Part shown: piece by piece, positions 1 to 64,000 of the stretch
How positions within the stretch are numbered: the stretch's first letter is position 1
Layout: each line of letters begins with the position of its first letter
Assembly (NCBI RefSeq): GCF_964194025.1
Contig: NC_134474.1
Coordinates: 18,910,001-18,974,000 of the forward strand
Direction of reading: 5' to 3'
Length of the DNA: 64,000 nucleotides
DNA from: Convolutriloba macropyga
Lineage: Eukaryota
Program-made: the position numbers and the translations under genes
The notes under the pieces: model-generated
Seen by the model: the letters and a program-made list of their open reading frames with translations, nothing else
Databases searched by the model: none
Told to the model about the DNA's origin: nothing

Positions 1-618
1 AGTTATTAGATATTTTTCTCTGTACTCTTTTGCCTTTGAATTCGTTTATTTACCCCACAGTCTCTTTAATTGATTTCTTTGTGGATTAAAAACTGAAACA
101 GGGATGTTATAATTCCAAAAATGGTTTGCTACAGGTCAGATGTTGCTTCTAAAGTGGCACTTGATTAAAACTCAAACCTTTTTTTCCCACATTTGGCTTT
201 TTTACAGACTTTGATACTGTATTGCGATCTATGGCTTTCAAAACGCCATTATACTTTCCTGGTACAGAACTTTTCTCACAATATGTGGAGGAACTTCTTT
301 GTTTATTGCAAATAGTTTTTACTGAAGGCTTAAAATCTGTTTTTACACGTGTTTTTTTTGGTAGTTACATTGGCGTTTTTTCAGTTCTTTAATTTTCCTT
401 TTTAAATTGCCTTTTTTATTCTTGTTTTTCAACACTCCAATGACGTATATGAATACGCACATAATTTACTTGAAAAGGCGAAAAGATAGCTCTCTATTTT
501 TGCTCGAATTGAAAAATCTGCGTCGTGATGTTATAGTTGGCTTTAACTAAATAGAAAAAATCTACAGCTTTCTTCCCCAGAACTCAAATATTGGTTTGAT
601 TTTTTCGATTGCTTTTTG

Positions 619-645
619 ATCTCTCTCTCTCTCTCTCTCTCTCTC
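619..645. repeat. (TC)n microsatellite
   Basis: Run of about 12 TC units. Confidence 0.9.
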
Positions 646-1870
646 CTGTAAATTTAAAATTTCTCCTGTTTATTTAAATTGGTTCTTTTCTCTTCTGAGT
701 TTTTAAAAGAATTCACAAAGAGATAAGTATCGGATGCAACTAATGTATGACATATACATTAAGCTTATATGAATGTTTCTGTTTAGTTATATTCACCTTC
801 TTTTTTATTTGCTCTTTCTCAACTTCAGATTGTAGTATTCATGATCCGACTTGAATTTCAAATGAAAATGCTTATCTTCTCCTTTCTAATGTAAGCTATT
901 TTCTATGTTAAGTTACGGACGCTGTTCTTGTTTTTTTTTGGGGGGGGGGGGGGCAAGCGACCGGAAACATTGGGTTTTCGGTTATTGGAAGGATTTATGT
1001 TGAGCTCTACAGTCAGTAAGCATTTTTTGTTTTTAAGGGAAGTCTTTTGTATTCAAGTCGTGCTATATCGTTTTTAACATGTTGAAAGATAAGAATTCTT
1101 TGTTATTTAGTCGTAAGAGCATACTGGTCGTGGATTACTATGTGCACTAGTTTGCACTCTGAGAATAACTTGCACTCTGAGAACTTTTTTAGAGAACACT
1201 CTGATAACTTTTTTAGCTATGAAAAGCCATAATTTATTAGAAATTCTTTTTTCCGCCTTATAAATGAACCATTGTGTAGGGCTAAAAATGAAAGATGTTC
1301 TATGCCGAGCTGTAAAATTGTATTGGCTAGCCAAAAATTTTTTACTCTCAACGAAAATACTTCAAGAGAAATTAACATATTTTATCATAAATTGAAAGAG
1401 TACTATTTACTAAAGGCTTCAATTTTGCCATACTCATTGCCTGCATGCTAAAGGAGTACCCAAATTGTGTTGGTTTTTCGTTGAAAAAAATAACCCTTGT
1501 AGCATCAATAGAATACTAGATGTGACCATTTTTCTGAAAATGTTTCCGATTTCAGTGGAAAATGATTTTAAAAAAATTTGAAGTATTTTGAAAAATTTGA
1601 AGTATTTTTGAAGAAATCATCTGGCTATGGCAGGGAATGAACAAGAAGTAGTGCTCAATGTTATAGGGATTTCAAACAATTTTAGGCACACGTTTGGGAG
1701 GGAAAAAATAGGATTTCACTGCACCAAATTTTAAAAAAATATATCTTTTCTATTTATACTTTTGCCGTGGTCCATTTGAACTGTATCGTCCGTTGCCTGT
1801 CCCCTCCGGGTCTCTTTGATAATCTAACGATTAATATTTGTTATAGAATGTACTTATTTAACCGGAGAAA

Positions 1871-3609
1871 TTAATTCTTTCCTTCTTTCTTGCTCGCCGT
1901 CTTAGTTTGATACAGATTCAGCGCACTCCATTCCGTTAGTACCCCCCACCGCATTTGATTGAAGATTGGAGAACCCCGTTCTCTCTCCTTGTGTTTTTCC
2001 TTACGTAAATTAAAAATTTTTGCTGGTTAGTCCAAGTTTGTTGATTGACATGTCGAAACTCATTGACTTGTATTTGATTGCAGAGATGCTTAAATTTTAA
2101 TGAGAGTTAAAACACCCATGTGCACATTCTAAAATGCCAAAAGTCTACAGTGCCAGAAGTTAAAAGTGCCAGAAGTTCCTATATTCTTAGCCAGAAATGT
2201 GACTTTTTTTATAATTTCGTCATTTTAAAACGTGCACTTTTCCGAGTTTTAAGCAAGGTTTTATGTGACTGCAGAAGTCACTTCAATATTGTGTCTCAAT
2301 ATTTTGAACCGCTTCGCAGTTCTCTATAAACGGCAGAAGTTCTCAGTGACTTCAGGAAGAGTGACATAAATAACCTATACAGAAACGCTTATTTTATACA
2401 GAAACGATTAGTCTGGAGAGTTGTTCTGTAAAGAAGTAATGGTCATGTGACTCTGCTTGAGGTCACTGAGAACTTCTGGCGTTTATCGAGAACCGCGGTT
2501 CGTGATATTAAGCCAGAATTTAGAATTGACGTCTGTAAAGTCACGTAACCTGGCTTAAAACACGAAACGCGCATGTTTCAAAATGACGAAAGTCAACGGA
2601 AGTCAACTTCTGGCTAAGTAGCAACTTCTGGCAATGCAGACTTTCGTGCACGTGAGTGTTTTAATAGTTCTGAAAGATTTTGAAGAAATTGAGCGCGACC
2701 TTTGTCTTTGTTGGCCTCTGCCAAGATGTCTTTGTCAATTCTGGTGTCTGAGTTGAGCCAGTTGATGGCTAGTATGAGGACATCGCTTGCTAACTCTGAC
2801 CTGCACGCTGGCATCTCTATCCCCAGTGCGCGTAGGAAGCGAGAGGGTACCTGCACTGTGCGCTTGTTACTAGTCCACACCGGAACTGCTCTATTTTCTT
2901 GCTCTGAAAGTGGACTCCTTCCGTGATATGATAGAAAGAGGTTGAATGGAATTAATCCCAAGCATTTTTCGGATCTTTTCCGTTTGTCCCCCCCCCCCCC
3001 CCCAGTACGTTATGGACCCCCCAGTTGCAGAGCACGTGTCATTATATAGTAAATCATTAAGTAAAAATATGGCAAATGCGTCTGGGGGGTGCGCCCACTA
3101 AGCTCGGGGCACAAACGGAAAAGATCCCATTTTTCTTAATATAAAATTGTTTATGCAACTAATGAGTCTTGCAGTTCTCGTTTGGTCGAGTTCAGTCGGC
3201 TTATGTTTGAAATAAATTTGTTGCAACTTCCGGGCTCAAGCTTTTCAGTCATAACATTGCGAAGATCATTGACTTTCAGAATTTATTAATTTAATGTCAT
3301 AATTTGTCTTGAAGTAACGGGGAAAATATCTTTGGATCTATTCTGTTTCCACCCCAGCGTAGGAGGCATATAAATTTTATGACCCCCAGGCGCACGCGCG
3401 GTTTTTCAAATAGCAACGTGCAATATAGCAACAATTTGTGACTGGGGTAATAAAAACACGACACGGGGGAACTGGAAGAAAGATCCCTTTGTTCGTGTAT
3501 TTGCATTGCATTCTTACTCACCTGATCTGACATGAGTGGATGTGCTTTTTCTGCCTGATGTCGGCTGTGGCGGCCGATCAGCTGCGCCTCCAGTCGCTGA
3601 CTCGCTCAT
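1871..3609 (-). CDS. Unannotated 3-exon gene (~147 aa), possibly remote SKP1/BTB-POZ-like; the 3' end may extend further
   Basis: Exon 1 3609-3522 (MSESATGGAADRPPQ..., donor CAG|GTGAGT, phase 1). Exon 2 2903-2700 (tttcag|, AAG|GT, phase 1, within ORF 2614-2961). Exon 3 2022-1871 (ctaaccag|, open to TAA). Phases are mutually consistent. Confidence 0.6.
2111..2660. mobile_element. Fold-back MITE with TTAA target duplication (Kolobok/piggyBac-type), intronic
   Basis: Ends are TTAA-AACACCCATGTGCAC and GTGCACGTGAGTGTT-TTAA. The halves are imperfect inverted copies (gccagaagtt, ttcgtcatttt, agaagttctcagtgac blocks). Confidence 0.7.
2971..3127. mobile_element. ~155-bp MITE family A, copy 1
   Basis: TIR GGATCTTTTCCGTTTGT / ACAAACGGAAAAGATCC with a perfect 8-bp TSD CATTTTTC. 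Confidence 0.85.
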
Positions 3610-3653
3610 TGTTGAAAACACTGGTGATAGAGGAGAAAAGCAAACCTTTTTCT

Positions 3654-3858
3654 GAAATGAGGTGGTCGTGAATTGGAAAACGTTTGAATGGAAAATGAAA
3701 TTCTCGATAAACGTCAGAAGTCATTGCTGCGTCTTTGACTGCTCAAGTGCTGAAGGATCTTTTTCTTTTATGCCCCTGTCCAGATTTGTTGCATCGTGCC
3801 CTTGAGCAAGTGCATATAGTTCGACACTTTACTACATTAAATTAAAAGCATCTCTTTC
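3654..3858. promoter_or_regulatory. Putative bidirectional promoter/outron region
   Basis: About 205 bp between two divergent genes, bounded by outward-facing TTTCAG acceptors (minus-strand AG at 3653-3652, plus-strand AG at 3859-3860). Confidence 0.45.
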
Positions 3859-3866
3859 AGAGTGAA

Positions 3867-5585
3867 ATGACTTCAGGAACTACCCGATCTCCTTTGAAAG
3901 ACAAGGATGAATTGTACAGATGCATAATTAGCCAGCTGCTCTACGATGGACACCACGAGCAGGCTCTCTCCTTAATCCAAGTCGTGATGCCCAACCCTGA
4001 ATGTCCACCTTCTGGCCGGCTACTGAGTATCTTCCAAAAAGGTGCAGATCAGTTTGTTTCTGTTAATAAGTTGAGTTTTGTTTAGGGCAAGAATTTCACA
4101 GCCCCAATTTGGTATGGTTAGTCCAGGAATGGGATATTGGGCGAAAGCAATTATTGTAGACATTAGGCGGATTGTATTTCAACTAAAATTTTGGGGTCCT
4201 TCGCATTGCCCCCACCCCCAGAAATTAGACAACTGGGTTAAATTGGGACCCCCGAAATTCAAGTTCAATTGACACTCATGTTTTGTGGACTGACTGGAAT
4301 TTTTACATGAAAAAGCTAAAAATTTAAAGATGGATAAGCGGGGATTTTTACCTCCTCTTTTATAGTTATTCACATTTTAGACAAATGGGGTTATGATATG
4401 GGGCAATGCTGTAAAATTTGCATGTAAATATGAAGTAACTGTTTAGGATTAACCGCGGAATCTGCTGAAAAAAGCGAACAAGAAAAACAGGCACAACTTA
4501 GCAATCCCCTTCTCGCACCCGGAGGAACTCCCGCCCCTACTGCCAGTTCAGGTATTGACCTGGAGTACGAAAGTGATGTACTTATCATGACACCAGAAGC
4601 TGTCAACTACGACACTGTTTACGTAACCAGTCATAAGGACCCTTGTAAGACGACGGGCTTCAGCTATGATGGCCAGTATGTTGCGACTGGATCCGTGGAC
4701 GCTTCGATAAAACTGTTAGACGTTGATAAAATGTTAATCAAAGGTACCTCAGAGGCTGCCAGTGAATCGGCTGATCAGCATCCCGTTATCAAAACGTACT
4801 ATGACCACGTCAATGAAATTACCTGCATTAAATTTCACCCTTTCGATACCTTCATGGCATCAGGAGCTAAAGATAAGATGGTAAAAGTGTATGATTATTC
4901 CAAAACTGCCAGCAAGAAAGCGGTACGAACTTTAGAAGATGTTGAACCAATCAAAGATGTAAGCTACCATCCTGGTGGAGAGTGGTTACTAGTTGCTTGT
5001 CGACACCCAGTTCTGCGTTTGTATAATTTGGAAAACGGTTCCTGCTTTGTCGGAGCAAATCCTAGAGAACATCACACAAAATTTGTGAATGCCGTTGATT
5101 ATGCTCCCAACGGTCGACTGTATGCCAGCGGGGATAAGGCTGGCAATATTAAAATCTGGGACGGAGTTTCAAGTCGTTGTATCCAAAATATTTTGGGAGC
5201 GCACGGCGGGGAACCAATTTGCTCGGTACGGTTTAGTAAAAACTCGCGCTATCTTCTAACCGCTGGCAAAGATTCCTTAGTTAAACTATGGGAGATTGGA
5301 ACCAGTCGAGATATTTTGACGTATACTGGAGCTGGATCCCAGAAAATGACCAAAAGAGTTCCGGCTGTATTTAATCATACGGAAGATTACGTATTTTTCC
5401 CTGATGAAGGCGCGACTAGTTTGTGTTGCTGGTCTTCAAGAAATGGAGAAAGAATGCGGTTGCTGCCGTTAGTACATTCAAGATCTGTTCGTTTTATTGC
5501 ACATTCGCCTGTACATGCAGGTATGATGACCTGTGGTGATGATTACAGGGCTAGGTTTTGGTATGCTAAACCATTGGAGTCATAA
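3867..5585 (+). CDS. CSTF1: Cleavage stimulation factor subunit 1 (CstF-50), 2 exons, ~437 aa
   Basis: Exon 1 3867-4041 encodes the N-terminal dimerisation motif LYRCIISQLLYDG. Phase-1 intron 4042-4446 (GT..AG). Exon 2 4447-5585 has GIDLEYESDV..YVTSHK and WD40 repeats. AATAAA at 5617. Confidence 0.95.
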
Positions 5586-6080
5586 CTTGGTTGCAATATT
5601 GGTCTGGTTTTGCGGAAATAAATCTAGAAACTATTTTACGATAAACTTTTGTTCAGATGTAAACCAATTGTTGTGTTGCTTGTAATTTAATTTGTTTTCT
5701 CCTGTCGTGATGATTTGCAAGTTACTAGATGACGCTGATAGAAGGATGGCTCTCTACATCTCTACATGCAAGAATTTTAACAATATAAGCTGACAACAAC
5801 CTCGAGGCTTTGAATGCAGGTTGAGAGATTAACTTTTGAATGAGCAAGTACTTACAGATAGACCTATTAGTAGTGAGAAATAGAGGGGTGGGGGTTGATT
5901 TGCCGTAAAGTTTTATGATTTCTTCAACCTTGTCTCGAACTCAAGTTCATATTTTCGGATAGAAGTGCTTTCCAAGTAATTAAAATATAAAGAAGAATCA
6001 GTTGAACCCCTCTCTGTACTGATGTATACCGACAGTAAAATTCTCAGTTCAATTTTTCAGACATTTTGATAATTTGTACA

Positions 6081-9000
6081 ATGCCAATTATTTCTGTGGA
6101 CAAAGCGATTGTAGAAAAAGAGTTGGGAGGCGACCTATGTGATGAAACACCATTTGGCGATCTTCTTTTCGACTATGGACTTGAGCTCGATGAAGTAGAG
6201 GAGGACGCCGCTAGTGGAAAAGTGACATACAGAGTGGAGTTACCAGCTAATCGATATGACTTGTTAAGCTCTGAAGGATTGCTCCGAGCGCTGAAAGTGT
6301 TCACGGGGCAGATACCAGAAAGCCCAATGTATAGACTTGTGGAACCCGCGGAACGGATTACTCTCACTGTGGAGGCTAGTACACAGAAGGTCAGACCTTT
6401 TTGTGTTTCGGCTGTACTCCGTGATGTTACATTGTCACAAGCAGCACTTGCAAGCTTCATTGACCTTCAGGATAAATTGCATCTCAATTTGGGCAGGCGA
6501 AGGACCCTAGTAGCAATCGGGACCCATGACTTGGACACTTTGAAACCCCCGTTCGTGTACAAAGCTCTGCCGCCTAAAGATATTAAATTCAAACCGCTCA
6601 ATCAATCGAAAGAGTTCGATGCGGAGGAGTTAATGGAATTCTACAAATCTGATTTGGCGCTGAGAGCGTACTTGAAAATTCTAGAAGATGAGCCGTTGTA
6701 TCCTGTTATTTATGATTCTCAGGATATTGTATGTTCAATGCCTCCCATTATAAACGGAGATCACAGCAAAATGAGTGTAAATACTAAAAATATATTCATA
6801 GAGTGCACAGCTACGGATGAGACAAAAGCCAAAATCGTACTTAACACCATAGTCACTTTGTTCAGTCAATATTGTTCGCAGCAATTCACAGTAGAGCCTG
6901 TCAATGTTGTGTACGAATCCTCTGGTGAAACTAAAAGTCTGCCCCAGTTTAACTACAGAACGGAGAGTGTATCAGGCGCAATGACAAACAAGAAAATTGG
7001 GGTGAATATTCCGGTCCCTCAAATGGCGAATTTATTGACTAAAATGTGTCTAAGTGCGGAGTTACAAAGTGATGGAGATACGATTACAGTGACGATTCCG
7101 CCCACAAGAGCGGATGTGTTGCATGCTTGTGATATCTATGAGGATATAGCAATTGCGTTTGGATACAACAATATTGAGAAGGTCAGTTTGCTATTTGGGA
7201 GTATACAAATGTCATGATCAACTGCCACATCAACACCTTATCCCCATAAGTATTTTCTTAGGAGTATCTTTCGAACAACTTAAAATGGGGCTTCAGGAAA
7301 ACACTTCTCAATTAATTCACCTAACGTGAGAACAAAATATTGATCCATCTTGAAAACTAATCAAAATTGTTGACCTCTCAATGGATAATTTTAATGTGAC
7401 GTTTTAAGATGTAATGTTTTAAGATATGTGACGTTTTAAGATATGTGACGTTTTAAGACAAGTTTTGACAGAAATGTGTTGAATATGAATTGAAGAATAT
7501 TATATAATTGATGGAAGTTACCATCGGAACACCTGAAGATGTCGTATCGTCCCCTTTGACCTGGTACTTTTTAGGTGTTCCCTCCGACGAATACAGTTGC
7601 ACATCAGCTGCCGGTGAACAAACTGAGTGATAAAGTGAAAGAGAATGTGGCAATGAGTGGTTACACAGAGGTGTTCACTTTCTCTCTCTGCTCCAGAGCA
7701 GACATCTCAACCAACATTGGTTACCCAACTGAAGAACAGGCTCTGAAGACTGCTGTGCAAGTGTCAAACCCCGCAACTTTTGAATTCCAGGTATGTATAC
7801 CTTTGAATAAATAGGCTGTTTCCCATTCGTTTGGTACAAATTTTGGTATGATTTAAAACTGCAAAATGTTCTATTTGCTTAATTTTGTCATAATTAATCA
7901 CAAAATATGTCAACTGCGATAAACATTTTATCCAAATTGATTAAATAAAACCACTTCCGAGGTGTATATTGGTTATTAATTGCCCTCGTTCGAAGTTCGA
8001 AGCAATTATTGTAATAGTAAATGGTTAATAACGGCCGTCAGCCTCTTAACGGCTTTGATTTAGGTGCCCTCCTTTTTTTACATTTCAAAGAACTTGAGTT
8101 GTATTTGTGCTCCGTCTTTTCCCATTTCACCGATTTTGAATTGTATCAGGGTGCTGTCGTTTTACGACCCGAAGAGTAGTGATGATAATCTATTTTAATA
8201 GCCGCCGTCAGCCTCTCAACGGCTTTTCACTAGGCGCTCTTTTTACAATTCAAAGAATTTGAATTGTATTGGGGCGCTATCTTTTCTTTTAAGATCTGTT
8301 AACACATTTTTATGATTTTTGAAGTCAAATTGGAGTAGTGATTTTAGTCATGCCGAAACAGGAAGTGGAGCGAAAAAGCGAGTGGTTTTGCGGCGTGACA
8401 TTTTTCAGCTCTAAATTTAAAGTAGAGTGAGAAAATGGTGTTTGAACAAAAATTCGTTTTCTCGCTAGTGGTTTTTTTTGTTCACGTACGGATATTTCAC
8501 TTTGATTTTTACTGTTTTTTTTCAATTTTTTGGATCGGATTTTTTTTTCTAAATGGTTTTCCATTCATAGTTCAATCCATTCATAGTTCATTCTAGGTTC
8601 AATCCATTCATAGTTCATTTTAGGTTCAATCCATTCATAGTTCATTCTAGCCTAGTGTTTTGCTTGAACCAAATGTACATTTCTCGCTAGTGGTTTTTTT
8701 GTTCACATGCGGCATTTTGACATCGGTTTTCTGTTTTTTTTTCACTAATTTTTTGATCTGATTTTTTTTAGAAATGGTTTTTACAATTTTCCGTAGGTCT
8801 ATTTTTTTGCTTATTCAATGAAAATTCTTTGAATTGTACATCAGGTCTCATCCTGTTATGTTTTTAAACTTGTTTACCTCTCGTTCACATTTTTCCTTTC
8901 ACATAAGTCATGACTTTCACGTTTGACTCTTGTCCTACTTCACTCACTGTTTCAGCTGAATGGATTTGAAATTCTTTTCCGTATGTAGTGTCACGTTATC

Positions 9001-12000
9001 AATTACGTAATGTAGCGAATACGGTCAAATAAATCCCGGTCATTGAGTCATAATGCATTAGATTATCAAAGTTCATTAAAGTGATTGCTAGGTGGCATTA
9101 GTATTATGTTTAATAGAGTTCAGTTTGGAAGCTGAATTAAGTGTAATTTTTGAATCTAACCGCATATGCAGAATTTGCACAACAAATAAGAGCACTTTGA
9201 CACTTAGAAAAATTGTGTCAATTTCTATCGCTTAATTTTTTTTCTGTTGCAATCCCGAGGTGCGTCAAGTGGGTCAACTATTTCCCAATGTCGTTATGTG
9301 GCGACTTTTTTTCCGACAATTTGTCGGCTACGTTTTTGATTCTAGTTTTAATGTTTGATGAATCAAGGTTTTTTGGCTAATATTAATGGCAAATGTTTGC
9401 GTTTTACTCATCTTCAGTCTTTAAGTTTTGTTGCTCTATTATCAGTGTTTTCAGGAGCCTTAATAGATGTCTTGGCTGTTAATCTACAGTTTTTGTGGAA
9501 TGCATTCTGTTTCGGCGCCCAGTGTTTTTATGCTCCCTCACTTGCAAATTATGTATTCTTAAATTGTACGTTACTATATCAAAATAGCACGTGCGTCTGG
9601 GCGCGTAAAAGCTATAAGCCAAGGAGACGAAATGAATAAAATCATTTTTTGGATATGGTTTTCTCGTTTAACTTCCTATTCAGTGATAACAGAATCTTGT
9701 TAACTTTTCAGCAATGTTTCCTTGAAATATCAATTTCAATTGCTGCTGAAAAAATTTAGAGCAATTATTGTAAACGTTTGGTTTTTAATCGAAAATTGTC
9801 GCTTGTCTGTATTGATAGAAAATTCTTTTGCTCGCGTGAGCAATTTAAATTGACTTTCTTCAAAAACAGAATAAACAGGTTATCCATACGGTCATGTCTG
9901 GTTTATCAGAGAATCAAAGGGAGAAAATGTTTGGCACTAAACCATCGAGGCAGCTCAATTTAATCTATTAGTTTGCCATTAAATTTTAGTAACGCACATG
10001 GAAAATACATACGCAATAGAAGTATGTTTTTGCAATTTACTTGTTTAGTTTTCTTGCCTACGTAGTTGCAATCCTAAGGATAAACTTGCTTGCCCTACTT
10101 AATCGCTCTCGCACTCTTAAAATCTCACTAATTACTGAGAAAAAGCATCTAATTTTTACACTTTCTTTCTCTAAAGAACTTAGAACATAAATCATAGTCT
10201 CTCTTGCTCGTGCCTTATGCCCAGCACTCGGGCAAAAGTGCCCTCGTGTCCGGGCACTAAGCTACTAGGGTGATTAAGTTTATGTTGTAACATAAATTTA
10301 AGTTGCTAAGTTCACTATAGCTGATGTTCCTCTCATTCGTTTTCTGCCTATACTTTTCTTGTATACTCTACCTCCGCGGGCACGGCGGCTGTTCTGAGAC
10401 CTGATGTAGCTGCAGCCTAACAAGCCAACCAACTTCAGTTCGAAAGTAATTCGCCCGACGGTAGTGGGTTTGTTTTCTTTTTCGATAAAGTTGTCCCACA
10501 GAAATTAGAGCTGTAATTAGAACTGCGTGTTCAAGATCTCTGCATAATTTGTTGAATGAATTGAGAGTTTTTTGAACATTTTCGATAGGCAAAAACTGAA
10601 AAATGATAAAAGCATGTTTGCGTAACTTAACTTGGGCCAAAATTCGCTGACGGTGAAATTTGGTTAAGCGGAATAGAAAGTGACGCACGGCATTCTAGCT
10701 TTCTAGACTGGTGATTGTTGTATGAATGAAATTGTTTGTACTATGACCCCGGCTTTATTAGATGGACTTCTGCTTCCCAATAGATCGCCTGAGCTTCATT
10801 ATTTTTTTAGTTTGCTTTTCTTATTTTTGTACTCAGATGCAGTTAGATCTAAACCCAAAGTTACCAACAATTTTGTCCATTTTATCAATGATTCAATTCT
10901 TGTATTTTGATTTTCTATCAGGGGTATTCAGGGATAAATTTTCTGGTTTTATTTTTAATCCTTGTTTTAGCTAAATGTGTTTTCGTTTATCAAAGTTAAC
11001 AGTATTAATGGGAAGGTTTTTTAAATTTTCGGAGCAATATTTTGTTCAAGGAAAACTAAAGGTAGAGATATCTACCGTGGTTTTTTAACATTCTTTATAT
11101 TCGAAAAAGGCTATTTGAAAAAGGCATTGAACTTTGTGTTCAGTTCGAATTCAGTTTCATTGATTATTAAAATTCAATTTTTAAATGGAGTCACTCTGTT
11201 AAACATCTCTGCTTAAATTGCTGGCTTGATGTTCTCTTTTGTGAAATCGTATGAGTCAAAATATTTTTTCCAGCAATCGATTAATAAAAAATGAGCCTAT
11301 AATTTGTTAAGTTTCAGTTTCATACATTAACATTTGGGTGTTGTGAGCTTCTCAAGCTTTTTATTATCTGGAAGTGCCTACTGGTTGTATAGAGCACTAG
11401 TATAGAGAAATTTATTCGAATTTTGTATTTTATAATTTTCAATTAATCAAACGAGGTAATTGCGTATTAATTGATGTGAAAGCCCAGATCAATGGTTGTA
11501 AATTGTTTTGATCTGTCTTTTCCTGGTTTTCTCAATAATCTAAAGCGAAGATGTAGCTGCTTCTTTTGGATTTGTATTCCTCTTGTCTTTCTCTCTACAT
11601 GTTAAATTGACAATGGTGGAAATGATCGCTCCAACTGCCGTTATCATTCCACTCCAAGGTACTATAAGGCTCCAACCAACTTTGGAACGTACTTCTTCCT
11701 CGAGGAATTGAGATCGATTGCCGTAGATTCCAAAATAGATTGCAGAATGCTTGGACTGCGCGTCACTTATGGCCATTGTCTGTTAAAAGAGAGCGAACAC
11801 AAAAGTTTTAACAATTTTTAAAGCGAGGCTTGTTTTTGACTGAAAAACGGTTTTTGCGAGACCTCTTAGAATTTCGGATACTTTCTAGCCATTTTGAACA
11901 CCATAGATTTGTTGAGTAGAAGCTTTTTCAAATGATATCAATATAATATGAAAAATTTTGTGGTGAATTATTTCATTAATTATCAGCTTGCCTGTAGTAT

Positions 12001-13305
12001 ATTGGCGACCAGCAACATGAATGCATGCAACACTGTCAAAATGGTCACATTCACGTCAAACAATAAATTCCTTGTTAATATTACTCCCGCAAGAAGTAAG
12101 CATGTCGTCAAAATTGCTGCAACGTAGTAAAATATGAACCACATCCTCGCAGCTGTCCATATTTTTGATATCGTTGTGTATGAATTACATTTATTTGTGG
12201 TGATATTACCTTCGACCTGATAAGAGCACATTTTCCACAATCCGAAACATTGTTTGCTGGACTTCTCAACTCTGAATTCTTTGGAGCAGTTTCCGAGCAC
12301 AGTAAGTGCCAGACCAAGACTCAGCAGAACGCAAATTGCAGCCGTAGCAATCATTAATTGATTCCTTTTGACCATTGTTTTGATGAATGGAAAATTGTCA
12401 GTTCTTAAATTGAATCTATACGCACTTCGTTGAAATTCGAAATTCCCAGAATTGGTTTGAATTTTACTTGATCATATAGCCATCAAAGATCATATTGCGC
12501 CTTTGTGTAGTTGATAAATTGCGATTGAGGTTGATGTTTGAGACAATTTGATAATTGTAAACTGTGGCTATTTAGAAGGACAATAGTTGTCCTAATGTCC
12601 AATTGTTAGTTTTCTAAATCGAGTCTCGTAAATAAAATCTTGAGGATATCTATCTATGAACCGATTTTGATTCTCATATGTAAAATGCTTCGGTTGCATA
12701 AAAGAAATTAAATCTTAAGGCGAATTTGGTGAACCACATAAAAACTCTTCTACTTAATTAGAAACTGAGAAAGAAAAACATCACTGGTTTTCAAAGTAGT
12801 CAATGATTTTATTCTAATTCGTGTACATAAATTGAACTTTAGTTTCAATCTGTTTCAGGTTGTGCGAACTTCTTTGATTCCTGGACTTCTGAAGACTGTG
12901 GCCAGTAACCGAAAAATGGCACTCCCTCTGAAGCTGTTCGAGCTATCCGACGTTGTGCTCTTGGACACGGCAAAGGATGTTGGCGCTCGAAACGAGCGAC
13001 GACTCGCTGCTATATTTTACGGGAAGTCCAGTGGGTTTGAAGTGATTCACGGCCTGTTAGATCGTGTTATGCAACTTCTGGAGGTTAAGGATGGCGATTA
13101 CGCAATCAAAGAAGCGAATGACGCAATGTTTTTTCCTGGACGTTGTGCTGAAGTTGTATGCAGTTGGAGTCCGAATAACGAAGGAGATAATAAGACCTTC
13201 AATCTGGGAAAGATGGGAGTTGTGCATCCAAACGTGTTGAAAAACTTCGATCTTAACTACCCCTGCTCTGTTCTGGAGCTCAATATGGAACCATTTGTTC
13301 TATAA
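6081..13305 (+). CDS. FARSB: Phenylalanyl-tRNA synthetase beta subunit, 3 exons, ~587 aa
   Basis: Exons 6081-7181, 7575-7790 and 12859-13305, joined by phase-0 GT-AG introns. Motifs PANRYDLLS, FIDLQDKLH, SMPPIING, PPTRADVLHACDI, EFQ|VVRTSLIPGLLKT, FEVIHGLLDR. Confidence 0.96.
8020..9300. repeat. Dispersed T-rich repeat fragments in FARSB intron 2
   Basis: The gccgtcagcctctYaacggct block occurs at ~8035 and ~8203, and gtcaaattggagtagtgattt is shared with ~48670. 8930-9280 resembles 43960-44060 and 49790-50170. Confidence 0.55.
8561..8650. repeat. 27-bp minisatellite, about 3 copies
   Basis: Unit ttcaatccattcatagttcattctagg repeated in tandem. Confidence 0.8.
11540..12375 (-). CDS. Claudin/PMP22/EMP-family tetraspan protein (~207 aa), nested in FARSB intron 2
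   Basis: Exon 1 12375-11992: TM1, GLWKMC...C loop, TM2-3. GC-AG intron 11991-11780 (CAG|GCAAGC...ttttaacag|). Exon 2 11779-11540: VGWSLIVPW TM4 and C-terminal -SSL. Confidence 0.8.
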
Positions 13306-13670
13306 ATTCAATGAAAAGTGATAAAATTGATCTATGTTGACGTGATTTAATGCTTGTACAATACATCCGCCTTAATTGTTTGTATTTTGCAAATATTTCT
13401 GCTAAATTAATTGTTTCGCATAGCATGGTTTAAGAATTTGCTGGAAGGATAAAAAATTTAATTATCAGTTTTTCAATCTTTTAATCCGAAGAAGCGAGAA
13501 AGAATCTTTGGACTGGTACAGTTTCAATCTGGCAGATAATAGCTTAATGCTTTCCCAGGGGTGTTAGATAAAACATTTTAAATAAGAGACAGAAGTTCTT
13601 CGCATGTAGTTTTTATAACAATCCTTTTTTGAACTATATCCATGATTGTAACTGAGAATGATTATTTCAG

Positions 13671-14693
13671 ATGAGTAAACGGAAACTCGTCAACCCTGAC
13701 GAGAACCCGAACCATGAGTTCTGCGATATCCTGAACGAGCTGTCTATTTTCGAAAGGACAGTTGAAAACAACACATTCAAAGCCAATGCGTACAAAAAGG
13801 CTGCAAGTGCAATTGCTAAACACCCAACTAAACTCACGAGCCAGGAAGAGGCCCTCAAAATTCCGGGAGTTGGAAAACAAATTGGTCTCAAGTTTGAAGA
13901 GTTTTTGAAAACTGGAACTTTAGAAAAATTGAATAAGATTAAGAAAGATGACAATGCCTCTGCAATTACTGAGTTGACTCGCGTTTCTGGAATTGGCCCA
14001 GTGGCAGCTCGGAAATTGGTAACTGAAAAAAATATCAAATCTCTGGACGATTTAAGAACGAATACACAGCTTTTAAATTACCATCAGGAAATTGGGTTAA
14101 AGTATCTTGAAGAATTTGAGGAACGGATCCCGAGGTCGGAAATGCTGAAATGGGACTCGCTATTATTGAAAATAATTGCCAAGTTAGATTCAAAATATTC
14201 AGCAGAACTGTGCGGCAGCTTTCGACGGGGAGCAGAAACGTGCGGCGATATTGATATGTTAGTGACGCATCCTGATAGCCAAGCTGTTGGATCACCAAGT
14301 AAGAAAAACAACCCGATGCTTGTTAAAATTGTGAATAAATTGGTTGAAGATGAATTAATAACAAATGTTTTGGCGCTTGGAGGATCGAAGGTCGCAGCTG
14401 TTTGTCAATTACCGGGTGAAGAGAAAGTTGTTCACAAGCATAGGCGATTAGATATTAGACTTATTCCCAGCGACCAGTATCATTTTGCGTTGCTATATTT
14501 CACAGGAAGTGATCTATTTAACAAGAATATGAGAGCGCATGCCCTTGAGAAGGGTTTCACCCTGAACGAGTATGCAATCAAACCGGTCGGAAGCACGGGG
14601 GTTGCGGGTCAACCTATACCTGTAAAAAGTGAGAAAGAAATATTTGAAATTATTGATTACGAATACAAAGCACCCGAGCAGCGGGTTTCGTAA
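13671..14693 (+). CDS. POLB: DNA polymerase beta (family X), intronless, 340 aa
   Basis: MSKRK N-terminus, NAYKKAA, HhH motif IPGVGKQI, GSFRRG, DID and RLD catalytic aspartates, YFTGS, FTLNEY. AATAAA at 14736. Confidence 0.96.
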   Translation: MSKRKLVNPDENPNHEFCDILNELSIFERTVENNTFKANAYKKAASAIAKHPTKLTSQEEALKIPGVGKQIGLKFEEFLKTGTLEKLNKIKKDDNASAITELTRVSGIGPVAARKLVTEKNIKSLDDLRTNTQLLNYHQEIGLKYLEEFEERIPRSEMLKWDSLLLKIIAKLDSKYSAELCGSFRRGAETCGDIDMLVTHPDSQAVGSPSKKNNPMLVKIVNKLVEDELITNVLALGGSKVAAVCQLPGEEKVVHKHRRLDIRLIPSDQYHFALLYFTGSDLFNKNMRAHALEKGFTLNEYAIKPVGSTGVAGQPIPVKSEKEIFEIIDYEYKAPEQRVS

Positions 14694-15513
14694 ACAGTTC
14701 GATAGTTAGGTTTTACTTGTTAAAGTTTATTGTTTAATAAAGTTTGTCTTGATGTCTTTTTTCTAATTTCTCAAATTAATGGAATGACAAATTTTTTGTC
14801 ATTTTATTTAGTATTTGAGTCAATTGTGATGGCGAAAAAGCTGACAGGTATCAGTTACCATGTCAAAGGAGTGTAAAGTAAAAGTACTAAAATGTCAATG
14901 GCAAAATTCTAAATGAATAACGACGATTTGCGCTGTTTAAATTGTCCTTTTAGGTCTCCACGAGGTTACAATAAGTTTGAACCTACCAATAAAAATGGCT
15001 GTTGATTTTTTCTTGATAGTTTGAAACTTAATCAAGTTGGTTTGATGAAATTATTACAGGATTATGCAAGGTAATCGGGCCAACACGATTTCAAAATGAA
15101 AGTTTTTGAGCGGCTGTTTTTGGTACCTTGGAGCTGACACCACCAATGTTTGAAAAGCTGATGCTCTTTGTCGATTTTGGGTGCTCAGACATCTTCTTTG
15201 ATCAAGAGGTACTCAAATGGGAGTATTTTGAGCTCAAGTTCTAGGTGATGAAATTTGTCAAAGCAAGATTTTAATGTCTGATTATGTTGTTTTCCTAGAG
15301 CAGCTAAAAGAGCGTTTGAAACCGCTGAGCCAAACAGCACTATAATGAAAGTGGCCCAGTACTAAGGCTTTCATTAGCTTGATTAATGGTTTTATTTTTG
15401 CTTATCAAACATTTTAAACCAGAATCAATAGTTGGTTGATAAACGTAGTTCAATGATACTGTAGTTTTTCTCTATCTTTATTGTGCTAATTTTAGCTAAA
15501 TTAGTAAATTAGT

Positions 15514-16522
15514 AAAGAAAATAGTAAACAAAAAACTTGTTTGATAAATCAGAGCAACGCAGAGGCCAGTAAAAAAGAAAACATCAAAATAGAGAGTCGC
15601 AAGAGCTTCATGGTCTCAAGGTCTTCAAAAACAAAAACTGTAAATTTATAATTGATGCATTAGCGCAGTACCGCACAAAACTTTCATCGAAGGCTTGAGT
15701 TCAGAAAATTTGAACATGACAAAAAACATGCCCAAAACATAAAATATAGCAAATAATTACAATTCTTCATGCTTTGTAGTTCCAAAATTTTCAGTAGATG
15801 ATTCAAAGCAACTATATTTTTGGACTATGAGAATTCTATTTGCAAACATAATAGACAAACACAATCAGCAACGTTAAAAAAATGAGTTGAAAAATTGGTA
15901 CAATTAGAAAAAAAGTTGCTCCATTTCTCGCAGCCTAATCCGTCAGAATCGCCTTTTTTGCCACTAAAATCAACCCATAAACTTACGCACAAGCTCTAAA
16001 AAATTAGCGCAATTTTTGCTAAATTAGCTAATTTTTTAGAGCTTGTGCGTAAGTTTATGGGTTGATTTTAGTGGTAAAAAAGGCGATTCTGACGGATTAG
16101 GCTGCGAGAAATGGAGCAACTTTTTTTTCTAATTGTACCAATTCTTGAACTCATTTTTTTAACGTTGCTGATTGTGTTTGTCTATTATGTTTGCAAATAG
16201 AATTCTCATAGTCCAAAAATATAGTTGCTTTGAATCATCTACTGAAAATTTTGGAACTACAAAGCATGAAGAATTGTAATTATTTGCTATATTTTATGTT
16301 TTGGGCATGTTTTTTGTCATGTTCAAATTTTCTGAACTCAAGCCTTCGATGAAAATTTTGTGCGGTACTGCGCTAATGCATCAATTATAAATTTACAGTT
16401 TTTGTTTTTGACGACCTTGAGACCATGAAGCTCTTGCGACTCTCTATTTTGATGTTTTCTTTTTTACTGGCCTCTGCGTTGCTCTGATTTATCAAACAAG
16501 TTTTTTGTTTACTATTTTCTTT
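15514..16522. repeat. Near-perfect ~1-kb palindrome (inverted duplication)
   Basis: Arms 15514-16008 and 16027-16522 are reverse complements with about 5 substitutions and 1 indel seen; 18-bp spacer. Confidence 0.95.
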
Positions 16523-17466
16523 TCTTGGTTTCTTACGCTTTTGATTGAACTTTGGTTTTTTCAGCAGGTTCAACCAATAATGATAGATATTTTGAATGCT
16601 TTTATATTTGTTTTTCTCTAAATTGGTAAAGCAGTGTACGTTTGGCTCGTAATGTTCAGTTGGTCAGGTAGAATAATTTTTAATTTTTTAATTCTTTCGC
16701 TGGATGACAATTTTAGGACCTGTCCAGATTTTCATTTTTTTTCGTTTTACCTAATCGTTTACCTATTCGCTTAACATCCAATTGAAGAAACAAGCTGCTT
16801 AAATTAAATGAGTTTCTGATGACCGCCAGATTACTGTACCTCGCTGCAATGTTTCATTTTTTCGAAATTAAATCAGTTTGACGTTTCTTGTTTTTAAGTA
16901 ATAAGCTGCCGACAATTAAGCAGCAGCTATGAGGAAATTAACATTGGAAATACTATCCGAGAGAGTTATTGTTATTACGGATAGCTCAAATTAAGGGCCG
17001 AAAGTCAATTGAATTGTCAAATCGGTTTAATATATTATCGGTTCAAATTTTAAATTATAATTTATTACACTTATTTTTTAACCGGTTTCCAAAGCCTTGA
17101 TAAATTCTTGCTCTTCTGCTCGAAAAATTGGTGAAAGTATATTTAAATTGAGACCCAATTTTTTTGCCAAACGTTTTGCCATGTTTTAATGGTGTCTCAT
17201 TTAGTTTGTCAATTTTCATAAAAAGAATAATTTCACTGGTATTGCTGTTTGCCCCCAATTGGGAACTCATCACAATTTGTCTTACATATCATTAAATACA
17301 TAATGCTTTGTTTCAAAAGCTTCCTCTCCGTAAAATTTGTTAAAAGATGAGTGAGGAATGAACGTCTGAACCTTATATATGATTGCACATAACCGAACCT
17401 CCTGGTTTCAGAATATGTTTGTCAGAGTATGTTTGTCTTAACTAATTTTTATTTTAGAGTAGCACA

Positions 17467-18273
17467 ATGAAAACTGTTCTTAGTGAAACGAGTCAGTATA
17501 ATTTGAATTATGAGCCTTCTGTTAAAGAATCTCTAAAAGCAGGTCTGATTTCGAAGAAAAAGAAATTCTCCAAGTTGGACGCTGCAGCTTTCAACTTTTC
17601 CGATATGTTTTCATTCCGAGATGAAAATGACGGTAACACGAATTTGCAAAATGATCAGGAGAATGTCCCTCAAGAAAATGAAAGCAGCAATGACAAATCA
17701 AGGTTTCAGTCACTAAAGAAATCCAAAAAGTTGGCGTTCAAAGCAAGTTCTTTTTTCCACGCGAAACCATTGCAATCAAGCTCAGCGTCAAACGCGAAAG
17801 CAAATACCTCAAACTCAACCGGTGACAGTTCGACCTCGAAAAGGTACAGCTCTCCCGCGAGAAAAGCAAGAAATTCGATGCCAAAAGGTGTGCTGATAAC
17901 GGAAGAATTGATATCAAGAGTTTGCAAAACAGCCGATCAGAAAGAAAAATTGGACAAGAAAGATTTCCCAGAAACGTATTGTCATCAATGTCGAATCAAG
18001 TCAGCAGATACGAAAACTGTTTGTCATTCTGAAGATTGCAACAAAGGTCGAGGGATGTTATGTGGCGTGTGCTTGAACATGTGGTACAATGAGGATGCGG
18101 CTGAGGCTCTTAGAAACAAAGAATGGGTTTGTCCATCTTGTAGAGGAATTTGCGAATGTGCTTTGTGCAGGGATAAAAGAGGACTGCACCCTTTGCCTAA
18201 AACGGTGGCGTCAACTGCGCTAATGCTCGGGTTTTCTTCAGTGAAGCAGTATTTACAATCCCGAGAGAATTAA
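17467..18273 (+). CDS. CDCA7: CDCA7/CDCA7L-like protein with C-terminal zf-4CXXC_R1 domain, 268 aa
   Basis: CHQCRIK..C..C..GRGMLCGVCL..WY..WVCPSCRGICECALCR..GFSSVKQYL aligns to the CDCA7 zinc finger; the N-terminus is low-complexity. Confidence 0.82.
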   Translation: MKTVLSETSQYNLNYEPSVKESLKAGLISKKKKFSKLDAAAFNFSDMFSFRDENDGNTNLQNDQENVPQENESSNDKSRFQSLKKSKKLAFKASSFFHAKPLQSSSASNAKANTSNSTGDSSTSKRYSSPARKARNSMPKGVLITEELISRVCKTADQKEKLDKKDFPETYCHQCRIKSADTKTVCHSEDCNKGRGMLCGVCLNMWYNEDAAEALRNKEWVCPSCRGICECALCRDKRGLHPLPKTVASTALMLGFSSVKQYLQSREN

Positions 18274-18671
18274 TCACATTGTCGAGGCTGTTATGGCTAT
18301 GCAGATAATTGGACAGATGTTAAGGAAAGTTGTGGTTTGCCTTATTTTGTTTGTTTTATTGAGAGTTTGTGTGTTTAATACTTTTGCTACTTGAATATAT
18401 TTTTGTTTGCGTGATGTTTTTATCCATGTTTTGATAGTGCATCGTAGTTAACATTATTCTGGGTTTTTGGATTCAGTTTAGATCAGGCTATAAAAAGTTG
18501 TACATCAGCTGTACTATAAGTCGCACTTATTTACTATCTCCGTAAATGGGGGTGTATGCGCTCTAGTTTTGCAATGTTTGGTGTGCTATAAGAGAAAGGC
18601 CCATTTTCTCTTCCTATCTCTTTATACATGCTTCAGTCGAAAAAAAATTTGTCAAGCTTGCAAGATTTATG

Positions 18672-18836
18672 GCTATTTTCCCGTTAATCCCCCCTCAAAC
18701 TTATTGGCTGCATATTAACTGAGACGCACGGGTCATATTTTTACATTATGATTTACTGTGTAATGGAACGTGGTCCGCAACGGGGGCGTGCAGAATATAC
18801 TCGATGGAGGGCGGGGGGCACAAATGGAAAAGATCC
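18672..18836. mobile_element. MITE family A, copy 2 (inverted, degenerate left TIR)
   Basis: Ends GGGGCACAAATGGAAAAGATCC; 8-bp TSD GATTTATG on both sides. Confidence 0.7.
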
Positions 18837-19036
18837 GATTTATGTTTGAAAGATTAGCTTGCAAGATCCTGCTGATCTTTTCAACAATTGTACTCCTTTT
18901 GTACCTGGTAGAAAACTCCCTTCGTTAAAGTCTAGCCATCTACTCTAACATAATATTACTTTTCCTACAGTTTTGATACTTTAATATCAATTTAAGCGCA
19001 AATGCGGACGGCCATGCCTCTTCTGGGACGGGCATG

Positions 19037-19091
19037 CCACAGCTCATAAGAGGCATGGCCGTTCGACGGCCATGCCTCTAATGAGCTGTGG
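19037..19091. repeat. 55-nt near-perfect hairpin
   Basis: CCACAGCTCATAAGAGGCATGGCCGT-TCG-ACGGCCATGCCTCTAATGAGCTGTGG: 26-bp stem with one mismatch. Confidence 0.85.
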
Positions 19092-21335
19092 TTTGTAACC
19101 TGGTAATCATGGAAACGATATCTCGCGCGATGTGAACCCAGCGACCCGCCAGTGAGAAGGGTACGTCGCTTTTTATTCCGTGTTGGACGACCATTCGGCT
19201 CATTGGTATGGCTTGGCTTATCTTACTCTGTTTAGAGTAACTCAATATGCGCATACGTGGAACGTTCTTCTAGTCTCTTATTCGTTAATTAATTGATCGC
19301 TCCTTAAATTCTTTTCAAGAATTCCCCCTCCCTTGCGAAAGGCGCTAATTGTTGAAAAGATTCGATCGTTTAACTATGTTGCACGGCAAAATCTTAGCTT
19401 GCAAGATTCTCCGAAGTTTTTTAAAACCGGAAGGTAATAAAAGTTTGGAATGAGACAAAGATTTTCGAACCATTAATCTTGGTGCTAAAAATGTGCTAAG
19501 AGATGAAAAAAGACGTAGCGTTGCAATCAAACTAAAAATATTATTTTTCAAGGCCCATTTAAGATTTTTTAATATAATGTTTTGCGTTTGCGGGCACACC
19601 ATGTCCCACGTTTTTCTTTTTTAGTGCCACTCCGTGTACACCTTTGCAAAATCTCAACACACGTGCAAAAGTTGATATCATTGTGTAATATGTAGGGAGA
19701 ACACAATCGTTATTAACTGTTTTGTAGGAATCAACTGATAGCGTTTTCTTAGACGCCCTGGGCCAATTTAGGTTAAAACTATTTTTTTCCAATAGCAGAA
19801 GAAAATTCAAGTTCATTGGTCGGTGCACTATTAACTAGTCAGACAAATCTTATTATTAATTAAAAGTAGAGGTTTGACTTTTTCACCCTGACTCCAAAAA
19901 TTTCACTTTGACTCCAAAATTGGACCAGCAAAAAATCATTTCAGCAACTTGGAAATCTGATCGAAAATTTGAGAGATCCAATTTTTAGGATTATAAACGT
20001 ACAGAAAATATTTTTATATTTACTGAAACGTGGCATCAGACAAGTTTCAATGTTTGTTCACATTGGATTTTGAGTGTTATCACTGAGCAGTAACTCAAAA
20101 GTGGAATAATCTGATTGCACTTTTGATTATTTTTGCAGGAGGAATAAGCTTTTTCTAATACTTTTGCGCCAAATAAACCTCATTTGGCTCAATGTCCAAT
20201 TTTATTTGCAAATTTGTTATGATTTTAATACTCGCCTTTTTGTCCTAGCCCCTGATTTAATGGTAATGTTTATGCATTGACGGCTACAAAATAGCCATCG
20301 AAAGTTACTAATCATTGTCTGCAAGAAATTTTCATAAGGAAAGAATTTCGAGAATGGGTACAAAACTACACGTTTTAGTATATTTGTTCAAGGTTTTTGG
20401 TTGATGTAGAACTAATAGCTTAATTTTATTGTCAAGTATTGCGGTCATATTTCGTGTTTATCAGGAAAGATCATGGGCATTTAATTTCCCTAAATTAGGT
20501 TTTTTGTCTCAAAATTTAGCTCTTTTTTATAAGTTATAATTGTTACTGGTTTCAGAATTGTGAAGATTTTTTAAAATATCATCGGTCGATTTTTGTAAAG
20601 GGGCATAATGTTAATGAATCCGTCGCACGCACTTTCTGTCTTCTTCATTGAAGCTGAATATATTGACGACGTAGAAAGCACTATTTTTTTCAGTTTCATT
20701 GTTTTCATTTTTATGAAGTTTGCAGTCGTTTCTGCGTTTTTGCGTTGTTTCGTTTTTGGAGGAATTTTAGCCCTTGTTTAGTGGATCCTGATGAAAGTCA
20801 AAGGGGAAACATACGAATAGTTCAGAAATTTTAAATTTGTTTTTTGTTGCACATTAATCTTCTAATCTTTTTCCTCCTACGCATTATCAGCTGAATTTTT
20901 TACTGTTACTATATCGTTTTCGAAGCGAACTGAGCATTTTCAGTCTACTTTTGGAGTTTTTTGTAATAGTTTTAACGATTTTTTTCTTGCGATTACATGT
21001 TTGTCAAGCTCGAACTTTTTATCTGCCGCCTTTCTACAATATTTTTAAAAGAAAGCGGTTAGCGGTAGTTCTTGGCTTTATATTCACTCTGCCGTGATGG
21101 CTGTAGTCAATGATTTATTATATGGTTTCGTTTCTTTGGAGGCATTTTAGCCCTTGAACAGTAGCTATCCTGCATTTGATTCTTGATAAAATTCAGCATT
21201 CGGTCTTTTTATAGTTGGGAGAAATGGCGATTGAAATGAGTTTTATCTCTTTGTGTAGTTTCTGTGAGTATCCATTTTTTCTGTTACCATTAGGATTCCG
21301 AATTACATCTATTTTGCTTGCCGTTTTAAAGTACG

Positions 21336-23700
21336 AACAAGGAGGATCGGTAATGTGCGTTCACACATAATGTTCCAACCCAATCTACTTTTCTGACTTA
21401 GTTGTCAACCAAATGAAGAGATGTTCAAAAATAGATGTTTGAGTTTAAAAAGATCGTTACACACCAAAAGTACTAAATAAATTACATGATGACATGCCGC
21501 ATTAAAGCGCTCAAGAGATCTGCCATTAATAAGACAGAGAAAAAACCAACAAAATAGGCCAAAACACTATTTTTTACGGCAAAAACTCAATATCTGAATA
21601 TAAAAGCTCCTAGTAACGAAGTCAAAATACAATCAGATAAAACCTTTACTACACGAATTTACTTTTTCTTAACTACAGAGCAGATGGGATTTGTCCTTAA
21701 TGAGACTAGGTATCAACTTATCAAAAAGAAGAAAAAATGAGGTGAAGTTCACAAACAATAGATATAAACAAGGAGGCTCGATAATGTGCAATCGGACATA
21801 AGGTTCCGACACCGCTCATTCACATTTTTGGCATAAATGTCTACCAAATGAGGAACAGATGGACAATCCCAAAAAATTTCAGGTATTTTTCAAAAAAAAT
21901 GTGTATGAACAAAAAGATCGCCTCCAACACAAGTAACCTAAGGGAGTAAAAATTGCTGCTTTAGATTGATTATATCAACCCTTAATGGGAAAGCAAGTCA
22001 AGACGAACAACAAAATCAATCAACAATAACAACAAACCTTAATTACATCCGAAACTTTATGTCCATTAAAAAAACGTATTGACTAGGTCAAAACAGCGTC
22101 GGTTAAGACTGAAACTAAACCGAAAACATGTTCTTGACTAGAAAAGATATGGGATCTTTCCATAAAAGGACTTGGTAACAATTCGGCAAAAAGGACAAAA
22201 AACAGCGAAGTTAAAAACAAATTGGCTGATATTTTTTAAAGCAATTAATTGAAAAGTAGTGAAAACCACCAGATAGCAATTGAAAACATTCAACATTTTT
22301 ATGATCACATACGCTTCTATAGGAGGGCATTGCGACCTGTGAATTTCCATTTTTTATGCGAATATAAAAAGAACAACAAATAGAGACAATAAACAAAAAA
22401 ATCATTTAAAACTTTCCTGAACGCCAATAATTTAATATAGGACCTCTCATTAATGAGAATAGGTAGCAAAAAGAGAGAAAGAGAGAAGAGCAAAATTCAG
22501 TAATACCTTTGGATTTTTCGAAAAGAATTATTTTCAAAGTCATGAAAGCCAATAGCTACTAAATGAAATAATTAAATAGGTTAGTTTATTCATTCAAAGG
22601 AAGCGTTTGAGACCTGTTATTATTCCGAATATGTGTTACGTCTACAAAAAAGAACGTCAAATATAGACAAAATCAAAAAATAATTTCTTTTCCGCAAAAA
22701 AATCGTGTCAAAGCCAGTAATTTCAAAGCCAGTAAAACGAATTCTTTGAAACAACAATAATTTTTGTGCACTTCAACCTTCCCTCGACAACAATAATATC
22801 CTTTGTGGCCTGGCGTTAACGCGACTAGGTAACAAATAGAAAAAAGAATAAAAATGTGAAGTTAAAAATTGTTTTCTTATTTTTGAAAACTTTTGCTTTC
22901 AAAGTCATGAAAGCCAACAGCTATCAAATCAGAAAAGCTCATTTATTTCTCCATATAAAGCCAATGAGACCTGCTATTAAACAGGAAATTTCATACGACT
23001 GAGAGACATAGTAAAAAAGACAGTAAAAGACAAATGTAAAAAAAATAAATTAATTTCTTCGAGAAATGGGCGTCGAAGCCGTTGAAACCATTATCCATGG
23101 CTTTCAAGTCTTTTATGTGTTCAAGTACGCCCTATTTTGAACGTCAATAATGCAAAATTTGAACTGTCAATAATGTGATAATGGGACAAAACGAGAAAAA
23201 ACGTGAAAAATTGGCCAATGTCTAAAAATAAAAAAAGAATTGTGAAATCTAGTAGTATCAAAGCCAGAAAACCAAAACTTTTCGCTTAAAACCACAAAAA
23301 AAATAATCCCATAGAAAGAAGAGGTAAAGAAACATCCTTTCTCTGCTGACGCTAAGCTACAAGTTGACCAAATTATGAGAAAAATAGTGGCAAAGTTTAA
23401 TAAGCCATGTTTTATTTAAAAATCGAATATTTTTAAAATCAACATGACCATAATATTTCGAGTAATGAAACTAGATACATTTATTTGGAACTGCTTAAGA
23501 AGCCATTGGGACCTCTCAACAGTGAGCTTTGATTTGAATTGTTCTGTTCTGTAATTAACATAAAAAGAGATCAATTTTGTTAAAAAAAGGGATCCGACTG
23601 ATTACAATACGAAATATTTTGGATTGTAACAGTCCAAGATTGGACAAAAACCAGCCCTGACCTCGCCGTTTGTCCATTAAGAACACTCATTGGTTTCGAG
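21336..23700. mobile_element. A-rich dispersed repeat, Helentron/HINE-like (family B)
   Basis: Head AACAAGGAG..CG.TAATGTGC....ACATAA.G at 21336 and 21767. The body is similar to 45349-46680, and the head recurs at ~61537. Confidence 0.5.
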
Positions 23701-25301
23701 TGTTTTGGATCTAGATGATCTATTAGTTAAAAGATTTTAAAAAATGCTGCGTTTTAATCTTAGAGTTATGTTATCAAAAACGGCAAAATTTTAATTCCAG
23801 ACTACTCTCTATTGAATTGGAAGTAGGACTAGCTCCCTTTGTAGTTAATCAAATTTTTTCTCTTTTTTTGGATGCGTTCTTACGGCAAACTCAATCAAAG
23901 TAGACTAGGGCAATTTTTGATGAAAAAGGCTGAATTTCGAAATATTTAGCCAAAATTGTAGCCTGAAAAATCAAATAAAAATAGTCAACAAAACTTTTTT
24001 GTGTCTTTAAAAGTAAAATCAACAGTTCTTTTGTTAACAAATTTTACATATTTTAGCAAAATTGCAAAATTAACAAAATTTTAGGCAAAAATTCCGGAAA
24101 ATGTGAATAAAAATAACGCAAATCGGTCTAATCACAAAAATTTAAACCACGATAACTAACTCTAGAGAAGGAAATTCAAATTAATCTTCGTAATTCCATA
24201 TTCTAGGGTGAAGGGGCTTTTTAATGATACCATTCACAATTGTCTACGATGAATATATCGATCGGTCAAAATTTTCTGAACAAAAGACCCAGTTGAGTAT
24301 ATAGTTCCCCCCCCCCCCCTCAAGAGGGGTCGTCGGAACAAAAATATATTTGCTGCCGAACTGTTTAAGAATTAATCGCCGCCATTGAATTTTTAATGCT
24401 GCCTTTTTCTGATTTATCCGGTTCAAGTAGTTTTGTTGAGTGTTATCTTTTAGCTAGCGGTTATAAAGTCTGAGTAAGTTTAATAACTTGTCGTAATCAA
24501 AGAACAAATTCGTTGGTTACTTATTTGTACAGCTTCATTTTTCGCGCTTGAACATACACAATTTAATGCTCACTTAAATTACACATATTTAAACTACGCC
24601 ATAAGATTTGACGTCTTTTACGCTGCCATTTATTAAGTTTTTTAGACTGATATATTTTAAGCAAATAGTTTATTTCTAGACGGACGAATTTTTCTTCAAA
24701 AGGTTAAATATTTATTTTGGAAATCTCAGAAATAATAAGCTTTTTTAATTCTGAACGGCTGTCGCCAAATTAGGAGAAAAAGTGCAAAAATTGGTGATAT
24801 AATGTGTAAGATCTTGTCATCGAAGAAGAATATATATGGCCGAAGTTTTGCAATATTGTCGAGGACGGTCATTTGCTATTTATTCTGGGACGAATTGTTC
24901 TGTTGACATTGGTGAACATTCCTTATTTGAAGTTTATATAATACTGATGTTCAAATTGCCGGTCATTTTTACAGTAGTGTTTTTTATGTTCAGATCCGTT
25001 TTTATTGAAGATTAAGTTTCATAGAGAAAATTGAACTTCGGTGGATTTTTAACAAGAGACATCAACTATTGCTGATAAAATTTGCTGATTGGATTACTGC
25101 GATAAATCAATTCAAGTTATATTTTTTAAGTTTCCTGCAACAAATGTCATATAATTCACTGTGAGCGCTTGGTGTTTCGTCTTGAACTAAAGTTGAAAAT
25201 ATCGGAGACGTGTCCTAAATTAAAATACTTTGCATCTGATTTGATTAAAAATTTTTGAACAGTGAACTATTCTGAAAGCTCATTGGGCATATTTTAGTAA
25301 C

Positions 25302-25651
25302 GGTGTCAGGACAAAATACCCAATGCCAAAATACCCAATGTGACAAAATACCCAAAATATACCCAATATTTTATTCTAACGTTGAAACTATCAGAACGAT
25401 TATTTAGCATAATATTTAGTTAGTGCGTTTGGCCATGCCTCGCGGGCCATGGCCATGCCTCAGTGGCCCGTGGGACTTGATATGAAACTATCACAACCGA
25501 CTTAATTGCGAGAAAACATGCTTGTAAATTTGAGTGCTAATTTGTAATCGGATTATTGAACGAAAAGATTAAAGGGAATAAATTGGGTATAATGGCATTG
25601 GGCATTTTGGCACATTGGGTATTTTGGCATTGGGTATTTTGTCATGTAACC
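25302..25651. mobile_element. Mutator/MULE-like MITE with repetitive TIRs
   Basis: GG..CC termini, TIRs built from CAAAATACCCAATG repeats, and a 9-bp TSD TTTAGTAAC (25293-25301 and 25652-25660). Confidence 0.85.
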
Positions 25652-26268
25652 TTTAGTAACGTGGTATGTAAGAACTCATATTTTGTAAAGGGGGGTAGTT
25701 AAAAGAAGAAGAAGAAGAAGAATTTATTTCTCTGATACAAAATAATAATACTAGCAACACAAAGTCTAATATATATTTAGCACAGAGGGGACAGCAGACG
25801 GAACCAATTAGTTCACTTGAAGCTGCCCTAATCCAAAAACATTGTATTACAGAAAATGAATAATTATCAACTAAGTCCATTTAAGTATCCCAATCTCACC
25901 AATGCAAGTAAAAAAAAACGAAAAATTAAAAAAAAGAGTAACTTAAAAAAATTGAAATTGTTTTGCATTTTAGCTACCTGACTGATGTAGAGCATACTGA
26001 GAGGCTTTGAAGTGATGCATGATTTGTTTGAGGGAAGGGGTACGTTACATTGATCAAGCTTAGGTTCTGACACCCAAGTGTCAAGATTCCAAAACCCAAG
26101 ATCTATGTAACGTTGACAGACTTCCTCCCCCTGCAACGAACAACCCACGCCACTTTTGTGGCCAGGAATTCTTAGAAGTTCGTTAAGAGGAAGTCTGACT
26201 GCTCTATTCACTATACTATACTTTAACTATCCAAACACAAAGTCAGTTAAGTCTATATTGCCTAGATC

Positions 26269-29104
26269 TTATAGATCCCTTATACTATGAACAATTTTGG
26301 AAAAAAATGCATTATCTATCTCAAGAGGTGTTTCAAGAACACCGTTTTCAATCAGCAAGTTGAACAATTTAGCTCCTCTAAAGGCTAACGAACATTTTTT
26401 AAACCTGTTTGACTTGGAAGGCAATTTTAGAAGATTTTGTTGAGCACTGCGCGTTAAACGGGGGTTTTCTTTATATTGAAACAGGTTATTCATATATTCC
26501 TCCGAATGCAATTTTCCAGCAGAACGAAGAACACATTTCAGAAGCTCATATATGTACAGTTCATAGACCGAAAGAATTTTATTCTGGACAAAAAGATTAC
26601 CAACATGCTCGTCTTTTTTCATGAAATAGATTGTACGCAATATTTTCTTTTGAAGAATATGAATAGGCTTTAATGCATTCAGCGATGTACATCCATAAAC
26701 TAAAATTCCATACTGAATTATGGGTTTAACGTTTGTATCATAAAACCTCAGCAAGAAAACTCTAGGAACTAAGTGCCTTAGCTTGCACAAAATTCCACAC
26801 TGAACACTAAGTTTTTTACAAACTGTTTCGATATGGTAATTGTACTTAAGTTGATTGTCCAAAACAATTCCTAAGTACTTGCAGTGCGATTGGGAAACTT
26901 GAAACGATCCAGCTATGTTTAGATAACTAGAATCTGGAGTCACATTATTGAAATTAACATGCACCGTTTTCTCTAAATTCAGTGTTAATTTGTTATTTAA
27001 CAGCCAAGTGTTTACACTAGCTAGATCCACTTCCAGCTCATTTCTGGAGCAGTTAATGCCCGCAATGTTAGTATCGTCAGCAAACAGAAACACGTCACTG
27101 CTATTACATGCCTTAGGGAGGTCGTTTATATAAATGATGAACAACAAAGGGCCTAGAATTGAACCTTGAGGAACGCCGTATTTTATATCAGACAGCTTAG
27201 ATCTTACACCATTTACTTCAACACACTGTTTACGATTGCTTAGAAAACTTTTCATCCAATTTTTACAAGGACCCACTAAGCCATAAAGATCAAACTTTCT
27301 GAGTAAGATTTTATGGTCAATTGTATCAAAAGCTTTCTTTAGATCAATGAAGACAGTTGCCGTTGTTTTTCTATCATTATGTTCTCTTACTTTTTCCGTA
27401 AATTCAGCTATGGCGTCAATAGTACAATGCTTGCGCCTAAAACCAAACTGTTTCTTGTGTAAGAGATTGTTGCTTTCAAGATAATTATGGATCCTGGAGT
27501 AAGCTATTTTTTCAAAGATTTTGCCCCAACATATTAAAAGAGAGATGGGCCTGTATTCATTTCAGCAAGCTTTATTTCCTGATTTGAAAAGGGGAAAAAC
27601 TTTTGCGATGGACAAGGCCGTAGGGAAAATACCCTGATGGAAGGACATATTAACTAGTTTTGATAGATAGGGAGCCACTACGTCTTTACAAGCCTTTATT
27701 ACTTTGGAACATACGTCGTTTAAACCACAAGAAGTTTTATTTGATAGGTTATCAATGACATCAGATATCTCCTTTACATTGGTATCATAGAACCAGATTG
27801 AAAAATTAGTGTGCTGACTGAAAGCATTCCTATTTAAGGGAATTTGAACACATGAATTGACGAGTTTTTCTCCAACAGAAGAGAAAAAAGAGTTCATTTC
27901 TTGCGCTATATCAAATGGTTTTGTTAATTGTCCGAACTCTGTTTCCAACATAGGTATTTGATCTGACTTTTCATTTTTGCCCTGAAGATCATTTAATATT
28001 TTGAAAACTTTCCTCGAGTCACCCAGACATTTTTAAAATTTCTTAAAATAGTAATTACGCTTGCATCTTTTGCTCTCTTTTTCAACTCCGTATCTCAAAA
28101 AGAGATAATTTCATTCGCAAACTGGCGTTATTCCGATCTTTGGACCATTGGTCATGTGCTTTATTTCTTTTGTTGATCAAATTTTTTAGATTGTTAGTTA
28201 ACCATTTAGGTTTCAGATTTGATTTATGACAATAAACTTTCATAGGAGCATAATGATCAAAAACCAGCTGAAAACAATGTTGGAAGGAATTGAAGCATTT
28301 ATTCATTTCACCCTTTAATTCAATTTTTTGCAACTGATGACTCAATGTAAAACAAAACATCTGACTTCACTTGAGATTTTATAAACGAGATATCTCGAAA
28401 ATTTAACTCTGGTTTAAAATTGCTATGTTTGGCAACAATTTCAAGGGAAATTGGATAGTGATCTGAGAAACTTTTTTCATCTTTGTGAGTTTTAATCTTG
28501 CCTTCCACATTTTTTGTTATAAAATGGTCGATACAGGAATCCGTAGAAGTTGAAATTCTTGTCGGATTGCTATTTAGCAGCTCGAAGCCATTACTATTAA
28601 TAATATCAAAATAGGCTGCTGTTAGATCATTTTTCTTCAAAATGTTGATATTGAAATCACCACAAATGATAACGCTAGAGTCTTTTTTACTTAAACATTG
28701 TAAGGTTTCTTCAAGGCGTGCGAGAAACTCCATTTTGTTATTTCTCGGAGGATTGTAAACAACCAATATGAAGTAGTATTTTTATTTGCTTCTACTTTAA
28801 TCAGAAGGCTTTCATCTAAGTTGCACTGTTCCTCAGCGACTAATTTTACTGCTTCTCGGCATTGAATCATTACACCTCCTCCACGGTAGGGTCTTGTTTT
28901 AGAAACGAGCGTTTTATAGCCTGATAACTTGAAGCAATACGGTGTCATATTATCTTTAAGCCAGGTTTCTGTTAGACAAAGAATATCAGGGGGTGACTCG
29001 AGGTAGCCTAGTTGTGACTCCAGTTCATCATAATGTTTTACTAATGATCTTGTATTAAGATGAAAAATTATTAAAGAAAGTTGATCAGTTTTTGTTTTCG
29101 GCAA
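26269..29104 (-). pseudogene. LINE ORF2 (AP endonuclease + reverse transcriptase), disrupted
   Basis: HLNTRSL, LTETWL, GDFNIN, CIDHF, SDHYPI; YRPISLL, QFGFR, DLKKAFDTIDH, GVPQGSILGP, FADDT. Split over at least 5 ORF fragments by frameshifts and stops (e.g. in-frame TGA at ~27562). Confidence 0.92.
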
Positions 29105-29155
29105 CTTTTTATTTAATTGCTAAAACGATCGATTATCAAAGCAGAATTGTACATC

Positions 29156-30073
29156 CTATAATTCGTATCTCAGCTCAATACCTCCTTCATACAGTTGACG
29201 AACACAATGTACTTTATTATTGTCCTTCCATTTGTAGAACAAATTTCCCTCTCTTGTCCATGTCGATTCTATTCTTGTGTCGCTTTTCATCAAATTGTGG
29301 AACCTTAGTCTGGCTCTTGTTAAGTCTTCAACAATCGAAACGTTCATGGTTGTGTCATTTTCTCTCAGCTTTCTCTTGTTTCTTAAAATTTCAACTTTGC
29401 TTACTCTTCTGGTGAAACGAACGATAATGGGTCTTTCGTTCTTATTGGATGGAAGACGATGAGCAATCGAGATGTCTTTTTTATCCAATGCTACTCCAAT
29501 ATCGGATGCCAGCTCCACTACGTTGCTTACTGTTCTATCGCTAGACTCCCAAATCGTGCGATTATTTGCATCAGTTGTTATGCGCTCAGACATTCCCATT
29601 ATTCGCAAATTGTCTCGCCTATTGTAGTTCTCCAGCATTTCTGTTTCTGATAACATCTTCAATGTCAGCTCATCTTTTTGATACCTCATTTGTTCTCGAA
29701 TGGAATCTGTTGCTGAATAAATTTCTGATTTTACTTCATTTAAAATTTCCTCCTTTGTGCCATTTAAAACTTTTTCAATCATTTCTTCGATAGCCTGCTT
29801 TACTGAACACTTCACCTCATCAATAATTTTGGGAATAATTTTTGCTACTGCTTCGTCAATGAAACTTAATACGTCCAGATCACCGTTTTCGTTTAATGGG
29901 CTCAATTCACTTCTAGTTCTCTTCTTTTCGGATTTACCGACTGGTGTTTGCAGCGGTGATAGATCATGGAATCTAAGTTGAGGCATATTCACGTCTACTG
30001 AGTCATCTAAACGCTCTTTTTGAAAGTTTTCATGTTTTTTGGCAGGGTTATTTAGCATGCCTCGCGGGCTCAT
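29156..30073 (-). CDS. LINE ORF1 protein (coiled coil + RRM-like)
   Basis: LENYNRRDNLRIMG, DISIAHRL, PIIVRF, IVEDLT and WTREG motifs typical of L1/CR1-type ORF1p; lies just upstream of ORF2. Confidence 0.85.
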   Translation of the reverse strand: MSPRGMLNNPAKKHENFQKERLDDSVDVNMPQLRFHDLSPLQTPVGKSEKKRTRSELSPLNENGDLDVLSFIDEAVAKIIPKIIDEVKCSVKQAIEEMIEKVLNGTKEEILNEVKSEIYSATDSIREQMRYQKDELTLKMLSETEMLENYNRRDNLRIMGMSERITTDANNRTIWESSDRTVSNVVELASDIGVALDKKDISIAHRLPSNKNERPIIVRFTRRVSKVEILRNKRKLRENDTTMNVSIVEDLTRARLRFHNLMKSDTRIESTWTREGNLFYKWKDNNKVHCVRQLYEGGIELRYEL

Positions 30074-30906
30074 CTCTATTTAATAAGTTTATCACAACAT
30101 TTAGGCTAAACACTGGGTTGCATAAAAACACTGGGTTCCAGAACACAATAGATCCCATTTTTGATTGTTAATAAAGAATCGAGGTCCCCTTTAGATTTGG
30201 ACTCAATTGGCTGCTGCAGCGCACCCCCTTTTTGGGCTGTGGTTTCAACCTCGACAGTACCCATGGAAACAGGGAGAAAGGAAATAGAATTGGTTCCGAA
30301 GTTTTCCTGTTTCGAAAAAGTTTTGCTCTCCATTAAGTTTTGCGCATGCTGCCAACGTTTAGCAATGGTAACACTGAAGTAGTGTGGAACCAATAGTGTT
30401 GCATATCCTCTTCTATTTAGATATCTATTCTATTAATCGAAGAAATTTTGCTTGAATAAGTAAATTTTTTCCGTATTATTCTACTTGTTTGAGCGATAAT
30501 TGCTAACAGAATATCGCAAGTACAGTCTTTTTTCTTACAGTATTTTATGATTGTTGTCAAAACTGAAGGAACGCTGATCTTGATGCTTAAATTGTTATGT
30601 AATATTAATGTCCGCTGCATGAAGTGGAAATGCGTACAGATAGTGAAGAGAAATTAATAGCTTTTTAATATAGCTTTTTAGATATGTCGCAAGAGAATGT
30701 GTGTAAAAGGCGCGCGCTCGGTGTCCGAATTTTAAACTAGGCTACAACTTAACATCTGCTGTTCTAGATTTAGCATGTCTGTTGGTCAAATATTATCGGC
30801 AAATACTTATGCAAGCTCTTCTTAATTACGGCTTCTATTCCAACTAATTCTCGTACATTCCTAATTTACATTCTTTTCTTCGTGGATCAAATTTTATCGC
30901 ACAACA

Positions 30907-30982
30907 ATGTCTACAGTAATTGAGCCGTGGAAATTAATGTCGTTATTGTTAATTATGGCGCTGACGTGGACCACTTTGGAAG
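30907..30982 (+). CDS. Receptor exon 1: signal peptide
   Basis: MSTVIEPWKLMSLLLIMALTWTTLE-G with donor AAG|GTTAGT, phase 1. Confidence 0.7.
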
Positions 30983-33900
30983 GTTAGTAGGCACATTCTA
31001 GTCGCATCAGACTTTCAATCCATATAAACATTGACGGTGATGTTAATCCACCCACACTGAACGTTAAAGTCTCCCTCAGTTCTGTTTGAGGGAATTTGAA
31101 GTGATTTTATTATATCAACATTTAAATGATCACGTCAATTTTTAGGCTTCACACGTCTTTAATAAAGTCTAAAGATTTGGAAATTCGAAGATTTGGAACA
31201 AAACGTAATCAGCACTGATTTGTTAATCCAAGACGTGCATTTCATTGGAGAAGTACTGGTTGAGACTTGAAACCTGTTCTAAACTGTATTATTTACGTAA
31301 CTCAAGGAGAATCAGTAGTTTGTGCTCTCGCCTAATGTTCCAACCGGTAAAACAGAAGAAATGGAAGTTTAAATTTAAAATATGTTCATCGCAGATCTTT
31401 TATTTATTATGTATTCGAAGCAAAATTTAGCTAGGTTTTTGTAAAATGTGACCATGACAGGTGACCAGGTTTTTTCTGGAACAAAAACTTTGTTGATCGA
31501 TTCACAATCACCATTAGAGATTTAAAACATTGTTTCATATTTTAGCAAATAATTTTGCGCTATTTAGCAGATAGTTTCTAGCAAATATAACAAATAATAT
31601 AATTTGTTTTCAACCGAGAGTTGTAGACGAAAATAAGGGTTGAGACATGATTGAAAATCAACTTTCTCTAATTAAATACCGGCGAGAAGTGAACAGAAAA
31701 TTTGGAAACATTTTCTATCAAAAAAGACCCGATGTAAGGTTCTAAAATCTAACGATTCAAAATGTTTTCATCCCTGCGACTCGAGCTTCAAATTATATCT
31801 AACAAGAAAGGTAATATAAAGTGTTAGACAGTCCAAAAACGCGCGACCAGGGATTCAAGAAAGTTTCGCTGCTTGCAGTATAACAAATTCGCGCAGTTTA
31901 ATAATAGCGTTTTTATTGGTTATTTATTACTACAGAAATTACTGAAAGTAGTTATAGAACAAGTAAATAATTGAAAAGAAAAGCTGCCAGAAAAGTTTAT
32001 GAAAACGGCCCACTGCTTTGTCGCATTTTCAATTCTTATCCATTTTTTACACCTTCTTTATAATGCAAAAATATCAGTTGTGGTCGTTTATTATCAAGTA
32101 AAATTAATTGATAAGAGAGAAACATATGATAAACAACTGCACATACCAGAATTTGGAATGCCAGAATTGTGGAATGCCAGAGTTCTAGCGACGTGCCAGA
32201 GTTGAATACCTTTAAAGAACTGAATAATTTAGGCCTCAATTGGACCATAGTTCTTGATTTTTTACAAAGTTTTTTCTCATTTTTTTAGCACAAGTGACGT
32301 AAATTTTGTTCGAAAACTCTGCTGAACTTAGCAAAGAGGGAAGAGTTGTCAAAGAGCAAATCTGTTTTTGGTCTTTGACGAAAGTTGTTGAAACTAAATT
32401 TGTTTTTACAAAAATTAGAAGGCTCACTGTCTGTGCCTCAATTAAACAACAAGCAGATCTAATTGTTGGTACTAGGCTTGCTGTTCAAAGCATGATAATG
32501 GCTAAAAACAAAAAAAAATCAGTAAAATTGTATATTTTTAAAATTGTGGCATTTTATGTTTAACTAAAAGTAGTAGGTTCGGAAATATATTCCTTCCGAA
32601 GTATTTTTTTTCCTAGATCGAATTGAGTTGTTGAAAGTGAAGCCTGTAATCTTAATTGAAGTTATATTGAAACAGATCTTGTTTACAACGATCTGATGAT
32701 TGGAAATGGCTCGCAAATGAATTTGAAACTGATATTGTCAGAAAACTTTTTCACATCGGTTGAATGAACCCATCCTCTTTTGATTATCACAGTTTGCAAA
32801 AAAATGTTGTTTCATTCAAATATTTGTTCAAATTCTGTTAGATTTTTGCTGCCACGGAAGAAGTATTGAATTGATTTATCGACAGATTTTCCTTTTCGTG
32901 AAATCCGTTTTTGAGAAACAAATCAACTGCAAAATTTGGGTATGCCTATTATAATATCAATTAATTATGTATAGTTTTCTTATTTACCCGGAGTATAATT
33001 GTATTTATCGGTATTTGTATATTTAGCCTTGAGCGATATTAATAGCCGCGAAGCGTTAGCTGAGGCTATTATTGGCCTTCTCTTGGTTTTTTTTTGCGAC
33101 TCGAAGAGGAGTATTGGTTTTTACGACTCGAAGAGGAGTATTGGTTTTCTTAAGGTTTTTTTTTACCGGAAGTACTATTCGTTCAGACAATGTTTTGACC
33201 TAAAAGTGAAAGCGAGTAAAATTGCAGTGTGAACTAATTTTTTCCGAGCGAGAGAAGTTTTTTGATCATGCGCTGCGTTTAGTGAATGACTTTTTGACTT
33301 TGAAAAGTAGTTTTTGACTGAATGGCACATATAGATAACCGTTTTAGCCGTTTTTTCGTCTAAGTGGCCTAGTTTTTTTGCTTGTAATTTGGTTTTTTGT
33401 AGAAATAATTTTAAATCGATGCTATGTTGAAATGTAAACTCCGGAAATTGATAGCACAGTTTTTTGCATAGCCTGAAATTGCGTTTCAAATGCGAAATGG
33501 GCACATATTTCCTGATTTTTTAGTTAATTTTTGGTTTTTTTTTCTATTAATTTCGTCATTTTTGGATCTTTTAGCTGTTTTTTTGTCAAAAATTAGTTAA
33601 TTTGGCAACTTCACTTTGATAATTCATATGATAACTCAATGCCTCTTTCTACCTCGATGTAATTTTGTTTCATAAAATTGTACATTTGCTAATCCACTTT
33701 TCGTAGTTTTTTGCCAATTCTTTTCAGTTCTTTGTTTGTATTTTGCTTTTAATTACTAGAACTAATATTTTAGGGAACATTAGGGACTTTAATTTTGTTT
33801 CAATAAAAATTCAATCATTTTTTGGTGTTAAATTTTTGAAAAAACAGATAATTTTTTTTTCATAAATGCAGTCTTAAATATTTTTGGACTACTTTTTTGC

Positions 33901-36900
33901 AAAATGTTTCATTGTTTCGTATGTCTGAGTTCTGCTTTTTCTTGTTTTATTCTGTTTAGCAAGTTGGATTTTTGTCTCGAATGACTCGTTGTCTTTTCTG
34001 TGTCTCGAATGCTGTTCAATGAAATGTACTCGTTTTTCTTGATTTTATAAATTTGATTTTTAACTTTCAAAAATCAAGAATTGGTCTTTTTGTTACGGTG
34101 TTCCTAACATTGTGTCCATATTCTTCACATTCTCGTTTGTATCATTCTAGTTTTGTCCTGGCACCTAATATTTATTCGTTATATTGATTTTTTCAGTTGT
34201 TAAAAAATTGAATGAATTCAGCTTTTTCTTAGATCTTGGTTTCTTCGGTTTGCAATTGATTTAATTCAAAATAAGGCAGTACTGGGAGTTTGCTAGAAAG
34301 TCTTTTCCAACATTTCCATTTTTTACTATTCATTGCAATTTTCTTCCCGGCTTCGTGTTGTTTTCGGACGATTTTTTGCCTTTGAATATTATTCTGTTGC
34401 TTTTGTTTTTCTATGATTAATTTAATTTTTGAATTAGTATGAAATGATGTTGTCTAGCATATATACAACAAGAAAGAACCATGTATTATTTTTGTCCTAA
34501 TTGCCGTGATTAGAAATCTAATTGTAGTGGTTCTCTGATTCTTAAGTTTGAGCACTCTTTTTTGAATAATTTTGACTTTCCTGTCTTTTTTGAAAAGTTT
34601 TTATCTGCCGTTTGCTTTCGCGATCTTTTTGAGATTAGAATAATTAATTATCTGAGGTCAATTGATGGCCCTGTTAGCTTTGTCAGGCTATCAGTTTTTT
34701 GACCATCCTAAAATTTCAGACTTTTTTAACGTTACCAAACGTTTTCAATAATAAAATTTTGCTGCATTTTCTTTCTCTTGGTGACAGTGGTTTAAATTTC
34801 ACCGATTTTTAGATCAGACCCGGGGAGGTAATGAGTTAATGGTTTAATACAAAAGGTAATGGCTCCAGCTTTTCGTGAAGTTTTGGTGCTTCGAGTCGCT
34901 TCCGGAATTCTTCCGGCTATGTTTATTTTTTTTGGTCGTCAAGATTTTTGTTACGACCATATGACGTCACATGCACTTCAAATCTGCTTTTTGTTCATTA
35001 GTTCATGCAATTTCAACTGAATTGCGTGTATGACGTCATTTTTCACTCTTAGTGGAGCTAGTTTTTTTTGTTCATTCGCGTGATTAAATTTTTGGTCATT
35101 CGTGACTTACCACACTCTTAAAAATGACTTCCTCACTCTGAAATTGACTTTTCTTTGCTTTAATTCAAAGAGATAAGGTCAAAGGAGTGTTTGCCACTCT
35201 TATTGAAGGTTGTTTAAGAGCAGCTAATAGAAACAGCACTAAGTTATACAGATTCTTAATCACCTTAATTGAAAAACAATAAGCTTCTTTTTGGTCTGTC
35301 TTTTTTTACCTTCTTTTTGAGACTGCAGATCTATGAAGCTATTGCGGCTATTTTCTGGCAATTTGCCGGCAATGTTTTGTATATTTTCCTAACCCCCAAT
35401 TAGTTTGAAGGCTTGGAATAAAAATTTTGCCTTTTCTTCACTAATAATCTATCATGAGATGGAAAAAATAAGGGTACATCGATCCATGGGATCAGGTGTC
35501 TTAGAATGATGAATGAAAATAGACTTGTTTTTTGTGAATTTTTAAGCTGGAGAGAAAGCGGGTAAAGCTGTTGAGAAAATTGAGTTTTCGATCACGATAT
35601 AGCATTTACCGGCTTTGGTCACATTAATCTATACAATTAAATTGTAATTAGCGAATGGAAAACAAGTGAACCTTCAACACTGACACAATCTGCAATCTGC
35701 GCCTTTTCGTTCTCTAAGTCTGTTTAAATTTCACTTTTTTTGTGACAGGTAGCTCAGACCCAGTGAGAAAGGCAACTGATTGCAAACACGGTACCACCAA
35801 AGAGTATTTTGACAAACAGTTCCAGATGTCTCGAAAACAGGTAGACGAGACGTTTGACAGTTACTGCTACACAGAAGATCTGACCACATACAAATGTTGT
35901 CTTGAGCCTTGGATGGGCGGGAGTGGATCCATGATCAATAACTACACGGTTTCTCTAGTGTAAGTTAGTCTCGGTCCACATTCAATGAAATAACTGTCAC
36001 AAAGAAACCATTGAGTTCCATGCTGTTTGGGTTGGTTGTCAGAACACAATACGCAGACTAATATTTCACAAAGTTCACCAAGCTAAGTATGTAATAGAGG
36101 CGCTTATCCTGTGTTTTTTTTATGATACCCCTAGAAAGCTAGAAAGGCCACTTTTCTGCGACTACGCTTTGGATGGAAAACCACAGACTAGAAACCTTTT
36201 ATTATTTGTCTTAATTTGATCTTAATGTTCAAAAATTAAGTTTTTCTCTTCAGACCATTTTCAGCCAATTAACACTGTGACGATTTTGCAGCTCGGAACG
36301 AGATAATCGTTTTCTCAATATAAGTATAACTCAGCCGTTTTTTGTCGAATTCGTCCATTTGTTTTGCTTTCGTTCGTGGAAATACCTCTGAAATTGATAC
36401 CACAGTGTTTTTGAGAGCCTAACAATGCGTTTCAAATGAAAATGGGAGAATATTTCGCGCATTTTTTTGGATAATTTTGGGCTTTTTTCGTTGATTTGTT
36501 TTTTAGATATTCAACTAGTTTTCAAAAGTCAGTGCAGATGGCAACTTGGGCTTGATAATTTGCGCATCGAATGCCTCTTTCTAATGTGACTTGTTTTGTC
36601 CTTATCAAATTGTAAACATGCTATTCCGATTTTGGCCGTTATAGTCCAATTTTTCGGTTTTTGTGTTCGTATTTTGGTTTGAAGTTCTAGAAACACTTTT
36701 TCGTACACTCAGGGATTTTGATTTCGTTTCATTAATTCATGATTTTTGGCATTGAGTCTTTGAAATTAATTAACAAATTTTTCAGCTGCACTTTTGTTTT
36801 GACACTTTTTAACATTTTTCAATGTTTGGAATATCTGAACTCTGTTTTCTCTTTTTCTTTATTTTTTGAATATCTGAACTCTGTTTTCTCTTTCTTATTT

Positions 36901-39900
36901 TTTGGTTTCTAATTAATTTCGTTTGATTTAATGTACATTGAGATTTAGCTGGATTTCCACGTAAAAGTTTTGAAGGGTTATTACCTTCTGTGAATATTCG
37001 TGGGACGTCGGTTGTGATAATGCAGGATTTGTTGCTTTTGAGTACTATTGTTTTTGCCTTTTTGAATAATAATAAATTTTGTGCAATAGTTTGAACTAAT
37101 TCCGTCTGATATCTCCAGCCAGAGAGAAGAATATCTTATTTTTGTCCGAATTGCTGTAACTGCAATACGGAATAAATATGTTTTCTATAATTTTTATTCT
37201 CTGTTTTTTAAGAAAATCAATTTAGTTTCTAAAAGTTTTATCTGCTCTTTGTTTTCACTATTTGTTTTTTTGGGCCACAGAGCTGAAATCTGGGTCTTAA
37301 AGACTAATAGTCATTTCATCTTAATGTTCAAAAATTAAGTTTTTCTCTTCAGACCATTTTCAGCCAATTAACACTGTGACGATTTTGCATCTCGGAACGA
37401 GATAATTGTTTTCTCAATATAAGTATAACTCAGCCGTTTTTTGTCGAATTCGTCCATTTGTTTTGCTTTCGTTCGTGGAAATACCTCTGAAATTGATACC
37501 ACAGTGTTCTTGAGAGCCTAACAATGCGTTTCAAATGAAAATTGGAGAGTATTTCGCGCATTTTTTGGATAATTTTGGGCTTTTTTCGTTGATTTGTTTT
37601 TTAGATATTCAACTAGTTTTCAAAAGTCAGTGCAGATGGCAACTTGCGCTTGATAATTTGCGCATCGAATGCCTCTTTCTAATGTGACTTGTTTTGTCCT
37701 TATCAAATTGTAAACATGCTATCCCGATTTTGGCCGTTATAGTCCAATTTTTCGGTTTTTGTGTTCGTATTTTGGTTTGAAGTTCTAGAAACACTTTTTC
37801 GTACACTCAGGGATTTTGATTTTGTTTCATTAATTCATGATTTTTGGCATTGAGTCTTTGAAATTAATTAACAAATTTTTCAGCTGCACTTTTGTTTTGA
37901 CACTTTTTAACATTTTTCAATGTTTGGAATATCTGAACTCTGTTTTCTCTTTTTCTTTATTTTTTGAATATCTGAACTCTGTTTTCTCTTTCTTATTTTT
38001 TTGTTTTCTAATTAATTTCGTTTGATTTATTGTACATTGAGATTTCGCTGGATTTCCACGTAAAAGTTTTGAAGGGTTATTAGCTTCTGTGAATATTCGT
38101 GGGACGTCGGTTGTGATAATGCAGGATTTGTTGCTTTTGAGTACTATTGTTTTTGCCTTTTTGAATAATAATAAATTTTGTGCAATAGTTTGAACTAATT
38201 CCGTCTGATATCTCCAGCCAGAGAGAAGAATATCTTATTTTTGTCCGAATTGCTGTACCTGCAATACGGGATAAATATGTTTTCTATAATTTTTATTCTC
38301 TGTTTTTTAAGAAAATCAAATTAGTTTCTAAAAGTTTTATCTGCTCTTTGTTTTCACTATTTGTTTTTTTGGGCCACAGAGCTGAAATCTGGGTTTTAAA
38401 GGCTAATAGTCATTTCATATGTTTTTAGCCCTGTAAGTTATTGGGCGTATCAGTATGTGGCCATCCTAAGAATTTTGGGCCGTTTTTCAACATCACCAAA
38501 TGTTTCTGATTTTGTGAAAAGCTGTTATGTGAAGATTTTAATAGTTTTTTTACTTGTGTTCTGGCTATGAGTGGTTTTTGTATTGTTACCGAATGGTGTC
38601 GTACTCGTTTAAACTTATTCCGATGTCAACCCTCAAATTTTTCTCCAAGAAGAGTCTTTTGAGAAGTGTCACCCTATGAGAGGGGACCTTGGTTTTTGTA
38701 AATATCATCTCACCCAACGATCGGGGAGAACATAAATAATTTTCAAGAGTTCAATGAAGACTGAAACGAGAAGATTTTCAAAATTTAAGGAGAACAGGAC
38801 TGATGTTATAGAGAGCGATTGAGAAGAATGAAGAATTCTTCAACAAAACAAACACACTTATTTGAATCTTTAATGAGCAAAAACTTTTGATTCCGAATCA
38901 GTTTGATAACAGAGATTTGTTTTAAGTCAACTTAACTTCTATTAGTTTTTATAGCGGTTTAAATGCTACCAATTTTTGATCATATCCTGAGGTAAAAAGC
39001 TACTAAAGGTAACGGTTTCGTCTGCAGGTGCGTTTTTTTTTGCGAAGTTCTGGCGATTCAAGTCGCTTCCGGAATTCTTCTGGTTATTTTACCGTATGAA
39101 CTGTATTCAGGCGCCGTTTTTATTGGGAAGCGGAAGTGAGTAAAATATCAGTGTCAACTTAATTTTGCTGCTTGGGACGTTTCTTATGCGTTGCATTGAT
39201 CGAACGTCCTTTTGACTTTAAAAAATACTTCCGACAGAATTTTAAAGGTAGTTAACCGTAAAGAAACCCCAATGATGCCCCTATCGAAACTAGAGAGGTC
39301 ACTTTTTGCGGCTATATTTTATTCATCTGATCACTTATAAATTTTGCCTTGAGCCTTGAATGGGCGGGAGTGGATAGCCGTCGGTATCCTCTGCACAGCT
39401 ATTATTCAGGCACTCTCCTTTTTTCGAATCGAAAAGGTTAATTGGTTTTCTTCAGATGTCGATGACTCAAAGAGGAGTATTGGTTTTGACCTGAAAGCGA
39501 AAGTGAGTAAAACGCCAATTGAACTAATTTTCGATTGAGAGAATTTTTGATCAGGTTCTGCATTGACTTAATGACTTCTCGACTTTGATAAGTTTTGTTT
39601 TTTTTTGTTCGTGGAAATGAGTTGCATCCGGTCCTATATTAATGTGTAATCCTCTAAATTTGATACCACAGTGTTTTTGAGAGCTTGACAAAGCGTTTCA
39701 AATGGGAGAAATGAAGTATTTTGCATTTTTGGATTTTTGTTTTTTCTTGATTTTTTTTAAAGATCTTGAGCTTATTTTCCGAAGTCGGTGCAGATGGCAA
39801 CTTCCATTTGATACATTTATACATCGAATGCCTGTTTCTACAAATTTTTTGTAAGTGAAATTTTTTAAACTTTTTGCACGGTATTTTAATGTTTGGAATG

Positions 39901-42900
39901 ATTGAGATATGTTTTCTTTTTTATTTATCCGTACAGGTAGATAGCTAAGTAGTTTTTCGAAGCATCGATTGATAAAAGATGTTTTTTTTTCTACCTTGAT
40001 TTTTTCAAATTTATTTTAGCGTCAAAAATCAAGAATTTTTTTTCGTAATTTTCTGTACAATGAGTCCTTATTCTCCACAGTCTGGTAGGTATCACTCTAG
40101 CATTCTCCTGAGGCCTATGATTTTGTTTGCTCTGACTTTATCAGTTGTTTAAAAAGTTAAATGATATCGGTCCTATTCTTAGGTGTTTTTCCTATTTTTT
40201 TATTTGCAATTTTTTCCTTTGATATAATGTAACATTGAGATTTTGCTAGATTTCCTTTTAAAAGTTTTGAAGGGTTATTACTTTCTCTGTATATTCGTGG
40301 GACGTTGGTTTGGATAATGCACGAGTTTTTTTTTGCATTTGAGTATTATTCTGTTTCGGCCTTTTTCATTAAGAATTTAATCATCAATAATTTTTATATG
40401 TGTGATAGGTTGAACTCATTTCATCTATCTCCAACCAGAGAGAAGTATATCACATTTTCCGCATTGCTGTCCCTTCAAAACGAAAAAAAACATGTTTTTG
40501 AAATACGTCTCAACTTTTAGTGTTCTTTTTTTGGAAAAATTCAATTTAGTTTCTAAGAAATTTATCGGCTTTGTTTTTATTATCTGTCTTTTGGGCCGTA
40601 GAGCTGATTCAGGAAATCTAGGTCTTTAAGACTAGTAGTTATTTTATGATTTTTTTGGCCCTGTCACTTAATGAGCCTATCAGTATGTGACCATATTAAT
40701 AATTTTGGGGCAATTTTTGCATCAAATGTTTCCAGTTTTTGTAAAATGTTTCCAGTTTTCAGTATTTTTAAGTTAAAGTATTTTTTGTTTTGGCTATGAT
40801 TGGTTTTGGTATTGTTAGTTAATGGTGCAGTACTTGTTGTAACTTATTCCCATGTCAGTGATCAAATCTTTCTAGTTATGATAGCCTTTTTTCCAAATTT
40901 TTTGATCAAATCTGGTGAGGTAAAAAGCTACTGTTTTAAATCGAAAGGGTAACGGTTTCATTTGCAATTCGTTTTTTTGCCGATGGGTCGCTTGGACGTT
41001 TCGATTCGCTTTCAGAATTTTTCCGATTATTTTCTTGCCGGAATTACTAAGTGTTCAAGTGTCGTTTTGATCGGGAAGCGAAAGTGAGTAAAAGTGCAGT
41101 GTAAACTTATTTCTGCTGCTTGAGATAAGTTTTCTTTTCATGCGTTGCATTGATTGAATGACTTTTTGACTTCAAAAATTTTTCCGAAAGAATTGTGCGA
41201 ATAGCTAACCGTTTTTGCCGTTTTTTCAGTCGTTTTGGCTCATTTATTTTTTGCTTGTAGCTAAGTTTTAACGAATTTTTTTTATCAAAGCTGCACTAAC
41301 TTCTAATGCTGCGCAATAGTGTTCTCAGAGGGCACAATAAATTTCAGAATTTTTTGAATTTGGGTTTTTTGATAGTTTCTGTATTGTTTGTTCTTTGAAC
41401 GGACTTTTTGGAATCAGTGTATGTAGCATTTTTGCATCGCATGCGTTGCCTTTTCAATTTTTTAACGTGAATAGATTTTCTGTAAAGCTTTAATTTATGC
41501 AAAACCAACAGGTTCTGGGTTTTTTGTTTTTCTTACAATTGGGCTTTCGATTTTGGTTTTGTTTAATAAAACGAGCCTTTTCGTGCATCGTCAAGGCTTT
41601 AATTTTTGTTTTAATCAAGATCAAATGTTTGCAGTAGGTTTTGAATTTCACTGCAAACAGCAAGTTCAAACAAATGAAAATCAAAAACTTTGATTCTTTT
41701 TCAATATTTTTTAAATAAGTGGTCGAATTTTGTTCTCCTTGTTCCATATTAAGAGGAAAATAGGCAGGTAAATTTTTGAACCATCAATGTTTAATAATGG
41801 AAAGCATTTGTTTTTTTTTTGTTTTTTTGACATTTTAGTGAAAATGATTAAAATTGCCCTGTCAAATAACTTTTTCTCAGCGAGAGAAGTTTTTTAATCA
41901 TGCGCTGCGTTCAGTGAATGACTTTTTGGTTTTGAAAAGTTTTTGAGGGACTGGCGCAAATAGATCAAAGCTTTCAGCCGTGTTTTAGTCCGTTTGCGCC
42001 ATTTTTTTTTAATTGTAACTTTGTTTTTGTAGAAGTTTGATCGATGCTACATGCAATGACACGCAACCATCTGAAATCATGACCACAATGTGTCTGAAAG
42101 CCTAATAGTGCGTTTCAAGCTCATATTTCTCATTTTTTTTTTGTAATTTTTGGCTTTTTCCTTAATTTTTTTATTTTCCCCTCTATAAGCGGACTCTTTT
42201 TATCAAATAAATACACATGTCAGGGTCTTGTTAATTGCTCTCAAACAAAGTGTAGCAATTATATAAGTTCTGTTGGTCTTTTTTATGCAATTTTTCGCTT
42301 GACCGATTTTTCGTCTGACCCATTTGACTTTTCCTTAAAAACGGGATAAACAGGTAGCGCCCAGTGGGCATTAAGTTCTCGTAGAGCCTTTCAGCTAACT
42401 AATCTCCAAGTATATTATGCGATTCACAGAAACTGTTTTGGAGACTTACACTTATGGTGTGAAGAAGTTGCTTCAAATTTTACACCCCACAAACCCCCCC
42501 CCCCCCCAAAAAAAACAGCCTCCTCCCCCCCCCCCCCCCCCTACATCAGCACCCTTCACCCTCTCCACCCAATCCCCATCCCTGCACATTGTTCAGGCCG
42601 TAAGGGCCCCGTGCAGCCGAAAATCCGCCTTCCACCTTTGCCAGTTTTTCTGTTAATGTTTTAAAATGTTAGGTTTAATTAACTAGGTGTTTCAGTTCAG
42701 CGGGGATTGTCTGTTTTTCTGTCCGAGTTGTTTCCGGAATTCTTCCGGTAATGTTTTTTTTACCGGAAGTACTTTTTGCTCAGGCGGCGTTTTGACCAAA
42801 TAGTAATAGAGTGAATTTACAGTGTCAACTAACTTTTTTCTGAGCGAGAGAAGTTTTTTGTTCATGCCCTGCGTGCAATGAGTGACTTTTTGACCTTGAA

Positions 42901-45900
42901 AAGGGTTTTCGAGAGATGCCGCATGCATTGATATGCAATCATCTGAAATTGATCCTAAAAAGTTTTTGAAAGTCTAATAATGCGTTTCAAGTTCAAAATT
43001 GGCCCGGTTTACTCATTTTCTTGCTTCTTTTTTGGCTCTATGAGCAGACTTTTTTCCACCAAATTAGTGCAAGGCTTTTCTTTTTAATTGCTCTCAATTG
43101 AAGTTTGTAGCAGTTCTTTTACTCCTGTTGGTCTTTTTAATTAATTTTTTCGCGTGAGCGATTTTTTGTCTTAACCACTTGACTTCTTGTCGTCAAAAAT
43201 GGGATAAACGGTTAGCGCCCAGTGAGCATTAGTTCTCCCAGAGCGTTTCAACTCACTAGTGTTCAGGTATGCTATGCGATCCACTGAAACTGTTTTGGAG
43301 ACTTATTCTAATGGTGTGAAGAAGTTCACCTCATCCCCCTCCCACCGTTGCCCCCAACTGTTGCCCCCCGGTAACCCCCCCCCCCCAGCTGTGCATACGT
43401 CACGCCCCTTCAATTAAGCTTACGCCAGACTCACTAAACCGTGGCTAGGTACTGATCTAGCCAACAGCTCACTGGTTGTTTGAGAGCGATTCGCCCTACG
43501 TTACCGGCTTTTTTGATAATTCTTGAATTGGACGCCTCTTTTTGATGTTATATCTTTGTACTGAAACTTCCTACTGAAACATGAAGATGTCTATGTAATT
43601 TTCTTAAACTTCAATTGCTTAATACTAAGAAATTCTTTTTTTCACCTCATTTTTATTGTGATTTTTAGAATTTCCAATTTAATTTTTTGGTTTTTCAGAA
43701 ATTGCGAACTAGTTTTTTATGTCTATTTCACTGTATATATCTCTTCAGTTTGTGCCCCCAGTACGTTATACAATCCCAGTTATAGAGCACGTGCCGTTAC
43801 ATAGTTAACCATCCTGTTAAAATATGGCTCATGCGTCTGGGGGGTGCAAATAATATGCGCCCAGTAGGCTTGGGGGCACAAACGGAAAATATCCGTTTTT
43901 AATTCGCCTTACCTTTTGATTAGGTTTTTTTTATTTTTACCTAATTCCCAATTTTCACGCTTGACTTCTGAGTTAATTCACTTTGTTTCAACTGAATTGA
44001 TTCCAAATTCTTTCGCGCATTGAATTACGCAATGTAGTGAAAACGGTCAAAGTCAAAAGAGCAAAATCAAAAGAAGCAGGACAAGCATATAAAGCATAAG
44101 TAAGGAGTTTTTTGTTCGACTGTAGCGGTCAGCTGAATTTTAATAAAAATTGGTGTTCTAATTGCCCACTGAGAGGGTAGTTTTGTTCTTAATGTCGATC
44201 ACTCAATGCGAGGAGACTTTTGTATCGTCTGCAATAGGATTGTTTATGTAACCCAATGAGCTGAAGAGAACGAAACCCCTTTGGGACTCATATGTAACAG
44301 AGAAAAATTTGCACTTCAAAGAAAGAGACAGATTGATATGGTAAATGAGCAAAGAGATTTATCATCATTTAAGCTTTGTGATATATTTGAACTGCTAATA
44401 TGCTTTGATCAGGTACTGAGTCAAAATTGCTGTCAAATTTAGGATTGGGAATATTTTGTCTGCTGAGGAGTTGCACAAGTAAGTATGCTAAGACTCATTA
44501 TGATAACTGGTTAACAAGGATGTGTGGTTTTCATTCTAAGCTCAGCACTGTTAAACACGTTTCCAACACGAATGTAAAGCTGTCATTATCAGTTTATAAT
44601 CCGATGGTTTGTTGTCCCGTAATTAACCGTCCTTGTTCTACATTAATTTTGCTACTGGAATCAATAAAGTTAATAACAAGGTTTGGTCTATTTCAAAAGA
44701 GACCCACTCAATAACAGCAGATTGCGTGACTTTGAAGTACCTAAAAAAACTGACAATAGTCGAGAACCACGTAGTTAGAGTAGTAAGCCAGAATTTCGGG
44801 GTGACTTTAGCAGAGTTATAAAACTTTGTTTGAAACATGAAAAATACGATGCGGAGATCTGGCATTTTAAACCTTGTTCGTGCGTTTTTCACGTTTAACT
44901 GCTGAAAAGAATTTGACTTTGACTGAACAATCTTATTTTCCTTTCAAAACTAACAGGATCGAAATCTTTTGGCATTTACCTAATTTTATACAAATGAACT
45001 CGATTTCTGCTTTGCAGTGCTTCCAATAATGGAGAACGCCCTGTTGAATGGAAAATCTATCCCATTAATGACAACTCGGTTATAATCAACAACGGAAAAT
45101 GTGTTCAATTTCCCATACCGCAATCAGGTGCTACGTGCAAGGTCAAATTATTATATTCAACAGTTGGTCAGAGTGAAGGGTCACAGAATGTAAACAAGGA
45201 TCAGGGTTTGTCTTCTGCACTCTACTATGCCAACTTTATGCACCCGGAAATGCCCTACTCAAGTAAGAGACCACTAAACTTCCTTTGCTCAAGTTATCTT
45301 GACGTCTAAAAATCCAGCACGCTTAGTTCACTTGCTTATCAATATCGCCAAGGAGAGTCGGCAATGTGCGTTTGCACATAATGCTTCGACCACGCTCAAC
45401 CACGTGTTTGACTTAATTGTCTACCAAATGAGGAAGAGATAGAAAACTTTCAAAAAATTCATATTTTTAAAAGTAATTGATGAAGCCATTCAAATACTTG
45501 CTTTAAGCTGCAACCACTATACAAATGAAACCATAATTCATTTGAGTGCCAATTATATCTGACGTCAAATAGAGTAAGAGATAAGACAAACAAAAAAATC
45601 AATTAGAACAAAAGCATTACTTACGACTGGAACTCAATGTCTATCTATTTTTTTAATACAAAACTTAATGAAGAAGTCAAAATATCATCATATAGAAAAT
45701 TAACTAACAAAATTAATTTGAATTTTAGCAGACAAAATATGGGAGCTGTCTTCGTTGAGACAGACGAAAAACAAGAAGGGCAAAATTAAACAATGATTTA
45801 ATAGTTTTTGAAAACAATTCATTTCAAAGTCATGAAAACCAATAGCTATCAACTGGAATAATTGAATGACTTCGTTTATAACATCCTGCAAAGCCATTGA

Positions 45901-48900
45901 AACCTGTCATTATACGGATTGTCATGAGACTACAAAAAGAACAAGTGCTGGCGCAATCAATTCAATTCAATTTTGCTAGGAAACGGAAGCCTACAAAATA
46001 GTATTCTATTCACTAATATTAAATATAATCAATTGCGTCTTCTGTCAACGCCATTTTGTGATATGTGACATATGACTTTTCAAGATCTGGAAAAAGTCGA
46101 AAAATTTCAAAAAAGTAATGAAAACTTGGTGTTATGAACACCATAGAACGCTTATTTGTACAATAAAACAGCAATGAAGACTACATTCAACTTCAGTGGA
46201 CCGCTCTCTTTGTTCAGACATTGAAAGTTGCCAGAAATAAGATCAGAAGTGTAAAGGCTCAAAAAACTATTATTCTTTTTTGGAAAACAATTTTTTTAAA
46301 ACCATAAGTATTAACAACTATAGGCTTTATAGTAAATAGATTAATTTGTCACTACTCAGGTAGCCAACTGTACATTTCAATAATGAGACTAAGTCCAAGG
46401 ACTGCAAATTAACAACGAATAAGGATAAACTCTAATTTTCAAAAATTTTGTAAATTTGTAAGCTCACTAGCTTTTCATTTGCACGTAAATTTAACTGGTA
46501 AATACTTGTGTTTCGATTTGGAACCATTCTGTTCTGTAGTTAACAGAACACACAAAAGGAAAAAATTAAAGTAAAGCGCCCCATTACAATGCGAACAGTT
46601 CTGTAATGAAAATTTCCACATTTAGACTAAGACGGGTCTTGTTATTGCTGCTTGTCCATTGAAACAAAAAATTGTTCCATATAGTAACCAAATCGCTAAG
46701 TCGACCAAAATGTCAATCTATATAAATTAAAATGACTTTTGAATACTTACGGAGTTAATTTAGCGAAAAATCATTATGTGTCAACTGAAAGCATCAGGTA
46801 GTTTTTTTCAATAGCTCCTTAGATAGAATTAGGAATTTTATCAATTTTATCAGTCATAAGACTACCGAAAGAAAATCAAAATGTGCAAGTCTCAATAATC
46901 TCTGAAAAATTTAGGAAAACAATTTGTCGGAGCAATAAAACCGTGAATTTTGCTTAGAAATCGGTTTATATATTTATTTGACCTCATTTGACTTTGAATG
47001 GTTTTTAATCGGAATTTTAAAACAAAGCATAGTCTGTCTGCAATTGGGGTGATCAAATTGCAAAAAAAGTTTAAAAATTATAGCCCCAAAACACAATTCG
47101 AGTCCTTTTTATTGCAAAAAATTAGCGATGAGAGCAAAGCTCGTCTTGCTATCGCTGGTGGCTGTTAAAAAGGCATTTTTTCCCATATTATTGCGTAATA
47201 GTTTGTTGGCAGTAAAAAAAACCTTAATATATCAAAACTAATTGTCGCTTTTTTTTAATAAGTTTTGATTTAAGTTGGCGGAAGCACGCTTTAATTAGTT
47301 CCTGAACACTTTCCTCGGACATGGAGGTAAAATAGCCCTTGTCTAAGTAGTTGAATATTGTCTCAGAAGTTGTTATGTCTGTACTGTTGGTCAAACTGGA
47401 CAAAGTGGATTAACTAAGCATATTTGATGCCATTTTTAATGAAAATGCAGAATTTTCAAATTTTAGCCATAAATTTAGCTAAAACAATTGGTTCAATCGA
47501 TTCAGCAATTCTTTTTTTATCTTTAAAACCAATAAGACTTGTTAACAATGTTGTCATATTTTTAGCAAAAATACTGATAAATGTGAAAACAACATAAGTT
47601 AGGCTAACGTTCATAAAACTGCCCTGTACGTTGAATAAATCGGTAGACGGAAATTTACTGAACAAAAAAAAACCCAGTCGATCATACATTTCGAATCAAA
47701 CGGCACTAAATTGGGTCGGATCAATTATGTGCTTGTTTTAAATATTTTAAAGGTTTAACAAAGATAGAATATGGCAATTTTTCCAGAATCTGGTGAGAGT
47801 TGATTTTCAGCATCTTCAGAATAAAGAACATCTGTTCAGGACGTAAATAGATGATTTTAAGTTTGTTACTGCCGCCTTCAGAAACCCATTGTGAGACTGT
47901 TAATTGAAAGTGTTTGGTCAATATATTGTAATTTGATATTTTCTACAATGAGATGTTTTGCTTGATTTTTTGTCTGTTCTTACACGCGGCGCTGAATGCT
48001 TAAATGAATCTTGGTGATTCTTCTCGATTTATATAAAGTAATTTAAATTCAAATTATATCTTAAGTGCTTCCCAATGGGTGCACTGACTGTGTCAAAAGT
48101 CAAGATAGATTTAGTATTAATAAGCTGTTTGGCTCGTCTGGTACTCTGCGTAGCACCAAAGGTTGTCATATTTTTTCGGTGGATATGAAAGTGATCAACA
48201 TTTGAATCTAAGAACAAAAACGGTAATTGGCATCGGCTGTGCTTTCCACAAGAAGTTTTCCAACCAGCCAAGAAAAGAGAGAAAAAGGCAGTAGTTTTTG
48301 TCGATGCATTATCCTGAGAGCCGGAATAAAGGTATGAAAAAAATTGAGGTGTGAAGAATGTTTTGTTCAAGTTTCGCATTTTAATGTTTAGTTCGGTGGT
48401 TCAAGTGGTTTTTTCGCCTATTTCAAAAATAATTTTACTTTTTTAGAGCTTTATAAGCATTTACACTTTTATATGCACTTTTGAGCTTGTTGCAATCTGC
48501 CGTTTCTTCCGTGGGTTTTCGCTGCTACCAGGGGGATTCTTATCATTGCAGTTAGTATTTCTGTGCAACTTTTTGGTTGTTAATAGCTGCCGTCGTTTTA
48601 GTTGTTAATAGCTTAATGGCTACTAATTAGGCCCTGCCCTTTTAGGATCTGCTCGCAAATTTTAGTTTTGCAGTCAAATTGGAGTAGTGATTTTTTCTTT
48701 TATATTTTTGCAATCCAAAGAATTTGGATTGTATTAGCGCTTTCGTGTTTGTAGGATGTTTTCATGCCTTTTTTAATGACTTGGAGTTTTTGAAACGGGA
48801 TACAATGGTGAAGCTTGGCTTGAAGTTTTTTCTTTTTGAAGTTTTTAAATTTTTCTTAGATTTTATTTATATTTCGTGACCAATGAAGAAACAGTTTTGA

Positions 48901-51900
48901 GGCTAAAATTTGAGTTAACGGTTAACTTTGAATGAGCCAGATGAATTTTTGAGGATATTAACATCCCAAATTTTAGCGACAATTTAATAATTTATAAATT
49001 TTTCCAAGTTTTTTGAAAATTTTTGTTCCTTTTCAAGTTCTTTCATTTTAGGGGGCAATAAAGCGTTTTTTATAGCTAAAAATTATGGCAATGATTAGTT
49101 GTTAGCACTACAGAAGCTATTTTGACATTTCTAGCACCTTTCATTTGAATTGTTTTTCTGTGTTTTGGATCAGTTTCTTCCCTCTGTCCGGCTCGTATAT
49201 AACCCGACTATTAATTGTAGTCTGCAAGTCTACCATTTTAAAGTCTTTGGCAACAAACTGTCGGTTTAGAGGAAATAAATGTCTTTGAACGTAACTAAAG
49301 TTTTAGTTTATTTAAAGTCTTAATGTAATTTTTTTTGGTTTTCCCACTGCAATTTTTCAACGTGTTTTGGTGAAAAGTGCCAATTAATCAGTAGCAAATC
49401 TTTTTGCTGGGATCTCGAACAATTTATAACAAAATAAAAATGTTTCTGAGGACAATGACTCTAAGACTATTTAGAGATTTTACAAAAAAAAACTTGCTTT
49501 TATAAAAAATCATTTTTAATTATTTTGGCTTCTGCTTGTGTGTGTCCGGAACGATGTCTGAATTCTTTTTTATCGTTTTTTTTTGTTACGTTCTAGAATT
49601 CAATTTCTGTTTTGCCCTTCTCGAATTATGTAAAAAAATGTGCGGTTTCTGCTATCCAATTCTGTTTGTCAATTGAAGAGTGCTCAAATGTTCTAGTCAA
49701 TTCTTTGGATTGTAATGCAGGAGTTGTCCTGCAATGTTTTTTTTTCGAAATTCATTTTAGCTTGCTATCACGTTTGTTGTGAGTCAGTACCTTCACTCCG
49801 AATTAACTCACTCACTGCTTGAACTCTATTTTTAATTCTTTCTCTGATTTAGTTGCGCAATTTAGTGAATACGGTGAAGCTCAAAAGTGTAAAATCAAGC
49901 GAATCCTGATGAAGCGATAAAGCCCGTTCAACAGATCAAATTGCATTAGGTTATAAAAGTTCAGTACGGCGATTGCTTGCTGGTATTACTAATAATATTA
50001 ATAGGCTAATAATATTAATATTAATTTAAAAATTATAGTATTAGAATCTAATGGAATTTGCAAACCTAATTGGACCGCGCTTCTTCACGTAGAAACATTA
50101 TCTGTCAATTTTGCTCTCTCCATTATTCATTTTATGCTTCAATCTGAATATGGGCCAAGCGGGTCAACTCTGAATATTTTCCGGAAATTTATCGCTTTTT
50201 ATTATTTGTATTATTAGTCGTATTTGAATGTGTGACAGGATTTAAACGCAATAAAGCGACTTTTTAAATACTTCTTGCTGCTTTTTTACTTTTGTTTTGT
50301 CTGTTGCTTAGTGTCCCATTTGTTTTACAGTTATAGATAGTAAATAACAGCATGAGTGGCGTTAAAGGGGCGTGGAGAACAATTGATTAATCGTCACTAC
50401 TTGGGTGGGTTTTGTAGATTGAGTTTCTTTGGTGTGCAACCTCCTTATAGTTTTCACGTTTTTGATTAAACGTTATTGTATCCCTCTGGACGTTCAGATT
50501 AACTGTTTTCGAATTGCAATATGGGTTTTATTTTTTGTCATTTTGTATTTGTATTGTTTTTTTGGGAGTGCTGATCAGTTCAACGACATAAATAGTTTAT
50601 TAGGTTGGTATACCTTGTTATATATAGTAATTGATTCGAGTTATTTTGGAATGTTTAATCTGCTTCTTTGTTCGTTTTGCTTTTCCTTATCGTTTCTTGG
50701 CTTACACAAGGCAGGATTTTTATGCTTGACTTCTCACTGACGTTACTCGATAATTTAAATAAGAGCAGTGATGAATATGATGTGCAAATCTTGCTGAATA
50801 TAGTGACAGGTTCGGGTTAATTATCGAAGTTGAAAGAATGGGGATCGACTGATAACGGTGGGCCGCAAAGTCGGTTATCGGATTTAAGTAGAGCAAATGC
50901 TAATTGTTCATAGTATGGAAGGATATCAGATTAGAATTTGAATTCAGTATAATTGTGTAATTTACCTGAAAATGTACTGCAATTTGCAATACTTTGACTA
51001 TAGAAAAATGTTACTGAAATAAATCGTTTATTGGATAGGGTATGTCATGTTAGATTTAGTAACTGATCCTAGTTGATTTTGAGATGTTTAGTCTGCTTCT
51101 TTGTTCGCTATACTTTTCCTTATCGTTTTTTGGTTTACACAAGGCAGGATTTTTACGCTTGACTTCTGACTGACGTTTCTCGGTAATTAAAATGAGAGAA
51201 ATTATGAATTTGATGTGCAAATCTTGCTGAATATAGCGACAGTGTTTGAGGTAATTATCAAAGTTAAAAGAATAGGGATCGACTGATAACGGTGGGCCAC
51301 AAATTCGGTTATAGGATTTAAGTAGAGCAAATCCTAATTGTTCATAATATTGAAAGAGATCAGATCCGAATTTGAATTCAGTATACTTGTGTAGTTTACC
51401 GGAAAATGTATTGCAATTTTCAATACCTTGACCCGACAAATTATACTGAAACAAATAGTTTAATGGATAGGGTATATCATGTTATATATAGTAACTGAAT
51501 CGAGTTGACTTCGATGTTTAGTCTGCTTTTTTGTTCGTATTACTTCTCCTTATCGTTTTTTGGTTTACACAAGGCAGGATTGTTACGCTTGACTTCTGAG
51601 TGACGTTACTCGGTAATTAAAACGAGAGAAGTGATTAATACGATGTGCAAATTGTGCCGAATATAATGACAGGGTCGGGGTAATTATCAAAGTTGAAAGA
51701 AATGGGGTCGCCTGATAATGGTGGGCCACAAAATGGGTTATCGAATTTAAGTAGACCAAATGCTAATTGTTCATATTATGAATGAAGTAGAGTTCAGTTC
51801 AAAAGTTGAATATAGTGTTATTGTATTCTACCTGAGATTGTACTCCAGTTTGTAATACTTTGACTCTAGACAATTTTTACTGACATAAATTGTTAAAGGG

Positions 51901-54900
51901 ATAGGGTATATCTTGTTTTATATAGTTACTGATTCGAGTTGATTTCGAAATGTTTGGTCTGTTTCTTTGTTCGATTTTTTTCTATCGTTTTTTGGTTTAC
52001 ACAAGACAGGATTTTTTTCTTGACTTCTGTCTGACGATAAGCGGTTGCATTTAAGATTGTGAGCAAATCTTGCAGAATATAGTTACAGTGGCTGTGGATA
52101 AATATCGAAGTTGAAAGAATGGGGATTGACTGATAAAGGCGGGTAACAAAGTCGGTTATCGGATTTAAGTAGAGCAAATGCTAATTGTTCATAGTATTCA
52201 AGGAGATCAGATTAGAATTTGAATTATAATTGTGTAGTTTACCGGAAAATGTACTGTAATTTGCAATACCTTGACTCTGGACAAATTATACTGAAACAAA
52301 TAATGTAATGGATAGGGTATATCATGTTATATATAGTAACTGAATCGAGTTGACTTCGATATGTTTAGTCTGCTTTTTTGTTCGTTTTACTTTTCCTTAT
52401 CGTTTTTTGGTTTACACAAGGCAGGATTGTTACGCTTGACTTCTGAGTGACGTTACTCGGTAATTAAAACGAGAGAAGTGATTAATACGATGTGCAAATT
52501 GTGCCGAATATAATGACAGGGTCGGGGTAATTATAAAAGTTGAAAGAAATGGGGTCGCCTGATAATGGCGGGCCACAAAATGGGTTATCGAATTTAAGTA
52601 GACCAAATGCTAATTGTTCATATTATGAATGAAATAGAGTTCAGTTCCAAAGCTGAATATAGTGTTATTGTATTCTACCTGAGATTGTACTCCAATATGT
52701 AATACTTTAACTCTAGACGATTTTTACTGACATAAATTGTTAATGGGATAGGGTATATCTTGTTTTATATAGTTACTGATTCGAGTTGATTTCGAAATGT
52801 TTGGTCTGTTTCTTTGTTCGATTTTTTTCTATCGTTTTTTGGTTTACACAAGACAGGATTTTTTTCTTGACTTCTGTCTGACGATAAGCGGTTGCATTTA
52901 AGATTGTGAGCAAATCTTGCAGAATATAGTTACAGTGGCTGTGGATAAATATCGAAGTTGAAAGAATGGGGATTGACTGATAAAGGCGGGTAACAAAGTC
53001 GGTTATCGGATTTAAGTAGAGCAAATGCTAATTGTTCATAGTATTGAAGGAGATCAGATTAGAATTTGAATTCAGTATAATTGTGTAGTTTACCGGAAAA
53101 TGTACTGCAATTTGCAATACCTTGACTCTGGACAAATTATACTGAAACAAAAAGTGTAATGGATAGGGTATATCATGTTATATATATAGTAACTGAATCG
53201 AGTTGACTTCGATATGTTTAGTCTGCTTTTTTGTTCGTTTTTCTTTTCCTTATAGTTTTTTGGTTTACACAAGGCAGGATTGTTACGCTTGACTTCTGAG
53301 TGACGTTACTCGGTAATTAAAACGAGAGAAGTGATGAATATGATGTGCAAATTGTTCCGATTATAATGACAGGGTCGGGGTAATTATCATAGTTGAAGGA
53401 AATGGGTTCGCCTGATAATGGCGGACCACAAAATGGGTTATCGGATTTAAGTAGACCAAATGCTAATTGTTCATAGTATGAATGTAATAGAGTTCAGTTC
53501 AAAAGTTGAATATAGTGTTATTGTATTCTACCTGAGATTGTACTCCAATATGTAATACTTTGACTCTAGACAATTTTTACTGACATAAATAGTTGAAGGG
53601 ATAGGGTATATCTTGTTTTATATAGTTACTGATTCGAGTTGATTTCGAAATGTTTGGTCTGTTTCTTTGCTCGATTTTTTTCTATCGTTTTTTGGTTTAC
53701 ACAAGACAGGATTTTTTTCTTGACTTCTGTCTGACGATAAGCGGTTGCATTTAAGATTGTGAGCAAATCCTGCAGTATATAGTTACAGTCGATGTGGATA
53801 AATATCGAAGTTGAAAGAATGGGGATTGACTGATAAAGGCGGGTAACAAAGTCGGTTATCGGATTGCTTTCAAGCGTCTGCTCCTTGTTCACAGTATTTA
53901 ATGTAATAGAGATTAGATTAGAAGTTTTTTTCAGCATAATTGTGTAATTTAGCTGAAATAATACTGCAATTCGTGTTACTTTGACTCTAGACAATTGCTG
54001 ATAATTCGTAGCATTGTTTCTTTTCCTGTTTCATACATTTTGCGTCAAGGGAAAGAGTATTAGCCGTTTTCCTGCAACACAAATTCTTTCTATCTTTCAC
54101 TGGTTTTGTGAAAGATTTTCCTGGATCCTTTGTTTTTTTGTAACAAATGTTTTCAAACAAATTTATTTCAGCCTTCCCATCTTTTTTATTTGTTTTTTTT
54201 GTTTCAATCTTGAAAAATGGATCGACCAAAATTGACTTTAGAAAAGCCAGGGTAGCAAGAATGATTGGAGCTACATAATTGCGCCCTACTGTTGGTGAAT
54301 ATGATGTTGGTGAATATGACGAATATGATGTGCAAATCTTGCTGAATATAGTGACAAGTTCGGGGTAATTATCGAAGTTGAAAGAATGGGGATCGACTGG
54401 TAACGGTGGGCCGCAAAGTCGGATATCGGATTTAATTAGAGCAAATGCTAATTGTTCATAGTATTGAAGGAGATCAGATTAGAATTTGAATTCAGTATAC
54501 TTGTGTAATTTACCTGAAAATGTATCGCAATTTGCAATACTTTGACTCTAGACAAATGTTACTAAAATAAATCGTTTATTGGATAGGGTATGTCATGTTA
54601 GATTAAGTAACTGATCCGAGTTGATTTTGAGATGTTTGGTCTGCTTCTTAGTTCGCTTTACTTTTCCTTATCGTTTTTTGGTTTACACAAGGCTGGATTT
54701 TTACGCTTGACTTCTGACTGACGTTTCTCTGTAATTAAAATGAGAGAAATTATGAGTTTGATGTGCAAATCTTGCTGAATATAGCGACAGTGTTTGGGGT
54801 AATTATCAAAGTTAAAAGAATAGGGATTGACTGACAACGGTGGGCCACAAATTCGGTTATCGGATTTAAGTAGAGCAAATGCTAATTGTTCATAGTATTG

Positions 54901-57900
54901 AAGGAGGTCAGATTAGAATTTGAATTCAGTTTAATTGTGTAGTTTACCGGAAAATGTACTGCAATTTGCAATACCTTGACTCTGGACAAATTATACTGAA
55001 ACAAATAGTTTAATGGATAGGGTATATCATGTTATATATAGTAACTGAATCGAGTTGACATCGATATGTTTAGTCTGCTTTTTTGTTCGTTTTACTTTTC
55101 CTTATCGTTTTTTGGTTTACACAAGGCAGGATTGTTACGCTTGACTTCTGAGTGACGTTACTCGTTAATTAAAACGAGAGAAATGATGAATATGATGTGC
55201 AAATTGTGCCGAATATAATGATAGGGTCGGGGTAATTATCAAAGTTGAAAGAAATGGGGTCGCCTGATAATGGCGGGCCACAAAATGGGTTATCGGATTT
55301 AAGTAGACCAAATGCTAATCGTTCATAGTATAAACGTAATAGAGTTCAGTTCAAAAGCTGAATATAGTGTTATTGTATTCTACCTGAGATTGTACTCCAA
55401 TATGTATTACTTTGACTCTAGACAATTTTTACTGACATAAATTGTTAAAGGGATAGGGTATATCTTGTTTTATATAGTTACTGATTCGAGTTGATTTCGA
55501 AAAGTTTGTTCTGTTTCTTTGTTCGATTTTTTTCTATCGTTTTTTGGTTTACACAAGACAGGATTTTTTTCTTGACTTCTGTCTGACGATAAGCGGTTGC
55601 ATTTAAGATTGTGAATAAATCCTGCAGTATATAGTTATAGTGGCTGTGGATAATTATCGAAGTTGAAAGAATGGGGATTGACTGATAAAGGCGGGTAACA
55701 AAGTCGGTTATCGGATTTAAGTAGAGCAAATGCTAATTGTTCATAGTATTGAAGGAGATCAGATTAGAATTTGATTTCAGTGTAATTGTGTAATTTACCT
55801 GAAAATGTACTGCAGTTTGCAATACTTTGACTCTAGACAAATGTTACTGAAATAAATTGTTTATTGGATAGGGTATGTCATGTTAGATTTAGTAACTGAT
55901 CCGAGTTGATTTTGAGATGTTTAGTCTGCTTCTTTGTTCGCTATACTTTTCCTTATCGTTTTTTTGGTTTACACAAGGCAGAATTTTTACGCTTGACTTC
56001 TGACTGACGTTTCTCGGTAACTAAAATGAGAGAAATTTTGAATTTGTTGTGCAAATCTTGCTGAATATAGCGACAGGGTTTGGGGTAATTATCAAAGTTA
56101 AAAGAATAGGGATCGACTGATAACGGTGGGCCACAAATTCGGTTATCGGATTTAAGTAGAGCAAATCCTAATTGTTCATAATATTGAAAGAGATCAGATC
56201 AGAATTTGAATTCAGTATAATTGTGTAGTTTACCGGAAAAGGTACTTCAATTTGCAATGCCTTGACTCTAGAGAAATTATACTTAAACAAATAGTTTTGT
56301 GGATAGGGTATATCATGTTATATATAGCAACTGAATCGAATTGACTTCGATTTGTTTAGTCTGCTTTTTTGTTCGTATTACTTTTCCTTATCGTTTTTTG
56401 GTTTAGAGAAGGCAGGATTGTTACGCTTGACTTCCGAGTGACGTTACTCGGTAGTTAAAACGAGAGAAGTGATGAATACGATGCGCAAATTGTGCCGAAT
56501 ATAATGACAGGGTCGGGGTAATTATCAAAGTTGAAAGAAATGGGGTCGCCTGATAATGGCGGGCCACAAAATGGGTTATCGAATTTAAGTAGACCAAATG
56601 CTAATTGTTCATATTATGAATGAAATAGAGTTCAGTTCAAAAGTTGAATATAGTGATATTGTATTCTACCTGAGATTGTACTCCAATATGTAATACTTTG
56701 ACTCTAGACAATTTTTGCTGACATAAATTGTTAAAGGGATAAGGTATATCTTGTTTTATATAATTACTGATTCGAGTTGATTTCGAAATGTTTGGTCTGT
56801 TTCTTTGTTCGATTTTGTTCTATCGTTTTTGGTTTACACAAGACAGGATTTTTTCTTGACTTCTGTCTGACGATAAGCGGTTGCATTTAAGATTGTGAGC
56901 AAATCTTGCAGAATATAGTTACAGTGGCTGTGGATAAATATCGAAGTTGAAAGAATGGGTATTGACTGATAAAGGCGGGTAACAAAGTCGGTTATCGGAT
57001 TGCTTTCAAGCGTCTGCTCCTTGTTCACAGTATTTAATGTAATAGAGATTAGATTAGATTTTTTATTCAGTATAATTGTGTAATTTAGCTGAAATAATAC
57101 CGCAATTCGTGTTACTTTGACTCTAGACAATTGCTGATAATTCGTAGCTTTTAGTTTCTTTTCCTGTTTCATACATTTTGCGTCAAGGGAAGGGATATTA
57201 GCCGTTTTCCGTCAACACAAATTCTTTATCTTTCATTGGTTTTGTGAAAGATTTTCCTGGATCCTTTGTTTTATTGTAACAAATGTTTTCAAACAAATTT
57301 ATTTCAGCCTTCCCCTCTTTTTTGTTTGTTTTTTTTGTTTCAATCTTGAAAAATGGATCGACCAAAATTGGCTTTAAAAAAGCCAGGGTAGCAAGAATGA
57401 TTTGAGCTACATAATTGCGCCCTATTGTTGGCAAGAACAAATCTACATACAGAAAACCGTGTGAAACGGGCTTGGTTCAGATGTCTACGGGTTAAAAAAC
57501 CAGAATTGTGATATTTTTATCGAAAAACTCTTGATTTGACTAAATAGTTGCTGGAATAAATTTTCGTTTTAGTTCACTACCACATTGACAAGGAAGATGG
57601 GTTTTCTTCAATAAGTCGGGCAGACAACATTGTCAATATAACAGTTAGAACGCCAGAGCTCAATAGGCAATTTTCTCTCACAGCGGATTGGCAATTGTGT
57701 GTTTGTGTCGCAACAACTACTGAAGTTGAGAACCGGCAGCCGATCCATAAGGTACGTATCTAAGCCATTCTAAGCCGTTTTTCGTGTTTTTGAACAAATT
57801 TGATGTGTTTGCAACGAGACGTTTTTATGTAGTCATGTTTCCCCATGGTTTCCCCGCATTCAATTTTTATTTTTTTAAAAAAATGTAAGTCAATTAATGT

Positions 57901-60900
57901 TTTTCGAACTTAAGCATCTTTCTACTCTACCGCGAATTCAAATCAAAAGTGCTTTCAAATGGGTTTCCTTTACATTTTGTATGTTAGGCAAACATTTTAT
58001 TAATTACATATTGTACTTCACTTGGCAAAATTAAGTGGTCAATTGTCCTTAATGCTTGTCTTCAGAAGAATCTGAGTTGATAAAATACCATCAAAACGCG
58101 CTGTTCGAGTTCTAATGGGACCCCTCCCCAAAATAAATTTGCATTTTTTCGCCGAATAGCTCTTAAACTTTTTCCTGCTTTTTTGTTAATACCAAAATGC
58201 TTGGCTTGAGCAGCTGCTATGGGAGATAGACATTACGAGGAGGTTGTAAAGAGTACGCAATTCATATAAATTTAAATCATTTTTGATTTCGAATACAACT
58301 GACACTTCTTATTAGAAATGTTATTATAGAAATATTATTATATCATTACTTTGTTTTCAAGTAGGTTTTCAAGTACAGCCTTTCAGTGTTCCAGCTGGCG
58401 CTCTCCAATGTTTCAAAAAAATTGAGATAAAAATTATCGAAAGAATCACAAGCGGAAGTTACCTGCAAAAAATGATATTGAAACTCTGTCCAATTCAATC
58501 CTTGACAGAAGTATTTTCTTTGAACTTTTGATTTTACCGCGCATTTCTTTCTCTGCTGTTTTTTGAAAGATCATGACACTATGGAATTGAATATGATTAA
58601 TTGCTCTCAAACGAAGTTGGTAGCAATTATATCAGTCCTGTCAGTCTTTTTTAATGCGATTTTTTGCTTTACCGATTTTTCTATTTTGACTTTTCCTCCT
58701 CAAAAACGGGATAAACAGCTAGCACCCAGAGTGCTTAAAGTGCTCTTGGAGCCTTTCAGCTCTCTACTCTCCAAGTATCCGATTCAAAGAAACCGTTTTG
58801 GAGACTTATACTTATGGTGTGAAGGGCGGTGAGTAGAGGTTGACCCCCATCCCCAACAACAATCCCCTCTCTCCACAGTCCCCACCCCTGCACATCGTTC
58901 AGGCCGTAAGGGCCCCGTGCAGTTGAAGATCCCCACATCAGCGCCCCCCCCCCCCACTGCGCTCAACTCATGCCCCTTCAATTAATCTAAAGCTTGCCTA
59001 ACTTAACCGTGGCTAGCTACTGACGAATCCAACCGCTCGCCGGTCGTTAGAGAGCAATTCGACCGACGTTAGTCGGTTATGTTTAGGCTTATCAATCGAT
59101 TTATAATTATATGGTTTAATTGCAGCAGTAAGGATATGTCAGTTTTGAATAATTTGACAACGCATTAAAAACAATTGAGGGAAACTTTACAGCAGTGGTC
59201 GCTTTTTGATGTTTGTAATGTGACTTTGGCTAACTTTAGGACGATACAATGTTTTAATGCTATTAATAAACAAAGGTACACGTTATTACTGCAGTTGTTT
59301 TTAATTGCAGTTATGACTGCAGTAAGAAATAGTTTTCAGGTTCTGATTTTGCTCAAGTTACTTGACTTGTTTAATACTGTGTCATTTTGCACGGACACCA
59401 AAAGATACTTCGTTTCTCTAACTTTTGTTTCTTTGTTTCTGCAAATATTGATAACCACTTCGATTTTCGTTTTTTAGTGAGCTTTTATTGTAAACGTGTG
59501 TGTCTTTTTTAATCCTCGACCGTCTGTTAGCTTTTGTTCCAGATCATTCTTTGACTTCTCTTGAGTTATTTTTTCACGCTGGAGTTCTTCATTTTTTAGT
59601 GATCTAAGTTGCTCTTTCTGAAATAATGTTTGTTGCTAAGGTTAAAGCAATTGTGAGCGAAACAAATTGAAAACCTTGTAGCTTATTTATTAACGCAATT
59701 GGGTTAGCACAATCAGTTACTTGACATTACCAAATGCAAGCCAATGATTTTAACGGCTTTGTCAACGCTGATTTTGAAATTTTTAGTTCCGTGTGCACTT
59801 AATGCTGTTTTTTTTTTGTCATTTATAACAGTTGTCATAAATTGTCTTATGATAACAATTTTTGTTTCCAGGACAACAGAAGCTTAGATTTTGATTTTTA
59901 TAGCTTGGACAACGCTGATTTTTGAGGAAAAAGTATAGTTTCTAGTTTGGCGAGCACTTATTGCTGTTTGCTCAAGTTCTTTTTATGGCGAAGGTGGAAT
60001 GAGTTGTATAATTGTAGTTCGTCGGCAGTGCAACAGCCTAGCTTTTGAACTGCCGAATTATTTTTTTTAGGTTTATGAGGATTTCTTGCTTTTTAATTGA
60101 TTTGGAGCAAAGCTGGATGCAATTATTTTAGTTTTATGTCTGACTTTGAGTTTTACGCGATCTAAATTGATCTCATTCAAAATTTCAGTTTGCGGCAGTT
60201 TACTGCTAAAATTAAAATGAAAAGTGTGCCAAAATCGGTTTACTTCGTTTCAGCCGACTTTTCATATGACTCAGTTGTTTTATTTGGTGTAATCAAAGTT
60301 TTCAAAAGTGCAGGATCTTTTCCGTTCGTGCCCACCCCACTACGTTATGCTCCCCCCAATTGACATAGTAAATCATAATGTAAAAATTTGGCACGTGCCT
60401 ATGTGGGGTGCTGATAATATGCGCCCACTAAGCTAGGGGGTGCACAAACGGAAAATATCCAAAATGCATTTGAATTCATTTCTATTTACTGAAGGCGATG
60501 TCCGCCCTCTGATTATCCGCTTAGGTGAAAGGTCGAACTAAATTAGACCCCACCTGTCCCTTAGTGCAGCCGGTTATGTTAAATTACAAATTCTTAGTGA
60601 ATTTAATGATTTTGAATTATAGAAAATTACCGAATCAAAGTAGTTGTCTTTTCAAGACCCGTAAAGTATTTAAATTTTAGTGAAGTGAGGTATTTTTCAG
60701 ACACAGGTGGGGCTTGAACCCACTTCTGATGCTGATCCGGCCAATGTGGAGCCACTTACGGTATTTTACATTAGTATATTGAGATGGGGTAAAGTTCTGT
60801 TTTTGTTATGTTGCCATGTGTTGTTGGACTGTTAAGTTCTTATTTTGATCTGCTCAATGGCCATTTCCCAAACGTCGTTCTGTGTTTATATTTTAACTAT

Positions 60901-62993
60901 TTTGTGTTTGTGGGTAGAGGTAGATGATTGCTCTCAATGTACGTTTAAAGCTGAATTCTTTGAATTCGCAATAGATCGTCAATTAAATGCTTCGGCGTTG
61001 CTGCGAAAATTAATATGTTTGAGCTTCAATCCAATAATTTGATAAACGTTAACTGACCGCGCACTCAAAGGATCTTGAGCTTCGCTCACTCAATTTTCCC
61101 ATCCTTTGTATTAGCTGCGTTGTGTTCTCAGACTTTATTATTTATTATCTAACACTTTTTACATATTTTAAACTTCATTGATGGTGATCTTTTTTCTGAG
61201 AATTGTCTCGACTAGTCGAGATGAAAAGTTTAGAAAAATGAGATAAACCGTTAATGGCTAAGGGATATATTGGACAGCTTTTTTTAAATTAAAAGAGGAA
61301 ATGTCTGAAATATTCCACTGTTCAATGAAGTATAATGCATAACAGAGTGCAGGGGGTAATGTTGAAGGGTTCTGATTAATGTTTTACTGCTTCACTGTAC
61401 GCACGCTTTTTTCTTTTACAAATTTTGACATTTCATGACATAATTAATGAAAAAAATTGTTATATTTTTGGTGATGTCTAGTGAATTGTGTTGGGTTGGG
61501 TGTTGGTGTTAATGACTTAAATAACTCTTGTTTTTAAAGAGGCTCGGAAATGTTCGGTCGCATATAATGTCCCATTCCCGCTCATCCACATTCTTGGCGT
61601 AATTGTTTGCAATTGCGGTAAAGTTAAAAGCTTTATCTTTACCTCAAATATAATACATAATAGCAAATATAATACATAATAGCAAATATAATACATAATA
61701 GATAAATACTAAGTGACTAGCTTGGAGAAACATTGAACTGGGCAAGAAATTTGTTTAATAAGAAATCAGGCTGGAGCCACCTTTGTAGCAGAAAAATGAC
61801 AATTTGTAGTAGAAAAATGACAATGCCACCTTTGTAGCCGAAAAATGACGTATACCTACTTTGCGAAAGAAAATGGGAAAAAACAACGAAATCGAAAAAT
61901 ATGAGCAACTGCGAAACCCAAAATGTTTTTGAATGTTAGTGGCCTGAAAGTAAAAAGTAAAAAAAACATAAATCAGAATGCTTAGCCACTTCATACCTTC
62001 CATTTCTAAAAAGCAGCTAGCATCATTTTCTAATTCCATTTGAGCGACTAAATAACAAAAGTATTAAGACATTTGAGTAGATGGGGTCTGCTATTTTTCA
62101 AACTGAAACCTCTTTTGATCAAGACAACAAGAAAATCAACAATTATCGCAGAAAAAAATTATTAAATTTTGTTACATGAAAACTTAAAGATGTTCAATTA
62201 TAGTTCGCTAAGAAGCCGATAAGACATGTCATTATTTAGACTAAATTACAACACAACGGTAAGTTAAGTTATCAGTTTATAACTATAAAGTGTGCAGCTT
62301 TATTTTCACTCATGCTCCAGAAGAGATAATGTAACAAGAACCCCATATAGAATAGAGACATGCGCACATAATCCGCTGAACATTTGAAGACATGTGCACA
62401 TAATATTTGAAGACATATTGAAGAGATATTTTAAGAGATATTTTAAGAGATATTGAAGAGATATTTTAAGAAAACTCGAGAAAAAACGGGTAATAATTTA
62501 CAAATAAAAACTTGATTTCCTGAAGTTAGAATTTGTCAAGATTTCAAGAAAAGTAGTCACTTATTTCACTGGTAACGTTGTGTCGGAAAGTTTATTGTCG
62601 GTGACGGAATGTTCTGCGCTACAAAGCTTTTGATTGCAGCCCTCTTGCACTTGCACTGCCCGCCATTTCTATAACAAAATTTCGCTATCAGTCCGTGTAT
62701 GCATTTTAAATTAAATATAAGCCAATTTGCAAGTGATGTGTTTCAGTGCTCATATAAATCATACCCACACGATAACACCTACTTGATCGAGACCCGAAAT
62801 ATCTACGACGATCTGCCTCGTGATAGACCTTTCGATATCTGTGTGGCAGTGGCGAGAGAACTGTATGGGTCTTTTGGCTACGATCGACTCTGTCAGCACA
62901 TGGACTTCTCGGACGAATTCATTATCATTGCTTCCAAGGCAGCCATTACTCTAGAGGGTAATTCTGTCCGCATTGATGAATCACTGCTCCGGA
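30907..62993 (+). CDS. Cytokine-receptor-like protein (signal peptide + two-FN3 cytokine-binding module); partial, continues beyond the window
   Basis: Exons 30907-30982, 35749-35959, 45018-45262, 57573-57751 and 62747-62993 (or 62957) all have GT-AG sites and splice into one stop-free ~319-aa frame with intron phases 1-2-1-0-1. Confidence 0.75.
35749..35959 (+). CDS. Receptor exon 2: N-half of FN3 domain 1 with C-x9-C
   Basis: ttttttgtgacag| SSDPVRK...CYTEDLTTYKCCLEPW...NNYTVSL |GTAAGT; phase 1 to 2. Confidence 0.78.
36219..38418. repeat. Recent tandem duplication, 2 x 1099 bp
   Basis: cttaatgttcaaaaattaag starts at 36221 and 37320; the copies differ by only scattered substitutions. Confidence 0.95.
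43737..43894. mobile_element. MITE family A, copy 3
   Basis: Internal cccagtacgttat..gagcacgtg..gcgtctggggggtgc and right TIR GCACAAACGGAAAATATCC. Confidence 0.75.
45018..45262 (+). CDS. Receptor exon 3: C-half of domain 1
   Basis: ctttgcag| ASNNGERPVEWKIYP...NGKCVQF...TCKVKLLY...PYS |GTAAGA; 245 nt open; phase 2 to 1. Confidence 0.75.
45349..46680. mobile_element. Family B repeat copy
   Basis: Head with palindrome ATGTGC-GTTT-GCACAT; body similar to 21767-23700. Confidence 0.5.
50590..57430. repeat. Complex satellite, ~410-436-bp monomers with higher-order structure, in receptor intron 3
   Basis: The marker actgaWtcgagttgaYtt recurs about every 430 bp (about 14 monomers). An 847-bp dimer period is shown by identical ORFs at 51926 and 52773. 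A ~430-bp junction block occurs twice (~53865 and ~57000). Confidence 0.93.
57573..57751 (+). CDS. Receptor exon 4: N-half of domain 2
   Basis: ttcgttttag| HYHIDKED...IVNITVRTP...DWQLCVCV...IHK |GTACGT; phase 1 to 0. Confidence 0.72.
58660..59080. mobile_element. Family C terminal fragment
   Basis: Homologous to 42300-42640 and 43140-43510; ends in hairpin ACCGAC-GTTA-GTCGGT. Confidence 0.6.
60313..60460. mobile_element. MITE family A, copy 4
   Basis: GGATCTTTTCCGTTCGTG...CACAAACGGAAAATATCC; TSD AAAGTGCA/AAAATGCA (one mismatch). Confidence 0.8.
60700..60760 (-). other. tRNA-derived SINE-like head fragment
   Basis: Minus strand TGGCTCCACATTGG (A-box-like) and GGGTTCAAGCCC (B-box); no full cloverleaf. 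Confidence 0.3.
62747..62993 (+). CDS. Receptor exon 5: C-half of domain 2 with WSXWS-position segment
   Basis: gtgtttcag| CSYK...DDLPRDRPFDICVAVA...HMDFSDEFII; phase-1 donors after 62957 (G|GTAATT) or 62993 (A|GTTAGT). Confidence 0.72.
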
Positions 62994-63922
62994 GTTAGTT
63001 GCTTTGTAAATTGCTGTCGAACAAATTTTGAAGTAATCATTGTTGTCGCTGTGTGTCTCTCTTGTGCAAATTATTTTCTCGACTGTTTTTTGACTATTCG
63101 ATTAACTTCCAGTTTTTTGACTTTTTGAATTTTGCGTGATTTGCATTCGTAAATTGACCTTCAGTTAAAATCTCGTGTTTCACTTTAAATGTTACTAATG
63201 AGCCATGCAACCTAGAGAAACAATATTTGAGGCCCTCGTGTTTGAGCCCCCCATTGACCCGTTTCTAAGCTCTCGCCCGACTGAAGCAGGCTATAATAGA
63301 ATCGAGCCTCCGTACGTCGTTCGACAGCAATTCGTCCATCATTAGTCGTTTATATTGATGAAAATTTGTAGGGCCTCTAAGCAATAAGTTAACTGTTGCT
63401 GGTTTATCTTCTGCCAATAGTGCGTTTTCCTCTGAATTTTTCAAGCTTTATGGATAAATTATTCTGTACATAGTTTTAAAAAATTGGAAACAATTAAATT
63501 GTAATGTTTATGTTCCACCAACTTTCCTTATATAATAAAAAAAACTTTCCAAACGATGGCATAGGAACGGCAATTTATTTTAATATCTGGAAAGCGATAG
63601 CTAGGGCTATTATAGACTTTCTCTTGGTTTTTTACAATTAAGATACCTTGAATTGTTTTGCTCTTTTTCAAGAAATGTTCACACTTTTTTGACCTTTTTC
63701 GTGTCAATGAGAAGTCGAAATTGGAATAGTGATTTTAGTTACGCTCCTGAAATTTTAAATTTCTTTTAAATTTTGTACTTCATTTTTTTTTCTTTTATTA
63801 CTGACCAGGCTAGAAAACAAAGATGCAGAATCCTATCATGGAAATTTTGCCTAGCTCTCTCTCTCTCTGTGTCGGTTGGGTTTTTCCTTCACTTTCTCGT
63901 TCACGTTCTTGTCTATCTCACA

Positions 63923-63925
<3 letters not shown>

Positions 63926-63971
<46 letters not shown>
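63926..63971. repeat. (TC)n microsatellite / polypyrimidine tract
   Basis: About 22 TC units followed by CTTAAC and TTCAG at the window end. Confidence 0.9.
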
Positions 63972-63974
<3 letters not shown>

Positions 63975-64000
63975 TTAACTCTGTTGATACCGCACTTCAG

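What the first reader, a model, noticed from the sequence alone, without database searches (positions are those of the whole stretch)
3609..17467. Acceptor just before the ATG of each non-nested gene: candidate SL trans-splicing and a CSTF1-FARSB-POLB operon
Seen: tctctttcag 6 nt before the CSTF1 ATG, atttttcag 20 nt before FARSB, atttcag immediately before POLB, ttttag 9 nt before CDCA7-like, and atttcag ~42 nt before the minus-strand gene. CSTF1 stop to FARSB acceptor is 475 bp and FARSB stop to POLB acceptor is 365 bp, on the same strand, with AATAAA soon after the CSTF1 and POLB stops. Known: nematode, tunicate and flatworm operons are resolved by polyadenylation plus SL trans-splicing at such acceptors, and CstF takes part in this coupling in C. 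elegans. Inference: a polycistronic housekeeping unit. Short cis 5'UTR introns cannot be excluded, since weak GT sites exist in the spacers.
Basis: partly seen in the sequence, partly recalled or inferred. Interest (0 to 1): 0.75.

Follow-up and report, generated by a model that had tools for sequence, protein, structure and literature searches.

The report
Spliced-leader acceptors before clustered acoel genes
In the acoel worm Convolutriloba macropyga, the splice signals just before the start codons of five tightly packed housekeeping genes are most likely where the animal's shared 31-base RNA leader is added. Whether three of these genes are also transcribed together as an operon remains unproven.

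Summary
A TTTYAG motif lies within 45 nt upstream of only 7% of random ATGs in this window.

The window is Convolutriloba macropyga chromosome DNA; its proteins match the RefSeq models at 100%. The spliced leader (SL) published for the acoel Symsagittifera roscoffensis occurs unchanged in this genome. It is present as large tandem SL RNA gene arrays with a GT donor, and as an SL-headed LINE inside the window.

RNA contigs of related acoels carry the SL tail at the homologous acceptor:
- FARSB: two good cases.
- POLB: one case, only 6 nt.

An acceptor-like site precedes all 15 orthologous gene starts in four acoel genomes.

SL trans-splicing is therefore well supported for FARSB and POLB, and likely for CSTF1, the CDCA7-like gene and the minus-strand gene.

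The operon is not shown. CSTF1>FARSB>POLB order is conserved in four genomes, but so are neighbours outside the proposed unit. Spacers range from 0.2 to 3.9 kb, one with a retroelement-like insertion. No RNA of this species was available.

The scan has already found SL-acceptor clusters on other pieces of this genome.

The parts
3522..3653 (-). Minus-strand gene. Acceptor AG at 3653-3652, first exon 3651-3522 with ATG at 3609. Second exon 2903-2614. Small protein of about 126 aa with no Pfam family.
   Evidence: Read on the minus strand. No Pfam hit for exon 2. Exon 2 is conserved upstream of CSTF1 in L022. Exon 1 is conserved head-to-head with CSTF1 in L022 and L029.
3859..3860 (+). Candidate SL trans-splice acceptor of CSTF1 (tctctttcag), 6 nt before the ATG at 3867.
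   Evidence: Acceptor-like sites lie 13, 31 and 70 nt upstream of the ATG in the three other acoel genomes. No transcript evidence.
3861..5585 (+). CSTF1 gene. Exon 1 is 3861-4041 (CDS from 3867), exon 2 is 4447-5585. AATAAA at 5617-5622.
   Evidence: 100% tblastn match to XP_075250254.1. Poly(A) signal.
5586..6060 (+). CSTF1-FARSB spacer, 475 bp. About 420 bp lie between the AATAAA and the FARSB acceptor. It holds a TATAAA at 5986 and one GTGAG donor-like site at 5873.
6059..6060 (+). SL trans-splice acceptor of FARSB (caatttttcag), 20 nt before the ATG at 6081.
   Evidence: Orthologous RNA contigs L023 and L024 carry 20 nt and 9 nt of the SL 3' end, joined 23 and 11 nt before the ATG. The L024 junction falls exactly after the genomic AG of the closest genome, L022.
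6061..13305 (+). FARSB gene. Exons 6061-7181, 7575-7790 and 12859-13305. The 5.1-kb second intron holds an unconserved minus-strand ORF (11983-12375).
   Evidence: 100% match to XP_075250253.1, 587 aa. The same three-exon structure appears in orthologous transcripts.
13306..13670 (+). FARSB-POLB spacer, 365 bp. The first ~110-150 nt are FARSB 3'UTR by homology, which leaves about 215 nt before the POLB acceptor. It has no AATAAA, no GTRAG donor and no TATA-like site.
   Evidence: The L025 transcript aligns to the window as far as 13415. Only this 3'UTR block and the acceptor are conserved among four species. Motif counts.
13669..13670 (+). SL trans-splice acceptor of POLB (attatttcag), directly abutting the ATG at 13671.
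   Evidence: TTTCAG|ATGAG is invariant in four acoel genomes and in the second haplotype. The orthologous metatranscriptome contig L026 starts AAATAG|ATG, which is the last 6 nt of the SL and not the genomic TTTCAG.
13671..14693 (+). POLB gene, a single exon of 340 aa. AATAAA at 14736-14741.
17456..17457 (+). Candidate SL acceptor of the CDCA7-like gene (ttattttag), 9 nt before the ATG at 17467.
   Evidence: Acceptor-like sites lie 9 nt (S. roscoffensis) and 31 nt (L022) upstream of the orthologous ATGs. No transcript evidence.
17467..18273 (+). CDCA7-like gene, a single exon of 268 aa with a zf-4CXXC_R1 domain. It lies 2.76 kb downstream of POLB.
   Evidence: Pfam PF10497, E = 2.6e-27.

Best explanation
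The AG sites are 3' splice acceptors for spliced-leader (SL) trans-splicing. C. macropyga makes a roughly 100-nt SL RNA from large tandem gene arrays. Its first 31 nt are joined at these acceptors to the pre-mRNAs of the minus-strand gene, CSTF1, FARSB, POLB and the CDCA7-like gene. This removes whatever lies upstream (the outron) and leaves 5'UTRs of SL plus 0-42 nt. For POLB the leader runs straight into the ATG.

The four plus-strand genes form a compact, co-oriented block that is conserved among acoels.

Shown: the SL RNA genes, the acceptors and their conservation, and the SL on orthologous FARSB mRNAs.

Inferred: use of each acceptor in this species.

Undecided: whether FARSB and POLB are reached by read-through from the CSTF1 promoter or have promoters of their own.
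For: 1. The SL published for S. roscoffensis (PMC9911081) has 2,612 matches with up to 3 mismatches in this genome, against 0 for the reversed control.
2. SL plus GT has 1,636 matches. These include arrays on contig 9 with units of about 1.06-1.8 kb. One unit shows the 31-nt exon, a GTAAT/GTAAG donor inside a stem, a U-rich Sm-like stretch and a GC stem-loop.
3. The leader is used in this species. A LINE in the window (about 25.9-30.1 kb, minus strand) begins with the SL followed by its ORF, like the SL-headed copies seen.
4. The orthologous FARSB RNA contig L023 starts with 20 nt of the SL 3' end. L024 starts with 9 nt of it, followed by exactly the bases that follow the genomic AG in L022.
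5. The orthologous POLB RNA contig L026 reads AAATAG|ATG, whereas all four genomes read TTTCAG|ATG.
6. All 15 orthologous gene starts have a pyrimidine tract plus AG 0-70 nt upstream, while the rest of the spacers cannot be aligned.
7. Five of five is far above the 7% background.
Against: - No RNA of C. macropyga was available, so no junction was seen in this species.
- The POLB evidence is only 6 nt, from an unidentified relative.
- CSTF1, the CDCA7-like gene and the minus-strand gene have no transcript evidence at all.
- The CSTF1 acceptor distance is not conserved (6 to 70 nt).
- No SL-joined retrocopies of CSTF1, FARSB or POLB exist in the genome.
Confidence: 0.8

Rival explanations
1. True operon. 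One promoter in the 209-bp region between the two divergent acceptors (3651 and 3861) drives a CSTF1-FARSB-POLB precursor. This is resolved by 3' cleavage of each upstream cistron and SL trans-splicing of the next. It extends the best explanation rather than replacing it.
For: - The genes are co-oriented.
- The estimated gaps from poly(A) site to acceptor are about 420 and 215 nt.
- The FARSB-POLB spacer has no TATA-like site and no conserved block besides the 3'UTR and the acceptor.
- The same gene order and strand hold in four acoel genomes with POLB at 68-77% identity.
- In S. roscoffensis the synteny break lies exactly upstream of CSTF1.
- The rest of the window (18.5-64 kb) has few long ORFs, and those tested are LINE-derived.
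Against: - No precursor RNA was seen.
- Stop-to-acceptor spacers range from about 212 to 1,594 bp (CSTF1-FARSB) and from 323 to 3,929 bp (FARSB-POLB).
- The S. roscoffensis FARSB-POLB spacer holds a reverse-transcriptase-like insertion.
- Neighbours outside the unit are conserved too: the minus-strand gene in 3 genomes and the CDCA7-like gene in 3. Synteny is therefore not operon-specific.
- A TATAAA lies 75 nt before the FARSB acceptor.
- The gaps are longer than the roughly 100 nt typical of nematode operons (general knowledge).
- The library search found no relevant paper reporting acoel operons.
Confidence: 0.3
2. The genes are independent but all trans-spliced. Each has its own promoter in the spacer and a short outron, and SL addition merely trims the 5' end. 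The block is kept together by ordinary microsynteny or shared chromatin.
For: - About 30% of S. roscoffensis genes are SL trans-spliced, and that paper does not use the word operon.
- Spacers tolerate large length changes and a transposon insertion.
- There is a TATA-like site upstream of the FARSB acceptor.
- The divergent minus-strand gene, which cannot belong to the same unit, has the same kind of acceptor.
- Synteny extends beyond the proposed operon.
Against: - If 30% of genes are trans-spliced independently, five of five neighbours is unlikely. Enrichment of SL use among housekeeping genes would soften this.
- No promoter-like conserved block is visible in the FARSB-POLB spacer.
Confidence: 0.5
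3. The sites are acceptors of ordinary cis-spliced 5'UTR introns, fed by short non-coding first exons in the spacers.
For: One GTGAG donor-like site lies in the CSTF1-FARSB spacer at 5873, and two lie in the POLB-CDCA7L spacer.
Against: - Orthologous FARSB transcripts start with the SL, not with spacer sequence.
- There is no GTRAG in the FARSB-POLB spacer.
- No block that could be an upstream exon is conserved.
Confidence: 0.07
4. The sites are chance AG dinucleotides in AT-rich upstream sequence and have no splicing role.
For: The DNA is 30-35% GC, so T-rich runs are common.
Against: The background rate is 7% per gene start, against 5 of 5 here and 15 of 15 across species. TTTCAG|ATG is invariant within a spacer that otherwise cannot be aligned.
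Confidence: 0.02

Closest known systems
SL trans-splicing of Symsagittifera roscoffensis (Martinez et al. 2022, PMC9911081)
   Same: The leader sequence is identical. The SL RNA gene has a GT donor. Acceptors lie just upstream of start codons. The same four genes sit in the same order in that genome.
   Different: The species is different (POLB 77% identical). Here the junctions are inferred rather than mapped from this species' RNA. That paper reports 30.2% of genes as trans-spliced and does not mention operons.
Caenorhabditis elegans SL2-type operons
   Same: Co-oriented housekeeping genes, with the upstream gene's poly(A) signal followed by the downstream gene's trans-splice acceptor.
   Different: Only one SL type was looked for and found here; no SL2-like leader was sought. 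The estimated gaps of about 215-420 nt (up to 3.9 kb in a relative) exceed the typical roughly 100 nt. Co-transcription is not shown.
Single-SL operons of tunicates and flatworms (Ciona, Oikopleura, Schistosoma, Macrostomum)
   Same: The same SL serves both monocistronic and downstream genes, so the leader itself does not mark operons.
   Different: Those operons usually have very short or no intercistronic regions (general knowledge). The spacers here are hundreds of bases long and variable.

Membership tests
Metazoan SL trans-splicing system | SL RNA gene with a short 5' exon, a GT donor, an Sm-like site and stem-loops, usually in tandem arrays | tested here: met
   1,636 SL+GT matches, with arrays on contig 9. 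One unit has the 31-nt exon, a GTAAT/GTAAG donor inside a stem, a U-rich Sm-like stretch and a GC stem-loop. The Sm-like stretch fits the consensus only loosely.
Metazoan SL trans-splicing system | The same non-genomic leader joined to mRNAs at an AG acceptor | tested here: inconclusive
   Met for orthologues in related acoels: FARSB in L023 and L024, and POLB in L026 with only 6 nt. Not observed for these genes in C. macropyga, because no RNA run was served. An SL-headed LINE in the window shows that the leader is used in this species.
Metazoan SL trans-splicing system | An acceptor with a pyrimidine tract upstream of the start codon and no matching cis donor | tested here: met
   All five sites. 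There is no GTRAG in the FARSB-POLB spacer and only one in the CSTF1-FARSB spacer. Acceptor-like sites are conserved at 15 of 15 orthologous starts.
SL-resolved operon | One promoter and a polycistronic precursor spanning the genes | not testable with these tools
   No RNA reads of the species were available. No retrocopy or second copy spanning the CSTF1-FARSB spacer exists.
SL-resolved operon | Short, constrained intercistronic regions between co-oriented genes | tested here: inconclusive
   Stop-to-acceptor distances here are 475 and 365 bp. The relatives show about 212-1,594 bp and 323-3,929 bp, one with a reverse-transcriptase-like insertion.
SL-resolved operon | Gene order conserved more strongly than that of flanking genes | tested here: inconclusive
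   CSTF1>FARSB>POLB holds in 4 of 4 genomes. The CDCA7-like gene (3 of 4) and the divergent minus-strand gene (3 of 4) are kept too. Only S. roscoffensis breaks synteny, directly upstream of CSTF1.

The most novel reading that the evidence does not exclude
CSTF1-FARSB-POLB is a genuine SL-resolved operon conserved across at least four acoel species. It would be the first operon documented in Xenacoelomorpha. Its intercistronic regions would be unusually long and elastic, 0.2-3.9 kb, and able to tolerate a transposon insertion.
Probability: 0.3. Interest if true: 0.55.

Novelty: new member of a known kind. Interest (0 to 1): 0.35.

Why it matters
SL trans-splicing in acoels is already published for a sister species, so these acceptors are mainly useful for correct gene-start annotation in the new C. 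macropyga genome.

The open point is whether acoels have operons. Xenacoelomorpha sit at a disputed position near the base of Bilateria. A conserved operon there would add a lineage to the scattered distribution of SL-resolved operons. It would also offer a compact four-species test case with elastic spacers. The public RNA-seq of this species can settle the question in a single mapping run.

Tried and rejected
- **RNA evidence in this species.** The one run search returned four runs with even depth over exons, introns and spacers, so they are DNA. No joints and no SL loose ends appeared.
- **Loose ends at 4882 and 6057.** Single-contig loose ends at these places in all four DNA runs briefly suggested a copy ending at the FARSB acceptor. 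Extra depth was confined to the two bins holding these ends. A genome search with 4700-6300 found only the locus itself. This was dropped as short matches and remains unexplained.
- **SL-joined retrocopies.** Searches for CSTF1, FARSB and POLB retrocopies in the genome, with up to 3 mismatches, found none.
- **Rfam.** No match in the window at gathering thresholds.
- **Metagenome scan 1.** SL tail plus POLB start gave 0 hits.
- **Metagenome scan 2.** Genomic acceptor plus POLB start gave more than 120 chance hits, none encoding POLB.
- **CSTF1 transcripts.** The protein search found no acoel transcript contigs, only genomic entries.
- **CDCA7-like gene.** The representative search gave two likely acoel orthologues, judged by length and identity. 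I did not look up their contigs, so I cannot say whether transcript evidence exists.
- **Spacer alignment.** Alignment across species showed no conserved block that could be called a promoter or an upstream exon.
Full report
**What is there.** Reading the window and a script confirm every coordinate in the finding.

| Gene | Acceptor AG | Motif | ATG | Gap to ATG |
|---|---|---|---|---|
| CSTF1 | 3859-3860 | tctctttcag | 3867 | 6 nt |
| FARSB | 6059-6060 | caatttttcag | 6081 | 20 nt |
| POLB | 13669-13670 | attatttcag | 13671 | 0 nt |
| CDCA7-like | 17456-17457 | ttattttag | 17467 | 9 nt |
| minus-strand gene | 3653-3652 | catttcag | 3609 | 42 nt |

- The stop-to-acceptor spacers are 475 bp (CSTF1 to FARSB) and 365 bp (FARSB to POLB).
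- AATAAA follows the CSTF1 stop by 31 nt and the POLB stop by 42 nt. None follows the FARSB stop.
- TTTYAG occurs 0.0016 times per nt in the window. It ends within 45 nt upstream of only 7.4% of all ATGs, so five of five is about 2e-6 by chance (post hoc).

**Organism and gene models.**
- The window is G000 contig 7, in a genome of 1,175,981,408 bases. That size matches the published Convolutriloba macropyga assembly (PMC13650328).
- The RefSeq C. macropyga proteins XP_075250254.1 (CSTF1, 437 aa) and XP_075250253.1 (FARSB, 587 aa) map to the window at 100% identity.
- CSTF1 has exons 3867-4041 and 4447-5585.
- FARSB has exons 6081-7181, 7575-7790 and 12859-13305.
- POLB (340 aa) and the CDCA7-like gene (268 aa, zf-4CXXC_R1) are single exons.
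- The minus-strand gene has two exons (3651-3522 and 2903-2614) and no Pfam family.

**The leader exists in this genome.**
- Earlier notes of this scan named the species and a 31-base leader. I tested this independently.
- The SL published for Symsagittifera roscoffensis (PMC9911081) has 2,612 matches with up to 3 mismatches in this genome. The reversed control has none.
- With GT appended there are 1,636 matches. These include long arrays on contig 9 with units of about 1.06-1.8 kb.
- A fetched unit shows a 31-nt exon, a GTAAT or GTAAG donor lying in a stem with the exon, a U-rich Sm-like stretch and a GC stem-loop. This is the usual SL RNA layout.
- Copies not followed by GT are SL-headed retrocopies. 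One such LINE lies in the window itself: SL at 30076-30097 on the minus strand, then the ORFs, with endonuclease and reverse-transcriptase domains. The leader is therefore joined to RNAs in this species.

**Evidence at these genes.** No RNA run was served. The four runs returned cover exons, introns and spacers evenly and are DNA. I therefore looked for orthologous transcripts.
- **FARSB, contig L023.** This Logan RNA contig (ERR1712226; protein 82% identical over exon 1) begins with 20 nt that are the exact 3' end of the SL. A further 23 nt lead to the ATG.
- **FARSB, contig L024.** This contig (SRR19329409) begins with 9 nt of the SL end. It continues with exactly the 11 nt that follow the genomic AG in the closest genome, L022, whereas the genome upstream of that AG reads differently.
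- **POLB, contig L026.** This JGI metatranscriptome contig of a POLB orthologue (70% identical) begins AAATAG|ATG. All four acoel genomes read TTTCAG|ATG there. The match is only six bases but fits the SL.
- **CSTF1, the CDCA7-like gene and the minus-strand gene.** No transcript was found.

**Comparative anatomy.**
- POLB relatives led to three other acoel genomes: S. roscoffensis (77% identical) and two unnamed ENA assemblies (68% each).
- All three carry CSTF1>FARSB>POLB on one strand.
- The CDCA7-like gene follows in S. roscoffensis and in L022.
- The divergent minus-strand gene is kept head-to-head with CSTF1 in L022 and in L029.
- In S. roscoffensis a co-oriented TRP-like channel gene lies upstream of CSTF1 instead.
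- Every one of the 15 orthologous starts has a pyrimidine tract plus AG upstream:

| Gene | Distance from AG to ATG across species (nt) |
|---|---|
| CSTF1 | 6, 13, 31, 70 |
| FARSB | 20, 18, 11, 11 |
| POLB | 0, 0, 0, 0 |
| CDCA7-like | 9, 9, 31 |

- In the FARSB-POLB spacer only a 3'UTR block and the acceptor are conserved.
- The second haplotype of C. macropyga keeps the POLB and CDCA7-like acceptors intact. That contig does not reach the CSTF1 and FARSB acceptors.

**Trans-splicing verdict.** The sites are SL acceptors. This is well supported for FARSB, reasonably supported for POLB, and inferred by analogy and conservation for the other three. A cis 5'UTR intron is unlikely. The orthologous FARSB mRNAs start with the SL, and the FARSB-POLB spacer has no GTRAG donor.

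**The operon question.**

*Points in favour:*
- The genes share a strand.
- The FARSB 3'UTR reaches at least about 13415-13450 by homology. That leaves about 215 nt to the POLB acceptor.
- About 420 nt separate the CSTF1 AATAAA from the FARSB acceptor.
- Gene order is conserved in four of four genomes, and the one synteny break lies exactly at the left edge of the block.
- The remaining 45 kb of the window holds few long ORFs, and those tested are LINE-derived.

*Points against:*
- No precursor RNA was seen.
- Spacers vary from about 212 to 1,594 bp and from 323 to 3,929 bp. The S. roscoffensis FARSB-POLB spacer holds a reverse-transcriptase-like insertion.
- Genes that cannot be part of the unit (the minus-strand gene), or that lie 2.8 kb away (the CDCA7-like gene), are conserved and carry acceptors as well.
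- A TATAAA sits 75 nt before the FARSB acceptor.
- In SL organisms, trans-splicing is not restricted to operons (general knowledge). In S. roscoffensis 30% of genes are trans-spliced.

I put the operon at about 0.3.

**Novelty.** SL trans-splicing in acoels is published, and this scan has already reported SL-acceptor clusters and SL-headed LINEs on other pieces of this genome. This locus is a further instance. The library search found no relevant report of operons in Xenacoelomorpha, so that part would be new if shown.

**Dead ends.** These are listed under Tried and rejected.

Noticed in passing
window 25867-30105 (-): A LINE-type retrotransposon with endonuclease and reverse-transcriptase domains. 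Its 5' end is the animal's spliced leader: 22 of 22 nt exact at 30076-30097, and the full 31 nt with one mismatch. The first ORF's ATG follows directly. Its opening bases after the leader match SL-headed copies elsewhere in the genome (L002, L004, L005).
   Followed up: partly
window 15511-16525: A near-perfect palindrome of about 1 kb in the POLB-CDCA7L spacer: 404-nt arms at 99% plus inner 101-nt arms. The second haplotype (L150) lacks about 540 nt of this stretch (window 15487-16026). It is either a haplotype-specific inverted duplication or an assembly artefact.
   Followed up: partly
window 4882 and 6057: In all four DNA runs, one contig fits the window only from 4882 onward and another only up to 6057, 3 nt before the FARSB acceptor. 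Each has 255 unrelated letters beyond. The assembly holds no second copy of 4700-6300. Unexplained; probably short shared words.
   Followed up: partly
window 11983-12375 (-): A 130-aa ORF nested in the large FARSB intron. It has no Pfam family, no strong acceptor before its ATG and no match in the three other acoel loci, so it may not be a real gene.
   Followed up: partly
L020 7708-9203 (S. roscoffensis): The FARSB-POLB spacer of S. roscoffensis is 3.9 kb. It contains a minus-strand stretch similar to the reverse-transcriptase ORF of the window's LINE. The POLB acceptor is nevertheless kept.
   Followed up: partly
L150 1-2516 and window 7800-12850: The two haplotypes of C. macropyga differ strongly inside the large FARSB intron. 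The other haplotype carries an RT/RNase H element, while exons and spacers are 96-97% identical.
   Followed up: no
window 7395-7460 and 8560-8650: Short tandem repeats in FARSB introns: units gacgttttaagat(a/g)t and ttcaatccattcatagttcatt.
   Followed up: no
G000 contig 9, 23.14-23.78 Mb and 62.06-62.12 Mb: Very large clusters of SL RNA genes in both orientations, with several unit lengths (about 1.06, 1.25, 1.44, 1.63 and 1.8 kb). This suggests several array subfamilies.
   Followed up: partly

Follow-up and report, generated by a model that had tools for sequence, protein, structure and literature searches.

An expressed acoel gene whose intron phases match those of class II cytokine receptor genes

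Few cytokine receptors are known outside vertebrates (Domeless-type proteins in insects, a gp130-like receptor in Ciona and CRLF3 across eumetazoans), and our literature search found no paper on JAK/STAT or cytokine receptors in acoels. A stretch of 64,000 nucleotides from the acoel Convolutriloba macropyga (OZ077305.1, 18.90-18.96 Mb; hereafter the window) raises the question of whether such a receptor is encoded there. An earlier note on this DNA had proposed that five exons splice into one stop-free frame with intron phases 1,2,1,0,1, a signature attributed to cytokine receptor genes, and that the product is a receptor or a soluble binder. All peptides quoted in that note were found on the + strand, where it had placed them.

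We rebuilt the model from the sequence and recovered from five joined + strand exons a single frame that runs without a stop over 319 codons plus 1 nt, with the proposed order of phases (Table 1). Splice borders are GT-AG throughout, with GT(A/T)AG- or GTACG-like donors and acceptors formed by a pyrimidine tract followed by AG. The gene spans ~32 kb of the window, and its introns of 4.8-12.3 kb are filled with repeats. Exon 2 is the longest among 35 candidate upstream exons able to feed exon 3 in frame. The signal peptide of exon 1 is the top hydropathy peak of the protein and is followed directly by four ectodomain exons, in keeping with the claim that the module begins at once after the signal peptide; the ectodomain of ~293 residues contains 11 cysteines and two N-glycosylation sites.

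Table 1. Exons of the gene and the start of intron 5, in window positions; a slash marks the exon border, and the phase is that of the intron that follows
Feature	Position	Strand	Length (nt)	Residues	Content	Splice borders	Phase
Exon 1 (predicted)	30907-30982	+		1-26	ATG and signal peptide, hydrophobic core LMSLLLIMALTW	donor AAG/GTTAGT	1
Exon 2 (predicted)	35749-35959	+	211	26-96	N-terminal extension followed by C65-x9-C75, W80 and a glycosylation site (NYT)	acceptor ...TTTTTTTGTGACAG/G; donor AGT/GTAAGT	2
Exon 3	45018-45262	+	245	96-178	C124-x11-C136	donor CAA/GTAAGA	1
Exon 4	57573-57751	+	179	178-237	NIT glycosylation site, SLTADW, C220, C222	donor AAG/GTACGT	0
Exon 5	62747-62993	+	247	238-320	LPRDRPFDICVAVA, YGSFG, C269, C286	donor GGA/GTTAGT	1
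Start of intron 5	62994-64000	+			next exon outside window		

On the + strand between 30 and 64 kb, 13 open frames reach 80 codons or more, where shuffles have ~6.6, and open frames alone are therefore no proof of a gene here. Codon usage scores the proposed frame best in all five exons. At 0.33 and 0.28 bits per codon, exons 2 and 5 score above all 45 open frames taken from introns, whose maximum is 0.17, and are on par with the conserved genes of the window (0.28-0.32). Exons 1 and 2 are predicted exons that are coding-like by codon usage. In the ENA copy of the sequence no gene call covers these two exons, and the locus on record for 29159-30073 stops at 40073; farther along, at 48-63 kb in the second half, no called gene is on record at 62699-62995 (+), 61758-62039 (-), 56837-57172 (-) or 48032-48379 (-). 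An Rfam search of 30-64 kb returned no match, nor did a Pfam search with open frames from a GC-richer patch and a high-copy repeat.

A 2016 RNA-like run from the same species (X5) covers the E3-E4 and E4-E5 junctions and that between exon 5 and the next exon. Word depth in X5 is 256-283 in the exons versus 0-12 across most of the intron, and exon 4 stands at a depth of 283 beside an adjoining bin of 17. An X5 contig omits 57752-62746, reported as GT..AG, which gives an exact E4-E5 join (joint 57749->62745, 'GT..AG (cut +2)', depth 339). Upstream of 57573, the loose end of the X5 sequence corresponds to 45233-45262, the last 30 nt of exon 3, and extends 223 nt further upstream. The E3-E4 and E4-E5 joins of the proposed chain are thus seen in RNA, and the transcript from exon 3 through exons 4 and 5 into the next exon forms a single open frame. 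Least credible of all is the reading that the locus holds no functional gene but open frames that line up by accident, a pseudogene or spurious transcription among repeats: although open frames of such length are common in the region, searches with exons 3 and 5 found no homologues and exons 1-2 lack an ENA gene call, the RNA is spliced exactly at GT-AG borders and at high depth, one stop-free frame runs over at least four exons, codon usage is coding-like in all exons, and the signal peptide and a hydrophobic exon are correctly placed. We confirmed the locus as a genuine protein-coding gene that is expressed and has five exons in the window and at least one beyond.

The transcript also reveals how the frame continues. 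An X5 contig of 1380 nt (depth 184) follows the genome as far as 62993, parts from it precisely where the GT at 62994 begins, and runs 1132 nt further; the 30-nt loose end that follows 62993 has no match anywhere in the window, not even one as short as 12 nt, and at least 1.1 kb of spliced transcript 3′ of this point comes from outside the window. The exon after exon 5, entered via a phase 1 intron, starts with AAATTGTTTTGGTCGC; its first codons are K-IVLVAAAII, and its visible part comprises 10 codons with nine hydrophobic residues of the supposed transmembrane helix. This run probably begins a membrane helix; the opening of this exon and the signal peptide are the only two hydrophobic peaks. 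The expectation that transmembrane sequence lies past 64000 agrees with the transcript as far as it is visible. The earlier note had left the choice between a receptor and a soluble binder open; for a secreted binder, coding would have to end with exon 5, with translation continuing into the intron as far as the stop at 62996-62998. This TAG lies one codon past the donor, such that an unspliced form would encode a secreted protein of 320 residues, and X5 depth is nonzero right after 62993 (52 as an average over 62940-63139). However, depth past 63140 is only 2-3, ~1% of the exon, and the 1380-nt contig splices onward into an exon with a hydrophobic start. The hydrophobic opening speaks for a membrane receptor rather than a soluble binder, and we regard the soluble protein as very improbable.

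What kind of membrane protein the gene encodes is a harder question. Class II cytokine receptor genes have conserved phases 1-2-1-0-1-0 over the signal peptide, the D200 region, the transmembrane segment and the intracellular part (PMC8863823), which bears out the earlier attribution of the 1-2-1-0-1 signature to cytokine receptors for this class. The phases 1,2,1,0,1 of the acoel gene agree with the first five of this series, and the last three borders are RNA-confirmed. These phases and the hydrophobic next exon match the class II gene plan and speak for the receptor reading, and we give an even chance to the gene encoding a very divergent receptor chain of the helical-cytokine-receptor architectural type. 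The product would be a type I single-pass membrane glycoprotein with an ectodomain of two putative β-sandwich, FN3-like modules, one from exons 2 and 3 (152 aa) and one from exons 4 and 5 (142 aa). Each module would lie between phase 1 introns and be interrupted by a single internal intron, of phase 2 in the first and of phase 0 in the second. Such a layout would correspond to the D200 architecture, shared by helical-cytokine receptors and tissue factor, in which a signal-peptide exon, four half-domain exons and a transmembrane exon follow one another. We propose that such a protein would bind an extracellular ligand at the elbow joining both modules and would signal through a putative cytoplasmic tail. 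The putative modules exceed a plain FN3 domain in length by 40-50%, which counts against the receptor reading. So does the fact that the phase series amounts to two phase 1-1 modules with one internal intron each, a pattern that by our rough estimate a few percent of genes for two-domain ectodomains would show by chance.

We compared the spliced model with the motifs of class I cytokine receptors, whose first FN3 fold carries the motif CX(9-10)CXWX(26-32)CX(10-15)C (PMC1963337). The strict motif had no regular-expression match in the model. Two cysteine pairs with class I spacing are present, C65-x9-C75 in exon 2 and C124-x11-C136 in exon 3, but W80 sits 5 residues after the second cysteine versus 2 in class I, and the gap from this tryptophan to the third cysteine is 43 residues versus 26-32. 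A relaxed form of the class I formula matches once and is found in 0.4% of shuffles, a frequency for a pattern chosen post hoc, and the four-cysteine spacing by itself occurs in 9% of shuffles. The WSXWS motif (searched as WS.WS) is absent from the spliced model. Its sole [WYF][SG]x[WYF][SG] sequence is YGSFG at residue 277, at the place expected of WSXWS, a post hoc motif present in 5.8% of shuffles. An FN3-like E-F pattern, L-P-x4-F-x-I-x-V-x-V, is also present and, again judged post hoc, recurs in 0.4% of shuffles. These partial agreements count in favour of the receptor reading.

Homology and structure searches used single exon pieces as queries for the Pfam, PDB-sequence, Atlas, AF2 and Foldseek work. 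Against Pfam, no exon piece matched fn3, EpoR_lig-bind, Tissue_fac, Interfer-bind or another receptor or FN3 family at E<=10; the sole match, Caleosin (E 0.024), was set aside as noise. When each exon was compared by phmmer with the sequences of all PDB chains (E<=10), no receptor was returned either, and the suggested resemblance of the exon 2 segment to the beginning of domain 1 in EPOR/PRLR/GHR was not borne out; the endoglucanase and P450 matches in this search (E ~1) are noise. No relative of exon 3 was found among 1.84 billion representative proteins. The three exon 3 matches (E 1e-6 to 3e-4) all fall in repeat-rich proteins that align over many stretches, including two bacterial Ig-repeat proteins, and were discarded as repeat-inflated. 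Exon 5 had no candidate relative among 5.8 billion clusters. In language-model features, all 10 of the best named matches of exon 3 are Ig-like/E-set β-sandwich families (scores 0.76-0.79), a nearness that we treat as a lead only; language-model recognition values are low (1556-1704), those of exons 5 and 2 in the ESM Atlas among them, and CLIP/defensin-like rows for exon 2 reflect only a small cysteine-rich piece. AF2 models of exon pieces alone reached pLDDT 47 for exon 3, a low-confidence model made mostly of strands (five in number), and 51 for exon 5, where the supposed F strand is modelled as a helix; at these pLDDT values neither model is usable. A Foldseek search started from the exon 3 model gave no match at E<=0.001.

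A rival reading is that the gene encodes a lineage-specific type I membrane protein, restricted to acoels or to Convolutriloba and without kinship to cytokine receptors. The 1-2-1-0-1 series would then have arisen by coincidence, as two extracellular phase 1-1 modules gained one intron each, and the likeness in cysteines and YGSFG would be due to chance. Such a protein would account for sequence, profile and structure searches without a match to any receptor family, for the failure of the strict class I motif alongside a four-cysteine spacing that 9% of shuffles reproduce, for the oversized modules and for the low language-model recognition values. Against it, the five phases and the exon order of signal peptide, four exons and hydrophobic segment fit a documented receptor plan, both cysteine pairs lie in the same exons as in class I receptors, and, in our own view, acoel divergence may exceed the reach of sequence methods. 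We judge this lineage-specific origin to have not quite an even chance, and a receptor type and an unrelated lineage-specific membrane protein to be about equally probable overall. The narrower claim of a true acoel D200 helical-cytokine receptor, with the vertebrate-type exon plan (signal peptide, four half-domain exons in phases 2-1-0-1, transmembrane exon) and a sequence diverged beyond recognition, is tentative and slightly less probable than either.

Should the gene encode a true D200 receptor, its 1-2-1-0-1 exon layout would predate the split of acoels and vertebrates and have been present in their common ancestor, and the gene would offer a handle for discovery of a ligand and a JAK/STAT partner in C. 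macropyga, a regenerating, photosymbiotic animal. If it does not, the gene nonetheless encodes an orphan membrane protein, validated and well expressed, that ORF-based gene calling misses, and the intron-phase signature by itself is shown to be non-diagnostic.

Comparison with known systems places the acoel gene nearest to class II receptors in gene plan. Class I receptors (the EPOR/PRLR/GHR group, Domeless and CRLF3) have in common with it the C-x9-C and C-x11-C pairs, which in the acoel protein lie in the putative first module, whereas their strict Cys/Trp motif and WSXWS are missing from the acoel protein, which has no PDB or Pfam match to them. GHR carries a WSXWS variant near the end of its second module, and near the end of its putative second module the acoel protein has the aromatic-Gly-Ser-aromatic sequence YGSFG; short single-chain class I receptors have the CHD directly after the signal peptide, as the ectodomain is placed here (PMC1963337). 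The CHDs of Domeless and Ciona CLF-3 are encoded by one exon each, in contrast to the four ectodomain exons of the acoel gene (PMC1963337). From class II receptors and tissue factor the acoel exon pieces differ in showing no sequence or profile similarity to them, and class II modules have ~100 residues each versus 152 and 142 in the putative modules here. Tissue factor is a relative of class II receptors and shares their gene plan. To our knowledge class II receptors have been described from vertebrates, whereas the host here is an acoel. Class II receptors are not known to carry WSXWS, which is absent from the acoel protein as well. The phases are 1-2-1-0-1 here and 1-2-1-0-1-0 in the published plan, with the sixth position outside the window (PMC8863823). 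In the genes for IFN receptors, IL-10R2 and IFN-upsilon R1, as in the acoel gene, a signal-peptide exon is followed by four exons for an ectodomain of two modules, putative ones in the acoel, and then by an exon that opens with hydrophobic residues.

We rebuilt a candidate receptor-like gene on the plus strand of the window from sequence and recovered what the earlier note had described. The peptides it quoted are all present on that strand where it placed them, and five exons (E1-E5) with canonical borders, the acceptors consisting of a pyrimidine tract followed by AG, join into a frame that runs without a stop for 319 codons and one further base; the intron phases are 1, 2, 1, 0 and 1. Introns 1 to 4 span 4766, 9058, 12310 and 4995 nt. 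The E1-E2 region carries no gene call in the ENA copy of the chromosomal Convolutriloba macropyga assembly (NCBI GCA_964194025.3, record OZ077305.1), and the assembly paper mentions no gene annotation (PMC13650328).

Exons of the candidate gene and neighboring features in the window
Feature	Position	Strand	Remark
CSTF1-like, 437 aa	within 3600-18300	+	NCBI assembly gene call
Phenylalanyl-tRNA synthetase beta, 587 aa	within 3600-18300	+	NCBI assembly gene call
207-residue antisense call inside phenylalanyl-tRNA synthetase beta gene	within 3600-18300		NCBI assembly gene call
DNA polymerase beta, 340 aa	within 3600-18300	+	NCBI assembly gene call; complete ORF, single exon
zf-4CXXC_R1 protein, 268 aa	within 3600-18300	+	NCBI assembly gene call
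LINE-like retrotransposon	26269-30073	-	immediately upstream of exon 1
ORF1-like ORF of this retrotransposon, 305 residues	29156-30073	-	
E1	30907-30982	+	donor AAG|GTTAGT
E2	35749-35959	+	donor AGT|GTAAGT
GC-richer patch, 0.40 vs 0.33	42000-44900		intron 2
E3	45018-45262	+	donor CAA|GTAAGA
Tandem array, 434-bp unit, 6.5 copies, 78% matches	54321-57130		intron 3
E4	57573-57751	+	donor AAG|GTACGT
Extremely high-copy element	58540-59139, also 59340-59539, 60340-60539		intron 4
E5	62747-62993	+	donor GGA|GTTAGT
(TC)22 perfect microsatellite	63926-63970		intron 5

On the plus strand between 30 and 64 kb, 13 open frames reach 80 codons or more, where shuffles give about 6.6, and those bearing the exons do not stand out in length; open frames alone do not exceed chance, and the decisive evidence is RNA. 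When codon usage is scored with the window's conserved genes as reference, the proposed frame is the best in all five exons, with E2 (0.33 bits per codon) and E5 (0.28) comparing with 0.28-0.32 for the training genes and at most 0.17 for 45 intronic open frames. E2 is also the longest among 35 candidate exons able to feed E3 in frame.

Among the sequencing runs holding exon 5 sequence, X5, a 2016 run of the same organism, behaves like a transcriptome, with word depths of 283 and 256 in the bins containing E4 and E5 versus 0-12 over most of intron 4, whereas X1, X4 and X6, evenly covered over exons and introns alike, resemble DNA runs. An X5 contig jumps 57752-62746 (reported as 57749->62745, 'GT..AG, cut +2', depth 339), which is the predicted E4|E5 junction, and a loose end ahead of 57573 reaches 223 nt upstream and reads ...CCCTACTCAA, the exact sequence of 45233-45262 that closes E3. 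A further X5 contig (1380 nt, depth 184) parts from the genome precisely at 62993|GT, running on for 1132 nt of sequence absent from the window. The transcript from E3 through E4 and E5 into the next exon has exactly one stop-free frame. Of the junctions proposed in the earlier note, the RNA comparison, which covered the chain from E3 onward, confirms E3-E4 and E4-E5; E1-E2 and E2-E3 are predicted from the sequence.

At two positions in confirmed exons the runs differ by a nonsynonymous change: 57740 C>A (Pro>Thr; X6 and X4) and 62922 T>C (Ile>Thr; X5 and X6). The high-copy element reaches summed word depths of 10^4-10^5 in the DNA-like runs (single-copy, 5-60) and 7,000-19,000 in X5, numerous contigs end there with poly-C loose ends, and its open frames have no Pfam match. 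In the 434-bp array the same open frames of 83-122 residues recur on the minus strand. The GC-richer patch, which may be an old transposon remnant, contains several mildly coding-like plus-strand open frames (at most 0.17 bits/codon), one with a long proline run, and no Pfam match. In the LINE-like retrotransposon, ORF1 is followed by ORFs matching Exo_endo_phos_2 and RVT_1 (ENA gene calls). Rfam matched no family across 30-64 kb.

The encoded protein begins with a predicted signal peptide (residues 1-26) that forms its top hydropathy peak; apart from it, only the final visible stretch peaks. Between them lies an ectodomain of about 293 residues with 11 Cys, two N-x-S/T sites and 3 Trp, divided by phase 1 introns into two units, E2+E3 (152 aa) and E4+E5 (142 aa), each interrupted once, the first at phase 2 and the second at phase 0. 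The next exon in the transcript opens hydrophobic, reading K-IVLVAAAII in phase 1, and this succession makes a type I membrane protein the natural reading.

Sequence and structure searches returned no relative. Pfam at E<=10 showed no receptor or other family for any exon piece, and phmmer, run with every piece on the full set of PDB chain sequences, the EPOR, PRLR and GHR ectodomains among them, matched no receptor and did not detect the suggested likeness to the start of domain 1 of these receptors. Matches of exon 3 among 1.84 billion representatives were rejected as repeat-inflated artefacts, and exon 5 found nothing in 5.8 billion clusters. In a language-model atlas every exon piece scored low for recognition; for exon 3 the best ten named matches there are all Ig-like beta-sandwich families (0.76-0.79), by the tool's calibration a lead only. 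AlphaFold models of single exons gave mostly strands for exon 3 (pLDDT 47) and strands with two helices for exon 5 (pLDDT 51), and a Foldseek search started from the exon 3 piece returned no match.

The phase series amounts to two phase 1-1 modules with one internal intron each (phase 2, phase 0). Phase 1-1 is common among extracellular domains, and by our own rough estimate the series would arise by chance in a few percent of two-module ectodomain genes, not the naive 0.3%. Weighed together with the exact order of signal peptide, four exons and hydrophobic exon, and with the two exons of the first module carrying one cysteine pair apiece, it gives a receptor built on D200, the two-module ectodomain of helical-cytokine receptors, roughly an even chance. 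An unrelated lineage-specific membrane protein, sharing the type I layout, is a serious contender that we hold somewhat short of even. The remainder is shared between a soluble form and a non-functional locus; past 63140, X5 depth drops to about 1% of that over the exons, so the soluble binder offered in the earlier note would be at most a minor form.

For the D200-type receptor reading, the closest parallel is the class II receptor genes, for which the phase pattern does hold as a hallmark: phases 1-2-1-0-1-0 are conserved from the signal peptide through D200, made of two FNIII-like domains, to the TM and intracellular regions (PMC8863823), and the acoel gene shares this plan over its visible part. 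Class I receptors are defined by CX(9-10)CXWX(26-32)CX(10-15)C plus WSXWS (PMC1963337). In the acoel protein C65-x9-C75 (E2) and C124-x11-C136 (E3) agree with this motif, but the Trp stands at +5 where the motif has it at +2, and 43 residues separate it from the next Cys; the joined E1-E5 model contains neither the strict motif nor WSXWS (nearest, YGSFG at residue 277), and because these two defining features were not found we do not claim class I membership. Among shuffles, 9% show the four-cysteine spacing by itself, and 0.4% each a relaxed motif including Trp and an FN3-like E-F pattern (LPRDRPFDICVAV); all three patterns were picked after seeing the sequence. We found no paper treating the pathway in the literature on Xenacoelomorpha or acoels with JAK and STAT. 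Known cases already include Domeless and a gp130-like receptor of Ciona (PMC1963337), and therefore an acoel receptor of the CHD (D200) type would, if true, add a very divergent new variant rather than a new kind of system.
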